This document shows, piece after piece, positions 1-64,000 of a stretch of 64,000 nucleotides of DNA. Below the pieces are notes generated by a model that was not told where the DNA came from, made no database searches, and saw only the letters and a program-made list of their open reading frames with translations. Made by a program: the position numbers and the translations under genes. Location: contig QPMI01000515.1 of the NCBI GenBank assembly GCA_004431415.1, forward strand, positions 1 through 64,000. Direction: 5' to 3'. Numbering within the stretch: position 1 is the first letter of the stretch; the number at the start of each line of letters is the position of its first letter. The stretch is from Cyanophora paradoxa CCMP329. Taxonomy: Eukaryota; Plantae; Glaucophyta.

Positions 1-1023
1 GCCGGTGCGAAGCCGCCCCGCGTCGCCGCGCCCCACCTCGCGCTCGAATCAACCTTGCCCAGGAGTATGCCGCCCCCGCCCCGCCAACCCGCACCGCCAA
101 GCCCCGGCCGCCGCTCCGAGCGCCAGGTCCGTCTCCATTGATCCCTCCCCCGGCATCTCCCTACCCCTCCAACGCTGGCCGCAGCGGCGCCGGCAGTTCA
201 AAAAGAGGCCCGCGCGGCGACGAGGGGGAGAAGCCGCCCCGAAAGCGATCCCCGCGGAAGGTACAAGGGCGAGCGCGGAGGCGGCGGAGATCGAACGCGA
301 CGCCCCGTCCACGCGTCCGCCCCGCGCCCGACCCGCGCTCGTTCGACTTTCCGATCCCGCCCGCATCGCGCAGGCCGGCGGCGAGCGCGGCGTCGGGCCG
401 GCGTCTGCGGCCAGCCAAGGCTCGCCGGCGGCATCGCCCCGTGGCGCGCCTGCCGGCAGCGACTCCCAGTGCGTCGCCCGCGTGCACGCCCCGCCCCCCG
501 TTCCGCCCCGGCCCGCCCCGCCCCGCCCGCCCCGCCTCCGCCCCGCCCCGCCCCGGCCCGGCCCACCCCAGGCCCCGCCCTGCCCCTCCCCGCCCCGCCC
601 GCCCCTCACGAGCCGGCGCGCACGCACAGGGCCCAAGACGCGGCTGCCGACCCCCAGCCCAAAGAGGGTGCGCCCTTTCCCCACCACCCCCGCCCCGCCA
701 CAGTTTACAACAGGACCGACGCAGATGCCGGCGATCGCGGGGGCGCCCCGGGTCCGTCCGGCACCATGGTGCACTCGCTTGGCGTGCATTTTTGGCGTAG
801 ACGACAGCCGCGTGCTTACGCCAGCACCGCGCAGGTCCTCGTGGACCAAGAAGAGAAAAATATGCTCGAGCGGTTCAGGAAAGAGAAGGAGGACAAGCTG
901 CGCGCGGAGGCCCGCGCCGGGAAGCCAAAGGACCCGACCGGCTCGGCCCAGCAAGCCTCGGGCGTCAATGCAGCCGCGCCGTCCGAGCTAGAGTCGGTGG
1001 AGAACGCCCCCGACGACGCGTAG
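1..1023 (+). CDS. 3' exons of an intron-containing gene of unknown function (starts left of the window)
   Basis: GT..CAG-bounded C-rich introns separate coding-like segments; the last exon reads VLVDQEEKNMLERFRKEKEDKLRAEARAG...PDDA* (TAG 1021-1023). Confidence 0.4.
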
Positions 1024-4000
1024 GCGGCGCCCGCGCTTGCACGCCCTCTAGGCTTCGATTTTAGGATCCTGAGAATTCAGCCCCGTGCCGCCCGCTCGGA
1101 AACCCCGTCGAAAGCCGCCCGCCCGCTTGCCGCGGCGCGATCCATTGCATGATCACACCACCGCTCGCTAGATGGAGGGGATGGATGGACTGCCCGGGCC
1201 GTCCTCTAGATCCCCACGGCGCCTGTCTCGCCCGGGGCGCGCGCCGCGACGGCCGCCTTCATACCGATCGTCGCCCCGAGGGCGGGCTGCGCGGAGCGTG
1301 GGTCGTTGCGGGGCAGGCGGGGCGGAGAGACTCGCGCGGACCTTGATCGCGGCGGGCACGGATGAACGGCCGCGCCGGGAGGGCCGCGACGCGGGCGGGC
1401 TGCGTCTTCCCGGGCCTCTACGCATCCGGAATAGGCTCTAGCTCGCGTGCGCGCCGCGCAAGCCTGCCGGAGACGAGTTGGTGGGGCGGGCGTGTGAGGA
1501 ACGGGCGGGGCCCCGCGCACCGTCTGCAAAGGCGCGGCCGGGGTGGACCGGCGGTCGACGAGGGGATGCGCAGGGGGTTCTAGGATGCCCTGGAGCGCAA
1601 CGGGATCGTCAGGGCGACCGCCGCGGGCTCGCGCAGCCGAGGGAGACGCGAACCAAAGGTGGACCCGCGGGCCGCCGCGCGTCCTCCGCACTCCTGATCG
1701 TCCGAGGAAAGAATCTTTCTCGCTCCGAAGAGGCGCGGGGCCGAGGGAGGGGCTAGCTACAGCGCCGCACCGCACCGCGAGCGGCCGCTCGCCGCGCCGC
1801 GTCGGGGCGAGCGGCCGGGGCGATCAGCACCCGTGGAGGCACGAAAGAAGCCGCAGGAAGCGTGCAGGGACGGCCGGGCGGGCGACGGGCGCGATGCGAG
1901 GAGGCGCGGGGCCGGGCTCGCCGGATTCGTCGGCTTCGTCGCCAGCTAGAGGATTGAGAGGCTCCATGTCCTCGGAGCGCGGTCGGCGAGGTCGGGAGCG
2001 GCTCGCCTGCGATCCGCCGGCTCGGATTGCGGCCCGAGGCGATGGGAGGGACTCTACGCACCCTCAAACTCCCTCTGACAATGCCTGAACGCTGCTAGCC
2101 GGCGAGCGTGCGACCTTGAAAGGCCTCGTTTGCCGACGTTTGGCGCACCGGGGGTACCACGTATTCCATTTCTCACCGGCAGGACCCGCCGCGGCGGCGC
2201 GCCTACCGATTCGGCCGTCGGCATGCTCTCGCACGCGATCCACCGCACGCTTCGCCGCTAGCTAGCCGCCTGCGATCGCAGGTTTGCGCCCGCCACACCA
2301 TCCCGTTCGATCGCTGCCGCAATCGACCGTGCGATCCACGGTCGCTTGGATCGGTGCGGACCTGCTCGGGGACACGGATTCCCCGCCGCCTCGCGCTTGT
2401 ATTGCCCCACGTGCACGCAGCCTCGCGGCGGTTCACGACGAGCCGACGGGGCGGAGCGCCAGGCGTACGATTGGACATCGTCTAGACGGCGGACGCGGCA
2501 CGGTGCGAGGCGCCGCCTCGTGGGCGCTCGCTCGACGCCTTCCTGACTCGCGGCCGCGCTCGCACCGGCCCGGCCGGCGCGTGCGCAGATCGCCCGCCGT
2601 CGCGCCGGACAGCAAAGGCCGCCCGCGCGCCGCCGAACCGCCCCGCCGCTCCCTCGTCCCAGGCGCTGCAAGGAGCCCTCGCCCGGCCCGCCCCGCCCGC
2701 GCCCCTCTGCCCGCTGGAAGGTGCGAACGCTTACTCTTTCGCATTCGACGCGACCTGAAGGGGCCGGTTTCCTGCACGCGCAGGTCTGCCGCCGCGGCCC
2801 GCTTCCGCGCTTCGCGCGGGCCGGCGGGGGAGGACGACAAACGACGGGCGGATCGCACGGGCGGGGGCGCGTCGATGGGCACCGGCGGCGGGGCGCGGGG
2901 TGGGCGGGCGCGGGCGTCCGTCGGCCTCCATCTGCCCACCAGCGCCGTCGTCGTCGGCGCGGCGCGGACCGGTTCGAGCTCTTCTATGCGTCCCGCGCCG
3001 TCCTCCTCACGCCCTCGCCTCAGGTTCTTGGCGGGCGGCGCGGCGGCGGCCGGTGGCGCTCCCGCGCCCTCCCGGCGGGTGCCGCCGGCGGGGCTCGCGG
3101 GCGGCCGCCCGAGCCGCTGCATGACCTCCTCGGCAGACGTCGTCACGTCGATCGCCCCGTTCGTCGCGCGGTACTCGACGGGCACCGCCGCGCGCGGGTA
3201 GGTGTAATCGTCCGGCCCGCCCTCGTTCGAGGCGTCCAGAGCGTGCCGAACCTGCGCAGAACGACGAGGCGGTTCTCCTGCTGGCCGAGGCGAGCCCCAC
3301 CGTCGCCGTGAGCCTCGCAAGACCGTCGTGGGTAAGAGGTCGCCCCGCGAGTCACCATCGCCGCCACGACGCTCCGCGCAGGCATGGGGTCGGCGTGATC
3401 AGGCGTATGTGCCAGGGGGCCGGCGGAGGCGCCATCTCCTCCCGCTCGCGCGGGCGCCGGCGGCCGGCGGCCGCGCGGGGGCGACCCCGCTTCGGAGCCT
3501 CGTCCAACCCTCGCCCTCGTCTTCCGCCGGCGGGTCCGGACCGCCACGTCCGCCCGCGCGGCCGCGCTCGCGGCGCGGGGCCTTGGCGTCGGATCCTCCT
3601 CCTCCTCTCCTCCTCATCCTCCTCGTCGTCGTGTCGCTCCGACCGCGCGCCTTGGGCGTGCGCGGCGAGCAACGATGGCGGGAGATGCCTCTGGGGTCCC
3701 GAAGATGCGTCGGCACTCGGGACACCAGCGCCCCTCGGCGCGGCGAGCTCGCGCTCGACGCGCAGGCCCTCCTTCAGCTCTCCGAGCTCCCGCCGTCCTC
3801 GCTCTCCGAGCTCCCGCCTCCTCCCGTCGTCCGAGGCGGCGGCGGCGGCGGCGCCGGCGGCGGCGCCGGGCTCGCCTTCCCCTCCTCCCCGTCCCGTCGA
3901 CGAAGACGCCCCTCCGGCCTCGAGCGCGGCAACCGTCGGCTTCTCGAGTTCGCGGCGGCGCGCTCGAGCCAGGCCAGCGCCACGCACGCCTCTTGCCGGT

Positions 4001-4036
4001 GAGCGCGCGGGGCGGGGTGCGGGCGGGGGCGGCGCA

Positions 4037-7000
4037 CCTCGCGCTGCGTCTTATTGCATCGTAGTGCATCGTCGCCGTCCGCGGGTGTGCTGGGGAGGCG
4101 CGCCGTCCCTCGATGATGCTGGTGCAGACGTCGCCCTCGATCCGCCCCTGGGCCGCTGATCGCGCACCAGGTCGTCACGACGGCGCGCATCGTCCGCGGC
4201 GGCACGGCGACGCCCGTCCAGCGGCTCATGGCCTGCGCCGGGTGAGCCCGCCCCGCGCCGGCGGCGCGCTCGCCTCACCTGTTTCGCGAACAGGGTCCAG
4301 GACCCGCGGCGAAACGCATCGCCGCGGAGGTGAAGAGATGTACCCCTGGTCCTTGGCGCCTCGCTCAACAGGTGACGCCGGAAGCTCTCACGTACTCTGT
4401 TAGCGGCTCCTGACGCGCCGCGGCAGCGGTCGACGGAGCGCGCGCGGGGCGGGCGGGCGCGCACCTGGAGCTGCTGGGCGACGGGACGATCACGGCGCCG
4501 TGCCGCTTCTGCGGATGGGGCGTCGGCGGCGCGCGTCCCGGCGCGGCGCGGCGGGAGGCCCCGCACCGCCGTCTTGTGGGTGAGCGCGCCTCCTCGGAGC
4601 CGTCCTGGATCCGCATGCTCAGGATCGACATGTTCCACCGACCGTTGTCTTGCGCAGCGTCTCGCCGATCTTCAGGTGCTGGAGGAGGCCGGCGCGCCGG
4701 GCTGATCGAAAGGAACCAAGCAAGAGAGATTCCCTCAGGTACTTCGCCTTTTGCCGCGGCCGCTCCTCGGAGCGAAACGCGGCGTAGGCCTCGACGCGCC
4801 CGCGAACGACGTCCTCGAAGCGGACCCACGTTTTCTCGTTCTCCACTTCCGTTCCGCCTTGGACTCGGCGACGAGCTGGTTCTGAGGGTGCGCGCGGCGC
4901 GTCGGCGCGCCCCGGGGGCGGCGGCGCGGGCGGGAGGGAAGCTCACCCGCAGGTTGCGCAGGGCCTGACCGTGCGGGCCCTCGCTCCCCGCCGGCGCGCC
5001 GCCCGTCCCGCGACAAAGGCGGCGAGGTTGATGAGGGTGGAGGCGTAGCTCACGAGCGTCCCGGGCAGCGTGCCCGCTCCTCGCGCAGGAACCTGCCGCG
5101 GCGTTTGGTAAACGCCCCCCGCACCCCCCCTCCACCGCGCCCGCCGCCCCGCCTCACTTGAAGAAACGAAGCACGATTTCGACCGCGTCGACCCGGCTCA
5201 TCAGATCGAGGGTGAGCTCGCCTCCAGCCCTCGCGCATGCGGACGTAGCCAGCAGCCGCTGAATGATGCCAGGTCGTTCGCCAGGCTCGAGTTTTCGACG
5301 GCGTTGCCCTTGCGCGAGGCGTTCAACGGTGCCTGTCTCCACTCCCGATAGGCCGCGAGCTGCAGTTTCAGGGCCCGACTAAACGCGCCCTCGTGCAGGG
5401 CGTACGGCTGCCGCGCCTCGCCGGCCGGGGGCGAGCCGTCGGGCGACGGCGAGCGCGACGGGCGCCGGCGGCGAGCCGACGGCGGGCGAGGCGGCGCGGT
5501 CGATGGGCGTGAGCGGGCGCGCGTCGCCGTCGCTGCCGCCCTCGTCGCCCTCGGCCTCGCTCTCGGACGACGACGAGCTCGCGGACGAGGACGAGGGGTC
5601 CCCCGGCGCCGCCGGGCCCGCGGCCTCGATGGCGCCCGCCCCCGGCGGCGCGCGGCTCGATGCGGGGAGCGCGACGGCCCAGCTGTCGACGTCCTCGTCG
5701 ATCTCGAACAGGCGGAGATCGCTGGTGTCGACGATGGCGCTCTCCAGCAAGGACCGGTACGCCTCTCGCCTGCGGGGGGCGGGGTTCGGCGTGGTGGGGG
5801 CGGGGCGGGGGCGGGAGGGCCGAATAGAGGCACCTCCGTGCGATGAAGCGCGTGTTTTTAGCGCGAGCTCGCTCGTAAACGCCTCACCAGACTTTAGGAA
5901 TCCGATGGAGCCGTCGTTCAGGTACTCTTCCCACGAGTACTGCGTCGCCGCCTCCAGCGCGAGGCTCTCGGCGAACCACAGCGCCCATATCCCTGGTGCG
6001 CGCGGTTCGCGGCGCGTGCGCGCGCGCGGGCGAGGGCGCCGGCCTTACCGCAGGAGTGACCGTCGTTTGCAGGCGATCGGGAAGCTCCGTGACCCACGTA
6101 AACGACGGCAAGGCCTTGCTCGCCGCCCGCCTCAACCTCGGATCCGGCGGCGCGCCGAGCGAGTCAAGTACCTGCACCGCCTGCGGGGACGCGGTGCGCG
6201 CGGTCGTGGGAGGGGCGGGGGATGGGCGGCGCGTATACCGGCTCGCGCCGTCGAGGGCGAGCGTGACCAGTGGCCGCGCGTCGTCCACGTCCTCTGCGCG
6301 CCGCCCTGCCCCCCGCCGGTGCAGCCAAAGCACAGAACGAGCCCGCCGTTTGCCGCGTGCCATAGCGCCCGCTTTCGGCGCCTCTCGTCGCTCATCTTGG
6401 CGTATCGCCGCAGGATCGAGACGATGGTGTCGAGGCTGGCGGGTACAGGGCCTTGGCGCTCGCGTTGGGCTTCATGCGGTGCAGCAGGAGGGTCATCACG
6501 TTTGCGAGCATCGTATCCTACGCGCGCCCGGGGTGAGTGCGGCGCCGGAGGGGGGGGGGGGGGGGGGCGGGAGGGGGTACCGTTAGCCACTCCCTCTTGG
6601 AGAAGATCGCCAGGCGCCGCGCCGGGCGGGGCTCGGGCACCATCAAATCGATCTCCGCAGGATCGTGGCCTCGGATGGCGAGCGAGGCCCTCTTGAACGC
6701 GAGGCCGAACGCGGGATCCCGGCCCGGAAGCTTGGCCAGGAGCTGCTCCGCCCCCTCGAGGCTCAGGAAGGACCACTTGCGAGCCGACCCCAGGTTCTCC
6801 TGCCCCGCCTCGCCGGAGAGCGCGAGGAAGCTGACCAGCGTTCTCGCCAGGGTGGCAAAGTGGGGGCGCCCGAGCGTCTTCGTCGTCGCGAGCCAGCGGT
6901 GCGGGCTGTTCTCTCCGAGGCTCGGGTGGCTCCTCGCGATCTCACGCCGCACGCTGGCCGTGTCCTTTGGGCCGCGTAGATGCACTGGCGATGCTGGCGA

Positions 7001-7527
7001 GCGGGATGTACCAGGGCGAGACCTCCGGAACTTCGAGCCGGCGGACCTTCAGAGCGAAGAACCTCGCCCGTCTACGTGAGCACCTTGACGTCGCACCGCT
7101 CGAACGTCTCCTGCGTCCGCCGCTCGATCGCGAGGTGAGGTCCCGTAGCAGTGCCGCAGCCGCGGGCTGTCCGACCCCTCCCAGCAGATCGACGCCAGCT
7201 CCTCGACGTGCTGGAGGGAGAGGACGCGCGGCGGGCTCTCGGTCGGGTGCAGCTGGCCCCGCGGCACGATCGCGAGCATCTCCCAGAGGAGGATGAGGCT
7301 CTCCGTCTGCGGGCCGGCGATCGGCCTCGACGCGAGGCCGTGCGGTCCGGTGAGCTGCCTCGCCGCCTCTTCCGCCGCCTCGGCGGGTCCGTTGCCGAAT
7401 ATGCGCTGAACCTGGGGCAGGGCGGCCGCGGGCCCGGCGTCGGTGCGGAACACGTGGAGGCGCTCGGGCCCGGCGTAGGCGTCGAACGAGACACCTCCCA
7501 CGAGTCGCGCGCAAACGCGAGCGACAT
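4037..7527 (-). CDS. Intron-containing tyrosine recombinase-like gene (several single-base frameshifts in this assembly; further 3' exons may extend to ~1,440)
   Basis: Stitched exons give a core-binding-like region (QLAAYREWRQAPLNASRKGNAV...LTLDL...FLREER...GTLVSYASTLINL...QALRNLRNQ), then YR catalytic motifs in the right order: LLL.FLSISP.R(AG)LLQHLKIGETL (Arg ~4693), THKTA (Lys ~4574), GSWTLFAKQ, WTGVAVPPRTMR (xxxR ~4186), QHT...TMHYD (His, Tyr ~4061). The start at ATG 7527 is tentative. Confidence 0.62.
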
Positions 7528-7659
7528 GGCGCCGCTGCGCCCGCGGCCTGCGCGCGCCTCGATAGCAAGGGCCTGCGCGCTCCGATTATGCGTTGAAAGA
7601 GGACGCGGGAGCTTGCGGGTTAGGGCGGGTGCGCGTGGGCGGGGGAACGAGCGACTGTA

Positions 7660-7745
7660 AAAAAAAAATGGGACGGCGTAAACGGGGGGGGTACGTTTGG
7701 TCCCCGTAAACGCCGATCCGGCCACTCGGATTCCCGTAAACCGTG
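7660..7745. promoter_or_regulatory. Candidate bidirectional promoter between the YR-like and TET/JBP genes, with 3x CGTAAAC
   Basis: The less GC-rich intergenic segment carries CGTAAAC at 7677, 7705 and 7735 (spacing 28 and 30 bp), next to a poly-A run. Confidence 0.3.
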
Positions 7746-7992
7746 TCGAGACGATAGCTTACACGCAGCTGCGGTAGTTTGCTTGGCCAGCAATCCGCAC
7801 ACAAGCTCGGTTCTCGGGTACCTCTATCGGCGGGCGTGGTCGCGCCCGCTTCGGGAACTTGCACTTTCCGATCGATTCCGACACCGCCGGGCGTGTCCAA
7901 AGTCTCCGGTAAGCATTTCGACCCTTTCGGACGTCGTCTGCGGCTAACGGTCGCCGCGGCGGCCGCCCGTTGCAGGCGTCGCCTCGGCGGGC

Positions 7993-10293
7993 ATGGCGGG
8001 AGGCTCGCTGAAGAGAGCGCGCGATCGAGAAGGTGATCGCAGCGACCTCGGCGATGTCAGCGGGCCCGCGGCCGCGCCCGAGGCGCCCGTTCCCATCTGG
8101 ATGGCGTCGGCGGCGTCCCGCGCGTCGAGAAAGGCGCGCGCCGCGCAGCGCGGACGCATGATGAACATCTCGCTCGCCGCGGGTGCGGGGGGAGGGTCGG
8201 CCCCGGCGGAGCGCGGCGGCGGCGGCGGCGGCCTCGTCTGGATGAACCGGAAGAGGGAGCTCCAGGCGTCCGGCCTGGCGCTCGGCGGCGCCGCCGCGTC
8301 AAAGACGCCCGCGCCCGGCGGGCCCGTGTACTCGAAGAGTCTGCTCCCCGCACTTTCCCCTCCGCCCCTCCCAACGGGGATCCCCCGCAGGCCCCTACAA
8401 ACGCGCCGAGCTGGTCGCGACGAGACGATACGGCTATCGATCCTTCGGCCCCGTCCGGTGGCGGGACCAGGTCCTGTACGTGCGTCCCCGGGGTCGCGGG
8501 GGGCTCCCGCCGCGCGCCCCGACGGCCGCCCCCCGCAGCTCCCTTTCGGCGTCGTCCCCGAGGGCATGACGGGGCCGCCGGAACGGATGGAGGAGCACTT
8601 TGGCTCGGAGCTGGGGCTGAGCCCACCGCCCGTCGACCTGCTCGCCCTGCGCGCGATCGAGGGGGCCTTTCTCGGGCGTCCGCACGGCCCGCCGCACGCC
8701 TCGGCGCTGGCGTCGTGGGCCGTATCTCCCGAGCGGCGCGTCGCGCTGCCCTGCAATCTCCTCGGGGGCGGCGTCGACTCGCGCTTCATCCGGCAGCAGC
8801 GGGCCGAGGTACGGCGCCCCCTCCCCCCGCGCCCCGCCCGCGCCTCACGCGCCCGCAGGGCAAGTTTGCCGCCTACGTCGCGCCGCTCCCGCCGGGCTGC
8901 TCCAAGGAGGACGAGGCGCGGCACGACTACGTCTTGGACCGCGGGGCGCAGACGTGCATCTCCCTGGGCGGCGCCCTCGCCGCCGTCCACCTCCCCGGCC
9001 TCTTCCGCGAGGGCGCCGGGATCGAGCGGGTCGCCGCCGCCGTCGCCTGCGCCTCCACGGCCTTTACGTTTTCCATCCGCCGCAGCATCATGTACAACGA
9101 AGCCCGGGTGCGGCCCGGCCCGCCCCGCCCCGCCCCCCGCGCGCGCCCCGGGCTCTGACGGGGCCCGCCGCGCAGGACCAGAAGCTGCTGGACGAGGCGC
9201 GCGAGGCGGCCGAGGCGGCGCTGCGGACGGGGCGGCTCGACGTGATGCGGGAGATTCTCGCCAAGCGGCCGAAGAGGAGGCCTCGGGCCGCCGCGACCGC
9301 GCGGCCGCGCCGGGGCAAGAAGAAGAAGAAGAAGGAGCACGAGCGCGGCCCGAGGATCGTCACCGGCGTCCAGCGGGGCCAGGGCGCGACCGTCCCGATC
9401 CCGGTCCGCGGCCCCCGCCCCCACCCCCCCGCCCGAACGCGCGCGGGACGCGGGGCGAGCCGACCCGCCCTTTCCCAGATCTCCCTGAACCCGCAGTACG
9501 GCGCGGACACGAACGCGAACCGGCGGCTGCACCTCCTCAACGGCCACCTCGTCGGCGTGCTCGAGTACCTGTTCCCGGCCCTCTGCGCCATCGACGTCAA
9601 GGCCGGTTGCGACATGGCGGAGATCGCCCTGAAGGTCCTCGAACGGCACCCGTACAGCTACGGTCCGCGAGCGCGTGTGCGCCGGCCCCCGGGCCCGCTC
9701 GTGCCCGACGCGCGGGTCGCGGGCGCGCAGGAACCTGGACGATGCACTGGATGAACCCGCCGGAAACGTGAGCTGCCGTTTACCCCTCGCTCCCTTTCCC
9801 GCCCTCGTTGATGCCGACGGCCCTCTAGGATATCAAAGGGCCACCGGGACCGCAGCGACGCGCAGGAAGCCTACGCCGCCCTCGTCTACTTTCACCCCGA
9901 GGGCAAGCGGGACCGGCCCCTGCACCGGCTCCGCTTTCCGGCCCTCGGCATCTCGCTCGACCTAAGGCACGGCGACGTCGTCTTTATTCGAGTGCGCGCC
10001 CTCTATCCTATCCCCCCCCCCTCCATGCCTGCCGATCGACGGCGCCCCCGTCGACGCCGCGGCCGCCAGGGGCACATGCTGGAGCACGAGGTGGTGGCGA
10101 GCGAGGGCACGGATGCGAGGTTCGCGGGCGTCCCCTCCGCCGGCGCCGGCCCCGGCCCGATTCCGCGCCCCCCTCGCGCAGGTACTGCATCGTCTTCACG
10201 CTGGGAAAGAACCTGAAAGTAGACGCCGATTCCGGGTCGAGCAGCGACTCTTCTACGTCCTCAGATAGCGACTCTTCGAGCTCGGAAGACTAG
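7993..10293 (+). CDS. TET/JBP-family 2OG-Fe(II) dioxygenase, 8 exons, ~612 aa
   Basis: Exons 7993-8808, 8859-9107, 9176-9403, 9479-9662, 9731-9767, 9829-9991, 10070-10119 and 10182-10293 join through GT-AG introns with no frameshift. The C-terminal domain GTWTMHWMN..ISKGHRDRSD...LRFPALGISLDLRHGDVVFIRGHMLEHEV...RYCIVF contains HxD, the distal His and the 2OG-binding Arg, with JBP/TET-like spacing. A poly-Lys NLS-like tract is present. Confidence 0.78.
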
Positions 10294-10574
10294 CGATAAC
10301 GTAGGGCGAGCCGCCGTGATGGGAGGGGGGGCCGGGGGGCCGGGATCGAATCGTGATGGGAGCGGGCGGGCGGCCGGCGGCCGACGCGCGTGAGCTCGGG
10401 CGCGCGTTGAGGTTATGCGGCGCGCGCGGGGCGGTCCGGCGCCGCCGGGAATGGAGGGGGCCGGGGGGCGGGGGCCGGGGGCGGGGGCCGGGGCCGAACG
10501 TTTAGAAGAGGGTCCTGGCTAGGAACTAAAAATCAGGTGGGTGTGGTACGGGCCTGTGCGTGCATTTGCTGCAT

Positions 10575-11699
10575 CTAGTTCCGTGCGAGCGGCCCCGGGA
10601 TATCCCATTTTAATTGCCCCTGGACTGGTATGGAGTATGTTTCATGATTTACTTTCAATAATCTTGAAAGGGACATGATTGTAATATAATGACCATTCCC
10701 TTCATCATCAAATATCAGCATGAGATTAACCTTATGCTTTCTGCCTGGGTTACTGGATTGATGCAGGGGATAAATAACCTCTCCATCGATTCCAAATATA
10801 TTAATGCTAATGCCTGCATTTTGAGCCTCGAATTTATCAATAATCTCAGCATCACAGGCAACAGGGAATGGGATGTTATCGAAATTCAGAGCCAGCGGAT
10901 TATAAGCGATTGCTGAGTATTTCCATTTGCGATATTGTGAAAGCTCATTCCTCTTATGGGAGTTTATCGCTTTTCTGTGAATATATGCCAAAATTGCATT
11001 TTCGAAGCAGGAATCATCTATATTTCGAATATTCACTGTGGCTCTCTTCCTAGCAATCCACTCTGGGGTTTGTAGAAAGCATCCACCAGTTGGAGCATAA
11101 CTCATAATAGCCACTCTGAGTATTTCGATTCTTTCCAAGCGATAGCTATCAACCACATTCATCTGCTCTTGACACATTTGGGCTGCTTTATTCAGCTCAG
11201 TTCGAATATTTCTCGACCTGGTTAATACAAAATAATCACTGTAAATGTATTTCGATATCCAAACCTGTGGATTGCTCACTTTTACGAACTTGCAGATAAA
11301 AGACAAGCGAACCTTGATTGCCCTGAATTGATCTAAACCCTGCTTTAATCGATTAGGAAGGGATGTAGCAATTCTGTCCAGGAATTCAATCACATCTACA
11401 ACAACTTCCCTTCTGGCTCTGTAAGTGAGCCAGCGATATAATTCATTCATGGCTGTTCCATCTTCTGCATCTGGTTCTATTTGCCTAAGCCTATCCAATT
11501 CATCCAAGGTTTCAATTTTATCATATAGGTTATTTGCTTTTCTGGTTAATCTGCTTAAAGTGGGTCTGCCCTTTGCAATTAAATCTATTTCCCGGTCATA
11601 TTCAGCCTCTGTAATTTCATGGGCTGCATAAAGTGTTCCCAGCAATCCCATGAGTTCCCATTTCTTCTCCCTTATGAGTTTGTTGGTAATTCGGGGCAT
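10575..11699 (-). pseudogene. N-terminal (vOTU-like/terminal protein) region of a Polinton-type protein-primed PolB, truncated at ~10,632
   Basis: Motifs YAPTGGCFLQTPEWI..KRATVNIRNIDDSCF, LNFDNIPFP, IDKFEAQN..ISINIF, IYPL, VNLMLI..GHYITIMSLSRLL. No exonuclease or polymerase motifs follow, and the last residues derive from the GC-richer flank. Confidence 0.75.
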
Positions 11700-11759
11700 T
11701 ATTCCTAACTTGTTCCTATTCTAAGGGGATATTTTATTTTAGGATGTTCTAAACGCAAT

Positions 11760-12110
11760 TTAAAATGTTTTAATGGATCCACTGGCTTCCTCTGAATGGA
11801 ATCGCAAAAACCTATTAATCCTAAATCGGGATTTCGGTTTTTGTAAATTGACTATCCAAGGTTCAAAGAGATACATGTAATATGCTTCTCTGTTCATTAG
11901 GTCTTCATGCCCACCCTTCTTACTTGAATACAGGACTGAGAACTTCACATCAGAAGCCTTGCATAGGTCTGCTGTAGATGGCATTTGACCTGATTTGTGT
12001 TGTCTCCATCTTTTTTGAAGTGGCTGTGAGGTTCTTCCTATGTAGACTTTGTTCATTTCCTGACTCTCAATCATATAGATCGATCCAGAATCATGATCTG
12101 TTCCAGCCAT
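11760..12110 (-). CDS. GIY-YIG endonuclease
   Basis: SIYMIES...VYIGRT...KRWRQH...NREAYY...N motif set. Confidence 0.85.
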   Translation of the reverse strand: MAGTDHDSGSIYMIESQEMNKVYIGRTSQPLQKRWRQHKSGQMPSTADLCKASDVKFSVLYSSKKGGHEDLMNREAYYMYLFEPWIVNLQKPKSRFRINRFLRFHSEEASGSIKTF

Positions 12111-12160
12111 TTCTTACTAGTTACATATAAATATATTTTTCTATCTCTTAAATCATTTTT

Positions 12161-12345
12161 TGGTTGACTTAGTGGGTGGAGTTGAGGCACTTTTTATTTC
12201 TTTTTAGGGCAGAGTCCTCTTTTAGAATCTGTGAAAAAATGAGTCAACTCCCCCCACTTAGTCAACCTAATCGATAAATAAACCATAAATAAAAGACTGT
12301 TTGGGTCTTTTATGATAAATTTGAGTCAACTGTGAGTCCACTTTT
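12161..12345 (-). repeat. Inverted copy of the terminal iteron-like unit (candidate replication origin)
   Basis: GGTTGACTTAGTGGGTGGAGTTGA...TCAACTCCCCCCACTTAGTCAACC inverted repeat; the whole unit matches 32141-32330 in reverse orientation. Confidence 0.75.
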
Positions 12346-12353
12346 GAGTAAAC

Positions 12354-14947
12354 CTAAACTTCAACATCAGAGTCATAATCTGATGCATCAGGATCAGCAG
12401 CAGGTAGTTCTTGTTTCATCCTTGGATTAGCTTCTTCCTCAATAGTCTCATCATCTACAAGCTTCATCTTTCTGAATTCCTCAAATACTTGTGGGAATAG
12501 GAAATGATAGTATTGTTTGCCATTTGTAGTTTTCACTTGGATATATGTAACACTTCTCATTTCAGTATAATATCGGCGACTATTATAATCGTTTTTATAT
12601 TTATTGCTGGTAATAAACTCCTGGAACCACTTCCAGGTTTCCACAAGGCTACCAGACTTGCATTTATTCTCGGAAATTAAGCCTCGATCCACAAGCCACT
12701 TAGTGAACATAAGAATGATTGGAGCGCACACCTGTTGGGCTAAATAGTATTTATTTGTAAGGGGTCTATCAGCAATCCAGTTCACATCCTCACATTCAAC
12801 TTTGGTTCTCAAATAGTGGGCAATGTTTCGAATATTGCAGTGATCATTAAGCCATTTTACAAGTGGAAGGAAGTATGACCTATCCTTTGCGAATTTCTTA
12901 CTAACTTCAACAACCACAAATCGCCTATCTCCAGCTTCAATTTTCACTGGAATGTTGTTATTGCTGGTGAATATAATCCTGGCAAAGTTGCTTTTTGTGT
13001 ATGAATCTATCCCTTTGTGTTCAATTACAATCTTATCAGAAGTTATGAGATCTTTGAGCATATCATTATTTTCGAATGTGTCCTTGCCTGAGGCTTCATT
13101 CACAACAATCAAGATCTTATCCTCTCTATTGTGGGCAAATCGACCAAACAGATCCTCTTTTGGCTTTCCAGTTGCATAACTTAGGGCATCTCCAAGTATC
13201 TTCTTTTGGAAAGTATCAACCAACACATTTTTACCAGTTCCCTGCTCACCAATGAAGATTAAGGATACTCCATTGAGTTCCCCAGGCTTTTGCAGCATGT
13301 GGGCAAACCATTTCAACAGATATTCATAGGTATTTTGATCCTCACCAGACATTAAGAACAAGTGATCAAGGAAAGGCTTAATCATCTCAGCAGTTACATC
13401 CTCTGGAGCATTTTCGAATTGCTGATGGTCGACCTTCATTCCTGGATAGAGATTAAATACAGACTTGCATTTTGCACTGAGAGTAGCAGGAGGTGGGAGG
13501 AAATCCATGTAAGTTGATCTTGTGGCTGTTGGATCCACAATCCATTTCCTAAATGATTGCTCCCATTTCTCTTTCTCATTATCTGTCCCCTCATTCACAA
13601 TCACCTTATGCATCAAGTGGGGGAAATGCTTTGTAGAGAGCTTCCCAATATCTTTGGGCATCCAGCAAAGTAGTTGTTCATCCCAGAGCATCACACAACC
13701 AACATTTTCAACATGATGCATTCGAGCATTGAAATACCTCTTATGCACATTGTAATGTTCAGCCAAAGGAGGGATACTTGCAGTCTTGTAATCGATTTCA
13801 TCTGTGTCCTCTGGTAGGAATGCATACTTTTTGGGGAAGAGTTCCTTGAAAAGCTCATTGTTATCTTTGCTCAACCAATAAACCAAGGATTTGAAGGTCA
13901 ACACTTTGCCAGGCTCAGCCTTCTTCTTGCTTCTGCGAAGCTGTGTAAACTTCTCCTGGCATTCATCATAATCATACTTGTCACTCTGTTCTGAGAATTG
14001 GTGGAAGAGTTCAGCTTGCATTTTAGGGGTGAACTTGTTGTCTTCCCCAACATTGATGATGACCAGTCCTACATCAATCCAAGTTTTATACTCATTAGCT
14101 CTCTCACCATTCAGACCCATTATAACACTTTGTAGCAGTTCGAAAGTAACAGGATTTTCGGGTTCAGTGTCTTTTTCAGCTTCTACCTTCTCAGTCTTCA
14201 CTTTATCACTTTTTGGCTCCTTTTTAACTGGTTTTGGCTCAGGGCTATAATTTGCGAATGCAGAAATATTCGATTCATCCACAAGTTTAGTAGAAGCTGA
14301 GAAGAAAGATACAAAGAAGTCCTCATTTCGCATTAACACTTTGTCACAGTCAACGAATTTCTTAAAGCAAACGTTTTTATCAACATCTTTCTTTGATTTA
14401 TTTTGAGCATCCAGAGTCTCACCTTTGCAGCAATTGAGGCAGATAAGGTTCTGTGTGGAGCTGTAAACTCCACTGTCATAATCCTCATTTTTCACCAATC
14501 CCATAGCTTTGAAAAGCTTGGGGATATCTTCATGTTTGCATGCAAGCGATTTAATGATAAAGTGGGCTGAGATCTTGAACTTGGTGACATCCTCCTTGAT
14601 CAAATAAACCCTTCTATGGCGAACTGCAACAGCAATATCGTTAATCGAAGTGGTCCCAGATCGCTTCCATAGCTTATCTCTCATCTCTCTTACAACAGTT
14701 TCAGCCTCAGCATAGTTTTCAGCAATGTTCTCCTTCAAATCAGCGAATTTATCCAGGTCCAGGTAAACTCTGGTGACTTGTTCAGGCTGAATGCATTCAG
14801 CCAGGTCTTAACCTTGCTATTATCAATGGCTTCAAGGGCATCTTCAGCAGAATCAAATACATGGGTGACCTTGTTGCGATCACCAATGAGAGTACTAAGG
14901 AATGTAGCATTTTCAACAGGGGTGGCGAATTTCTCGATTTTGTTCAT
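12354..14947 (-). CDS. AEP primase-PriCT2-D5-like SF3 helicase fusion (1-nt frameshift at ~14,808)
   Basis: The frame upstream of 14738 reads ECIQPEQVTRVYLDLD (AEP DxD). Downstream: KISAH, YDSGVYS, PriCT-2 (YKTWIDVG...FSEQSDKYD), Walker A GEQGTGKN, Walker B VVNE, motif C IFTSNN and DRRF. ORF 14735..14947 supplies the N-terminus. Confidence 0.9.
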
Positions 14948-15164
14948 TTTCGATTTTGGGGACTTCTACCTTTAACGAAGAAAATAATTTCGGAAGGAGG
15001 AATTGTCTTTTATATATATCCTATTATTTGCCAAGTCCTTAAGTAGTTTTGGGTCGGGATACTGTCTCGATATATAGGTACAGTTTTAAAAAAGAGGGAA
15101 GAAAGCTGTCATTTTTTTGCCTCCGATCAAATCGATTTCTACAAAATTTGTTTCGATCGAGAAT

Positions 15165-15490
15165 TTATTCTTCGATATATTTCCGAGGTCTTCCAACCGG
15201 TTTATGCTCTTTGGGTGTCTTGGGTAGTTCGTCTTTTTTCTTGTGGTAGTATTCCAGCGCTTTCGCCTTTTTCTGTTCGCGATATTCTTCATTTTCCCTG
15301 TATTTCCTCTGGTGTCTGAGGGCAATCTTTTTGAGTTCTTCTGGTGTGTGAACTGTAGCGGCTCCTTGGGATAATCGTTCCTCCTTCTTTTATGATAGGC
15401 TTCGCGTTTTCTTTGGGCATCTTGCTCCCTTTTCAGTCTCAGCTTCTCTGCTTTTTCATCATCTGTGAGTATCTTGCGGATATTCGGCAT
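15165..15490 (-). CDS. Small basic AT-hook protein (1-nt frameshift in an A-run at ~15,390)
   Basis: The corrected frame reads ...RHQRKYRENEEYREQKKAKALEYYHKKK...PVGRPRKYIEE*. Confidence 0.6.
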
Positions 15491-15642
15491 TTCTCTTTAA
15501 TAGTAGATACGAAAATAATTTTTCCTCAATACAACCTATCTACTTTTTCTTTAAGTCATTTTTTGTTGCGAACACCAGTTCCTGTCTGTAAACTTTAATA
15601 GCTGCCTCAGTAGCATACTGAGACCGCTTTTTCTCAAGTATC

Positions 15643-15888
15643 TTATAGACCTGTGGGTCCATTGCTACTATCAGTAGGCAAATAATATTTAATCGGTCTC
15701 CCTCTGGGTCTCTGCTCCTCTTTTTGGGCTTTTCTGCGATAATAGGATGCCAGGGCTTGTTGTTTCTTATACTCTCTATATGCTGGGTCCTCTCTATATC
15801 GTTTCTGCTTTGCTAGAATGTGTCTAATAGCACCCTCAGTTAAAGGCTCATCACTAGTAAACTCGATCAAACTAATTGTATCCTCCAT
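15643..15888 (-). CDS. Small basic AT-hook-like protein, similar to the neighbouring gene
   Basis: ATG at 15888; KQKRYREDPAYREYKKQQALASYYRRK...RPRGRPIKY. Confidence 0.6.
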   Translation of the reverse strand: MEDTISLIEFTSDEPLTEGAIRHILAKQKRYREDPAYREYKKQQALASYYRRKAQKEEQRPRGRPIKYYLPTDSSNGPTGL

Positions 15889-16144
15889 TAATATTTGCTG
15901 AGAAAACGTTTTCGCCTGGTAAAGAACTTCTCCTTGGATACTCCTGTTGCTCATATGTATACTCTGTGGGGTCTGCTGGCATTGACTCCACTGAAACTGT
16001 TGATCTCCTTCTCTCTCTTGCCTCAGATACATTATCCTCAGTATCTGACATCTCAAACTCTATTGTTGTGTCACAGCATCCACTGTGGCAATTGCTCACC
16101 ACATGCAGACTGAGCATCTCAATAAACTTTCGTATTATATCCAT
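15872..16144 (-). CDS. Hypothetical viral protein with an SNCHSGCC motif
   Basis: ATG-initiated ORF that tiles with its neighbours, with an AT-rich leader. Confidence 0.5.
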   Translation of the reverse strand: MDIIRKFIEMLSLHVVSNCHSGCCDTTIEFEMSDTEDNVSEARERRRSTVSVESMPADPTEYTYEQQEYPRRSSLPGENVFSANINGGYN

Positions 16145-16166
16145 GTCTCTAATAAAACAGAGAAAA

Positions 16167-16901
16167 TTAAAGCCAAACTCGTCTTTTATATACTGTTGGG
16201 GCTACTCCCTTTTCGACTTCAGCTTTGGTGGCACCAGGTTCAATAGTTCCCTTCTGGGTCTTTGTTTTCATTTCATCTACTGCCTGCTCATCAATTTGGT
16301 TCTCTTTCTTAGCAATAAACTGTTTATCTGGGACACCAGTAATGCCCATTTTATAAACTTCCTTTCGAAGCATCTCCTTTAGCTTGGATCTCTCTTTCTT
16401 CTCAGTAACATACTGCTCCAAGGCACTTGATTTGGCTTCCAGATCTTTGAGTTTAGCAGTCATCTCATCCCATTGAGCCTTGGGAATCCGATGAATATTT
16501 TGAGTGGGAGCAGTCTTGTATGTGACTTCACCAGCCATAGACTGAATTACCTTGTCTGATTCCTTACTAAGACCCTCACCTTTGCGAGCCAGTGAAAGAT
16601 CTTGCAAGCCTAAACCTTTGTCATCAGCAGCCCCAATAATTCGCCTGGCACCCTCAGCAACAGCTTTCATTTTTGAGGCTTCTGGTGAGATGTTGAGTTG
16701 GTCACTGGTTGAAGCCTGTGGGGCTTTGTCATCAACTGATTCCTCATAGGCAGCATTGAGGGGGTCTTCTTCTTGCTGTGAGGGCTTCACCTCATTCATA
16801 CCATTGAATTTCATTGGTTCAGTATTAATGGATCCATTGTTTCCACCACCTGAATAGCCAACAGCCCCAGCTGGAATCCCTATCTTTCGTTTGGGAGGCA
16901 T
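16167..16901 (-). CDS. Hypothetical viral protein (NLS-like MPPKRK start, coiled-coil), possible core protein
   Basis: 244-aa ORF directly downstream of the ATPase, with virus-like codon usage. Confidence 0.65.
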   Translation of the reverse strand: MPPKRKIGIPAGAVGYSGGGNNGSINTEPMKFNGMNEVKPSQQEEDPLNAAYEESVDDKAPQASTSDQLNISPEASKMKAVAEGARRIIGAADDKGLGLQDLSLARKGEGLSKESDKVIQSMAGEVTYKTAPTQNIHRIPKAQWDEMTAKLKDLEAKSSALEQYVTEKKERSKLKEMLRKEVYKMGITGVPDKQFIAKKENQIDEQAVDEMKTKTQKGTIEPGATKAEVEKGVAPTVYKRRVWL

Positions 16902-16929
16902 TGTATCTTTATTAGAATGAGAGATAATT

Positions 16930-17724
16930 TTATAAACCGCGTTTATATCGCATCAATTTATTGCTATGGACTTGGCTTTTCACTTCTTTAGGGGCTTCCT
17001 CTTTCTCTGGTGGTTTCAGTTCATCTTCTTTCTTCTTGGGCTTCCTGTGGAAGCGAGGAAAATCGAAATCTCCAACTAAATCGGCTTTATCAACATAGTA
17101 GCCCACATTATACTTGAAAGATGTATAAACAAGGAATTGATATGAGTGGACATACTCTTCAAACAGTTGATAGAAATCTTCTTTGCGAGGAAAAGTCGAA
17201 AACTCCTCTGCAAATGCTTCCAGCTCTTTTTGATTGCTTGCACAAACCATAATTACTATATCACTATTGCAGCGAATAACAATTGCGACCTTTCTTAATT
17301 TTTGGGAAATAGTTATAATTGATATATTGACATGTCTGCCACGAACATAAAGCATTCCCACTGTTTTATCTCGACTGAGATCCAGCTGGTCATTTTCTAT
17401 CATATCCTCTAAAATCACCAGCATATGGTTAAGTTCTTCTCCTTTCTCCCTTTTTGCCTCTCTTTCTTTTATAATTTTCGACATGTATTGGGGATCCCAT
17501 GCACCCAGTTGAACAGTAGCAGCTTTGTCCCAAAAATGTGAAAATGAGGTAGCGGATATAATAAGTGTTGTATCAATCTTTTTGGCATCATGCAGCTGTT
17601 TCAAATAATATTTTACAGCTTCTGTTTTTCCGCATCCACTTTTTCCGAGTATGAGTAGTCTGAAAGGGGGTTCTATCATTTCACCAGCCACAAATTCATC
17701 CAGATCAGAACTTGGTATTGGCAT
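16930..17724 (-). CDS. A32-like (FtsK/HerA superfamily) DNA packaging ATPase
   Basis: Walker A GKSGCGKT, Walker B LVILED, RGRHVNISIITISQ, IRCN. Confidence 0.93.
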   Translation of the reverse strand: MPIPSSDLDEFVAGEMIEPPFRLLILGKSGCGKTEAVKYYLKQLHDAKKIDTTLIISATSFSHFWDKAATVQLGAWDPQYMSKIIKEREAKREKGEELNHMLVILEDMIENDQLDLSRDKTVGMLYVRGRHVNISIITISQKLRKVAIVIRCNSDIVIMVCASNQKELEAFAEEFSTFPRKEDFYQLFEEYVHSYQFLVYTSFKYNVGYYVDKADLVGDFDFPRFHRKPKKKEDELKPPEKEEAPKEVKSQVHSNKLMRYKRGL

Positions 17725-17780
17725 TGTGTATCTTTCTATAAAGAAACAGATAAAAATAATGCAAGGTGACTGAATATGGT

Positions 17781-18712
17781 TTACAGGTTAGATAGGAATC
17801 GTTTAATGCAACCCTCAATATCAGTTTCGGTGTATGGGATTCTTAGGAGTTTGATATTATTAGCTTCACAGTACCGATTTTTAATTCCATCACGAATTTG
17901 GGTATCTTCAAAGGCCTTCTGACCTCCAAACTGTTCCACAGGTTTGAAATGTTGTATACCATCATATTCAATTGCAATTTTGAGAGATGGAATATAAATA
18001 TCGAATGGGAGAACTCTTTTATGCTTGCAATCAGGAAATCTGTGGATATTGAGAAGTCTAAACCAATTTCTTTTAGGGCTGCTTGAACTTTCGTCTCACC
18101 AATAGACGATCTACATGACAGACAGCCATACCCATTGAGAAAATCACTTGGTGTCTTTTTGAATTCAAGATCACACTTTTTACAGATAATGGTAACTTTT
18201 GTTCTTGCATTTACATACTCAACTTTAGATAAATCGTAGTTATCTCCATAGAGTTTCAAAGCTCTCTCTGTGAATTTCTCAATCCCCATTTGCAACTTAT
18301 CTTTGATGCGATCCATTTTACATTTTGCATGCCCATCACCATGCATGTGTTTGTGTGGCTTTTGATTGAAATACTCTTGACATTTCTTACAGAATATTTT
18401 AATAGGGTCTTCTCCCTTAATATAAACAGATTCTGAATAGTCATAAAGATCTCCATGCTTTTCCGTCGCTCTTTTGACAAACTGTTCAGTGGTTAATCTA
18501 TTTGACATTCCCTTTTTAATATTCCCACATGAGGGACAACCACATTTCTGATTAATATGACTATGAGCAGCTTGCCAAAACTCAGTCTTGCAGGTGTTGC
18601 ATATAATATTAATCTTCTTCATGGTCCCTTCATAGATAACTTTAGAGTAATCATAATTATAGCCATGCACTTCGACAGCTTTTTCGATAAAGGACTTAGT
18701 AGTATAAGACAT
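17781..18712 (-). CDS. Zn-ribbon repeat (DUF723-like) plus C-terminal Vsr/PD-(D/E)xK-like endonuclease (1-nt frameshift at ~18,050)
   Basis: Three repeats F..KA...HG..YDYS...Y......I.C..C. The shifted frame continues LPFDIYIPSLKIAIEYDGIQHF...RDGIKNRYC..NNIKLLRIPY to the stop at 17781. Confidence 0.8.
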
Positions 18713-18785
18713 TTTACTTTGTAAAAGATTTCAAAAATAAATAATCATTTTTTCTTTAAATGCCTTACGAGAAATGGTAAGATTA

Positions 18786-20156
18786 CTACAAATTTATACG
18801 ACGTAATCCATCTTTGTCTACAATAATAAAGCTATGCATGAGAGCGCGAACATTAACATCAATTGTCTTATCTGAAGGCATGTAGAGGGTGAGGAATGAA
18901 GATGAGGAATTTGTCAGGTCAACAAATCCACTTTGAGCAATATTTCGAATTGCCTTTTCTCCATCAAGGCAGAATGGGAGTCCTGAAAGGACATAGCGAT
19001 CAGCAACCTTATCCATGTTAGAGCATTTGAAGGCATCAGCAATTAGCTCAGCACCTTTGAGTAGGGAAATTGGCTCAGTGGCAAAAAGTCGCTGTCCATT
19101 TATTTCAGTTGTGAATGTGATGTCTTTGGAGTTGGCATAGGTCTTAAGAACACTGTGGGAGCCATTGGATTTGTCAACAGTTTCATGATCACGAACTGAA
19201 ACAAGCAGAGCATATACAAGACCTGAGATTTGAGAGAGGTTAATTCGATTGGGTTGGGCATTGCCCTTGGCAGGGAAAGCACTAGCATCTACAAATCCAA
19301 TATCAAGGGAGGGAATAGCCATGCCAGTTGTCTTAACCTTTTCAATGACAGTAGCGAAAAGCTCATCAGAAACATTAATAGCATGCATGTAAAGGCGAGG
19401 AGAAGTAATAGAAATAACAGGAGTTGTTGCACCAAGACTGAAAGTTGTGATATTTTGACCAACATGGGCAAGTGTGGCATTAGCAGTATCACCAAGACCA
19501 TCATCTTCTGTCTTATCAGCAACTGTCCCACCAACAACAGGGAGAGAGCGACCACCATAGGAAGTTTCAACATAACCCTTTCCAGCATCCTTAAACCAAA
19601 CAGTAACAACCATTTCACCAGATAAAGCACCAAGGGGAAGGTAGTGATTTAGCCAAGGCACAGGGATTTCAACAAAGAATGAGCCACCAAGGCGGTTGGT
19701 TCCATGAGCAGGGATGCCATGAACCATGCCCATTGATCGCTTCTTTTTAGCTAGTTGATCCTCCGAATAATAGACCAGGGGGAAATGAGCAAGGAAATCA
19801 GATGGAATATGGTAGGTGTAAGATCCATAGGTAATTTCAAGTCGCTGAACTAAAGCACCAACTGGGCGAGTGTATCCATTGCGAACTAGGTCAGTATCAC
19901 CAGCAAACGTGATGGCTGGAAGGTCGAAAGCAAGTTCGAGTTTTCCACAGAAATTGTAGCGAGGTAGCTTGAAGGAAATGCGATTTCCAACATTATTCTC
20001 AAAAGTATTGCTGGGATTCACAACAACTAGAACTGGCTTAGACTTGGATTCGAGACCAAGCATAAGGGAGTTATCCAGGAAAAAGGCTTTCGCCTCTTCT
20101 GGGGTTGTTAGGGCTTCTTTCAGCGAAAGTCTTTGAAGAGTGGAAGTGATATCCAT
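18786..20156 (-). CDS. Double jelly-roll major capsid protein (~456 aa)
   Basis: Size, beta-strand pattern (ISFKLP, LVQRLEITYG, FFVEIPVPW..YLPLGAL..MVVTVWF) and position between penton and ATPase; ATG at 20156. Confidence 0.85.
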   Translation of the reverse strand: MDITSTLQRLSLKEALTTPEEAKAFFLDNSLMLGLESKSKPVLVVVNPSNTFENNVGNRISFKLPRYNFCGKLELAFDLPAITFAGDTDLVRNGYTRPVGALVQRLEITYGSYTYHIPSDFLAHFPLVYYSEDQLAKKKRSMGMVHGIPAHGTNRLGGSFFVEIPVPWLNHYLPLGALSGEMVVTVWFKDAGKGYVETSYGGRSLPVVGGTVADKTEDDGLGDTANATLAHVGQNITTFSLGATTPVISITSPRLYMHAINVSDELFATVIEKVKTTGMAIPSLDIGFVDASAFPAKGNAQPNRINLSQISGLVYALLVSVRDHETVDKSNGSHSVLKTYANSKDITFTTEINGQRLFATEPISLLKGAELIADAFKCSNMDKVADRYVLSGLPFCLDGEKAIRNIAQSGFVDLTNSSSSFLTLYMPSDKTIDVNVRALMHSFIIVDKDGLRRINL

Positions 20157-20209
20157 TATATTCTCTTTTATTATACTGCAACATAAAAAATCTACCAATG
20201 ATCCTTAAT

Positions 20210-21220
20210 TTATGCGAAGTTTGTAATAACTGGATAGGAAGGGTGAAGCTGTGACATTCGCATCTTGAAGTATTCATAAACTGGGTCCCCAGCTGGCTCA
20301 TCACCATAGCGAATTTCAAAGGTAAGATGAACAGGTTGACCCTCAAAATCAATTGGTTCATTAATAGCATTTACAATATCAACCGAGAAAGTGGATAATC
20401 CAACCTTTTTATTATAGTATTTGTAAAGTGGGTGAGCTTCTGTTGAATTGTAAACAACATGCTCACCATAGTCTTTATCAGGGACCACTATTTTGTGAAA
20501 GTAACCAGTCAGAAGACCATCCCCACATTGCACCAGATCACCCAGCTCCTTTACTCTTACAAACAAAACACTGTCCCTGGTCTTCTCAGGCTCAAAAGAA
20601 GATATAATGCCATTCACGCGACCACCAGTAAAGATTCCATCAGTGAGAGCATCATAGACCTGTGATTGGATTGGGGAGTTACCATATCTTCCAGGATCAA
20701 GACCCAGCAGTCTAGCTGAACTCAACAGCTTTTGGATTGTTTGTTGGCTTGGGTTCACAGCTACTGAGAAAGCCAAGTAAAATGGTACTGCTGAGTGGAA
20801 TATAATTCGTTTCAGTGATTCATCCCATTTGCAGCGAATGGATGGTTGGGGATTTCTGCCTTCGAATTTAGAGTTAATTACATTCACCAGTTGCTGGTGG
20901 CTTTGGATGGGGGTGTTTCGACTTATAATGAATTGTTTCCATTGTTCATAGTCAGCAGCTGGGCGAACTGTTGGAATTCCTGAGCTTCCAGCTCCAGGAG
21001 TTTGTTCAGAATAATAAATGCTAAATGCATTGTCAACTGTCACATCTCCTGCTTTGGTTTCACCACTCACCATAGGGATACTGTTATAAAATTCGGCTGA
21101 GACCAGTCTCACAGCCCTCACATTCTCATAACTACTGGGGAGTCTAGCCACAAAGCTTGATGTGGGACCATCACCAGAGATTGTATTAAATGAGCTAACC
21201 TCGATGTAATCCACAGGCAT
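20210..21220 (-). CDS. Minor capsid (penton) protein 1
   Basis: N-terminal YIEVSS...SFVARLP..YENVRAVRLVSAEFYNS and C-terminal LSTFSVDIVN....IDFEG..VHLTFEI, a single-jelly-roll penton signature. Confidence 0.8.
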   Translation of the reverse strand: MPVDYIEVSSFNTISGDGPTSSFVARLPSSYENVRAVRLVSAEFYNSIPMVSGETKAGDVTVDNAFSIYYSEQTPGAGSSGIPTVRPAADYEQWKQFIISRNTPIQSHQQLVNVINSKFEGRNPQPSIRCKWDESLKRIIFHSAVPFYLAFSVAVNPSQQTIQKLLSSARLLGLDPGRYGNSPIQSQVYDALTDGIFTGGRVNGIISSFEPEKTRDSVLFVRVKELGDLVQCGDGLLTGYFHKIVVPDKDYGEHVVYNSTEAHPLYKYYNKKVGLSTFSVDIVNAINEPIDFEGQPVHLTFEIRYGDEPAGDPVYEYFKMRMSQLHPSYPVITNFA

Positions 21221-21249
21221 TCTTCTTTTATCTATATTTATATATTAAA

Positions 21250-22182
21250 ATGAACCGGCTCGTTAATATTGATAGCAGGGATAGAAGCCAAGGACAAAAT
21301 GAAAACTCTTACAGGGTCACCCTCACAACTCCAGTAGAGAGACCAAGGGAATGTAGGGTTCTCTATGCAGAGATTCCAAACAGTATCTATAACAGTGTGG
21401 GAACTGATCATCTAACAGTTCAGTTTAATTACCAAGATGGTTCATATAACCAAGTGATCACACAACAAGTGTATCCCCTTCCCAGTGGCTACATCAATCA
21501 GGGTCATTTTGGGGTCACACACCCTTATAATTATGGGCTGAACTATTCAAGCTTCCAAACTATTGCAGGCAAAACAGTAGCTTTTGAGTTCAAGATATTC
21601 TACAACCCAACAACCTATAAAGTGGAGTTTTACAGTAACCATGAGTTTCGTTTTATTGCAAGCAACCAGAGAATAGGAAAGCTTTTGGGTGTAAGTTCTA
21701 CTGAATACACTAATGGGTATTATAGCACTCCTCCTGTTGGTGGATCTCCATATCGACCTGAGAACCTTTTAAAGTATGATGGCAAACCTATTACACCTGA
21801 TCACCCAGCATGGGGAATCACCTTCTCAGGACCCAGACTCTCCTCTAAGCCCTTGCAATATTATTTTGACAGCAGGAAGATGTCTGATATGAATGCTGAG
21901 CAGTATCTGTACATGCATATTAAAGAGCTGTCCCCCTTTGCCAGCAGACACAATATAATTCCAAAATCGCAACCACAAAACCAGGGAGCTATCCTTAGAT
22001 TGCAATTGAGTAAAGATATAGGGGGCTATGTTTACCATAGTGGTGAACATGCAGAATTTATTCAAATCAATGACAGAAACCTGGTGATAAGGGAACTCAC
22101 AGTTGAGTTTAAAGATTACTTTGGTGAACTGATTGATATGAATGGAATCGATAATTCTTTTCAGTTGGAGTTTATCGAATAA
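21250..22182 (+). CDS. Minor capsid (penton) protein 2
   Basis: LVNIDSRDR...AEIPNSIYN...YLYMHIKEL...LTVEFKDYFGELIDMNGIDNSFQLEF. Confidence 0.82.
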   Translation: MNRLVNIDSRDRSQGQNENSYRVTLTTPVERPRECRVLYAEIPNSIYNSVGTDHLTVQFNYQDGSYNQVITQQVYPLPSGYINQGHFGVTHPYNYGLNYSSFQTIAGKTVAFEFKIFYNPTTYKVEFYSNHEFRFIASNQRIGKLLGVSSTEYTNGYYSTPPVGGSPYRPENLLKYDGKPITPDHPAWGITFSGPRLSSKPLQYYFDSRKMSDMNAEQYLYMHIKELSPFASRHNIIPKSQPQNQGAILRLQLSKDIGGYVYHSGEHAEFIQINDRNLVIRELTVEFKDYFGELIDMNGIDNSFQLEFIE

Positions 22183-23728
22183 AGGCACCTGTGAAATCAA
22201 CTCTCATTGTGGGAGCATTCACATACACAAGGGGATAAATGCGAATATACTTGATTCTGAGAGAAAAACCTATGTAAAAAGCATCCTTGATGCTGAGAGG
22301 AAATCCACTCAATAAAGCAACATCACCTGAGTTGTGAGCATTGTTAATGTTCTCACAGACATATATTTTGTTCTGCCCATCTGATCGAATAAAAGACCAG
22401 TTGATCCCATCAGTGGATGTTGCCACATTGAAAGTCTTAATAAAAGCATTGGTGTCCCCTGAACCATAGGCAATAACAGAGGAGAGTTCGAAAGTATATG
22501 GGAAAGCAACTTGAAGGTATTCAGTGGGGGTTTCCCATATCTGCTCAGGAGCATAGGCTCCAGCTTCCCAGCCAAATGCTGAAGGTCTAGCCATGAAAGG
22601 CTCTTTACCTGTCACAGAGGATGAGGCAGTGAAGGCATCATCTGCAAGCTGATACCAATTTGCATCCAAAGGAGGTGATGTAGTGAGAGTGGATGATATG
22701 TAAGCCTTTGAAGGGTTCTTTAATTCATAGTTTGCTACTAGAATGCTGCAAAGCTTATTAATCATATCATTGTTAGCTGCTATGTAAGTTTCAGTGAAAG
22801 AAAGCATATCTGGGATCTTAGATGTGTCATCAAGGGAGCTTACTATGTGATTTGGAAGAGGGACTGATAGCCTGTAATATCTCCCATAATCCTGATCATA
22901 GTTGTAGGGTAACAACTCCTCCATCTTATCAAGGGCAGAAAGCTCACTTGCAGCCATGAGCATGTTAATCAATGGGCTTCCATCTGTTGAGGCAATCCAT
23001 GAGAGAATGCCCCAGCTGTTTACAGTCTCATAAGCATAACCCACATAATCAGACTCTAAATGTGGGTCCACCTCTCCACAAGAGATACTTATGACTATAA
23101 TGTCATCATCATCACTGTAAATTTTCTTTGCATGGCTGTAACCACACACACTGGGATTATTGTTTCCCGAAATGGCACCATCAATGAGACAGACATATAC
23201 TCCCCGATTGAAATCAACAATGCTTACAGGAGAGAAATATGTAGGAGCAGCAGAAGTAGCCCTAGCAGCAATCTTACAAGGCATAAAGTTGTAATTGTTA
23301 TCATTTGTAATAAATATTGGTTTCATATTCTGAGTGTCAAATGATGTGATCACAATGTCCTTTAGGGAATCCTGTATTAGTGATTCACCAGTAACTGAAT
23401 TAATTGCAGTCTCCAAGGGTCCGACATCATACTTTGTATTAAAAAGGGCATTTTCGATTATATTTCGAGGATTTGCGAAAATCAAGGGCAGTTGAGTTAG
23501 GTAAATATTGTGTAAATCGTTTGCTGTGAGTTTAGGTTCACCTGGTTTATCAGGATGCCTTATATTCAAACCTATTGCAATGATCCCACCAGTGGAAGTT
23601 CCACTCACAAGATCCACAAGATCGATTATTCTCCTGCCAGTTCGATTTTCGATTTCTTTGAGCAGCCTGGTTATGATAATGCCCCTTGCACCTCCCCCTG
23701 ATAAAGCTAAAGCAACCTTGAGAGGCAT
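22172..23728 (-). CDS. Patatin-like phospholipase fused to a C-terminal F5/8 type C (discoidin) domain
   Basis: GGGARG, GTSTG nucleophile elbow, SAAPTYF and DGA; then EYLQV.F...IKTFNVATSTDGINW...KYIRIYP...MRVD. Confidence 0.9.
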   Translation of the reverse strand: MPLKVALALSGGGARGIIITRLLKEIENRTGRRIIDLVDLVSGTSTGGIIAIGLNIRHPDKPGEPKLTANDLHNIYLTQLPLIFANPRNIIENALFNTKYDVGPLETAINSVTGESLIQDSLKDIVITSFDTQNMKPIFITNDNNYNFMPCKIAARATSAAPTYFSPVSIVDFNRGVYVCLIDGAISGNNNPSVCGYSHAKKIYSDDDDIIVISISCGEVDPHLESDYVGYAYETVNSWGILSWIASTDGSPLINMLMAASELSALDKMEELLPYNYDQDYGRYYRLSVPLPNHIVSSLDDTSKIPDMLSFTETYIAANNDMINKLCSILVANYELKNPSKAYISSTLTTSPPLDANWYQLADDAFTASSSVTGKEPFMARPSAFGWEAGAYAPEQIWETPTEYLQVAFPYTFELSSVIAYGSGDTNAFIKTFNVATSTDGINWSFIRSDGQNKIYVCENINNAHNSGDVALLSGFPLSIKDAFYIGFSLRIKYIRIYPLVYVNAPTMRVDFTGAFIR

Positions 23729-23771
23729 CTTTTACTTATCAGGAATTTTATAAATCCATATAGTAAAAGCC

Positions 23772-26700
23772 ATGAGCTTCAATTACCCACCAAATCTAGA
23801 AACCATTCAAGATGATAATGCAAGCAGCACCAAGCATGTGAACTTTGATAATATTAAAGTAAAGGGTTCAGTTTCAATTGACCACAGCTCTGATAATTCA
23901 TCAAAGACTCAATCAAGGGAGCATGCTTTATCTGTGAATCAAACCGATCCAGATAAAGAGGAGGTCAGTGTTGCTTTTAGTTTGGGTAATGTGAAAGCAA
24001 ACCAAGTGGCAGAGATCAAAGCAACAAGAAGGAGACCTAGGAAACTAAAAACCAGTGGCACTCACCCAGATATACCTTCCAGGTTCGATAGTGGTCGATT
24101 GATTTTCAATGTTCAAGATGAGCAGGGCAAACAGAACACAGCTTTGCGAATTTACAATGAGGGCAGCACTGCAAAAGCTGAGGTCCCCCAAGTATTGCAA
24201 GTGGGTCCCATTGCCAACACAAATCAGGTCTCCTACACAAATGATGTCTACCCCAAGGATATTACATATGACTTTGCAAGAAATGAGCCTTTTGGTTTCT
24301 TTACTCCAAAAGATGTCCATCAAAAAAAGCCATCAATTACAATCAACAGTAGCCCCAGTCAACCAGTAGCAATCCATTTACATCCTGATTTAGTCGAAAT
24401 GGATAGGCACCTTTTGCCTTTGTATAGCAATGTGAAAGACCTTGGAATTAGAACCAGGCAATGGCGAAATATCCATGGCAGCAATGTGTATGCAAATGGG
24501 GAGAAACTTGTGAGTGAGAAAACTCTAAGGGAAATAATTGAGCATTATGGTCCCAATGGACCAACAGTCCCATTCCCTATTCCATTTCCAAATGGACCTC
24601 CCGATTTAACACCAAAGAAACAGCCTGGAAGAGAATACACAGCAACTGAAGATGTAGCCTTTGGGCAGCATATTGTTAGTTGGGAGCAAGTTCGCAATAA
24701 ACCTATAATTGAACCCAGAAAGCAAATAGATGAGCAGTATTTACCTCCTGAAGTCGATATATTAGAGCTTGATGAATATCAATTCGTTCCAGATGAGGAA
24801 GAATATTTACCAGATGGTTTTGACCCACAAGAATATGAATATGATCAGTTTGACCCCAATGAGGAGGAGATACTACCAGATGGCTTAGATCCCCAAGAGT
24901 TTGAGTATGAGCAGAACTATGAACCTGATGAGGAGTATTTGCCAGATGGGCATGATCCACCAGCTGTTGATTATGAGCAACCTTATGAACCCATGAGGAA
25001 TTATTACCAGATGGATTTCGACCTGAGATCTGGGAGTTCTTTCCTGATTATGAACAAATTAATAATAAACCTGCAAAGTATCCCCAGAGGATCACAATCA
25101 TGATTGGGATGAGATCTTAGGCAAACCTCAGAAGTATCCACCAGAAGATCACAGGCATGATTGGGGTGAAATTGATGGGATTCCAACTGAGTTCCCACCA
25201 AGCAAACATGAACATATTTGGGATGAGATCAATGACCAACCAGAATTCGCAAAGGTGGAGCCTCTTGATAACTTGGGGGTTTCTCTTTACCAGACTTGTA
25301 ATATCCCTGAAAGAATCTTTTTGAATGAACACTATGTACATGTGAATGGGACACTTGCAAATTCAGCTATGAGAGGACCACTTCATATTAGGACATTACC
25401 AGGCTCTTTTGAAACCCCACCACCACCAGGAGCAACCATACCAAATATCTTTGTGTCAAGCTACATGGAGGCTGACATTCCCACAGATACATTCAGAGTC
25501 CCAACAGACCCAGCAACCTACCAAAATTACAACTCTGCTATACAGGTTCATGTAGCAGATGTAAGCAGCTTAGATGGCTCAAGACCAATGATAGTTTTCA
25601 GTCGAGATAAGTATTCCTACATTCCCATAGTGGGAACTGCAAATGATAATTATGGAAGGGCAGAGCTTGCATGGATTAAAACAGATTATGGTGGGGTTCT
25701 GGAAGCCAATCAAAGAATGGCTGCAAAAAACATACACAATGAGAGCATTTCGAGAGTAGTCACAGAGGATTACCTTCAAGCCCAAAACTACATAGATGAA
25801 ACAGAGCTGAATGTAATCATTGCAGGTATAGGTGTAACAGGCAATTACCTCCCTCTCACAGGTGGAATAATTGATGGAACAGTAACAGCATGTAACTTCT
25901 TTGTCCATACTGAAAGCAATCAAACCTTTCCTGTGGTTCATCCAGGAGGTGAGTATGAGATACCTGATGATCCAGCTATTATGCCCATTAAGATTGATCT
26001 CCCTTCTGATTATGTTGGAAGGGGTGAACTGAAGACCATTTCATTCACAGGAGACTACAATGATCTCATAAATAAACCTACTGCTGCAAATCTGCATCCT
26101 GTTGCATTTTCGGGAAGCTTCCTTGATCTTAATAATAGATCACACACCCACACAAAGGCAGAAATTACAGATTTTGCACACACTCACACAAAATCACAGA
26201 TAACAGATTTTGCTCACACCCACACCAGAGCAGATATTACGAATTTCGCTCACACTCATGTTAAATCAGAGATAACAGATCTTGGAAATGTTGCATATGT
26301 TGGTCACACCCATACCAAGGCAGAGATAACAGATTTTGCTCACAATCACACTAAGGCAGAGATTACAGATTTTGCACACACTCATGATTGGAATACAGAT
26401 ATCTATAACAAACCAGCAATTTTCTCAGGAAACTACAATGATTTGACCAATAGACCAACTCTTGATCCTTTCACAGCCACCACAATCAGAGCCAACAACA
26501 CAATGTATGTAGGATCAGGTCAGATTGTAGAACCAGCAGGACCTACGTTTGAAGAAACATGGTTCTTCCACAATTCGCAAACTTACTTTGATAAAACCTT
26601 ACTTGTTCGTGGAAATGCTTATGCAAGAAATTTCTATGCTATGAACCCTTCCAATAATCAGACTATTAGTAGATGTATCACAGAAGCAGATCTTTCCAGT

Positions 26701-27018
26701 CAACTCAATGCATATTTCAATGGGAAAATTCAAGCAGGAAAGTATGTTTACACTACTCCTGTTTTGAATTACAATAATTTATATGTGTTCAATCTAACTA
26801 TCTATTTTACCAATGCCTTTGCTTCTCCTCCTGTTGTGACAGCAACAGTAAGGCATGAAGGACAAGAACCAAATTATCAAGTAACTCCCGTCGTTTTTAC
26901 TGTGAATTTGTTGAATGTTTACAGTGATTATTTCACTTGTGAACTTTTCACTGATCCATATGCAATGAATAATTCATCCAAAACTGTAACGATCCATTAC
27001 ATTGCTGTCGCAATTTAA
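23772..27018 (+). CDS. Long fibre/tail-like protein (~1,080 aa; one 1-nt frameshift at ~24,992 joins ORFs 23772..25103 and 25255..27018)
   Basis: The shifted frame EELLPDGFRPEIWEFFPDY...HDWDEILGKP...KVEPLDN is open into the 25255 ORF. It carries phage-tail repeats HTHTKAEITDFA and YNDL.NKP, acidic LPDG repeats and a C-terminal F...F..PPVV beta head. Confidence 0.75.
24780..25030 (+). repeat. Coding tandem repeat, ~66 bp / 22 aa acidic unit (DEEYLPDGxDPQEYEYEQ), ~4 copies
   Basis: CCAGATGG recurs at ~24811, 24876, 24942 and 25007. Confidence 0.8.
26140..26390 (+). repeat. Coding tandem repeat, 36 bp / 12 aa (HTHTKAEITDFA), ~7 copies
   Basis: Directly visible in both the DNA and the translation. 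Confidence 0.88.
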
Positions 27019-27037
27019 CTATTTCGTAATTATAAAG

Positions 27038-28111
27038 ATGACCTCTCTATTAGAAATCCCAAACTATGAACTTGCAGCCAAATCACTTCATAGCACCTCT
27101 CATGGAGTAGTTGATTCAACCCCTGGGTATATTTGCACTGAAACTTCAAGTAATACCTCTTTCACAGAGAATAATATACTCAGATTCAAAGAAATTCGAT
27201 GTGATCGAAATGGAGGCAAGATAAGAACCACAGGGATAATTATCTCGAATAAAAATCAGGTTCAAGCAGGTCAAATAGTCCCCGATTCAGCAATATATGA
27301 TAATGTGGGTGGATTCACCACAGCAAAGATAGTTAATTTCGATAACACAATAAATAATTCGGCTCTTGTAGTCAGAAGTGGAGGAGCCTACATTGGTGAT
27401 GGAGCAATTGTGGTGGGGACTGTCACAGCAAATCAGTTGACTGTGAATGGGACAAGCAGTTTTACTCAATTAATGAATATCAACTCTGGTCTTTTAGGAA
27501 ATATAATTTATGGGACACTTCAAGCATTTCTGAGAGTTCAAACATCCGAAATTGGTACTGGAACAGATTCCAACATGACCTACAAAGTAAATGGTAATAC
27601 AATTGTCACTCTTGAAAAAACGACAGTTGCAGAGACAGAGATAAAATCATTCACACTTTCTCCAACTTGCTATCTGAAAAGGACCTATTGCCCAAGATTT
27701 TGTGTCACAAAACTGTTACCCAATCAGACAGTATCAACATCATCATGGGCATCTGGCTCTCAAGTTACCTTTACAGTTCCTAGTTTCGCCACTTATTATG
27801 TCAACAATGAAGGCAACTGGAATGATTGGTATTTATTTACTGCACCTGTTGCAGGTGTATACAGGGTTTTCTTCACAGCTCTCAGAGTAGATACTCAGAC
27901 TTCTTATGTGACTATCTTAAAGCTTTCAATAAATGGAATTGCATCCAATTACGAATTTCAATGTTCATTAACAGGACAAATGGCTATCACATACGAAACA
28001 TTAATTACTCTTAACATGGGGGACAGTGTTGGAATATTAAACTCAACAGGTGTTACTATCACTATAAGCCAACGATGTTACTTGGGCTGTTATCTGGTAA
28101 GCGCCATATAA
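27038..28111 (+). CDS. Fibre paralog 1: shared N-terminal domain plus C1q-like head
   Basis: KEIRCDRNGGK.RTTG...SGGAYIGDG; C1q motif FTAPVAGVY and L.L..GD.V. Confidence 0.78.
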   Translation: MTSLLEIPNYELAAKSLHSTSHGVVDSTPGYICTETSSNTSFTENNILRFKEIRCDRNGGKIRTTGIIISNKNQVQAGQIVPDSAIYDNVGGFTTAKIVNFDNTINNSALVVRSGGAYIGDGAIVVGTVTANQLTVNGTSSFTQLMNINSGLLGNIIYGTLQAFLRVQTSEIGTGTDSNMTYKVNGNTIVTLEKTTVAETEIKSFTLSPTCYLKRTYCPRFCVTKLLPNQTVSTSSWASGSQVTFTVPSFATYYVNNEGNWNDWYLFTAPVAGVYRVFFTALRVDTQTSYVTILKLSINGIASNYEFQCSLTGQMAITYETLITLNMGDSVGILNSTGVTITISQRCYLGCYLVSAI

Positions 28112-28133
28112 TATTGTCTGTGTAATATAAAGA

Positions 28134-29159
28134 ATGGCTACTCAAATAGCAGTCCCTGTTTTCTGTTATGCTGCCCCAAAAATACACCAACTTAACCATG
28201 CTGTAACAGATGCAACCCCAGGTTTTATTTGTACAGAAACAACTGGGGCAGATTCATTTTCGCAGAACTCTGTAATTAGATGCAAAGAAATTCGATGTGA
28301 TCGAAATGGGGGGAAGGTGAGAACCACAGGTCTCATAGTTTCGAATAAAAATCAAGTTCAATCAGGACAGATCGTTTCGGATTCTGCAATTTATGATGAT
28401 GTGGGAGGGTTCACCACACCCAAGATTGTTACTTTTGATAACACAAGTAATAACTCTGCTCTTGTGGTAAAAAGTGGAGGGGCATACATTGGAGATGGAG
28501 CAAGAATAAATGGGAATCTTACAACAGAACAAATCACAGTAACAGGAGCAACTACGTTTAATGATTTGGTAACAGCAAATGGGGGTGTGTATGTTCCTGG
28601 GGCGCAACAATCTATTGTTTCAGCAACTACCAAAATAGTTACACCTGAAATAGACACAGGATCAAGCGCAAATCTGGTTTTTAAACGCAATAGTGATGTT
28701 ATGGCGACCCTAGAAGCCAATAGTTTCACCCTGAATACAGGATGTTATTTAAAGTATGATTTTCAACCTCGATTATGTGTTCAACTTGGTTACACACACA
28801 CTGCTACAAGTGCTGCCCCTCTCATTAACTGGACAACAGTTTTTATTGATAACAGAGGTGCATTCAATGTAGGCAATGGAAGATTTACAGCTCCTGTTGC
28901 AGGTCATTACAGATTTACAGTAAACTCTGCCTCCACAACTTCATCTTCTGTAAGTCTTACTTTGCAGGTGAATGACACTAACCCTGGTGGTCTTTCCATT
29001 GGAACCTTTGGAACTTCGACAACAATTGCAGCAAAACCTCTATATATAAATGTTATACTCAATCTTGCTGCAGGAGAATATGTAACAATTGTCACAGGAA
29101 CCACAGGTAGTTATTCAAGTCGAACCATGTTTACTGGTGAACTTCTAAGTATCACATAA
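28134..29159 (+). CDS. Fibre paralog 2: shared N-terminal domain plus C1q-like head
   Basis: Same N-terminal motif; FN..NGRFTAPVAGHYRF, LNLAAGEYV, FTGELL. Confidence 0.8.
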   Translation: MATQIAVPVFCYAAPKIHQLNHAVTDATPGFICTETTGADSFSQNSVIRCKEIRCDRNGGKVRTTGLIVSNKNQVQSGQIVSDSAIYDDVGGFTTPKIVTFDNTSNNSALVVKSGGAYIGDGARINGNLTTEQITVTGATTFNDLVTANGGVYVPGAQQSIVSATTKIVTPEIDTGSSANLVFKRNSDVMATLEANSFTLNTGCYLKYDFQPRLCVQLGYTHTATSAAPLINWTTVFIDNRGAFNVGNGRFTAPVAGHYRFTVNSASTTSSSVSLTLQVNDTNPGGLSIGTFGTSTTIAAKPLYINVILNLAAGEYVTIVTGTTGSYSSRTMFTGELLSIT

Positions 29160-29180
29160 TTTTCTCACTATTAAGTAGGA

Positions 29181-29447
29181 ATGTCGAATATATACCAAGT
29201 TGTTCTATCTGATACCGAAAATTTGGGAATGGAGTACTGTGCTGCCTCTGTTCAGGATTGGATTGATAATGTTGTTCATAACAGGGCAAGAATTGCAATT
29301 GATGAGATTGTTCAGAAAGAGATTCAATCTTGTATCTCATCAGGAGTTCAAATACCAACCTCCAAGGAAGCAATTGTGTTGCAGGCTTTCCAAAGGGGAA
29401 CTGTAAAGAAAGGTATTGAGTATAATAATGTCACAGAAGAACAATGA
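29181..29447 (+). CDS. Small protein resembling phage fibre-associated proteins
   Basis: LSDTE..GMEY.A.SVQDWIDN...NRARIAIDEI pattern, recalled from small ORFs beside C1q fibres in marine phages (not verified). Confidence 0.55.
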   Translation: MSNIYQVVLSDTENLGMEYCAASVQDWIDNVVHNRARIAIDEIVQKEIQSCISSGVQIPTSKEAIVLQAFQRGTVKKGIEYNNVTEEQ

Positions 29448-29481
29448 ACATTATTTTTCTTTCCTTCTTAGTAAAAGAAGC

Positions 29482-30328
29482 AATGGGTGAATATAATCGA
29501 GTTCAACTGCCTATATATTCCCTTGGATCCCCTGCAATGCATTTTCGCCAGCATGAAGTAAATGATGAGGTTCGTGGTTTAGAATCCACAGAGAGACCCA
29601 ACTCCAATGGCAACTCCTTTGATAAAAATTCGATTATTCGAGTTAAAGAGCTGAGAGCTGATAAGAATTCTGGTGTGGTTAAAACAACTCGACTTCTTGT
29701 CACAAATGCTAACTTCTTTCAGCCTACTAATGGAGGTCCTGATGCTTACAGTGTTGATCTGAAAGCCCTTGATTATGATAAAAACACTGCTGCTGTAACT
29801 GTGAGATCAGGAGGAGCATTTATTGGTGGTGGCTGCAGAGTTTCAGGTCAACTTTCATCCTCAATTTCGTATAATGATGTCCCAGATACTCTTGAACAAA
29901 ATGTAGAGAACCCACAACGAATTCGATTATATATACCAGTTGCACAACAGCCAGTTATTCAATTTTACCAAGGTTATACTGTCACACTTGAAAACTCTGA
30001 ATTGATTGAAGGAACCAAAAGAGTAATGAGAGGGCTGGTCATTCCTTCTGCAATGCTTTCTTTATGTAGAGCCAACAATAACCAGCCAGGTCACAGATAC
30101 AATTTCAGTGTTCAGGGATATGATCATTTTGGCACAGGGTTCTGTGTCTATAATAACAATTTCACCTATGATCTGTTTGTTACAGATATTGGAAAATATA
30201 CAATTACAGTTATGGGTATCAGAACAGATATAGCTGCTGTCTCAGCTCTAAGAGGTGTTACTCCTGATACTCTTTCTCAAACAGGGTTTTACATGGAGCC
30301 AGATGTAATTGATGACCCAACCCCATAA
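29482..30328 (+). CDS. Fibre paralog 3: shared N-terminal domain, different C-terminal domain
   Basis: KELRADKNSGVVKTT...SGGAFIGGG; likely ATG at 29482. Confidence 0.72.
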
Positions 30329-30351
30329 AAGATATATCCCTTTAATGTAAA

Positions 30352-31185
30352 ATGGCTGAGCAACCCCCACTTGAACGAATTATTACACCTCAACTATCAT
30401 TAGCTGCCCCAGCAAACCATGTTCTACAGCATGCTACCTTTGATGATGTAGAGGGTCTCCAATCAACAGAGGTCCAACCTACAATGAACACCTTTGGTTC
30501 CACCCACAAACTGAGATTACAGGAACTCAGATGTGATAAAAATAATGGTATAGTTAAGACAACTAAGCTACTTGTCACAAATGCAAACTTTTCTGCCCAT
30601 TATGGAGACCCAGATAGTTATGGAGATCCTCTTTCTACTTATTCTTTTGAATCTAGGTCGGGAGCTATTAACTGCAAATCGGGGGGAGCTTATATTGGTG
30701 ATGGTCTTAGGGTTGGTGGGGCTGTTGGAGCGCCTTTATTTGTGAATGATCAACCCAATCCCATTGATCCCAATACAAGAATTCGAACCTATGTCCCCAG
30801 CATGAATGCCCCATACATTATAAAGATATTCCCCATTGTTGTGAATGAACAAACAGCAGTAGTAGACTCCCTTGTTGAGATTGGTGACCACTACAAGGTA
30901 GTTGTGGATATTCCACCAGATGTTTATGCTCTTTGTCAAGTAGAGGGTGGAACTCCTAATTTTGCTGTTGTGATCACCCCATATGATAATTTTGGAATTG
31001 CTTATCATGGAGTCAATTTCGGTTTAGAAGATTACCAGTTCTTAGTGAGAGCCACCAAGTTTGGTATCTACAAGTGTGTATTATATGCTGAGAGAACCGA
31101 TTTTATTGCAAGGCAGAATACCTATGCTGAATACTATGGCACAAATCGATATTTCCCCATTTTCGGGCAGGATACTGCTCCATAA
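30352..31185 (+). CDS. Fibre paralog 4: shared N-terminal domain, C-terminal domain related to paralog 3
   Basis: QELRCDKNNGIVKTT...SGGAYIGDG; YD.FG and R-T-D motifs shared with paralog 3. Confidence 0.72.
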   Translation: MAEQPPLERIITPQLSLAAPANHVLQHATFDDVEGLQSTEVQPTMNTFGSTHKLRLQELRCDKNNGIVKTTKLLVTNANFSAHYGDPDSYGDPLSTYSFESRSGAINCKSGGAYIGDGLRVGGAVGAPLFVNDQPNPIDPNTRIRTYVPSMNAPYIIKIFPIVVNEQTAVVDSLVEIGDHYKVVVDIPPDVYALCQVEGGTPNFAVVITPYDNFGIAYHGVNFGLEDYQFLVRATKFGIYKCVLYAERTDFIARQNTYAEYYGTNRYFPIFGQDTAP

Positions 31186-31207
31186 GAATATTGGTTATAT
31201 ATAGAGT

Positions 31208-31480
31208 ATGGATAGTAAAACAAAAAAGTTTATTGATGCTGCTATGACAGTTCATGGTAAAGATAAATTCGATTACAGTGAGACACATTACATCAAAGCT
31301 CAAGAGAAAGTATCTGTTAGATGTTTGCAGTGTAACAAGGTGATCCTAACCTATCCCTTTAATCATGTGAAGGGATCAGGGTGTAGGGAATGCAACAAAA
31401 AGCACTCTCAGGCTTATAGGAAAAGGGCTACTTCATCAATTAGAGTAGAGTATAGGGATATTTGCATTAGGTTCGATTAG
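31208..31480 (+). CDS. Single Zn-ribbon (DUF723-like) repeat protein
   Basis: FIDAAMTVHG..FDYS...C..C...H..GSGC..C, the same repeat as in 17781-18712. Confidence 0.7.
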   Translation: MDSKTKKFIDAAMTVHGKDKFDYSETHYIKAQEKVSVRCLQCNKVILTYPFNHVKGSGCRECNKKHSQAYRKRATSSIRVEYRDICIRFD

Positions 31481-31509
31481 GTTTAATTAATTTTTCTAAG
31501 GTATTCTTA

Positions 31510-31908
31510 ATGGAGACTCAATACAGAGGCTTTCATGTTATGCTTGATTACAAAGCTAAATCAGCTATAGCAACAGGATATGAGCATGTGAGCTTTCTAG
31601 GGAATTGGATAATGGGAACCCTTGAACAAGCAGTATTGAGACAAGGTATTAGGATTGTTCATAAACACTGTGAGATATTTGATGGCAAACTATCACCTCC
31701 TGGTTTTGCATTGGTTCTGCTGTTAGATGAAAGCCATTGCACAGCTCATTGTTATTCCAATGAAGGCATGTTAGCAATTGATATATTCAGTTGTGGTAAA
31801 GAAGCTCAGCATAAAACACAATCAGTAGCAGATGAGATCGATAAAACAATGAATTTCTTAACATTTGAGAAGACTGAGAGACATAAACATGATAGATTCC
31901 CGTTTTGA
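31510..31908 (+). CDS. speD: Prokaryotic-type pyruvoyl S-adenosylmethionine decarboxylase family proenzyme
   Basis: 132 aa; G.H...D at the start, LLDESHCTAHCY (E|SH self-cleavage site), AIDIFSCG. Confidence 0.88.
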   Translation: METQYRGFHVMLDYKAKSAIATGYEHVSFLGNWIMGTLEQAVLRQGIRIVHKHCEIFDGKLSPPGFALVLLLDESHCTAHCYSNEGMLAIDIFSCGKEAQHKTQSVADEIDKTMNFLTFEKTERHKHDRFPF

Positions 31909-32099
31909 TGAGTTTCTATAATGATGATCAGGGTGATTTACCTTTTTTATTACAATAGCTTTCTACAATGATTATTTTCCGGATTCCGGACATTTTTTAC
32001 AATAGAATTCTACTGTATGATGTAGCCAAAATATGAATGCATCCTAAACCTACAAGTGTAAGATTTCGAATACTATTCGATTTCCTTACAATAAAACTC

Positions 32100-32960
32100 A
32101 ACAATCCCCTTGATTCCCCCTATTATATTATATTTATATTTAAGTGGACTCAAGGTTGACTCATATTAATCGTAAAAGTAGTAATAGTATATGGATTTTG
32201 TTACGAATTCAATGCAAGGGTTGACTAAGTGGGTTGAGTTGACTCAAATTTCACAGGAAATATTTGGGACCTAAAGTTTTCTAAAAAGGATTTCAAAAAA
32301 TGTGTCAACTCCCCCCACTTAGTCAACCCTGACCATAAACAGTAAGGATTTGAGCTAACAAGTATCACAAAGTGAACATATTGAGTCCACTTAGAAGATC
32401 AACCTAACAGTTTAGAGTCAAATTTACTTGGGAATTCGATTTGTATAAAAAAGTGAGTCCACCCTGACCATATTCAATAAGCATTCCTCTTAATCCCCTT
32501 GTTTATATTTACATTGATTAATATTTAATACTAAGTGGACTCATGGTTGATTCATATTAATCGTAAAAGGAGTAAATGTATATAAAAATGTGACCATTTC
32601 AATGCTAAGGTTGACTAAGTGGGTTGAGTTGACTCAAATTTCAGAGGAAATTTTGAGATCCAAAGAATATTCTATAAAAGATTTTGAAAAATGTGTCAAC
32701 TCCCCCACTTAGTCAACCCTGACCATATACAGTAAGCATTAGAACTTAAATGTATCACAAAGTGAACATTATGAGTCCACTTAGAAGATCCACTTTTGAA
32801 ATATAAGTTGATTTTGCTTGAAATTTCAAAGTTGATCTAAAAGTGAGTCCACCCTGATTGATTATGGTAACAAAGTTGACTAAGTTGACTAAGTTGAGTC
32901 ATCTTAAGAAATTCAAGGAGACTAAGAGTTCAAAATGTTTATGAAAAGTGAGTCAACTTA
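32100..32960. repeat. Two diverged ~390-bp tandem units plus a partial third, rich in GTTGACT/AGTCAAC and GAGTCCAC inverted motifs
   Basis: TAAGTGGACTCA at 32141 and 32532; AAAGTGAGTCCACCCTGA at ~32450 and ~32840. Confidence 0.85.
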
Positions 32961-32984
32961 GACCACTTATGGTAACAAAGTTAA

Positions 32985-33244
32985 ATATTTAATTGATTTA
33001 ATAGGAAAAGAACATGATTTAATCGAATTTATTGATATAATTCCGATTAGATTCATTTAGGATTCAATTAAGATTAATCGAAGTTATAGATATAATTCCG
33101 ATTAACTACAATTAAGATACAATATCGATTAATCGAGTTTATCGATATAACATCGATTAAATTAATTGAAAATGCATTTAAAAATATGAAAATTCATGTG
33201 AAAATTCAAATAAATTAATCGATTTTATTGATATAACATCGAAT
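32985..33244. repeat. Very AT-rich subterminal tract with recurring TTAATCGA/TCGATTAA/GATATAA motifs
   Basis: Repeated short palindromic words are directly visible. Confidence 0.6.
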
Positions 33245-33319
33245 CACACATATGAATATTCATATTTTAATCCTGAGGCGGAACGCCGAGGGATTAAAAT
33301 ATGAATATTCATATGTGTG
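33245..33319. repeat. Terminal hairpin of the PLV: perfect 29-bp inverted repeat around a 17-nt self-pairing loop
   Basis: CACACATATGAATATTCATATTTTAATCC (33245-33273) pairs with GGATTAAAATATGAATATTCATATGTGTG (33291-33319); host-like GC content starts immediately after. Confidence 0.92.
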
Positions 33320-33329
33320 TCGTAGAATC

Positions 33330-36300
33330 TGGAGGGTCGGACATTCGACGGTGCCCAGTCAGCCAAGACATGAAAGAGCATTGCGGCTGGCAGCGCACAT
33401 GATAGAGCTCGTGGGCGTGTAGCTGCCGGTGGCGGCATCGAACCGCAGCCCACCTGCAACGAACAGCTGCGCGCGGGGCTACTTCAGACCGATTTGATAG
33501 GCACGCCCGCATGCATCAAGCACCTTGCCACCAAACACGACCGAGACGGGGGACCGGCGCGCGCGGCTGCTGATCTGCTCCGCAGTGCCCACGTTCACAT
33601 CGTAGCATGTCGAGTTGTCCCCGCCTGAGTGTAAGCTCAGCGCGAAGCAGAATGCGTAAAACCAATTGCAATGCACTGACCCCACTCGTAGTATCTGCAG
33701 GACAAAGGAAGAAGAGGCAAGCGTTCGTGATCAGAAGGAGAAAAAGCCGCATGTAAATGGAGGGCGCACCGTGATCCCGCTGGGATGCGCGAGCCGTCGC
33801 TGGCTTCAAAGCCGTCGCCAGTATGGGCGACGAAGAACGCCGCGCGCCCGAAGCCGCGGAAAATCCAGCCCTTGTCGTTGAAAAGGCAGGATCCCGACAG
33901 CTCCAGAGGCGAGGATCGGGCCTCGCCAGAGCCCACGTCCACCGCGACGGAGAGCACGCTACCCTCCGCTGCACCCGCGTTTCAAAGGCAAAACGTTAAC
34001 GGCGTCGCAAACGGGTTGCAAGATCGATTCATGGCACCGTTCACGAGTACAGCCGGGGCGGAAAGCGCGATCCTGTGCCGGAGACCTCCGGCGTCGTATG
34101 CTTCCTGAGCAGTCGCGGTCAAAGTCCACAGGCCAATCGCGCGCGAGTCGACCAAGTCTGCCAAGCACTGTCAGCCGCACCGCCTGAAGCACAATGAAAG
34201 CAGGCTCCTGCTCCCTGTGCTCACCAACGATCCGCGCCGTTCCACTGGCTACGCCCGAGTTGGAGTAGTGCAGCATCGCTGTACAATTTACGATAACATT
34301 GAAGAAGGACATGTCTGGCAAACCAGACACAGTCACGTTGGTTGCCGACGCCGAGCCGGGCCGCGGCAGGTTTTCATCTAGAACTACGCTCGTCTCGGTC
34401 TGCCCATCGCTGGTGCACGAAAGCCGAAGGCCGGAGTAGGCCGGCGAGTCAGCGGCGCCGCCGGCCGACAGGGACCAGGAGACCTCGCTTGTCGTAATCG
34501 CGCCCGCCGATGCGTTCGAGACTCGAATCTCAAAGGAAAGCGGGCTCGTCACCGACCGCGCTGTTGAGAGCAAGAGTTAACGTACTGATTTCGAAACAGC
34601 TTTGCATCTGCAGCTGAAATGCGCACCGGCCAGAGACGACACTGTTTTTGTTGCGGTGGCCGTGCTTGCTGGCTCGTACGGGAGGGAGGCCGTGCAGGCA
34701 ATGGAGTACGCAAAAGGCTCCTCGGGGAACCCAGCTATCGTGAAGGCGGGAGCGGAGAAGCTACCCGGCGTGACGGGGCCGTACGTGGCTGACCGAGTGA
34801 CGCCGTTGCCGGTGCACGTCAGGGTGAGGTTGCCGTAGATGGGCGTGTCGATGGCGCCCTCGGAGGGCAGAGCCCAAGCGACGGCGGACGTCGCGACCGA
34901 GGTCGTCGACGTCGCCGCGACGGTAAACTGCAGCGCGTCCCCTTGCACCCACCGCGCGGGCGCTGCAGAGGCGCCAGTCAGCGCCCCTCGTCTCGTCCGT
35001 GCACGTGCACACTTGCAATTGAGGCAGGAAAAGGACCCCTACCCGCGGGAACAGTGCACGTCGTCGGCGACGCTTGCTCGATTAGCCTCGTCATGGCATC
35101 TTGGAAGCCCACTCCTTGGAAGACAAGCCGGGCGATGCAGCGGTACAGGCTGGCAGTTCGGTACGCGGGAACGACCCAGGACGTCGAGGTCAACTGCGAG
35201 TTCGGAACCAAGGGCTTCGCGGTAGATTCCCACAGGTACTGCGGCGCGTCGTCCGAAGTGGCGCAGAAGACCGATGTCGTGTTGTAGTACGGTAGGAGGC
35301 ACTCGAAAGACGACGCGTTCGACCAGGAGCTGGACACCGGGAGAAGGGTCGAGTTCATGGGCAGACCCGACACTCCAGGGCACAGCGTAGTCATTGCCGC
35401 CTGGACACAGTACTGGGCTGCGCAAGTAAAGTGTCGGTGCGCCGCAGGCGTCAGCGCTAGCGCCGGAGCAGCCGGCGCACCGGCGGTCGAGTTGGTGGCG
35501 TTGGACGCCCTTGCAGGGCCGCCGCTCGAGTACAGGAGAGTTGCAGAGCAGTTGACGCGGTAGGACGTGGTGCTCGGTCTGAAGCCGCTGACATTGAAGG
35601 ACTGGGCCGACCGGGACACGGGAGCTATGCCCGTGAGCGTGGCGGATCGAGTCTCGCCGTTCCATGTGCAGGCGACGGTGAGGCTCGGGTAGGACGGCGT
35701 GCTGAACAGGCCCGGCGTGAGGGTCCACGCCAGGCCGGAGACGAGGATGGACGAGATCGAGGAGGGGGACACAATCATGGAGAGGGCGTTGTTCAGCACG
35801 GTCTTGTCCGGCACTGTTTGGAGCTCTCATTATCGCAGCATTCAGCATGTAAAGCTGTTCAGTACTTACCGATGATATTCGCGGTGCCCGTTGCAGTGCT
35901 CGCGTACGAATAAGAGAGGGTCGCCGTGCAGTACGTGTGGTACGACGCGGTGTCCGCCAGGCCCGAAACAGTGACGGCGGCCTCGGACGTCGTGCCCGAC
36001 ACCGAAAGCGTGCGCGTCGTCGACTGCGTGAGGCCGTTGTTCGTGCAGGAAACGAGAAGAGTCTTCAAAGTGGGCGAGCTGGCCGCCCCGCTGGCCGAGA
36101 GCGTCCAGCTGATTGCCGAGGTCGTGACAGATGTCGCAGAGACAGCGGACACTGTAAAGGAGAGCGAAGAAGTGACGGTCTTTGCTGCGCGCAAGGTTCA
36201 GATACGCCATGGTTATGGTAGGACGAGAGGCGGTGGTGGGCACCAGGGGAAGACGATTGAGAGCCCGACGCGGTCAGAGAGTACCCATCGGCCTGCGTGA

Positions 36301-38330
36301 TGGTCGACGTGCACGAAATGGTGTACGCAGTCGCGAGCTCGGGGAACCCCGACAAGGGCCCGGCCGCGACCGACGTCGACTCGGCCGCGAGGGAGCGCGT
36401 GCTCGTCAGCGTCACGCTTGGCGAGCTGATCGACGTGCACGTCGTGGCGACGGCGTTCGAAGCGTACGCCGGCGTGCCCGGCCTGCCGTATATCAAGCTC
36501 CAGGAAACTCCAACATTGACCGACGTTGTCGAAATTGCCGAGACGGCCAGAGCGTTGGCCGTCCATAGCCTCCTGTCGTAGACTGGATTAGGTAAGCACA
36601 CCGGCCCGATAATATTAAGAATTGCCGTGTGCCAATGCAAGCGCGCACTTGGGGCCGTGTATGTGTGCGTGCCGGACGCTCCGCTCGTCCCTATCCCGTT
36701 TGTGGCCGTGACAGAGAAGCTGTAGGTCCAACCTAGGAAATTCAAAAACAAATCAGGATTCAAGTGCTGAAATCATCATGCATTGAAAATGCTGCAGCAA
36801 CGCGCGGACCGGGGCAAATGTAGCGGCCAAGCGACGTCGGGGTGCCCCACAAGTCCTCAGCGCCGGAGGTGAACCGGTTGAACGCGCAGGACGTGTACCC
36901 GTTGTTGTTGATGGAAGTGGTCAGAGTGTACTGCATTCCCATCGGGCAGAGTCTGAGTTCGAGAGGAACAGCAGCCAAAAACATTCGAGCGTTTGCACCT
37001 TCGTGATTGCGGAGCCCTGAGGGTCCGAGGAACCCCAATAGACGGTGGCATACATCCCATTGTTTGCGTCCATATTCGTGTTGACGTTGGACCAGGGGGT
37101 CCCTGGCGTGCTCGGGGGGAACATCATGGCGGGCGGGATCCAACTCCATGTTAGTAAATTAACTTGGAAGTCTATCCGGTCCAAATTGTAGCCGTTCGAA
37201 AGTCCGCTCTGCAGCGCACACACGTGGGTTGCGAGAAATCGGAGTGAGAACGACGCGAAATTGGCGCAAGCAAGGCGCAGTCGATGCGGCTTACGTAGTC
37301 TCCGGCCAAGGGGAAGTACATGAGGAGACCCGACGAGGCGGGGTCCACGGTAGTTGCCCAGCTTGCCGCGATCTCCGAAGCCGTGCGCGCGACTGACCAC
37401 ATTCTAAATTCTGATTACGTGCACGTGTAGGTGTGAGAGAGAAACGATTGCAAACGCAAATTTACGACACAGCGCACCGGAAAGATCAATTTCAGCTGAT
37501 GGGGGGTAAGAGTTCAACCAAGCACCGGTGCCGATTATAGTTCTCGCCCGTGATATAGTCGGAATGACGAAATCGCCCGTAATCGGGCCATCATCATTGC
37601 CGCATTCAAACGCCGTACTGGTGCCTTTGAATACTCCGTTGACGTAGTATGACAATTTCCCATCGGCGGCCAAAGAGAGCTGAGACATTTGTGCTCACTG
37701 CGGTTCAATACAAATATAATGTAATATACGCGCGCACCGCATAATGCCGCCAGCTACCTTGCTGCGCGTTCATCGAGGTGAGATGTATATATGGCGGTCT
37801 GCCCAAATGCATAGGCAAGAACGGCAGCGGCAGACCATCGCTGACGTAAAATGGACGTCGGTGCTGAATCCGTTCCGGGTGACCACCTTCGTTTCGCATA
37901 ACGCGTTCTTAGCTGGGTTATTCATGCCTCTCACCATCACAAGGTACGTTCCTTCGGGAAATGCGCTTTCGGTTCTCCAAAAAATCCCCCATCCATCATT
38001 CCATGTCCGCGTGTTGACAGGCGAGTCGTCTGGATAGTTGTGCTGTATCATCAGATAGGGCCATATACTCGCGATATAACCAAGGTCGTTGATGCGCAAC
38101 CTGATCAGGCTTCAGCCCAGGATGCGCGTCCGGGCGATCGCGAGCCCACACGGCCGCACCAGAATTCAATAGTCATAGGAGCACCTAAAGAGGTAGATTG
38201 ACTGAGCTGTAAGTAGCTGAATGAATTCGGTTCCTGGGTCCCGATTGAGAGCACTACGAGGTTGTTATAATTAGCAGGCGACTGGCGGAGAAAATGGACG
38301 AGGAGAAAAATAGGAATATGGAGGGGCAAG
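33330..38330 (-). CDS. Host multi-exon extracellular-type protein: LamG/ConA-like domain, FN3-like segment, Ser/Thr-rich Ig-like repeats (boundaries approximate)
   Basis: Exon peptides PMTIEFW, WRHYAV, LSYYVNG, WSVARTASEI, SGLLMYFPL, YSFSVTATNGIGTS; repeated W.L......P.Y..L...CT.NG.T units. Confidence 0.6.
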
Positions 38331-39723
38331 CGATCATCGGATCATCGGATGATGCTTCAGGAAGTCTTGAAGAGGACGTGGGAAGGGAGGAAGGGGGAGG
38401 GGAGGGAGGGGGAGGGGGTTCTCTCGGTCCCGGAAGAGGAACGCGAGAATATCTATAGCTAAATATAGGATGCAATTGATCGGGCGCAATGTGTGTAGAG
38501 ACCAGAACTCGAAGCTAGCTGCACGCGCCAAGTCAGGCGCGCAGGTGCACGTGCCTGTCGATCTCGGCGGCAGAGTCTGAGCGAGACCTGCGAGAGCCCG
38601 CCGAAGTCAGAATCGCGCGGCCGTTTAGAGTGCTGATCATGAGCGCTGAAGGCGAGGGAGCTTACCGACGTGCAAGAGCGCACAGAGGAGGGCGATTTTC
38701 AGTGACTCCAAACCCCGCAGCTGTTGAGGAGTGAGAAATAAAGCAATAAATTGCCGAAACCAATAAATTAAATGCTTGCCGCGCGAGCGCTTCGCCACCG
38801 CAGCCATCCGCGTGGCCATGTATTTACATATGGGCACCGTTGGCGGTCGCTCCAGCATGCTGTGCAATGCATATAGTGATGCATACGGCTAAGACGGCGC
38901 TCATGATCAGCTGCAACATGCGCCGCTGACTCCGGATCCAAGCTCATGCAATGCACATGCATCCTTCGGCTGCTCCTTGGAACCATAACCGTACGCGTAC
39001 CTGAATATATAGCGCACGTGTCGCACTCAGCGACTCGGCGACTGTACGTATGCATGTACTACGGTAGAATTTGAACCGTGAGCAACGCGCGCGCTATAGC
39101 TATCTACATTCAGTGTTGCTCTGTCGAATCATATCTGCAGTCGACGTCTGCTTGCGGCATCCATATGCATGGCATATGCATGATGTCGACATACTTGTAC
39201 GTGGTCGGCGTGTGGATGTGCAGATGCAACGTATACATGCTACAGGGCTGATCATGCTACGCCGCGCGCAGGCTATGATGTAGTAGTATGCGATGACTCT
39301 ACTAACTTTTAGCAAGTCTACAGCAGTGCCGCAGTGCATGCATGATGCATATACATGCCATGGTGGCGCCGGGCCGCGCGCTAGCTATAGCCTAGTACTA
39401 CTATATGTACTGTACTAGTACAGTATTACGGTAGTAGTACTACGCCGTACGGTACTACGGTAGTACCGTCACGCGTAGTACGGACGTGTCAGGCTCACTG
39501 AGTCAGCGGCTGTACGGTTACTACGGTAGGCGTCGGTAGCACACTGCTGCACACAGTGCCACACACTGGCATGTACTACGGTACTGTACAGTTCAACGGT
39601 TCCCGAGTCCGGAATCCGTATACGCGTACGTCCGGCCCCGGGGGGCGGGCATGCATATATATGCCATGATGCGCACCGCACTCTGACTGCGCGCGGCAGT
39701 CAGTGTCACTGTCACCCACTGAG

Positions 39724-40230
39724 TAGGGTTGCCGGGCTCAAGTTTGAGTGCACTAAAACTTGAGCGTTTTAGTCAAGTTTTAGTTTTAGTTTTAGTGGCC
39801 CACTCAAACTTGAGCTAAAACGGCGGCTGGAGGGGGGGGTTCCGGTGGCAGAACTGCCTCATTCTGGGTGCAGAACCGCCCCATTCCGGGTGTTAATCGT
39901 GCTTCCATCGGATATACAGCCCTTCTGCAATGAAAAGCTACCCGTTAAGCCTCTTTTCTGAGGCAAGGATGCCCTTGGAAGGCCTACCCCCCCTCCAGAC
40001 CGCACTTCTTTACCCGAGAATCGTGTGTCTAGAGCGATAACCCGGTGGGAAAACACTTCTGACTTGCTATTAAACACTTCTGAAATGCGTTTTGGCTGAA
40101 TTTTTGTCTTTTGCGGGGCGCTCTTGCATCATTTTGTATGGACTCAAGTTTTAGCCTAAAACGCTCAAGTTTGACCGCACTTTTAGTTTTAGTGGGGGAG
40201 GCTAAAACTTGAGCTAAAACGGCAACCCTA
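39724..40230. mobile_element. hAT-type MITE (507 bp)
   Basis: TIRs TAGGGTTGCCG / CGGCAACCCTA; 8-bp TSD CCACTGAG / CCTCTGAG (1 mismatch); subterminal CTCAAGTTT/AAACTTGAG repeats. Confidence 0.8.
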
Positions 40231-43200
40231 CCTCTGAGTGCGGGCCTGCCAGGCTGGCACAGTGGCACGGCCTGCCGCAGTGCCGGCGTGCCGCACCGTG
40301 GCACTGCGGCCCTCTGCGGGAGTCTGGCTCAGTCTGCGGCACTGCGGCAGTGCGGCACTACCGACGTCTACCGTAGTACCGTAGTACTAGTACTAGTCGC
40401 GACTCGCGACTCGCGACTGGTACATATACTCCGTCCGAGTACTACGTATACCGGACCAGTAGTACCGGTAGTACGGTACCGTAGTACCGTACCGGTATCA
40501 TCATGGCATAGTATACCCGCCTCAGGGCCTATTACCCGGTGAGTTGGTCACACCGACTCACACGTGGGCCGGTGACGTGGCCTGGTGTTCCGATTAATCG
40601 ACCGTCGGACCGTCCGCCGGGGGCACCGCCGGGCCGCGCAGCCGGCGGCCCTGCTTTCCAGTGGCCCAGTGGCACACGTAAACATGCTTTCCGAAAGTTC
40701 CAATTCATGCCTCCCAACTTTGAGTCCCAAGTTCGAATCGCCCTGCGATGAGAATCTCGCCATCGAATCCCGCCCGTTCCATAATGTCGATCGATCATGC
40801 CCTACGTATATATACGGTCCCCTACCTTGCCTGTAGTAGTGGCCCTGTACATGCCCCCGCACATGCACAGTGCTCCCCCACAGTGCTGGAGTAGGTCTAG
40901 ACTAGAGGCTGTGGCCGGTATTGGCCCGGTAATTCACCAAAAACAATTAAAAGCTTTAAGACCGTCCGCCGGCGCCGCGCCAACTTGCCAGGCTTGGCAA
41001 AGTCCGCTAGCCTAGCCGGCTTGCTGGCTACTAGGCTAGGCTCAGCAAGCCGGCTATAGCTAGGCCCATGCCCAGCTGCAGTATACGTAGGCTCGAGCCG
41101 CAAATTCGGCCCGCAATATTAATTGCAACTATATAGCTAGTACTAGTACGTATACTTGCAAGTTGCAACTTGCAAGCTAAGTTGCAAGCCTTGAACTAGC
41201 CTGAGGCTTGAAGCCTACTCCGAGCCCTAGTCCGCGATCCGAGGCTCCACAGAGTCGGACTCAACCGGTAGTAGGTCCGGTACCCGGTGACCTTTAAGTT
41301 AACCGTTGAACTTCGACGTCCGAATTTTTTTGAAGTTCCGAGTTCGCTGATGATGGGCTATATATTATGGTCCGCATTGCATGCAAATTTGCAATCGCAT
41401 TGTATTATATATAATTTATATATCGCAATCGAATTCCCTGAATCGGAATGACATTGCCAATCGGCGTTGCGTTCATGTTAATAAGATGAGAATTATGCAT
41501 ACCCCTAGATTTGTTGTAGGGGTATGTCGACTTCGGCGTGTCGGCAATGATCATGCATATGATCATGACTCATGAGTCTCATGACTCGACTCGCGATCGC
41601 CGCCGAGCCTCGGAGTCGCCGGGCGCCCGCCCCCATGCAGGCCCTGGGCCCTGGCCCCTGAGGACCGGACCTACAAGGCTAGCGCTACAGCCTACCGGTA
41701 GCCGCTATAGGCTAAATCATAGCATTAAATTAGCCTGAACTTTATTATACGAGGCTAACGTTGTGCATGTCATCCTCTGATCAAGGCCACATAATCAGGG
41801 GCCCGGGGCCTTCAGGGCCTACCGATAGCTGTACTTCTGAAAAAATCAAGGCATGATACGCTCAGCTGCAGTAACTCAATGATCATGCATGCGCAAATAA
41901 TTAATTGAAGCTTAAGGGGCCGGGCCGGGAGGTTTACAAGTACTATAATGACTCGCATGCGCAATATATTAATTGCCAAGTTGCAATGCGCCACTGGGCC
42001 AGGCAGATGTCAGACCATGTCAAGTTGTCAACACGTCAAGGCGAATATCTCAGAGTCTCTGGATCTACAGCTACATCCACATGATTATGACCCATGGCCA
42101 GTACTACTACTGTAGAACGGAATATATTTACTATACGGTAAATGTGTACGCGTAAAGTTTCTTGGAGATTTCCGCAAATAAGTGAGGGGGGGGGGGGGGG
42201 GAACCTACCCAATCGGCGCAGACTATCATATTGCTAAGGTTATGATTATATGCCCATCCCGCGACGCCTGCCGAAGCCGCCCCTTCGCGTCCAAAAGCGC
42301 AGAGCGCGGACGCCTGAGAAGTTCTGCGCGAGCGAGGGACGCACGTGGGATTCAGTGCACATTTAACTCTCTTCTTATATTGCCATTAGCACATTACTAA
42401 GTTAGGAAGATATATATAAATATAGGAACTCCATTGCTTCCCCTCTCACAATCTGGATTCAATGATTCCTTTTTATGTGCTTCGCTTAATTGTTTAAGCT
42501 TCTTTCACTGGCCATATGCATGGTTCACTGGTTTCAGTGAGTCGCCCACCTGCTTGAGGCCGCCGGCGAAGAGGTAGACGGTGAGGCCGCGCCCGCCGAG
42601 CCCGAGCGCCGCGGCCGCCAGCGACTGCAGGTCCGCCAGCGCGTCCAGTGGCTGCGGAGCGGAGCCGCTCGACTCGGCGACTAATCACCAAAACAGCACG
42701 GGGACTAGTCCAGGCGCGCACCGTCGACCTGGAGATGCGCTCCACGAAAACGTAGGCCTGCGGCGGGTCGATTTCAGAAAACATCTAGAAGAATTAAAAG
42801 AGCTTTATGAAAAGGTTCTGACGTCTCAGCCTGATTCCAGTCTAATTTAAGCCTGATTTAAATCAGGCTGAAACAGGCTCCGGCGACCCCCCTTCCACGT
42901 TATAGAAGCTTTCGGAGAGCTTTATGAGAAGGTCCTGGGCACGCACCGGGGAGGTGCGGAACTTGGCGACGAATCGGACGGTCTCGTCGGGGCACGACGA
43001 GACCTGCTGGTTCGCCGGGCAGATCCCCTGCGGGAGGCTGTTGCGGGGACCCAGCCTGGCAGGGCGAGACGGGGCGGGGTGGGTGGGTACGAAGTTGGAA
43101 GGGTCCCGCTCCGCCTGGCGCGTGTCTTCCGGCGCCAGAGAAAGGAAATAGCTAAAGAAAGCGGCGATCGGGGCTCGAAGTTAAGCGTGGCGGAATTTGT

Positions 43201-44099
43201 TGAATGAAAGCAGGGGCGATCGTGCCGCAGTCGCGCACCGCGGCCGGCCGTCATCTGGCGAGGAGAAGTGCATCGCCGTCTGTCGCAGTTCCGATTAGAA
43301 TGTGCATTGGAAATTCAATGTCGAACGTAAACGATCTAGATCTCGCAGAGTCGGGTCGCAATCGCGCGCACGATGTCGAGGGGGAGCTCGACGGGCGTCG
43401 CCCCGCGGAAGACCGAGCCTTCGGACGAGGGGAACACGGTCCCGTTCGCCGCCACGTGCTCCGGCAGCTGCGTGCGGGGAGCGGCCGGGGCGCGTGAGCG
43501 CGGCAGGACAAAGCTCAGGCGATTTAAAATTAGTAAGACCAGACACAGAAGCAGCTTGAGCTCATTATTAGAAGATATCGATCCCAAGCTTTAAGCTCAA
43601 GCCCGAGCTCAAGCGCTTCTCATGATCACGCGCGCGCACCGAGACGGAGTAGGCGACGGAGAAGGCGAAAGCCATGCGGTTCGACACGCCCAGCTGCACG
43701 GCGGCGTCGTCCGCCGAGGCGACCCTGGAGATGAACAAGGAGGAGAAGGAGAATCAATATTCTGAGCATGATGAAAGGGAAAGGGAGGCGAGCCGGGGGC
43801 GGCGGGGGGGGGGGGGGGGGGGCGCTGCAGGGGTCGGGTACCGGCACTCGGTGCAAGTCCACGTGACTCTGCGCCGCAAACGGGCGCGTTTTAATGACTT
43901 CAGTTCGGCCGGAATTTCAATGTGCGACGCACGTGCAGATGCGGGGCGCCTCGCGGCGGGCTGCTGTGCTCTGCACCCCCGAGAACCCAGTGACCTTGGC
44001 GCTCGCGTCCCCCCTGTCGCACGGGCCCCCGTAGCCCCTGCGCGACCAAATCAAAGGTCGACGTCGCTGACTCGTACAGGAACCATTGCAAGCGGCCGC

Positions 44100-44198
44100 G
44101 GACCGGTGCTAATTACATAAGGGACCGGTGCTAATTATGTAAGGAACCGGTGCTAATTATATGAGGAACCGTGCTTATTATATAAGGAACCGGTGCAA
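44100..44198. repeat. 22-bp minisatellite (GGAACCGGTGCTAATTATATAA-like), ~4.5 copies
   Basis: Head-to-tail copies with no spacers. Confidence 0.85.
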
Positions 44199-44519
44199 GC
44201 GGACCGGAAGGTGGCGGAGACGGAGAAGGTGCCCCGGATGGAGTTGGCCGAGGGGCTCGTGCCCGCGCTGAGGACCTGGACGACCTGCGCGGGCGGGCGT
44301 TACTCGCACTTCCAAGAACTTCTTTATTGGAACTATATAATGTGTTATAGTGCGTTATATAAGAGTGCACGAAGAGTAAGGCGCTTGTGCTCGAAGAGCA
44401 AGGCGCTTGCAATCGCAAGAATCGAATGAGTAGCGCTACGCACCATGTAGTTCGCCGCTTGGAACTGCACAAGGACGAACATAACTGGTCGCGCGGGCCG
44501 GGTTCGGACCCGGAGTCAG

Positions 44520-47500
44520 TTAACGTTGGCGAACGCAGCGGACGAGAGCGAGGAACTGGCCGCACCCGCCACGATGACGAGCACCGCGGCTATAATCTTC
44601 GGCCGCAGAGGTTCTGATCAGCCGCAATGGCGAAGCGCAGAGGGGCGCCAAGACTAAAAAAAAACCCATGAACCGTGAAATACGCCCCGGAGACTGTGCG
44701 CTCGTCGTCCGGCGGCGGGTGCGCGGGCGGCCGCGCGTCCGCGAGCTTTTTTCGCTGGAGGGGCTCGAGATCGAGCGGCGTGATCTTGACGCGACCAAAC
44801 CGAACAGATCTTGATGCGGATCCCCCGTCTTCCGCTGTGACCCGACCATCCTCCGGAGGGCTCGGCATGATCTCGGATCGCCCTGACTGCGCATTCGGAA
44901 TGGTTTCCTTGTTGGTGGCAGCAGGCGTAGTGGATGCCGATTCTTCGCCAGGACCCTTCGCAGCTGCAGGTTTTCCCACGTCTGCCTCGGACAGTTTGTG
45001 TCAAACGGCGCAGAAAGATCCAAAGAGGCATGCGCACCGCGGTACAAAAGGTGGAGGCGGCGGATGCGCCGCACGGAGGGGAAGAGGCGGATGCAGGCCC
45101 AGAGTGCGAGGCTCAGAACGGACGCGAAGAGCACAACGGCGGCCAACACAAAGAGGAACAGCCAATTCAGCGCTTCCAGCAGCGGTTCTTCCGACTCTAC
45201 CACCGGCTGTCTCAGCTGTGCACGCACACGTACGGCCGCGGTCAACATCATTGGAAATTGGAGGGAATTGAGCGGACGAGTCCAGAGCCGCACCGTCGCC
45301 CGTGTCAGGCCGAGGACGACCTCGTCGCTCTGCAGCTGCAGCCGCGGCGGCGCCTGCAAAAGGCTGCGCCCGATCCGCGCGGCCGCGCGCCCCGGTGCCT
45401 CCGCCGGCGTCGGCGGCGGCCGCGTCGGCAGCGGCCCCTCGAGGATGCGGCGCCCCGTCGAGGGGACGGGCAGGGAAGCTTCGGCAGAGCCCGCGGACGC
45501 CGTCTCCTCGAAGAAGCCGCGGACGGAAATGTCGACAGGCTCGACAGTGCCGACAATGCAGAGCGTGCCCTCGGGGCACGGCTGGCACTCCGCGCTGCCG
45601 AAGCCCTTGGCGTACGTGCCCCTCGGGCTGCACGCACGCGGCGTCAGCGATGCGTTGCAGAACGCGCATGCGCATCGGGGCTGATCTCTGTTAATAATAA
45701 TAGGCCGTGCAGTCTGAGAGCAGTTTGGCTTCACTATTGTCTTTGTTTAGAGTTCGGCGCACCATGCCGTGCAGTTGTCGACGCTGCCGTTGCGGAACGT
45801 GCCGGGGGGACACATGATGCAGACTGAGTTGGCTCGGTCCGAGATCCGCCCGTCCTTGCAGGGCTTGCAGTCGGCCGATCCGCTGCCCGAAACCGCGTTT
45901 CGTGGACAGCGGAGGCACTTCGTCGAGCCGTGAGGGCGGTAGTAGCCGGCTGCGCAGGGCAGGCAACCCGTCCGCGCCGGGTCGGAGACGTAGCCCGCGG
46001 AGCAGTTCTGCCGCACGTGAGCCGAGCTGTACATATGCATGTGTACGCTGCGTGTGGCCCCGGGTCCGCCGCACCGCGCACTGGGGCATGCCCGCCGCGG
46101 CTGCAAAGGAAGTCGGGCCGCAAGGCTGGCAGACGACACCGTCCAAGGGCACTCGCCCCGCGGGGCACGCTGAAAAATTCAGTTAGAAAAGCAGGGGGGG
46201 GGGGCGGGGGGGGGGGGGGGGGCGGGGATAGTTGTTAAATTCCACGCTGAATATTTAATTACGTGCGCGCACCCACACACTCGATGCTGTTCACGAAAGC
46301 AAAGGAAAGGAGTTTAGAAAAACGAAAATTCATTGGATCATCCCAGCAAATACCGGTCGGCACGGGGGATCAGGCCGGCAGGGCTGCGGATACCGCCGTC
46401 AGGAATCCGCGAGTGGCAGGTGATCAAGCGAAATTCGCACCAGCGGGCGCATCCGATAGATCCATACTCGGATTCGAAGGTCGCCTGTGAGATAAAGATA
46501 TCAGACGGGAGCTCTTCAAGGAAGAGACGAAAGCGAGCCCAGCGGGCGACACGAGTGTCGACGGGCGCGCAGAGTGCGAGGTGTGGGACAGCGACGCACC
46601 GGCGGGCAGGGCGCGCAGGACGGCATAGACTCGTTCCGGAAGCGGCCCTACGTCCAGCCGTGAGCACTAAATCGCGAGCCCGTCCGTCATGAACTGACCG
46701 GGAAGCAGGGGGAGCAGCTGCGTCCGTCCGGTGTCGACACAAAGCCCTGCGTACACCGCCGCCAAGTCGACGTCGCCGTCAGCCACGCGGCGGATGCCGC
46801 AGCCGAGCGCTGTCGGATTCGCACCGCCTCGCAGCGCTTGCACTCGTAGGCCTGCCCCGGCAGCCGCGCCACAGAATTCGTCGGGCACTGAAAAGGAAAC
46901 GGTTAATGTTTTATATACGCAGCGTTTGCGTTGCACGGTAACAGAGGCGCAGGGCGCACCGGCTCGCAGACGCCGCTGTTGTTGCGCATGAATTGGCCCG
47001 GCTCGCACGGGATGCAAGAGGTGCTGGAAGGAAAATCGAACGCGAGGTTAGGCGCACGACAAGAAAGAAACGAATGCGAGAAACTGATATCGATGGTCAC
47101 CTGTCTAACGAGGCGTAGCTGCCGAGGGGGCAGGCGCTGCAGTTGCCGTACGCGCCCCGATTGGAGTAGAGCCCCTGCGCCGCAGCACGCGTTCGTTTGC
47201 AAGCGATGTACGATTTGGGACAGCCGGACGGAATCGAAGGCGGCTCACGTATCGGCAAGGAACGCATACGTTCTACGAAGTTGACCGGCCGCAGGGCCGG
47301 GCAGGAAGAACTCAGTGATTTATGCAACGAAGAAGCACATATACATAGATGAGGATGGCGGATCGCACCTGATCGATTGCCTGGTACGTCCCCGGGCGGC
47401 ACGCGAAGCACGCGGTGCGGTCCTCGTTCGACACAGTCCCTGAAAGAGAGAGCCGATTAATAACATAGGGCTCGTTTTGCTTGTGGAAAGCGAAAAAAAT

Positions 47501-50500
47501 CGAATTACCGTTCGCGCAGGTTTCGCAGCTCGTCGATTCGGCATGAAACGCGACGGAATGCTGCGATGGACACGAATGTAAAGAGAAGGCGAGGCCGGCA
47601 TCAAATGGAGGGGCGCGCCTCGGGACACTGCCAGCAGGTCCCGTTCAGCTCGAAGTACCCCCGCTCGCATGGCCTGCGCGCATGGCCTGAGTCGCAGGGC
47701 CGGGGCGAATCTTTGAGGTCAAGTTGAGAGGTTTGGCGAACCTGCACTCCGTTCGGTCGTCACTGCTCTCCGTCCCAGGCGGACTGAGCAATGCTAAGGG
47801 ATTAATTGAAAGACCGATGTACTAGTAGTGGAATTTTCGGGCCCACCAAGGCGTGCACTGCGTGGCGCCCTCGCGTGGCGTGTATGAGCGGAACGGGCAC
47901 AGGCGGCACGACTCGTTGCCCGGCTGCCGGTAGGTCCCTTGCGGGCAGGGCTGCAACGCGAAGGCGTTGAAAACAGCGGCCAAGCGCAAGCGTCCAGAGA
48001 GCACGACGCACGAGGCAGTTCTCACGGTCGGGCGAGGCGAAGTAGCCTGCCTCACAGGGCTGGCAGGAGGTCGCCCCCACCGCCGGCGTCACGGAGTTGG
48101 GCGAGCATCTGCTTCTGTGAGCTGCGGAGCAGAGCAGCATGCAGAGGAGAGCTTACGTCACGCAGGTCTTGTTGCGCTCGTTGCAAGGGGGGAAAGAAGA
48201 CCGAAGGTCTTCCCCCCTTGCTTCCCGTTCCCTCGCTTCAGCCAAAATTTCTTCTATGAGGCCGTTTTCGAGGTCCAGTTTGCAACGCGGGAAAAAATGG
48301 GCCGAAATTCGGTTGCAGCGACACGTGTTTGTCGCTGCGGCCGTCCATGCAAAAAAAGGTTTTCGAGGGCGAAGACCAGTTTTCGTTGACTTGAAGCCTG
48401 GAAACCAACTTCTCTCTCATTCCGATCTTCGAATTCCTTCCGCGGTTCTAGCGAAGACCAGTTTTCCTCGACTTGAAGCCTGGAAACCAACTTCTCTCTC
48501 ATTCCGGTCTTCGAATTCCTTCCGCGGTTCTGCATGGAACCAGTTCTCCCTATAGCTAGCTGTCTCCTGTAGATTTCGGCTTCCTCGCAGTGCGTCGCGT
48601 ACGCCTTGCTCTTCGTTGCGCGGTTCTGCATGGAACCACTTCTCCCTAGCTGTCTTGCTCGATCTCCTCTAGATTTCCACTTCCTCGCACTGCGCCGCGT
48701 ACGCCGCACGGAATTTCTTAAAAATTCTCCCTAGCTGTCTTGCTCGATCTCCTCTGGATTTCCACTTCCTCGCAGTGCGCCGCGTACGCCGCACGGTACC
48801 CGTGCCGCCTGATCTACTTTTGACTGCATCAAGATTGCACCGCAGCACGTGCACCGAAGCACGCGCAGCCCGTGGGCCGGATTGGCCCGTACCGCGTAGC
48901 TTTTCCTCGCGATCCAGCCTCTGCCCGCAGCCGCATCGCTGCGCCGACCTCGTAGCTCGTTGGCGCCCCGGCCGCTGTCCCTTCGCGCCGGGCGGTCTTG
49001 CGAGCTGACCAGCTCTTGCGAGCGCATCAGCGGCAAACCGATCGCGAGCGTTCGAGTTGCATGTTCGTGCCACTACTACTCTTTCATTACATCCCGATTC
49101 CCCCCTTGCACCCCCGGCGCGCCAAAACGCGGCCGGGCCACTAGTACGTGCCGCTGGGGCACGGCTCGCAGCTGCTCCGATCCGCGGTGCTGATCGTACC
49201 GGGTGCACACGCCTTGCAAACGGGCGCCCCACCGACACTGTACGTTCCTGCGCGGCTGTGTGATCAGAAAGAAAGGCCTGGTAGTGCAAACCTCAGACGC
49301 AGCGGACCCCACGGGCAGGCTGCGCAGCTCGGCATTCCAGCGGCGCGGTACGTCCCGGGCAGGCAGGCGTCGCAGCGCTGGCGGTCGGCGCTCGGGAACG
49401 TGCCCGGCTCGCTGCGCCGTGCGGCAGAATTCGAGCGCCCATCAGACTCGAAGGAAGAGCAGACGACGCGCTCTAATATTACGATTCGCACCACTCGATG
49501 CACTCCGAGGCGGCGTCGAGCGGGTTGTACGTGTTTCCGGCGCAGGTCCGGCAGCTGCGGTCCACCTCGATGTTGCCCTTGCCGCACGGGATGCACTCGT
49601 CGCCCGGCGCGTTCGGCACGGTGCCGCGAGGGCAGACGGTGTACAAGGCGGACGCCTGGATAGGGCGTGGTTGCACAGTTAGAGTCGCCCAAAACAAGAG
49701 CGCGAGTTCAGACGGACCTGCATGGCCACAGTGCCGTCAGGTACCACCCTGCAAGCGATCATCGTGCCGTTTCGGAACGTGCCGCTCGGACAAGCTGCGT
49801 GGGAGGAAATCAGTGCTAACAAAGATTCGCTTAGCAGCCAAAAGAACGCACGGATGCAGCTCTGGCTGTCCGCAGCAGAGACGGTGCCGGCAGGGCAGGC
49901 GGAGCAGGAACTGAGGCCCGGCCGGCTCGTGTGCGTGTTGACGGGGCACTCCTCGCATGCATCGCGCCGCTGGGCGGTGCCTGTACGTCGTAGTGAGATA
50001 AGACATGGCGCGGGAAAAGAAGCGTTCCGATCCGCACCCGCGGGGCAGGGTATGCATGCGCTCCTCTGCTGGTCGGGCACCCAGCCCGACGCGCAGCCGA
50101 TGTACGCGGGCGACCCCAGTGGCGCGACGGACCGCGCGGGCACAATCCTGCAGACCGACATCGACGCCGAGCGGTACGTGCCGGCCTCGCACGGGAGGCA
50201 GAGCTGCGCAGCGTTGATGTAAATTTCGGGAATCGGAGGAAATGCGGAGGCCGCGAGCCTGGGAGTCCGTGGAAGAGACGGTGCCCGGGCTGCACTCGGT
50301 GCACTTCGTCTGGCCCGGCAGGCTCGCGACGTGGTTCAGGGGGCAGCTGCCGGAAGGAAAAGGCAAAATTCGATAGGCGCCGGCCACCGAGAATTCCGCG
50401 AAATTCGAAATGGACGCACGGCTCGCAGCTCTCGTCGACCTGGTACGAGCCCGCAGGGCACTGAACGCACTGGGCCTTCGCGCTGTCCGGTATCGTGCCG

Positions 50501-53500
50501 GGGAGGCACACGGTGTAGTTCTCTGATCCGCGCAGCGCCACCGCGCCCCGTGGCGCAACCGTGCACTTGAGCTGGTCCGCCTGACGGTAGAAACCTGCCG
50601 GCGAGTCAGAATGCTTGAATGCGGATCGCGTTTCCATTCAGGGAAATGAATTCATAATTACCTGCCCGGCATTCTTTGCAGGTTTGGAGGTTTTCGGCAG
50701 GGACTGTGCCCGGGCGGCAGAGCGTGCATTCTGTGCTCCCGGGCTGAGAGGACACTTTCAAGAGGGGACACCTGCGAGACGTTCGTCATCAGAGCTTGTC
50801 GATCGAGACTCAATTAAATTTGGTATTGCAACGAGGCCTCACCGGCGACATTCGTCGTTCACTTGATACGTCCCTGAACAATTGCAATCACAACATAAGC
50901 ATGTGCATCGCAAATAAAAGAGACGTCGACAATATGGATTCTTAAATCATCGGCAGCGATCGCACCGGCGGGACAGACGATGCACTCGCTGAGGGCGGCG
51001 TTCGGCACCGATCCGCCGCTGCAGTTCGTATACATGGCCGACCCCAATCCCGCGACGGCCCTTGGGGGCACCGGGATGCAGCTCGACGAGTTCGCGTGGC
51101 GGAAGGTGCCTGCAAATTGAATCGGCTGTTACTAGATACCATGTTCGAGTTCTCTGTCAAGCGAATTTACCTTCGCCGCACGGGACGCATTTCTGAAGAA
51201 AGAACGTCAATGAACAAGCCGAAAAAAGTGGCGAGCCGGACTGCACCTGCGAGTCGGTGGAAGACACGTAGCCTGGAGCGCACGCTACGCAGGCGGCTTT
51301 CCCCGGAACGCCGTTGACAGTGTTGAGAGGGCAGCTGCAAAGTTGACAGTGAGCAAAAGCATTTCGAGGGCCGGCCGCGGGATGCATATAGGTGAGAAGA
51401 CGATCTCGAAATCGCACCGCTCGCATATCTCCCCAACTTGATACGAGCCGGAGGGACACGCCCGGCACTGCTCCTTTGCCGCGTCGGGGATCCATCCCGC
51501 CGAGCAGTCGGTGAAGTTTGCAGAGCCCGGCAGGGCGACGGCACGGAAGGGGACGGCCGTGCAGACGAGCATGTCGGGCGCGCGGTACGTTCCGGCGCCG
51601 CAGGGGACACAGGATTGGAGGTCGTCGGCGGGGACGGTGCCCGGGCGGCACGGAGCGCAGGAGGTGCTGCCGGGCGCCGAGGAGATGGTGAGGATCGGGC
51701 AGCGCGCGCAGGCGTCCTGCTGCTGGTACGTCCCCGGGCTGCACGGCGTGCACTCGCTCTTGGCCCTGTTGCGAGTCCACCCGGGCGTGCAGTTCGTGTA
51801 CTGCTCCGAGCCCTGGAGCGCAACCGCCTCCTCTGGCACGGGCGTGCACATCTTGAAGCCGGCGGGGCGGTACGTTCCCGTGCCGCACGGCACGCAGGTC
51901 TGCACGGCGCTCGAATTGGGTGAAGCCAAACGGCGGAAGCTGCTCATGAACCAAAAGGCTAATCGCACCTGAGAGTCGAGCGCCGAGATCCACCCCGGCT
52001 CGCACGGCCGGCACTCAGTTTGCCCTGGCTGGCTCGCAACCGAGTTTAGAGCGCAACTGCGCATCGTTGAGCTCAGCGACGCGTTTCGAAAACTTGGAAA
52101 CACAGCGAAATCGCACCGCTCGCACGCCTCGCCAACCTGCGCGAAGCCCGCGGCGCACTGGACGCACTGCTCCTTGGCGCCGTCAGGCACCCAGCCGGGC
52201 GCGCACTCCGTGTAGCTCCATGCTCCCCGCAGAGACACCGCACGGAATGGGCTGCAACAAATTTATTCAGAGGCCACGCCGAGATTCGTGCACAAGAATA
52301 TCGGCGCTTACACGGCGGTGCAGATCTTCAGACCCTCATCGCGGTACGTCCCTGCCGGCCGCAATCGTGAGACGCAGGCCGGGTTTGCATGGCGAATCTC
52401 GAAGGAATAGAGCGGACCTGATGTGCAGGGCACGCAGGACTGGACGTCTTCCGCCTGTACGTGGCCCAGCGGGCACGGCTCGCACTCGGTGCTCCCGGCC
52501 GAGGACGCGACCGTGAGGAGCGGGCAGCTGTGCACGCAGAGAAATCAACTTTGTTTGAGAGGGAAATGTAGAAAATGGCACCGCTCGCAGGCGTCGCGGA
52601 CTTGGTACGTGCCTGCGTGCGATATTGATCAGCGCAGTCCCGAAAGTTGGGTCAAGTATTTGCGTACCAGCGGGACAGACGAGGCAGTCCGTCCTCGCGA
52701 GATTCGGCACGGAGCCTGGCGAGCAATACGTGAAATTCCAGGAGCCCTTCAGCGCGATGGCTCGCTCCGGAACGACAGCACAGCTGAGCATGCCGTCGGC
52801 GCGGTAGGTGCCTGGCCGATCGCACGCACGTCTCTCGTGAGTGCGAGTTCGAACCGACTCCGAACGTCAACGCGGCTCAACGCTCGCACCGGCCTGGCAG
52901 AGCTCGCACGACTGGCTGTCTGCGGTGGCCACTTGGCCTCGGGGGCACGGGGAGCACATGTACTGTCCCGGCGCCGAGCTAATCGCGTGTAGCGGGCACC
53001 TGTTTGAAATATCAATAGATTGAGCGCTAGGCACGACGCTTCGAAATCAAGTCAAGCCTGGCCTGCAGCTGACCTTTCGCACGTATCGTTCTTCTGGAAG
53101 CTCCCTGCAGGGCACTCCACGCACTCGGTGCGCGCGGGGCTCGGCACATAGCCCGCGAGGCACTCTATGAACGCCTGTGCGCCCTGCAGCGCAATGGATC
53201 GCTCCGGCGCCGGGACGCAGGCCGTCATGTTTCCTCCGCGGTACGTTCCTGTACGAACTCGTGAGGCGCGCTAGCAAAAGGTTTCGAGGCGCATTTGAAT
53301 TCGGTCTGCCCCTCACCGGCGCCGCAGGGCACGCAGGACTGCGAGTCGGCAGCGGCGACCTCGCCGAGCTTGCAGGGCGTGCACGCTTCGAGCCCGGCGG
53401 AGCTGGTGACCGTGTTGAGGGGGCACTTCTCGCAAGTAGCCACGTCGCTTCCCGTCGCCACAGTGAAGAAGGTGCCGGCTGCAGGGCCCTCATATGAGAT

Positions 53501-56500
53501 GCAAACAGAACGTGCGACGAAACAACGACGGCTGCGCGCTGACCAGGGCACGCGATACAGTTCGCCTTGTCTTCAGTCGCCACCTGTCCGCGGGGGCACT
53601 CCGTGCAGTTCGACCGCCCCGCTTCGGGCGCGATGCTGTTGCCGAAGCAGCGCAGGCACTCCGCCCCGTAGGCAAAGTAGCCCGGCAGACACGGCTGGCA
53701 CTCGACGCGCGAAATAACGCTCACAGTGCCTGCGCGAGCCATATGGGCTTAAGCTTCATCCGCGTCCACGATACAAAATATCACGGTGCGCACCGTTCTT
53801 GCAAGGCGCGCACTGTCCGAATGTGCCGGGAGTCGATGCATACGTGAGATCGGGGCACAGGATGCAAGCAGTGCGGTTCTCTCTTTGGTACGTCCCGGCC
53901 GGACTGTCGCAGGAGAGCAGCGTCATGCTTTCAGGATAAGATCGAAATCCATCAGGCGAGCACACCACTTTTCGCAGTGCGAAGCATCGGCCGAAGGCAC
54001 CTCTCCTTGTCCACAGTAAGAACACGAGCCGACCGTACCTGCGCAAATAATTTGAATATGCTTAAGCTTCGATGGTTAATAATTTGAATATGCTTAAGTT
54101 TTCAGAGACGGACCTCTCGAGGCCCACGTCTGGGCCGGGCACGCCAGGCAAACAGTCGCTCCGGTGTAAGGCAGGTACGTTCCTGGCTCGCAGACTGCGC
54201 ATGCACGCGCGGACATGAGCGATCGTATGCAAAGATGACGCCATCGCGAAACAAGGGTGGCCAGGCCGCGCACAAAGACACTCGGAGGTCCACTTGGTCG
54301 TTCGGGTGAACGCGGTGGCCGGACAGGGCGTGCAGGGGGCGCCGTCCGTGAGGGAGTACGTGTTTTGAGGACAATCTGCAAATTAAACAATACCGATCAG
54401 AGCTGAAGTCACGTAAATCATAACAGGACGGAGAGAGCGCACCGTAACATGACCCGGCGCCCCTTTCACTGTACGTTCCGGCGGGGCAGACTGCATGGCC
54501 ATGGCGAATGGCGTCAGTCGTGACGAATAAGGGAGGAATACCGCGAGAGGGCGGGGCGGGCCTGTGCACGACGTTGCGCCCTCTTCAGAGAAGGTGCCCT
54601 CGGGACACACATCCGCCTCGTCAGCGCTGATCACGCCCGTCCTGTTCGAGTAGAGACCTGCACGGAGCCTCATTAAAGAATACTGAACCAGCTTAGCTGC
54701 CAGATCCAAGTGGCCTATAAATAGGTACCTGGAGGGAGCGGCATGCAGTCCGGGTCGGCCGTGTCCCAGAAGACGGAAGGGGCGTTGAACGTCTGCCCGG
54801 CGGGGCAGTTCGTGTAGATTTTGATGACGCGCGCCCTGCTCCAGACGTGAGTCAAAATGGAAGCTCGAAAGAGCGGCACCGAGCGCTCACGCACGGCTGC
54901 TTGTTGTATAGAACGATGAAAGGGGACTCGGGGAAGGGCAAACGGTAATCGAACGATTCAAGTGTGCTGTGAGGAGCAGAGAGCAGAGACGTGAGCGGAG
55001 TTGAATGAAGCGCGAGGGAAAGCGCAAAAGTGGGCACCCCAAATCGTCGGTGACGTACCCGCCGCTGTGAGTCGGTCAGCAAGCTGCTCGTAAACACAAG
55101 ATTTATAGAAAGCGGGCTTGATGCGAACCCTATGTTCTGGTAAAAGTCTTTGATCGCCACACGCACAGGACCCATCGCATCGCCTTCAACATTTTCAATC
55201 TGCTACATATCAGCGTTGTTGTAGAGCAAAACCTTCCGGCCAATAAATTTCAAATATTAATGCACCTTCAAAAGCTCGGCGGGGCCTGTGGAGGACACGA
55301 CGATGTTGCGCAGGCGGTTTTCGGGGAATGTGAAAACCTCTTGGTCCGAGAGGTACTGCTGGCAGTCCGTGTCCTCCGCCGTGTGCCTCTGGCGGACGAC
55401 GAAGAGGGAGCCCCGCGAGTAGACCGCTGCCCGGACCGAGTACCACTCGCTGAGGCTTGGGGCCCAGCCCTCCGGCTGCAGACGCAGCCTCCCGCTCACC
55501 TCCCCGCCGATCCCGCTCTCAAACGTTCCGGGGCGCCTGTCGGCCATATCAGAGAGGCTCTCGCACTGACGCAAAGCAAGCAGCACCTGAGCCGGATGAT
55601 CTCTGCGCAGCATCGAACGCGCACATCGAACGCGCAAAGACAGTCAGTCAGGAAGGGCAACGCGGGCCGCGCGCGCACCGTCGCCCAGGACGTAGTACGA
55701 GAAGGGCCGCCCGTGTCCCTCGACGAACTTGCCCTCCAGGGCGCCGATTCCGTAGCCCGCCTCACTCGCGTGGCCGTTCTGGACGATGCAGGACTCGGCG
55801 AGGGGCACCGAGCGCTCCGCGATGGGCACAGGCGCGCGGCGCGGCGCGGCCACGGATCCCGCCAGGCTCCAAGACCAGAGGGCGATCACGTGCTTAACGG
55901 TCGAGGGGCAGACGCCCCGCACGCGGGCCGCTGAGCACTCCTGTTGAAAGAACGGAGTCCTGCCAACACATGTTGCGTTAGCGTCGACGCCAAAGACATA
56001 ACGAATCGCGATCGCGAGCTTGGCGCGCCTTGAGATTGCATGGTACGCCAAGGGCCCGCTCGGCTCGACGCGCCCGTCCGCGGTCATGGCGTGGACCGCG
56101 GGCCCTACCGGGATCCTCTCCGGCAGCACGACGTACCCCGAGAACTCCGGTCTGTCGATGAACGCCACGGGATCTCCGCCGGGGTACACGCCCGTCGCGT
56201 CGGCCGTGTACCCCGCCGGGGCCAGGGCCGCCAAGGAGTCTCGCATGGGAAGGGGGACGGCCCCCGAGAATCTGCAGAGCAGGATGCGAGGCTCCACGTT
56301 CACGCTGACAACGATTGCGTTGGCAGGTACAACGGTCGCGTTGCTTAGGGGAATTCCGTCCAGTTCCAAGTGCACCCGGTAGCTTGCCGCAAAATACGCT
56401 ATGCCCCGTTGCCTGCGACGAAGTATTCAAAGCAGTTTTGCATATAATAATAAGATATTCTGGCGTTTGCTCACCAGAACGAGAAAATCGCGGTGTGGGA

Positions 56501-57870
56501 CAGGAAATCGGGCCACGCGGGGCCGAAGAAAGGTCTGCAGAACAGGGGCGCGGTATCGAACTTGAACAGACCCCATGCGCTCTGCCGCCGCCGGAGTGTG
56601 GCGTATCCATTGACGTCTGTGTGGTACAAGTACCCCGTATTTGCTCTTGCGTCGTATCCCGCTTGCGCCGCGTTCGGCGTGGACAGTATTAAGTTGCCGA
56701 ACGCCGCAATCCCGTTGATCCTGTGCATGTACATGTGCGCAGGAGCGAACTCAGCATTAGCTGTATAAGAAATAGAAAACGCAGATCTAGGGGGCGCGCG
56801 CGAGGAACGAAGGCACCCTCCGAGGAGCTCTTCTGTCTTTCCGTCGAGCTTGTACGCCCCGATCGACAGATAGAGCGAGGCCTCCGCGTAAGCCCGGTAC
56901 CACCTGCGTGGGCAGAGCGGATGAAGATTAAGAAACAGGTGCGCGGAATCACTGGCCCGGCTCGCCTTTCATCTAGAGAGAAGCTCCGCCCCAGCGAGAC
57001 AAAGTTGTACGGGTCTGAGGCGCAGCCCGGCCACGTAGCCGTGGGCTGCTCGGGCCAATCCACGTTCTCGGTGTAGGGGTCTCCCGTCGCGTTGCAGCAG
57101 AGGCTGCAGCCTGCGCCCAGCGGTCATTGCCGAGCCGGCGCCTGCGGGCTGCTCGAACCAAGCCGCATGCGCAGCGCACGCACCCGAAAAAGCGAAGGAA
57201 AGAAGGTTGAGGGCGCGCCAGTGGCCGCAGCCGCGGATCGTGCCGGCGCCCAGCGCTCCGGACGAGAAGAAAAGCCGCTCGGTCCTCTCTGTGTCGGGAA
57301 CTCTGAAGCACCGCGACGCGTAGAGGGGAATGCCGTCCCCTCCAACTCCGACAAGGCCGCCCGCCGGCCAAGGCAGCCGGGCCAGGCCGTTGCTCTGGCC
57401 GGCCCACGTCGCTGCGCTCCGCAGGAATCTGCCGTCGCCCGCCCGCGCCGGCCGCACGTCGATGTCCTGCCCTCGGTCGGCGAGAGTTCGCCGGCTCGCA
57501 AGGAAAGTAGAGGCTCTAAATCTCACCCGGCCCGGAAAAGGAGTGGACGTCGTGAAAGCAAAGTCAACAGGATCAACGTCCGTCAAGTATCCAAAGGTTT
57601 TCTGCCAGATAGAGATCGTCGGATCCGGACAATCGGTCGCATAAAAATCTATAAACAGAGCCCACCGTAGAGTAGAAAGGCCCGGTCCAGCTGGGCAGGG
57701 ACGGGATGGCCCTCATGAAGCGGACGGAGTTTGCCTCCAGATTCCACTCGCACACGACGAGGTTGTCGTCCAGGTCCCGGGCCACGACGAGGAGGCTGGG
57801 GCCGCGCGCCCCCACGGGGTAGTCCCATGTCGCCAGCGGCGCCGCGAAGAGCGCAGCTGGGCGCTCCGCA
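44520..57870 (-). CDS. Host large multi-exon Cys-rich repeat (GCC2/GCC3, ephrin-receptor-like) single-pass membrane protein; disrupted at ~48.2-49.1 kb
   Basis: Dozens of C..C..GT(Y/F) repeats in exons from 45.5 to 54.8 kb; hydrophobic helix WLFLFVLAAVVLFASVLSLALWACI at ~45,100-45,165; non-repetitive N-terminal exons at 55-57.8 kb. Confidence 0.7.
48184..49144 (+). mobile_element. Non-autonomous rolling-circle (Helentron/Helitron2-like) element, ~960 bp
   Basis: 5' GCAAGGGGGG with an adjacent inverted copy (hairpin, GAA loop); internal ~82-bp x2 and ~86-bp x3 tandem repeats; 3' CCCCCTTGC subterminal IR, GC hairpin and CTAG end; no TSD. Removing it restores the exon reading GTYNERNKTC. Confidence 0.72.
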
Positions 57871-58851
57871 AGTTAGCTGCAGTGAGGGCGCTCGCTGAGA
57901 GAGCGGGCGCTAGCGGGGCGAGGGCGCGTGCTGAGCACTAAAGCTCGCGCGCGGGGGCTGGCAAGGGGGACCGGCGCTCATGCGCGTATGTATTCGAATT
58001 CGTATGCCGCGGCATCAATACATTTCCGCATCAGGGCGGCGCCTTGCAATGGCGCCTTAATGAATGAATGCCACGATGGATTTCTAGACCGTGCCACAGT
58101 GCCCGCGCCGCGGCTCGGGTGCACGCAGTACTGGTACCAGTGCCACGCACTTTTAAGGCCCGGGAGTTCATGACCTGCGCGCCGCGGCGTGCGGGTTCGA
58201 GCATGAGTCGTCAGGCGCGCGGAGGGGGCCGCCGCATGCATGTATTTAGCTACGTATATATATACACGCTTAGCTTTGCGAGCGCCCGCACGCGCGCGCA
58301 CCATTGTATGCGGCTCCGGCGAATGCGCTGCAATGGGCGAACACTACAGCTACTATACAAAGCCCGACAAGGCTGCTTCCGTCTGTGCAAAGGCTGCAGC
58401 TGCGCTCGCTCGCGCGTATACGTGTACGCGTAGGCATATGCATACAGACGGATCCGGAGCGCCAGGACTGCGCCTCCGCGCGCGCGGGTACGTTCCGTGC
58501 GCTCTTACCATGCATATGACCGCGGCGTACGCGTGCGGCGGATCATATGCACCGCTAAGCCGCGCGCTGTTCGACGGTCGCTTTGCCTCACTGCCCCAGT
58601 GCCGCTGTTCGGGCCTGGTCCTCACTGCCCCAGTGCCCCCGCACAGGGCCGCACTGCCGCAGTGTCGCACTAGTACGGCGGCACTACTAGGCTAGTACTG
58701 GTGAGAGCTCTCAGAGAGTCAGAGTCTCTCTCTCGAGTCGGCGGCGACTCGGCGCGCGGCGCGGCGGCGCCGCCGCGCGGCGGTACTACTAGTACTAGTC
58801 CCGCCGGGACTCCCGTCCGGTCCCGCCGCCGCGGGCCCACTGCACTGTGAG

Positions 58852-59354
58852 CAGGGTTCCGGCCGAAAAATTTTTCGAAAAATAAAACAAAATTTTTTGT
58901 AAAATTTTTTGAAAAATTTTTTGGTCTCGGCTGGACGCTCAAAAAATTTTGCTCGAGAAAATATTCGGGGGGCCCTTTTCTCGTGCAGAACACGTCGTAA
59001 TAAGCTTCCTGTACGTATCTCTTGCATGTATAATGAAGTTTAAGCGATAAGCAATGCGATAGGGGCACTCAGCACGTCGATAAGGGTCAGACCTCACTGT
59101 ACCCCTGGCGAGCCCTAGGAAATTCATGAGTGTGCCTTCGCCCAAATGGGCTCGAAATAAAACTTCTGACCACTTCCCATGCTACAAGAATGTCAAGAGG
59201 ACCTTAAGAGCACGTTTAGAGCGCGTTTGCGCGCCTCTGGAACGTGCCTTCTCGTTTGTATGGCAAAAATTTTTGAGAAATTTTTCAAAAATTTTTTAAA
59301 ATTTTTAAAATTTTTTGGGGGTCTCCTGGGCCCACAAAAAATTTTGGAACTCTG
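58852..59354. mobile_element. hAT-type MITE (503 bp)
   Basis: TIRs CAGGGTTCC / GGAACTCTG; perfect 8-bp TSD ACTGTGAG (58844-58851 and 59355-59362); subterminal AAAATTTT arrays. Confidence 0.82.
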
Positions 59355-60023
59355 ACTGTGAGTCTGTGACTGCAGCTGAGGGCCTGAGGCTGGGCCGCCG
59401 AAGTTGGTGGGCCACTGGGCCAGTGGCGGGCCACTGGCGGCTCAGCGGCTGGCCCCGCGCGCGGGCCGCGGGCCGCGGCCCCGGTGGGCCGGCGCCGGCC
59501 GCCGGCGCGGACCGTTTGACCGGCGGCGGTGGCGCCGGTGGCCCCGGCTGGCCCGCCGGCCCGGCGCCGGGCCCGTGACCGTGGCAGTGTCGAGTCAGTG
59601 ATGAGCTCAAGCCAGAGAAAGCGTTCGGGTAACCTGGCGGCTCCGCGGCTTGGCGGCTTGACTCGGAACGTTTACTTGACCGACCGAGACCCATGCAGTC
59701 TGATGCAGAGCTAATTAATCTATGCCTTTTTTTTGGGTGAATTACCGGCCACAGCCTATAGCTAGCCTCTGATCTAGATCTAGTCTACTAGCCAGCACTG
59801 CGGCACTGTGGGGGCGTATACAGGCAAGGTGGGGCATGAGTGGTCGGTGCTGTCGCTGGGATTCGAAGGCGTGATTCTCATCGCAGGGCGATTCGCGATC
59901 GAACACGGAAGGCATATGCATGAAATGAAATTAAAAGCGTGCCACGGTGCACGTGTACATGTACGGTACATGTATGCATATGCATTATAACGTTAACGTT
60001 AACCACACCCGTGACCGGACCGC

Positions 60024-60050
<27 letters not shown>
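60024..60050. repeat. (TA)n microsatellite
   Basis: Direct observation. Confidence 0.9.
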
Positions 60051-60055
<5 letters not shown>

Positions 60056-60515
60056 GAAAAGCGTGTACTACGGTAATTAATCTATAGCTATGCCTGCTAG
60101 AACGCCCTGCAGCTGCTTGAATGAGCTCGAGTGTGAGTCGAGTCAGCATGTATGCCATATGCATCATGATCATGACCACTTTCAAAGTTAATTATAAGTC
60201 AAGCCTTATCTAAAGTACCATATCATGATCATGGCATATTACGTATACCCGGCCATGTATGATGATTTGCTAATTGGCACCAGCATTGCAAGTGAATTTG
60301 CAACTTGATTCGGGCAGGCGTGCCTGCAGGTGGGCATTCATGATTTAACCAAGCCGGCGCCTGAAGAGTCGCGCGCATTGTCAGCCTGGCAGTGACAAAT
60401 TCACTGACAATACTACTAGTACTGTACTAGTAGTTCCGCCCAGTGCACGTGGGCCAGTCACACAGACTCACACTGAGTGGCAAGTTCCGCAGTGAACCGC
60501 ACTGGTCCGCACAGT

Positions 60516-61083
60516 TAGGATCGTGGCCGTGGACCGGGCCGGGCCGACCCGGGTCGACCCGGTCGGGTCGGCCCGGCAAGCGGGTCGATCGGGCCGAGCT
60601 CCCGACCCGGGTCAGACCCGATCCGGGCCCGAACCGGGTCGACCCGGGCCGGAGGGTCTTGGGTACACCCTTGGGGACCGTTCTCCACCTTTCTGAAGTG
60701 TTGATAAATGCTGAGACTTCGAATATATAACACATAATATGTGTATTACACTTATATGTCGCACAGATGCATGCAGATGTACATGTACAGTGGACGTGGC
60801 TGCTTGATGGAATATACGTACGTATACCCCCCGAAACAGCAGAAGTTCGTACGTATCCGGAGCGCATAATGCATCTAGATATTGCAAATATTGCATCTTT
60901 ATAATGTATCTGCTGCATTGTAGCACGTTTTCGATGTAATTCATCACGTTTGCGGTGTTCTTTCGGTCGAGAAGGCGGGATCGAAGTACCCCCCCTGGGC
61001 CGACCCGGGTCGACCCGGTCGAGTCGGCCGGGCGAGCGGGTCGGGTCGATCGGGCCGACCCCCCGACCCGGTCCACGCCCCTA
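60516..61083. mobile_element. Probable hAT-like MITE with CCGACCCG/GGGTCGACCC subterminal repeats
   Basis: Ends TAGG..CGTGGACCGGG and CCCGGTCCACGCCCCTA around an AT-rich core; no TSD found. Confidence 0.5.
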
Positions 61084-62629
61084 CTCAGGCCTCTGCAGGC
61101 TCAGCTGCAGCCTGCAGGTCAGCTATAGCCTCATATAGCCGCATGCCATGGCCATGCTCAGTGCTCACTGAGTCACGATCACGCATACATGCGCATTGCG
61201 CACCCCCGGGGCCGCCGGGGGCCGCCGCCGCCCCCAGCCTCAAAGTACCATACCGTAGCTATAGTAACCGTACTAGAACGCGCGCGCGCGCCGGGCGGCC
61301 ACAAACACCCAGCCTGGCAGACCTGAGACGCTAGAACGGTACGGCCCGGCCCGGCGGGTCACGGGGTTTTGCTGAACGATAGCTAGCTGCCGCAGCTCGT
61401 GCCACTACGGCGAGCCTCGCCGATCTACGGCAGCTGCGGGCAGCACGGCGCGCGCGGGCGCGCGTGCGCGCTCATTCAACCAGCCCGCCGGACTAGTACT
61501 GGACCAGCCTAACAGCCGCTGAGCTGCGCGTTGATCTCGCGGCACTAGTATTGATTATATATATAACTATTTTAGAAGGAGCACATATATATACATGGAC
61601 ATGGCGGCGCGCAACTTTGGCAACGCGCACGCACGGCGCAGTATATAGCTACAGTACGGCGCATTCGTTCTTCATGATCAGACTTGATTTCGATCACTGA
61701 GACCGTACGCGTCGGACTAAGCGTATATGTTTTTAAGGAGCAGCCAAAGCACGCATAGTTCAAATGTATCAGCATCGATGTCGGTTCAATGAGCTCGCAC
61801 TCACCGAGACAATACGGCGTGAGCATCGATATGAATTAGGCTGCGCGAGCGACCGGTATACGTACCGCTGGCATATGCATGCGCACCGGTACCGTCGACG
61901 TCCACACGCATGGCGCCGGCGGCGAATCCGAAGCGCCCGCGGGGCAAGTACTGCGGTACTTCACTGGTTTTGCTCATGTGTTGTAAGCTTACTCTTGAAC
62001 AGATGTGGAAACCACTCTTGAGTATCGATATCCCCCTCCTCTGTGCGATCTTGCACCTCGGTATCCTTTTTTACCCAGTTTTCATTAATATTCCAGCGCT
62101 AGTGCTCAATGTCCGCGAACGATTGTGACCTGGCATGCTCTCGCAGGGCTCTCTCAGACTCTGCCGCCGAGATCGACAGGCACGTGCACGTCTGACCTCG
62201 AGGCTCTTGTGCTCTTGCTCCCGCACTTCCCTCTCTAGGCTCCACTCTCTGGAACCTAGTGACTGCATGCGCACCCCACCCCTAGGCCTCCGCCGCGTCC
62301 TTCTCGATCCTCTTGTCTGAACTTCAGCTAGCGCTCGTCCTAGATAGCACCCACCTTCTTCTCCGGATCCGGGCTTTTTACTCAACCTTTTCTCTTTGTC
62401 TGCCCTTCTTCCTCTTGCCCCCCTTGCCCCCTCCTATATTCCTTTCCTACCAAGTCATACATTGCTTCAAAAGGCCACCCCCCCCCCCCCCCACCCCACC
62501 CCACCCCCTCCTCCTCCTCGTCCTCCTCCTCCTTCCCCCCCCCCCCCCCCGCCCGCCCCCTCCACCTGTGCCCTACCTTAAGATATGCTTAATCTGCTTC
62601 AGTTGCAATCGCTTCAGCCGTTTCTCCAG

Positions 62630-64000
62630 TCGCTCTGCTGAGAAGGGCGCAGTGCTCTCGATCGGAACGCAGGACCAGACTTCTTTCAGCTTCATGAAAC
62701 TCAGCCAGTCTACCACTCTGGGCGCTCCTATGACCGTGGAGTTCTGGTGCGTCTGTCTCAAATCGCAATCGTTATATAACGCATGACCAGGATGCGCATC
62801 AATGACGTCGCTCATCTCGGGAGTACATGGCCCTATCTGATGATACAGCACAACTATCCAGAGCCACCCGACCTTGTCACGGACAGCTCGCGAAAATGGA
62901 ATGATGGATGGGGGATCGTCTGGAGAACCGAAAGCGCATATCCGGAAGGAACGTACATGCTAATTGCAAGAGGCATGAATAACCAACCTACAAACGATTG
63001 GTGTGAGACTCGGGTGGTCGCACCAAACGGATTCAGCTCAGACGTTTATTTTACGTCAGCTGTGGTCCGCTGCTTCCGCTCTTGCGCATGCAATTATCCA
63101 CCTTCGCCCCCGCCTTACACATACATCTTACCTACAACGCGCGCAGCAAGGCGTGTGGCGGCACTACGCGGTGCGCGCGCGTGTTTCTTTATTGTATCTG
63201 TCTTGGAATGCAGCGAATGCAAGCTTGCCATTTCACAGCTTTCCTTGTCCGCTGACGGAACATTGTCGTTCTACATAAACGGCGTATCCAAAGGCTCGAC
63301 TACCGTAGTTCATTGCAGCGGCGATAATGGCGGGCCCATAACGAACTATCTCGTCATTCCGACTATATCGCGGGCGACGACTGCTTTCGGCATCGGTGCT
63401 TGGGCCTTCGCCCCGATGGCTGAAGTTGATCTTTCCGGTGCGACGCGCTGTAAATATGCAACGGGCGGTCGTGGGTCGGATCTCTTTGAATGATCTGCGA
63501 GTGGGCAGAAATTAGAGCGTGGTCCGTCGCGCGCTCGGCCACGGAGATCGCGGCGAGCTGGGCAACCACCGTGGACCCCGCCTCGTCGGGTCTCGTCATC
63601 TACTTCCCCTTGGCCGGAGACTACGTGAGCCGCATCGACCGCGCCCTGCTCGCGCCCCTCCATCATGATCATGATCACGACTGAATTGCGCGCGCGCGTC
63701 GTAGAACGGATATGCCAACGGTGTCGGGACTGCATTGCAGAAGCTTTCCTGGCAATTCACATTCGAGACATACAGTTGGATCCCACCCGCTATGATGTTT
63801 CCCCCGAGCACGCCAGGGACCCCCTGGTCCAACGTCAACACGAACATGGACGCCAACAACGGGATGTATGCCACGGTGTACTGGGGTCCTTCAGACCCTC
63901 AAGGCTCCGCAATCACGAAGGTACGAACGCTCGGGTATTTGTGGCTGCGCATGCTGTTCCTCTCAGACTCTGCCCGATGGGAATGCAGTACACTCTGACC
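62630..64000 (+). CDS. 5' part of a host LamG/ConA-like gene, inverted paralog of 33330-38330 (runs off the window)
   Basis: Near-identical peptides WPYLMIQHNYP, WNDGWGI.WRTESA.PEGTY, WATTVDPASSGL, MMFPPSTPGTPWSNVNTNMDANNGMYATVYWG. Confidence 0.7.

Follow-up and report, generated by a model that had tools for sequence, protein, structure and literature searches.

Why would a tyrosine recombinase (YR) and a TET/JBP-like dioxygenase stand head to head in the genome of a glaucophyte alga? In the window analysed here, the first 64,000 nucleotides of a Cyanophora paradoxa contig, two intron-split genes face away from each other with 465 bp between their start codons, the recombinase ATG lying at 7527 on the minus strand and the TET ATG at 7993 on the plus strand, in agreement with the original prediction. 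The region between them (7528-7992; GC 65%, CpG observed/expected 1.43) may act as a shared promoter. That prediction read the pair as a mobile element carrying its own DNA-modifying enzyme. We consider it probable that the pair is the right end of a larger, intron-bearing cargo element of C. paradoxa that is mobilised by its YR through the mechanism proposed below.

A predicted protease-recombinase fusion behind assembly errors

As assembled, the recombinase is unreadable and is interrupted by dozens of one-base frameshifts. About 36 of these, in 4700-7610, are assembly deletions whose missing bases are present in short-read contigs, and among the matches listed the contigs that restore the frame carry 0-1 substitutions. 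With read-supported bases counted, exon 1 is open from the ATG at 7527 to the donor at 6580. A decayed pseudogene was considered and rejected, on the short reads for 4700-7610 and, for 3020-4700, where it is the sole basis, on the near-identical sequence P0008. The gene aligns exon by exon to P0008 and, at 58%, to P0009.

The restored gene (3020-7527, minus strand, 3' end approximate) is predicted to encode, in order, an N-terminal region, an Ulp1/CE-clan protease, a YR, a C2H2-like zinc finger and a low-complexity tail. The original reading ended it at 4037, whereas it runs on through the intron 4037-3992 to about 3020; that reading also captured the YR but missed the N-terminal Ulp1-like protease, whose fusion to a YR recalls a domain pairing known from oomycete Cryptons (PMC3212892). 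At least 11 short introns are predicted (6580-6518, 6238-6181, 6048-5993, 5833-5770, 5157-5093, 4946-4882, 4566-4509, 4464-4410, 4278-4233, 4037-3992 and about 3300-3252), and their presence would argue against an RNA intermediate.

The YR core-binding and catalytic domains (4037-5400, minus strand) are placed by motif order and profile matches. The ordered motifs originally reported are all recovered, with R at about 4690, K at about 4575, P-R-T-M-R at 4199-4185, H at about 4090 and Y at about 4062, residue roles being assigned from motif order. The catalytic set is thus complete and in order, the first His of HxxR being replaced (P-R-T-M-R), and P0008 holds the full set as well. P0008:340-725 matches the XerD HMM TIGR02225 (E 9.5e-6), the SAM-like domain Phage_int_SAM_1 matches the YR at E 0.057, and the Atlas score for Phage_integrase is 0.95. 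Judged by its sequence, the minus-strand gene includes a tyrosine recombinase. The Ulp1/CE-clan cysteine protease domain (5993-6592, minus strand) is called from motif order (W-L-T-D at about 6590, G-H-W at about 6272, D-S-L-G at about 6165 and Q...D-G-H-S-C-G at about 6055) together with two weak matches, ChlaDub2 at E 0.015 and, at E 0.23, a ULP protease; it has no Pfam match. Pfam likewise returned neither GCR1_C nor DUF3435 in P0008 or P0009, and searches with single exons against Pfam, PHROGs and PDB sequences gave nothing useful.

The 5' part of the recombinase is overlapped by a spliced antisense RNA (6743-7609, plus strand, 5' end estimated; RNA contigs X17 rec 18 and X19 rec 23). Its plus-strand GT-AG intron 7350-7420 is seen in RNA contigs, and a further intron, 7135-7184, is suggested by zero RNA depth at 7144 and by the model P0002. 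The strand is assigned from intron orientation, and the sequencing runs are presumed to be RNA.

An expressed TET/JBP-like gene

The plus-strand gene (7993-10293) has an open spliced frame of 10 coding exons (7993-8338, 8391-8479, 8539-8808, 8859-9107, 9176-9403, 9479-9662, 9731-9767, 9829-9991, 10070-10119 and 10182-10293) and a 575-aa product identical to P0001, the published gene model tig00020944_g16345. The H-x-D...H...R core of the original 612-aa model is intact; its length is not, since that model keeps introns 8339-8390 and 8480-8538 as coding sequence, and an RNA contig skips both. A 5' UTR (7711-7992) contains a GT-AG intron (7909-7975) that is also skipped in RNA contigs (X17 rec 19 and X19 rec 24). 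RNA thus bears out splicing for the first two TET introns, and no sense-spliced recombinase RNA is among the RNA matches listed. The TET gene is transcribed and under purifying selection: among the matches listed, the synonymous share of differences between paralogs is 21/40 against 27% expected (p=5e-4). Over the stretches listed, the DNA contigs show no indels in the gene.

By sequence, this is a TET/JBP-like 2OG-Fe(II) dioxygenase. The metal and 2OG ligands (9842-10184) are H473 (9842), D475 (9848), H528 (10085) and R539 (10118), the codon of R539 being interrupted by the last intron, and the core H473-R-D475, H528 and R539 is invariant across paralog alignments. Pfam Tet_JBP (PF12851) is the best or only Pfam match in all nine of nine TET paralogs, at E 0.033 for the 575-aa protein and 1.4e-4 for the best paralog, all below the curated cut-off of 34.9 bits, and Atlas features point to Tet_JBP (0.91). 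Both family assignments of the original prediction are therefore supported, by Atlas for each protein and by Tet_JBP Pfam and the XerD HMM respectively. The predicted TET structure contains a double-stranded beta-helix, for which Foldseek returned CcTet/NgTET1 at E 0.05-0.14, level with prolyl hydroxylases, and the AlphaFold YR model (pLDDT 35) gave no meaningful fold match in a structure search. The AlphaFold input alignments held only 2 and 9 sequences (pLDDT 35-36).

Host-like DNA abutting a Polinton-like virus

The original case for a mobile element leaned in part on a block richer in GC and CpG than the DNA right of 33 kb. The GC values do differ (73% vs 59%), but CpG observed/expected is similar (1.22 vs 1.16) and the genome average is 67.6% GC (PMC6704402), which rules out base composition as a mark of foreign origin; the pair's block has host-like composition, and the DNA right of 33 kb is the atypical part. 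Rfam returned no match, and neither did Pfam left of the recombinase gene. In 1-10600, the visible part of the element, we found no reverse transcriptase, RNase H or DDE transposase, no KDZ transposase with terminal inverted repeats, and no split or inverted repeats of the DIRS/Ngaro type.

A GC-rich tail (10294-10599), with a composition change point at 10599, is the candidate right terminus. A perfect 10-bp palindrome is centred on the junction at 10601/10602, and just inside it two 7-bp arms (10522-10528 / 10576-10582) form an inverted repeat; both may be chance occurrences. The sharp GC step at about 10600 truncates a viral ORF and leaves the TET 3' end whole. An assembly chimera at 10600 is countered, with modest support, by 37 nt bridging the junction in an independent DNA contig (X16 rec 16), which stops matching at 10636. 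The truncated ORF (10575-11699, minus strand) belongs to an AT-rich virus-like element and ends about 8 codons inside the GC-rich DNA; it has no database match, and a presumed similarity links it to the N-terminal portion of the protein-primed polymerases of Polintons. Beyond the junction extends an intronless Polinton-like endogenous virus (10600-33319, GC 39%) with a primase-helicase, an A32 packaging ATPase, probable capsid genes (called from gene size and order), patatin, SAM decarboxylase and a right-end hairpin. Its left terminal repeat and an integrase were not found in view, and its ORFs have no relatives in IMG/VR, metagenome contigs or phage records.

A lineage-specific family

Diverged homologs of both genes occur as consecutive models (g13065/g13066) on tig00000179, at 58% and 48% identity, and the chance of such a TET-YR adjacency is about 1e-3. 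The diverged pair thus recurs as a mobile family would, although depth does not point to a high copy number: contigs of this copy lie at 135-185 and single paralog contigs at 137-206. Because this depth equals that of a single paralog, the near-identical tig00020944, 00000104, 00020538 and 00020539 may represent a single locus that was assembled several times. Thirteen TET models are spread over 13 contigs, several of them without a known YR neighbour, and the two YR-linked TETs do not form one clade (p-AU 7e-47). Relatives of TET or YR were absent from IMG/VR, metagenome contigs and phage records, and the TET clade had no detected match outside C. paradoxa. We saw neither a left end nor a direct repeat, and no empty site; the left part of the element lies outside the window.

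Discussion

How might such an element work? By analogy with Cryptons and Starships, the near-terminal Ulp1-YR-zinc-finger gene would be the mover, recombining the two ends, excising a circle and reintegrating it, and the TET gene between the YR and the end would be a passenger. The originally proposed anti-silencing role is plausible, since mCG in C. paradoxa stands at 32% and is concentrated on repeats and on genes that are silent (PMC12344493). TET could oxidise 5mC at CpG, the host's repeat-silencing mark, so that the common promoter, rich in CpG, or else the element as a whole stays expressible; this is its most likely activity, with thymine oxidation or a CMD1-like product as alternatives. 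The antisense RNA over the recombinase start might hold the mover down while TET stays on. This copy most likely landed in the Polinton-like virus, cutting one viral ORF.

Each half of the combination has precedents. Some oomycete Cryptons (CryptonF-2_PS, CryptonS) contain a C48/Ulp1 peptidase, and like them the present element is DNA with a YR and an Ulp1-like protease and has no long terminal repeats in view; unlike them, it shows no match to the CryptonF domain GCR1_C, its YR resembles XerD/phage-integrase clusters, and it carries a divergent TET gene, is probably larger and resides in a glaucophyte. Crypton terminal direct repeats measure 4-6 bp (PMC3212892). Starships of Pezizomycotina (PMC11162782) share an inward-pointing YR near one end, cargo, low copy number and short terminal features, whereas here there is no DUF3435 match, the YR is fused to Ulp1, and no sequence relationship was shown; moreover, a Starship opens at its 5' end with the captain gene, while here TET comes before the YR when counted from the candidate end (10600). 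TET/JBP passengers occur in DNA-1_cRei (CMD1) and Helitron2-2/2-3 of Chlamydomonas, a 5mC-bearing alga (bioRxiv 10.1101/2022.06.16.496473), and fungal KDZ elements are cited, at second hand, as carriers. These share an expressed TET/JBP passenger, a host with 5mC and the same proposed self-regulation, but here the mover is a YR rather than a KDZ transposase or RepHel, the visible part shows no TIRs or 8-bp target duplication, and the TET clade is confined, as far as detected, to C. paradoxa. Ngaro retrotransposons nest in Cafeteria endogenous virophages, sometimes within a gene and once in pPolB (PMC8547959), and in both cases a GC-rich YR element breaks an AT-rich endogenous virus; in contrast to Ngaro, the visible part here has introns and lacks reverse transcriptase, RNase H and split direct repeats. 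TET passengers and Ulp1+YR are thus each already known, and we found no paper joining YR and TET in the literature searched, whose coverage is incomplete, in line with the original remark that it knew of no described YR+TET family.

Could the pairing be incidental? TET might be a separately mobile cassette or Helitron-type cargo that has repeatedly inserted next to Ulp1-YR elements, leaving a pair that is no functional unit. The YR-linked TETs are indeed not monophyletic, and in P0004 and P0005 TET lies behind a different N-terminal domain; yet chance would seldom bring a TET next to a rare YR subfamily twice independently (~1e-3), and ancestral linkage with later shuffling fits too, as do fragmented gene models, because the YR search covered only models of 590-1880 aa. 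We regard the cassette as unlikely. Less probable still is a viral reading, in which the block would mark the border of an integrated replicon, a large DNA virus or something virus-like, that contains spliceosomal introns. The YR would then serve as the integrase of this replicon, and TET would act on the replicon's own DNA, for instance by converting T or 5mC into hydroxymethyl bases, and not against host silencing. Viral clusters are among the Atlas neighbours of both domains and giant-virus insertions are reported in C. paradoxa (PMC12344493), but 1-10600 holds no capsid, terminase or polymerase gene, GC is host-like, the introns are short and GT-AG, and neither IMG/VR nor metagenome contigs yield relatives. 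We give equally little credence to sedentary or domesticated genes in ordinary host DNA, with a junction made by arrival of a virus fragment or by deletion. Near-average GC and CpG, a depth that suggests low copy number and the lack of a demonstrated terminal repeat suit that account; a multigene family that is specific to the lineage and contains the pair more than once does not, nor does a broken partner that is the viral ORF and not the TET gene, nor the retained YR catalytic set, which is no longer present in Cbf2 and Gcr1, yeast genes descended from Cryptons (PMC3212892).

Beyond the preferred reading of a YR-mobilised cargo element, we tentatively raise a broader possibility: glaucophytes may harbour a class of giant, intron-bearing elements, not described before and mobilised by a YR, and the pair may sit at the terminus of one of them. 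Such elements would be a Starship-like analogue built independently on an Ulp1-YR fusion, and a single divergent promoter in their terminal module would tie the recombinase to a TET that actively erases 5mC, the antisense RNA acting as off switch.

This locus shows how polishing errors in the C. paradoxa assembly hide real elements. The alga is culturable and EM-seq and RNA-seq data exist, making the self-demethylation idea directly testable: does the expressed, CpG-rich block form an island of low methylation next to an endogenous virus that is methylated? If the proposed reading is true, TET/JBP capture would reach a further mobilisation chemistry, the tyrosine recombinase, beside the KDZ and Helitron types, and would extend to glaucophytes, pointing to 5mC oxidation having been taken up repeatedly and independently as a means of countering silencing.

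A divergent recombinase-dioxygenase pair

The GC-rich left block of the window (1-10599, 73% GC, short introns) carries two divergent genes, both probably intact: a tyrosine recombinase fusion gene on the - strand (YR gene, 7527 to ~3020) and a TET/JBP-like dioxygenase gene on the + strand (TET gene, 7993..10293). The TET gene is transcribed and conserved, the pair is repeated, antisense RNA overlaps the recombinase gene, and the right junction is sharp. We regard it as reasonably likely that the YR-TET block is a mobile element. To its right lie a virus-like, intronless block (10600-33319, 39% GC) and a repeat-rich one (33.3-64 kb, 59% GC). The original prediction contrasted a GC- and CpG-rich element with its host, an argument that measurement does not bear out: 73% GC is near the genome mean of 67.6% (PMC6704402), and CpG observed/expected is 1.22 in the YR-TET block versus 1.16 right of 33 kb. 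The CpG-poor block is the virus, at 0.33 (0.26-0.42 along 10600-33319).

In the assembly (PacBio RSII reads assembled with Canu, then polished with Quiver and by majority-rule mapping of Illumina reads; PMC6704402), many one-base shifts interrupt the YR frame. Over 4700-7610, short-read contigs from two DNA runs show ~36 one-base gaps with 0-1 substitutions per listed piece, and all 12 listed gaps are bases absent from the window; the TET region has zero such gaps in its own short-read contigs. With read-supported bases counted, exon 1 has an unbroken frame between ATG 7527 and the donor at 6580, so the proposed 465-bp head-to-head spacing holds. P0008, a near-identical database protein, runs uninterrupted across the catalytic exons, and almost every shift in the window there is a missing base. 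Because reads supply bases (4700-7610) and the P0008 frame is continuous (compared over 3020-4700), the YR gene is probably intact in the living genome. Spliced models were searched by single exons or via the database proteins P0001 (TET), P0008 and P0009 (a 58% identical YR protein), with joined exons used for frame checks.

The ordered catalytic motifs expected of a tyrosine recombinase are all there (R, K, P-R-T-M-R, H, Y), the first His being replaced; P0008:340-725 matches XerD (E 9.5e-6) and phage-integrase clusters (Atlas score 0.95). Ulp1/CE-clan protease motifs, with weak matches to ChlaDub2, lie upstream of this domain and a C2H2-like finger (E 0.03) downstream, the gene's tail reaching ~3020. 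Pfam gave no support for a Bro-N domain in this gene. Convergent with it, 1-1023 (+) holds the 3' end of a spliced gene with zero Pfam matches.

The TET gene comprises ten GT-AG exons yielding an open 575-aa frame, identical to the published model g16345. A product of 612 aa had been predicted, a length reproduced by reading through the first two introns, but an RNA contig (blocks 7711-7907, 7975-8338, 89 nt and 8539-8806) splices both, together with a 5' UTR intron; these three introns are thus confirmed and the longer model is rejected. The predicted HxD...H...R core is borne out by H473, D475, H528 and R539, invariant across aligned paralogs. Among Pfam families, Tet_JBP is the top or sole match for 9/9 of these, though below cut-off (best E 1.4e-4); Atlas features concur, and a low-confidence structure model gives a double-stranded beta-helix weakly matching CcTet, NgTET1 and prolyl hydroxylases. 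Against paralog contigs, 21 of 40 listed differences are synonymous (27% expected), and a paralog likewise appears in RNA runs. Assignment to the TET/JBP family is good; the substrate is a prediction. Two paralogs, P0004 (tig00021583) and P0005 (tig00021046), share an N-terminal domain without counterpart in the window gene.

Two RNA contigs spanning 7186-7609 opposite the YR gene lack 7349-7419, a + strand GT-AG intron; a second at 7135-7184 is implied, and a further piece begins at a + strand acceptor, 5398. The runs behind these contigs are presumed to be RNA, their type being guessed. The spliced antisense product has a 182-codon ORF that merely mirrors the YR frame, and no sense-spliced YR piece occurs among the matches listed.

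Recurrence and relationship to known elements

Does the pair recur? YR homologs found were only tig00020538_g10388 (near-identical) and tig00000179_g13065 (58%), and TET homologs include tig00020538_g10386 and tig00000179_g13066 (48%). Model tig00000104_g4813 starts in antisense exons over YR and finishes in TET, so tig00000104 has the pair too. Repeated assembly of a single locus may account for the four near-identical contigs (the window's own tig00020944, tig00000104, tig00020538 and tig00020539), because this copy's depth (135-185, unchanged across the right junction) matches that of single paralogs (137-206). The expected recurrence is carried by two diverged families, with the tig00000179 pair bearing consecutive model numbers (chance ~1e-3). 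YR-linked TETs do not group together in the TET tree, from which we infer that TET was either shuffled among carriers or often lost its YR partner. Searches run outside C. paradoxa found no relatives of the pair.

Ulp1 and YR are combined in oomycete Cryptons (PMC3212892), YR-led cargo elements are known as Starships (PMC11162782), and TET passengers occur in KDZ, Helitron and DNA-1_cRei elements (bioRxiv 10.1101/2022.06.16.496473, for KDZ at second hand). Domain searches of the candidate element showed neither GCR1_C, as in CryptonF, nor DUF3435, as in Starships, and it is therefore placed in none of these groups; its mode of action is most likely that of a Crypton/Starship-type element. Our incomplete coverage of the literature yielded no description of a YR+TET element.

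The right junction and the neighboring virus

The AT-rich block is a Polinton-like endogenous virus with a primase-helicase (12354-14738), an A32 ATPase (16930-17724), a probable major capsid (18786-20198), two penton-like ORFs, a patatin-F5/8 fusion, fibre-like repeat proteins and a SAM decarboxylase; IMG/VR held no relatives. Tandem 55-nt units (33019-33269) precede a right-end hairpin (33245-33319, arms of 36 nt around a 3-nt loop) that coincides precisely with the virus-host border. A ~45-nt unit with inverted partner 3' of the primase-helicase gene (12234-12345) recurs twice near the right end (32217-32860), possibly as origin repeats. ORFs at 17843-18712, 31208-31480 and 15086-15490 appear shortened or frameshifted, and may contain the same polishing errors as the YR gene. 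Further right, a long inverted duplication (36919-38696/62030-64000, 78-93% alike, ~25 kb between) brackets a gene (45.6-53.4 kb) encoding GCC2/GCC3-like cysteine repeats, and a ~500-bp MITE-like element with terminal inverted repeats was identified by eye at ~39724-40230.

GC falls at 10599, where a 374-aa viral ORF crosses the junction and stops ~8 codons within GC-rich DNA; the TET gene is complete, as is its 300-bp tail. We take the cut ORF to resemble the N-terminus of a polymerase, for which the searches run gave zero confirming matches. The junction is most simply read as an insertion of the YR-TET element into the virus, a situation like that of Ngaro elements, likewise YR elements, within endogenous Cafeteria virophages (PMC8547959). 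Deletion, or the arrival of a viral fragment, could possibly have produced the same junction; within the window the virus shows neither left terminal repeat nor integrase. One DNA contig spans the junction by 37 nt with zero differences. It ceases matching at 10636 with 790 letters remaining, and summed contig depth over 10500-10690 is ~1350-1770 versus 135-185 in unique parts; further copies of the virus, or an indel, may lie behind both.

As an element, the pair would be moved by its YR by way of excision, a circular intermediate and integration, the route suggested for Cryptons (PMC3212892), with the antisense RNA perhaps restraining the recombinase. The protease would strip SUMO- or ubiquitin-like marks, and TET would oxidise 5mC, opposing the repressive CpG methylation of a host with 32% mCG and methylated repeats (PMC12344493).

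What the first reader, a model, noticed from the sequence alone, without database searches (positions are those of the whole stretch)
10560..10700. GC-rich YR/TET block cuts into the virus polymerase gene: element nested in an endogenous virus?
Seen: the pPolB-like ORF keeps family motifs up to LSRLLKVNHETY, then runs into unrelated sequence (minus strand TACTCCATACCAGTCCAGGGGCAATTAAAATGGGATATCCC) and stops. No left TIR or hairpin matching the right end is present. Inference: the YR/TET element inserted at ~10,632-10,638, so the rest of pPolB, any integrase and the left terminus should lie beyond the left edge of the window. That would make it a possible hyperparasite of PLVs.
Basis: partly seen in the sequence, partly recalled or inferred. 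Interest (0 to 1): 0.75.

Follow-up and report, generated by a model that had tools for sequence, protein, structure and literature searches.

The report
Recombinase element joined to broken provirus
In what is likely an alga's genome, a single-copy element with a predicted recombinase gene is joined to the middle of an integrated virus's polymerase gene, but four other sequencing runs show that element attached to non-viral DNA, so the join is likely a recent one-off recombination (or an assembly error) rather than a parasite specialised on viruses.

Summary
The minus-strand ORF at 11,699 is the N-terminal third of a Polinton-type pPolB (42% identical to a 1,083-aa full-length relative). It is cut at 10,635, just before the usual CxxC finger, and no left terminus is present. 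Sister virus copies do not stop there.

In 4 of 4 runs laid, the GC-rich block is one locus whose end continues at least 790 nt into non-viral single-copy DNA. No contig bridges the window's join, and depth makes it a minor allele at most.

The break still looks like an element end. The block encodes a Ulp1-like protease–tyrosine-recombinase fusion and ends in TATGG, the CryptonS terminus, and the viral side starts with the same GTATG 7 nt further on.

Best reading (0.5): a recent, imprecise Crypton-like recombination, either insertion or translocation, private to this window's source DNA. Rivals: chimeric read or misjoin (0.3), break repair (0.12). Specialised hyperparasitism is unsupported, and transposons inside PLVs are already described. 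The scan noted Ulp1–YR fusions and hairpin-ended PLVs on other pieces of this genome, but not this junction.

The parts
10635..11699 (-). N-terminal 355 codons of a Polinton-type pPolB (terminal-protein and vOTU-like region; candidate catalytic Cys231 and His337 kept), cut before the CxxC finger; the frame reads on through non-viral DNA to a stop at 10575-10577
   Evidence: domain order from bioRxiv 2024.03.18.585575 passages
10628..10641 (+). Junction: GTATGGA|GTATGTT, two 7-nt words sharing GTATG; 2-nt overlap GT at 10635-10636 between the element side and the virus side
   Evidence: sequence; contig ends in 4 of 4 runs; chance 0.23-2.1% depending on tolerance
10629..10633 (+). TATGG, the commonest CryptonS terminal repeat; the only + strand TATGG in 1-10636
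   Evidence: PMC3212892 text and supplement 1
10496..10636 (.). Last 141 nt of the GC block: 54% GC, host-like composition; candidate subterminal region, or host flank
   Evidence: Markov fit and GC
7992..10293 (+). Spliced gene with TET/JBP-like 2OG-Fe(II) dioxygenase motifs (HRD at 9842, LRFP.LG..L.L..GDV, EHEV at 10082); start codon and exons read by eye
   Evidence: motif recalled; no Pfam or PDB hit
3075..7527 (-). Spliced Ulp1-like protease plus tyrosine recombinase gene (GHW 6275, LDS 6168, HKT 4578, RTMR 4196, MHYD 4069); the window version is frameshifted by letters missing relative to short-read contigs; ends approximate
   Evidence: near-identical gene model P0152 maps to 6511->3075; ESM Atlas 0.96-0.97, one cluster PF00589 15%; gaps; motif places
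10635..33319 (.). Left-truncated, multi-copy Polinton-like virus: GIY-YIG, PriCT-2/DUF5906 primase-helicase, A32 ATPase, capsid-like ORFs, patatin lipase, C1q fibres, AdoMetDC; no integrase found
   Evidence: depth 8-40 times the single-copy contig
33245..33319 (.). 75-nt terminal palindrome, the intact right end of the PLV
33320..33460 (-). Host-type DNA whose minus-strand frame (..WAPSNVRPSRFYD) runs into the PLV end: likely an interrupted host exon. It is not the continuation of the GC block seen in the runs
   Evidence: exon status inferred

Best explanation
A single-copy GC-rich element encoding a predicted protease–tyrosine-recombinase fusion and a likely TET/JBP dioxygenase is joined, at what is likely its own right end, to the middle of the polymerase gene of a resident Polinton-like virus, likely by a recent and imprecise recombination by its own recombinase that is confined to the DNA this window came from. 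Shown: the cut in pPolB, the 2-nt overlap, the single-copy state and the non-viral flank in four runs. Inferred: that TATGG marks the element end, that the YR paired the element's GTATG core with the GTATG in pPolB, and that joining kept both cores in tandem instead of giving one crossover core. The outcome is either a true insertion with the left part of the PLV beyond the window (about 60%) or a Crypton-type translocation or inversion (about 40%). Either way this virus copy loses its polymerase.
For: The partner of the break encodes Ulp1-like and YR motifs, a pairing known from CryptonF-2_PS and CryptonS. TATGG, the terminus of most CryptonS families, lies 3 nt from the break and nowhere else on that strand in 10.6 kb. 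Chance in host-type DNA is 0.46% for TATGG on either strand and 1.6% for any listed Crypton end. The viral side opens with the same GTATG at a 7-nt offset; chance is 0.23% at offsets 6-8 and 2.1% with loose tolerance. An active Chlamydomonas Crypton recombines a 5-nt end with a near-identical 5-nt target and causes translocations and inversions in culture (PMC9977147 passages). The PLV right end sits cleanly in other host DNA, so two resident loci are joined here.
Against: No contig bridges the join in 4 of 4 runs. The single-copy contig carrying the non-viral continuation is as deep as or deeper than the block (1.06-1.31 times the deepest block contig). A 50% junction allele would need a 1.6-2.3-fold GC bias. 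The join is not a clean crossover: it keeps both cores, and the sister copies appear to lack TGG at 10631-10633 (inferred from how the aligner clips ends). Both chance figures were computed after seeing the junction, and a 4-mer version of the repeat arises in 9.3% of random joins. The YR gives no Crypton-family Pfam hit, and its nearest Atlas clusters are unnamed, mostly mollusc or bacterial, so the CryptonS motif may not apply. Composition turns host-like 140 nt before the break. The element's left end is not in the window.
Confidence: 0.5

Rival explanations
1. Assembly artefact: a chimeric long read or a misjoin links a unique locus to a random point inside a 20-40-copy viral repeat.
For: 0 of 4 runs bridge the join and 4 of 4 show one identical alternative flank. 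The window lacks letters relative to short-read contigs over much of 1-7690 (for example 53 in 3.2 kb), typical of a poorly polished long-read consensus. A second version of the same gene exists with other indels (P0152). One partner is a high-copy repeat.
Against: There is no long homology for an overlap-based misjoin, only 2 nt. A random chimera has no reason to fall 350 nt past the last gene of a recombinase locus, beside TATGG and a matching 5-mer. Contig builders can drop a thin link into a deep repeat (recalled behaviour, not tested), so the missing bridge is weak evidence alone.
Confidence: 0.3
2. A real but recombinase-independent rearrangement: a deletion or translocation repaired by end joining between host DNA just beyond the element and the PLV polymerase gene.
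For: A 2-nt microhomology and a short flanking direct repeat fit end joining (general knowledge). The last 141 nt fit the host model best (log-likelihood -192, against -208 for the block and -221 for the PLV).
Against: It does not explain TATGG at the break or the recombinase partner. It also has to be private to the source DNA.
Confidence: 0.12
3. One reading: a YR/TET family that preferentially inserts into PLVs (hyperparasite), with the nested copy as a stable part of the genome.
For: YR retrotransposons do prefer endogenous virophages in Cafeteria (PMC8547959 passages). TATGG/CCATA is about three times denser in the PLV than in the right flank (54 in 22.7 kb against 24 in 30.7 kb).
Against: One locus, with a non-viral flank, in 4 of 4 runs. 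Only one contig per run lies on 10520-10627 at 90% likeness. In the duplicated 8680-9900 segment the window's allele is no deeper than the other allele in any of the 4 runs, so there is no second full copy unless that other allele is itself multi-copy.
Confidence: 0.05
4. The ORF is a natural stand-alone TP-vOTU gene or a family-wide module boundary, and the virus ends or swaps cassettes here.
For: Both deep viral contig variants begin 3-4 letters left of 10635 in all four runs, and a third variant leaves at 10662. Earlier notes describe cassette swaps inside pPolB in this genome (unchecked).
Against: Alignments stop at 10635, so sister copies do not have A at 10634 and the next codon cannot be a stop. 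92 of 107 relatives go on into a CxxC finger. There is no terminal palindrome here. Contigs of this family are only 40-90 nt long, so their ends are dense.
Confidence: 0.03

Closest known systems
CryptonS and CryptonF-2_PS elements of oomycetes (Kojima & Jurka 2011, PMC3212892; passages and supplement 1 read)
   Same: YR plus C48/Ulp1 peptidase; no TIR; short terminal motif, mostly TATGG in CryptonS.
   Different: Here the element is over 10.6 kb against 3-6 kb, intron-rich, with protease and YR apparently fused and a TET/JBP-like cargo gene. No Crypton-family Pfam hit, only one end is visible, and the join keeps two cores.
CryptonF-1_cRei of Chlamydomonas reinhardtii (PMC9977147; passages read)
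   Same: Short end motif recombined with a near-identical target; new insertions, inversions and translocations arise in laboratory lines.
   Different: There the products are clean single-core joins (CACCG to CAYCG) seen in many lines. Here there is one imprecise, unconfirmed join.
Transposons nested in endogenous virophages and PLVs: Ngaro in Cafeteria EMALEs (PMC8547959), MULE/LINE in Halocafeteria (bioRxiv 10.64898/2026.07.28.741278), RT elements in cryptophyte PLVs (PMC12220804); passages read
   Same: GC-rich mobile DNA interrupting an AT-rich endogenous virus, once in pPolB in Cafeteria.
   Different: Those are multi-copy, have both ends visible, and are retrotransposons or DDE elements. 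This one is a single-locus YR DNA element with no RT seen in the window, and nesting is not shown.
Polinton-type pPolB with TP-vOTU-EXO-PALM order (bioRxiv 10.1101/2024.03.18.585575; passages read) in palindrome-ended PLVs
   Same: N-terminal region with conserved Cys and His; A32 ATPase; terminal palindrome.
   Different: Cut after the vOTU-like region; left terminus and any integrase are missing.

Membership tests
Crypton (YR DNA transposon) | Encodes a tyrosine recombinase | tested here: met
   Motifs in the window and in P0152; ESM Atlas 0.96-0.97 with one cluster PF00589 in 15% of members. Pfam, PDB and a single-sequence fold gave nothing.
Crypton (YR DNA transposon) | No reverse transcriptase, no TIRs or long direct repeats | tested here: inconclusive
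   None in 1-10636 (111 frames scanned; repeats), but the left part of the element is outside the window.
Crypton (YR DNA transposon) | Short direct repeat at both termini | not testable with these tools
   TATGG at 10629 only; no second + strand copy in the window's block; no genome held.
CryptonS | YR groups with oomycete and diatom CryptonS YRs | not tested
   No CryptonS sequence could be fetched; the supplement search gave none.
CryptonS | Target shares the terminal motif, so the join has one core | tested here: not met
   The join keeps both cores; sister PLV copies differ from the window at 10634 and likely at 10631-10633.
Mobile multi-copy element | Several copies with different flanks | tested here: not met
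   One locus and one flank in 4 of 4 runs; the window's join is the only second flank.
TET/JBP dioxygenase | HxD...H...R double-stranded beta-helix core | tested here: inconclusive
   HRD, EHEV and the LxFP..G..V.L..GDV-like motif are seen (pattern recalled). No Pfam, PDB or phage hit.
Polinton-type pPolB | TP-vOTU region followed by finger, exonuclease and palm | tested here: met
   Met for the part present: 42% to P0001; 8 of the 26 long hits scanned match DNA_pol_B_2. The downstream domains are absent from the window.
Polinton-like virus | A32 packaging ATPase | tested here: met
   Pox_A32 E=1.5e-13.
Polinton-like virus | Double jelly-roll major capsid protein | tested here: inconclusive
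   The 456-aa candidate has no Pfam, PDB or IMG/VR hit; single-sequence model pLDDT 34.
Polinton-like virus | TIRs at both ends and an integrase | tested here: not met
   Right palindrome only; no rve or YR among the 21 viral ORFs scanned, as expected for a left-truncated copy.

The most novel reading that the evidence does not exclude
An active Crypton-like DNA transposon that carries its own SUMO-type protease and a TET/JBP base-modifying enzyme has just hopped, by way of a GTATG core, into an endogenous Polinton-like virus. It can ride in or disable virus copies whose DNA level differs up to five-fold between samples. I did not find a YR element with TET/JBP cargo in print.
Probability: 0.15. 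Interest if true: 0.65.

Novelty: new variant of a known kind. Interest (0 to 1): 0.36.

Why it matters
If real, the join is a snapshot of a Crypton-like recombinase acting in a glaucophyte culture. It would give the end motif and target rule for a little-known Ulp1–YR element with likely DNA-modifying cargo, and show one way endogenous viruses lose their polymerase. If it is an artefact, it is a warning that 'nested element' calls at high-copy PLVs in long-read assemblies need read support. Nesting of transposons in PLVs is already described, so the hyperparasite idea itself is not new.

Tried and rejected
PLV inserted into the GC block with an empty site: rejected, because the runs' continuation is not in the window and no target duplication links 10636 with 33320.

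Stand-alone OTU gene with a stop after HETY: rejected.

Searches that gave nothing:
- Word-based searches for close pPolB relatives, longer or near length.
- IMG/VR scans with the pPolB part, the capsid candidate, P0152 and the loose end. P0001 found one distant locus, L001 at 30% identity, which was not annotated further.
- The 22 metagenome matches to a 17-nt junction motif and 1 viral match to a 20-nt motif, which do not extend and are chance.
- Exact look-up of 10 viral ORFs: 0 of 10 in the collection.
- Single-sequence folds of P0152 and the capsid candidate were unusable (pLDDT 39 and 34), so no fold search was run.
- ESM Atlas on one YR exon: no usable hit. tblastn of P0152 against plasmids: no match.
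- A search on ploidy gave nothing useful.

Low-copy viral variants were rejected as a depth baseline because they scale differently between runs. A 4-bp inverted repeat around the 7-nt core in the resident allele was judged too likely by chance (estimated, not computed).

Full report
Layout. The window has three parts: a 73% GC block (1-10636), a 39% GC, CpG-poor block (10637-33319) and host-type DNA of 59% GC. The middle block encodes a GIY-YIG nuclease, a PriCT-2/DUF5906 primase-helicase, an A32 ATPase, a patatin, C1q fibres and an AdoMet decarboxylase (21 ORFs scanned). It ends in a 75-nt palindrome. It is a Polinton-like virus by gene content; the capsid candidate could not be confirmed. 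A gene model labelled Cyanophora paradoxa (P0152) is the same gene as the minus-strand gene of the GC block but with other indels, so the host is likely this glaucophyte. No whole genome is held.

The observation. The ORF starting at 11699 (-) matches a 1,083-aa pPolB from its first residue to SRLL at 42%. Of 150 listed hits, 143 reach that motif; 92 of the 107 with a tail of 25 or more residues go on into CxxC, while 23 of 143 end within 10 residues. I scanned 26 of the 150 hits, chosen for length, against Pfam; 8 match DNA_pol_B_2. The window's frame breaks after HETY, before the finger, so about 700 residues are missing. The part kept is the TP-vOTU region described in bioRxiv 2024.03.18.585575 (passages), with Cys231 and His337. 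No left terminus is present.

The GC block. By eye and with P0152 it holds a spliced minus-strand gene with Ulp1-like motifs (HW, DS, QTDGHSCG in P0152) followed by YR motifs (HKT, RTMR, MHYD), and a divergent plus-strand gene with TET/JBP-like motifs (motif patterns recalled). The YR label has Atlas support (0.96-0.97; one cluster with Phage_integrase in 15% of members). Neither gene has a Pfam or PDB hit.

Read evidence. Fifteen DNA runs hold half or more of the words of 8000-13500; I laid four of them. The GC block lies at about 125-180 in X1 and the virus at thousands. At the junction, each of the 4 runs has one contig matching up to 10636 that then runs on for 790-799 nt with the same non-viral letters. 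The depth over 10520-10627 equals that one contig, so nothing bridges the window's join. The continuation is not in the window. Two deep viral variants begin at 10635 with 3-4 other letters before it. The overlap is therefore GT, and the sister base at 10634 is not A, which excludes a stop codon after Tyr. Contigs show presence, not absence, and a thin link into a deep repeat may be pruned (recalled), so depth matters more. The continuation contig is 1.06-1.31 times the deepest block contig; a 25% junction allele would need a GC-bias boost of 1.35-1.66 and a 50% allele 1.6-2.3. In the duplicated 8680-9900 segment the window's allele is never deeper than the other (103:126, 77:93, 13:14, 140:162), which argues for one locus independently of GC bias, unless the other allele is multi-copy. 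The join is thus absent or minor in these samples.

Junction anatomy. There, Cryptons with a C48 peptidase occur in oomycetes and most CryptonS families end in TATGG (passages and supplement 1). The window has TATGG at 10629-10633, the only one on that strand in the block. A random break in host-type DNA has TATGG on either strand in the preceding 10 nt in 0.46% of places, or any listed Crypton end in 1.6%. The viral side starts GTATG, the same five letters as 7 nt upstream. This happens in 0.23% of random joins at offsets 6-8, 2.1% with loose tolerance, and 9.3% for 4-mers. All of these figures are after the fact. In Chlamydomonas an active Crypton recombines CACCG with CAYCG and causes inversions and translocations in laboratory lines (PMC9977147 passages). 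Against a clean Crypton product: the join keeps both cores, the sister copies seem to lack TGG at the matching place (inferred from the aligner's clipping), the YR is not shown to be CryptonS-like, and the last 141 nt fit host composition best. At its right end the virus abuts a likely host exon with no duplication shared with 10636. The join therefore links two resident loci and is not a virus landing in the GC block.

Mechanism. Most likely (0.5) the element's recombinase paired its end core with the look-alike in pPolB, and the ends were joined with both cores kept, in the cells sequenced for this window. The steps from TATGG as true end onward are inferred. Whether the element then sits inside the virus or the event is a translocation cannot be told from one junction. 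A chimeric read or misjoin remains likely (0.3), then plain end joining (0.12). A PLV-specialised family (0.05) and a natural gene end (0.03) are contradicted by the reads.

Comparison and novelty. Transposons inside endogenous virophages and PLVs are described for Cafeteria, Halocafeteria and cryptophytes (passages), and terminal palindromes for Halocafeteria viruses. Tandem and mosaic polisuviruses are described in bioRxiv 10.64898/2026.10.13.758929 (passages). TET/JBP genes on transposons are known from fungal KDZ elements (recalled; only the reference line was seen). A YR element with TET/JBP cargo did not come up in two searches; the library lacks most subscription journals, and supplements of the preprints could not be seen. 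The scan's notes hold no earlier record of this junction. Verdict: a real truncation in the assembly, a probably private or artefactual join, and an element that is a new variant of Crypton-like DNA; interest 0.36.

Noticed in passing
window 10637-20000: PLV depth relative to the single-copy contig differs between runs: 8, 21, 23 and 40 times. This may reflect different copy numbers, extrachromosomal replication or library bias.
   Followed up: partly
window 17843-18730: The 289-aa zinc-finger/endonuclease-like ORF between the ATPase and the capsid candidate is optional: deep joints 17777->18786 skip it in all four runs, and its own depth is far lower.
   Followed up: no
window ~8680-9900: The middle of the TET/JBP-like gene appears to have a second, about 99% identical locus: contigs break near 8709 (3 of 4 runs) and restart at 9871 (4 of 4), with paired alleles at 8919-9498.
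   Followed up: partly
window 10662: A third, deep PLV variant shares the vOTU-like end but leaves the window sequence at 10662 and continues in an open frame for the letters shown: a sister family or mosaic point.
   Followed up: partly
   Followed up: no
window 36919-38700 and 62030-64000: A long inverted pair of host-type segments, 78-93% alike, about 24-27 kb apart: likely an inverted gene duplication.
   Followed up: no
window 142-1023 (+): A further spliced ORF end at the left edge of the GC block, with no Pfam hit. In two runs contigs go on about 3.3 kb left of position 1 at single-copy depth.
   Followed up: no

Follow-up and report, generated by a model that had tools for sequence, protein, structure and literature searches.

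The window analysed here, a 64,000-nt stretch of contig QPMI01000515.1 of the glaucophyte Cyanophora paradoxa CCMP329, raises the question of which enzymes may have purged short DNA words, CpG among them, from a virus integrated between CpG-rich flanks. The integrated element spans positions 10632..33319 (22.7 kb; right end intact, left end cut off), has a GC content of 0.388 (0.59-0.73 in the flanks) and carries all the word biases described below. It is one of a multi-variant family present in the host sequencing runs, and contigs of other public runs align to it at 99% identity or more over long pieces, so that a base-calling artefact is ruled out.

The element was considered as an integrated Polinton-like virus in the broad sense, since it combines a double jelly-roll major capsid protein (MCP), an A32-type packaging ATPase and its own replication gene (PriCT_2 + DUF5906); no integrase and no terminal inverted repeats were found in this copy, whose left end is cut off. 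The MCP gene (18786..20156, minus strand; Atlas score of 0.98 to Capsid_N clusters) shares 60% identity with a Cyanophora paradoxa EukProt protein, the one capsid homologue that points to this alga as the host. Its low-confidence structure model (pLDDT 44; an earlier one, pLDDT 37, was discarded) was aligned with the capsids of EhV-201 (Z 13.1, rmsd 3.0, 151 residues aligned) and PBCV-1 (Z 11.6, rmsd 7.9, 300 residues aligned), and every one of the best 10 fold matches of this low-confidence model was a capsid or scaffold protein of the double jelly-roll type. Virophage capsids scored lower with the same model (Sputnik Z 7.0, mavirus Z 6.0) than giant-virus capsids (Z 10-13), and no match to a virophage-type cysteine protease was obtained in this incomplete copy.

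At the left border, an ORF of the minus strand (10632..11699) is truncated and extends into the flank, a sister contig running on past 10662; family searches returned no database match, and we take it to resemble the N-terminal portion of Polinton pPolB. It is followed by a GIY-YIG endonuclease gene (11760..12110, minus strand; PF01541, E 1e-10), by a block (12160..12352) of repeats shared with the right end (D5, D6, I1, I3, I4 and I6), which are candidate origin motifs, and by the primase-helicase gene (12354..14684, minus strand; TIGR01613, E 4e-11), for which 27 homologues with 23-36% identity were collected. The ATPase gene (16930..17724; PF04665, E 1.5e-13) and an HNH-type endonuclease gene (17843..18712) lie on the same strand, the latter being absent from some sister copies (joint at 17777-18786). 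Two divergent ORFs adjoin the MCP gene (20210..22182); they had no match in family searches and are putative minor capsid proteins. Family matches identified a fusion of a patatin phospholipase with a discoidin domain (22172..23728, minus strand) and a cluster of fibre genes with PTR and C1q domains (25369..31185, plus strand), beyond which are found an S-adenosylmethionine decarboxylase gene (31510..31908, plus strand; PF02675, E 4e-11), arrays of terminal direct and inverted repeats detected by repeat search (32130..33243), and a terminal hairpin with 36-nt arms and a small internal mismatch (33245..33319; repeat I2, -33.6 kcal/mol, z -12.7). No methyltransferase gene was detected by family searches in this incomplete copy. 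DNA of a close relative was not found in searches using the MCP against viral and metagenome contigs, the ATPase, or the helicase homologue P0006; the 13 rows of a helicase alignment diverged too far for it to serve as a query.

CpG has an observed/expected ratio of 0.33 in the element and of 1.22 and 1.16 in the flanks, which thus show no CpG loss. A T before or an A after is found at 248 of the 284 CpGs of the element, for an expectation of 0.518 from base composition (binomial p 4e-37), close to the half that a preliminary description of this DNA had predicted; the corresponding flank counts are 535/1737 (0.31; expected 0.25) and 1092/3120 (0.35; expected 0.37). The gene counts agree with those estimated by eye in that description: all CpGs of the patatin gene (14/14) and the great majority of those of the MCP (22/26), helicase (26/28) and five fibre genes (10/12, 12/13, 10/14, 9/9 and 8/9) are in a TCG or CGA context. 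ACGT, GCGC and CCGG are scarce as described (6, 7 and 5 copies, i.e. 0.22-0.31 per kb, versus 3-25 per kb in the flanks). The proposed control, NCGN words compared with synonymous-codon shuffles, left 8 of the 10 NCGN classes depleted (z -3.0 to -7.8), TCGA undepleted (78 vs 75) and GCGA/TCGC not significantly changed (61 vs 69). When codon-junction dinucleotides were kept constant as well, in a stricter null, the TCG/CGA share was 0.787 +/- 0.019 against 0.892 observed (reached in 0 of 100 shuffles); codon usage therefore explains part of the signal, and neither it nor composition can be the sole cause. Each of the three reading frames shows the bias (88/94, 39/47 and 72/82), as does the non-coding DNA of the element (30/36).

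The rule put forward initially, VCGB being hit and TCG/CGA spared, holds as a strong bias but not as an all-or-none distinction, for the loss is graded per strand and only TCGA stands at expectation. Observed/expected ratios are 1.21 for TCGA, 0.68 for TCGC, 0.38 for TCGG, 0.27 for TCGT and 0.03-0.22 for the other NCGN words. They are reproduced by per-strand survival factors that depend on which base lies 5' of the C (0.21 for A, 0.32 for C, 0.51 for G and 1.14 for T); because the factors of the two strands multiply, only TCGA escapes. This four-factor model was accepted (deviance 10.7, 6 df, p 0.10, AIC 64), with a poorer fit when only the left half is taken (p 0.016), and a binary spared/not-spared model was rejected (deviance 98, 8 df, AIC 147; AIC 308 for a uniform model). 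A set of superimposed palindromic restriction sites that contain CG was also rejected as the cause of the CpG loss, non-palindromic words being depleted at least as much (ACGG 0.03, ACGC 0.06, CCGC 0.14) as palindromic ones (ACGT 0.08, CCGG 0.16, GCGC 0.22); in 5 relatives tested, non-palindromic CG words stand at 0.60-1.72. Around surviving CpGs, the sequence is AT-rich for about 5 nt in each direction (0.71-0.79 at most offsets, compared with about 0.6 near GpC), which is a soft preference and no exact site, and at position -2 survival is higher for TTCG (0.97) and ATCG (0.74) than for CTCG (0.34) and GTCG (0.35). In matched duplex words, the coding strand tolerates TCG more than CGA (TCGB > VCGA; odds ratios of 5.4-6.7 and 2.1-2.6, respectively; CMH p 7.5e-4).

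Words without CpG are avoided as strongly. GGCC occurs once (25 expected) and CTNNAG 32 times (88 expected), and the depletion affects every reading frame for GGCC (0, 1, 0 vs 7.8, 4.2, 11.8), CTNNAG (6, 21, 2 vs 21.7, 44.2, 10.9) and GTAC (1, 4, 2 vs 13.1, 18.5, 13.8); GGCC and CTNNAG are purged in the manner of restriction sites. The plus strand has 3 GTGC (28810, 28858 and 29239, all in the fibre cluster) for 36 GCAC, a bias that extends over the whole element and tracks the genome strand independently of gene orientation (111 pairs, Fisher p 9e-8). A symmetric site GYRC was rejected, the GTGC/GCAC part being strand-polarised. Nine GTAC sites remain in the element, so that head-to-head pairs persist if the site is GTRC. 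TGNCA, GANTC, GGNCC, TTNAA and longer gapped words were low against dinucleotide expectations, and this was weakened or gone under codon nulls. CTAG, AANTT/AANNTT and TCNGA are still weakly low.

An asymmetric site kept in a single orientation is what is expected for two-site (Type III-like) or nicking enzymes, and no candidate enzyme with GTGC or GTRC specificity was found. Alternatively, for this one-strand loss only, the word could be the recognition word of the virus's own primase, excluded from the leading-strand template of a one-directional fork, and not a restriction or nicking site at all. This proposal, which we regard as rather unlikely, would agree with the dependence on genome strand, with the CA/TG skew, which also follows the genome strand (p 2e-7), and with a free relative (L002) in which a GTG-containing word of its own is polarised (CACC/GGTG, p 2e-7); a passage of PMC2965215 reports that the pRN1 primase requires GTG on the template. 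It is weakened by the lack of any enrichment of the word on the strand where it is tolerated (ratios of 1.04 and 0.72) and by GTGA, GTGG and GTGT, which remain uncleared; furthermore, the summed contig depth of the helicase region is far below that of the capsid region, a weak hint of an exchangeable gene, while the bias spans the element.

The free relatives comprise 11 contigs, related to the element by helicase lineage only (23-36% identity), which form about 6 independent groups. All of them keep CpG (0.84-0.97). The 5 relatives scanned avoid palindrome sets of their own, including GATC, CATG, GTNNAC and TGNNCA, and TCGA is among the palindromes avoided; GATC, CATG, GTNNAC, TGNNCA and CTNNAG are listed among the methylated motifs of PBCV-1 and AaV in the part of PMC12700378 consulted. 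In one relative (L001), the ratio is 0.96 for CpG and 0.46 for VCGB, and TCG/CGA takes up 0.80 of the CpGs where 0.58 is expected.

The explanation that we favour, and to which we give an even chance, is that the CpG loss would result from selection against marks set by host DNMT3/DNMT1-type methyltransferases during integration, and the other losses from restriction-type enzymes that a co-infecting giant virus would bring. The host enzymes would mark the CpGs of the integrated virus; copies with fewer methylatable CpGs would be less silenced, or would lose fewer essential codons to deamination, and would found the next round of insertions. A helper giant virus would, through its restriction-type enzymes, remove GGCC, CTNNAG and one-strand GTRC. 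Passages of PMC12344493 report 32% mCG, two DNMT1 and one DNMT3 in C. paradoxa, an enrichment of methylation on repeats and viral genes, and methylation contexts given as the dinucleotide and CHG/CHH. According to the part of PMC9530848 consulted, DNMT3A prefers C and A at -1, T being the most disfavoured, and strongly prefers T at -2. The order of survival at -1 in the element fits the former preference but not the latter, as TTCG survives best; mammalian DNMT1, for which TCCGTA and TACGGA come high in the ranking and G(-1) comes low (PMC7381644), would be at best a partial match to the gradient. The host methyltransferase or sensor invoked in the preliminary description is retained in part: a CpG-reading enzyme with a flank preference is still the best account of the CpG layer, but GGCC, GTAC, one-strand GTGC and CTNNAG contain no CpG, and a host CpG methyltransferase therefore cannot account for them. 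Several observations go against the favoured explanation, among them the survival of TTCG and the poorer fit of the four-factor model in the left half. The CpG-rich flanks, which these methyltransferases would also reach, have kept their CpGs; the greater tolerance of TCG than of CGA on the coding strand is not predicted by a mark that acts purely on the duplex; and L001 keeps CpG yet shows the TCG/CGA bias.

All layers could instead come from the helper giant virus, by means of a CG-reading methyltransferase or nuclease with a flank preference together with GGCC, CTNNAG and GTRC enzymes, the host methylome being uninvolved. Such a single source would account for the CpG kept in the host flanks, and giant-virus insertions are present in C. 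paradoxa; we nevertheless consider it unlikely, as general CpG loss is seen in 0 of the 11 free relatives, where only palindromes are lost, as a smooth multiplicative gradient is unlike cutting at exact sites, and as no such enzyme was seen.

Passive decay, in which methylated CpGs of integrated copies deaminate at context-dependent rates in the absence of selection on the site, would agree with the TG+CA excess (1432), which covers the CG deficit (1142), and with the T excess of four-fold sites before G relative to sites before A or T pooled (p 7e-8), but this T excess is mostly gone when sites before T alone are used as the control (92/81 vs 192/154). C>T/G>A changes do not predominate among the differences between sister contigs (500 places in run X1, with T>C/A>G at 582). 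T precedes 67 of the 94 CGN Arg codons (control 0.33, p 5e-14), and CGN represents 67/106 of Arg codons after T and 27/159 after other bases. At Arg residues conserved in homologues, 25 of the 27 CGN codons are in TCG/CGA although deamination there alters the protein; the flanking synonymous bases are thus adjusted even where the CG itself is fixed, which favours selection and makes decay improbable. An effect at the level of RNA or translation, through host sensing of CG in viral mRNA or through a codon-pair preference, with UCG tolerated in either case, would fit the coding-strand asymmetry and the T|CGC favoured for Arg in the MCP, but has very little probability given that non-coding DNA is biased on both strands, that antisense contexts count too (3' A, odds ratio 2.1-2.6) and that the bias survives the codon-usage nulls.

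Selection against host marks combined with giant-virus restriction can be compared with several known systems. The glaucophyte Polinton-like viruses described in passages of PMC12220804 resemble the element by host group, discoidin-patatin fusion, PTR fibre repeats and size range; the methylases of such viruses are proposed there as a guard against giant-virus restriction enzymes, whereas the element, with no detected methyltransferase, appears to avoid the sites, and those passages contain no word-avoidance analysis. The near-complete loss of short palindromes recalls restriction-site avoidance in phages, where, in the part of PMC6286503 consulted, one-strand exclusion is an escape from two-site (Type I/III) enzymes and strand-asymmetric avoidance was not systematic in the eukaryotic viruses used as negative control; the element is itself a eukaryotic virus, and the enzyme to be evaded would be that of a second virus. 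Mammalian DNMT3A, as described in PMC9530848, has the same order at -1 as the loss in the element and the opposite preference for T at -2, the host enzyme being a distant orthologue. In Amoebidium (passages of PMC11244446), CpG methylation with a trinucleotide preference likewise silences Polinton-related viruses (adintoviruses) in a protist, but the context is CGC/GCG and viral CpG loss is not reported in those passages. The AGCT depletion reported for Pandoravirus (10.1101/712018) is also a case of a 4-mer lost stringently, and without explanation, from a DNA virus of protists; it concerns a single palindrome in a giant virus, and the element has several layers, one graded and one strand-specific. 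Staying unmethylated in the host genome is common to the TET-encoding punuivirus (10.64898/2026.10.09.758095) and the Alpensee/GKS2 Polinton-like viruses (10.64898/2026.06.19.733378), judging from parts of these texts; TET-encoding endogenous viruses are proposed to erase the mark, and the element would shed its target instead. The literature searched yielded no paper on word avoidance or CpG loss in Polinton-like viruses or virophages and no report of T7-like one-strand escape in a eukaryotic virus; 'CpG' is absent from the main text of PMC10120064, PMC12220804, 10.64898/2026.06.19.733378 and 10.64898/2026.07.28.741278.

The avoided words offer a sequence-only test of helper identity and of giant-virus restriction of such parasites, an idea that has been proposed and is unsupported in Acanthamoeba systems (PMC7253447); if true, word signatures could pair Polinton-like viruses with helper giant viruses at scale. 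The CpG gradient is a quantitative prediction checkable against existing Cyanophora methylation data and, if borne out, would reveal an integrated virus that escapes silencing by target loss, with no TET of its own. The one-strand GTRC loss is explained neither by host methylation nor by restriction enzymes, and points to an orientation-sensitive enzyme not yet known. It is a doubtful but conceivable reading that this genome records three enzymes, and so predicts the flank preference of a glaucophyte DNA methyltransferase, the restriction specificities (GGCC, CTNNAG) of a Cyanophora giant virus yet to be isolated, and an orientation-sensitive GTRC nuclease or primase.

A TET/JBP-like enzyme encoded beside the element had also been suggested in the preliminary description, as a means by which the CpG-rich neighbour may deal with the same problem. 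No TET/JBP match was obtained among the 105 of 150 right-flank ORFs scanned. In the CpG-rich left flank, the intron-split end of a putative TET/JBP-like gene (9812..10290, plus strand) has no Pfam, PHROG, NCBIfam or PDB match and is only a lead, based on an HxD..H..R pattern across introns and on an Atlas match (0.87) to a cluster of which 19% of the members carry Tet_JBP.

CpG is depleted in the integrated Polinton-like virus (PLV) at 10632-33319 (observed/expected, o/e, 0.33), and 248 of its 284 CpGs are preceded by T or followed by A (TCG/CGA) against 52% expected, as the preliminary description had claimed; in the flanks this share is near expectation. Its approximate count of 14 CpGs in the patatin gene, all in that context, proved exact (14/14), and the bias outlasts the codon control it proposed, a synonymous-codon shuffle, as well as a stricter null with junction dinucleotides fixed (0.892 observed vs 0.787 +/- 0.019). 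It is seen in all three frames and in non-coding DNA, the coding set comprising 20 ORFs (18,957 bases) and the small ORFs at 15086-16144 being excluded from coding and non-coding sets alike. The signature is strong and real; the element itself is of a known kind.

The proposed rule, in which CpGs with neither flank (VCGB) are hit and TCG/CGA spared, was right about flank dependence; the dependence is graded, and a binary version does not fit the NCGN counts. The o/e is 1.21 for TCGA, 0.68 for TCGC/GCGA, 0.38 for TCGG/CCGA, 0.27 for TCGT/ACGA and 0.03-0.22 for the remaining words, and a multiplicative model with one factor per strand (A 0.21, C 0.32, G 0.51, T 1.14) fits (p 0.10). Symmetric counts leave it ambiguous whether the rule concerns T on the 5' side or A on the 3' side. 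Resolved by frame, both matter, 5' T on the coding strand more so, and AT-rich flanks extend several bases out from surviving CpGs. The pattern looks like that of an enzyme with a soft flank preference. Its -1 order is the one given for mammalian DNMT3A, whereas the -2 preference is opposite (PMC9530848), and the preferences of DNMT1 (PMC7381644) and M.SssI differ from it; the pattern therefore behaves like a DNMT footprint, a likeness in behaviour and not an assignment to that class.

Although TG/CA accounts for the missing CpGs, decay is probably not the only cause. Of 94 arginine CGN codons, 67 follow a T, and CGN at arginines conserved among homologues of three genes lies in TCG/CGA in 25 of 27; because deamination of the C or G of CGN is never silent, this bias speaks for selection besides decay. 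Any one of three pressures, against silencing, against cleavage or against mutational load, would produce it. Among the sister-variant rows examined (40 of 2,822 in one listing and 34 of 284 in another, small numbers), each of the four that introduce a new CpG does so in TCG/CGA, and the ACGT at 19908 is missing in most sister contigs.

A host methyltransferase or sensor reading CpG, as first suggested, is the leading account of the CpG layer, one of three; the other two lie outside it. Against selection by DNMT3/DNMT1-type host methylation count the CpG kept in the flanks, the -2 mismatch, the coding-strand asymmetry, which it leaves unexplained, and the comparison contigs, which are distant and without assigned hosts. 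The CpG-rich unit at 5200-10290, with introns and a TET/JBP-like end, may be a KDZ-type transposon, an identity for which no database match was found. The intron-split TET/JBP-like gene of the left flank carries an HxD..H..R pattern; its Atlas match is below the tool's 0.9 line, and no profile match was obtained in Pfam, PHROG, NCBIfam or PDB. The link first suggested, that it may solve the same problem enzymatically, would be plausible from the parallel with TET-bearing endogenous viruses (10.64898/2026.10.09.758095, 10.64898/2026.06.19.733378).

Palindromes were scanned against trinucleotide-preserving shuffles (128 patterns), the leading depleted sites being GGCC (1 observed vs 25 expected), GTAC (9 vs 42) and CTNNAG (32 vs 88), each low in every reading frame. 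Eleven IMG/VR contigs were located via helicase homologues (about six independent groups; L011 a weak match; gene content checked as PLV-like in 3 of the 11). These relatives retain CpG at 0.84-0.97, with TCGA at 0.07-0.79, and each of the five scanned avoids its own word set (for instance GATC, GTNNAC, TCGA and CATG in L010). L001 departs from this in part, as TCG/CGA holds 0.80 of its CpGs; on this 4-kb contig the CpG level is normal, yet TCGC stands at 2.8 and VCGB at 0.46, and GGCC and CTAG are absent. Restriction sites of the giant virus PBCV-1 include GATC and CATG, and AaV methylates CTNNAG, GTNNAC and TGNNCA with methyltransferases described there without an identified nuclease partner (PMC12700378). 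We infer that the palindrome loss reflects avoidance of giant-virus restriction systems.

The third layer is confined to one strand. The + strand carries 36 copies of GCAC against 3 of GTGC, a pair that ranks first of 114 (p 4e-8). Coding GCAC is absent from minus-strand genes (0 vs 24 expected), coding GTGC is rare in plus-strand genes (3 vs 20), and the polarity tracks genome strand, not gene strand (Fisher p 9e-8); minus genes never use GCA for an alanine followed by C (0/40), and plus genes use neither GTG nor GTA for a valine in that position (0/37). Together, the GTGC and GTAC losses read as exclusion of a single motif, GTRC, from the + strand; one variant row among those examined, in the fibre region, would make GTGC on the avoided strand (small numbers). 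Phage T7 exemplifies one-strand escape. A tentative explanation is escape from a nicking nuclease or one that needs two sites, exclusion of the site from one strand being a described way out (PMC6286503). That GTRC is the word read by the virus's own primase is somewhat less likely, the possible parallel being pRN1 primase, which requires GTG (PMC2965215); other causes take the remainder. Free relatives may carry strand-polarised words of their own: L002 has CACC/GGTG, which holds with gene strand controlled, and L010 has GCTC 17 vs GAGC 1 among the sites listed, with no clear polarised word once gene strand is controlled. Among the sites listed for L002, CCACC numbers 21 and GGTGG 1. Whichever way a gene points, CA outnumbers TG on the element's + strand (776/626 vs 727/862, p 2e-7), which suggests one-directional replication or strand-biased deamination.

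The element is an island of 39% GC between flanks of 59-73%. Domain matches within 10632-33319 identify a primase-helicase, an A32 ATPase, GIY-YIG and HNH nucleases, a patatin-discoidin fusion, fibre proteins and AdoMet decarboxylase; the truncated left ORF resembles pPolB, and two further ORFs are candidate minor capsid proteins, with no family match for any of the three. The 456-aa ORF encodes a double jelly-roll capsid protein (structure model of low confidence), and since the one named protein that resembles it closely comes from Cyanophora paradoxa (60% identity), that alga is the probable host. Patatin-discoidin PLVs of glaucophytes were described previously (PMC12220804). The left end is interrupted within an ORF, and the right end is a hairpin with 36-nt arms and an internal mismatch (33245-33319), preceded by 55-nt AT-rich repeats (33019-33269) whose CpGs are mostly TCG/CGA. 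Repeat motifs at 12160-12352, adjoining the helicase gene, recur in direct and inverted orientation at 32130-32987 and are a candidate replication origin. Sister variants are numerous in contigs from host runs; the HNH gene (17777-18786) is missing from some, the joint being present in three runs, and is therefore a mobile insert, with 10 of its 11 CpGs in TCG/CGA. AdoMet decarboxylase (31510-31908), here carried by a small virus, could lower the methyl donor of DNA methyltransferases or serve polyamine synthesis.

In the right flank GTAC, TATA, TGCA, AGCT and GATC are enriched 1.3-1.9-fold, and non-coding host DNA at 57900-62100 is dense in short palindromes, opposite to the virus. The minus strand at 44500-55000 carries a host gene rich in introns, whose many Ephrin_rec_like repeats are cysteine-rich. 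The sequence near 63780-63990 resembles 36920-37160, which suggests a local duplication.
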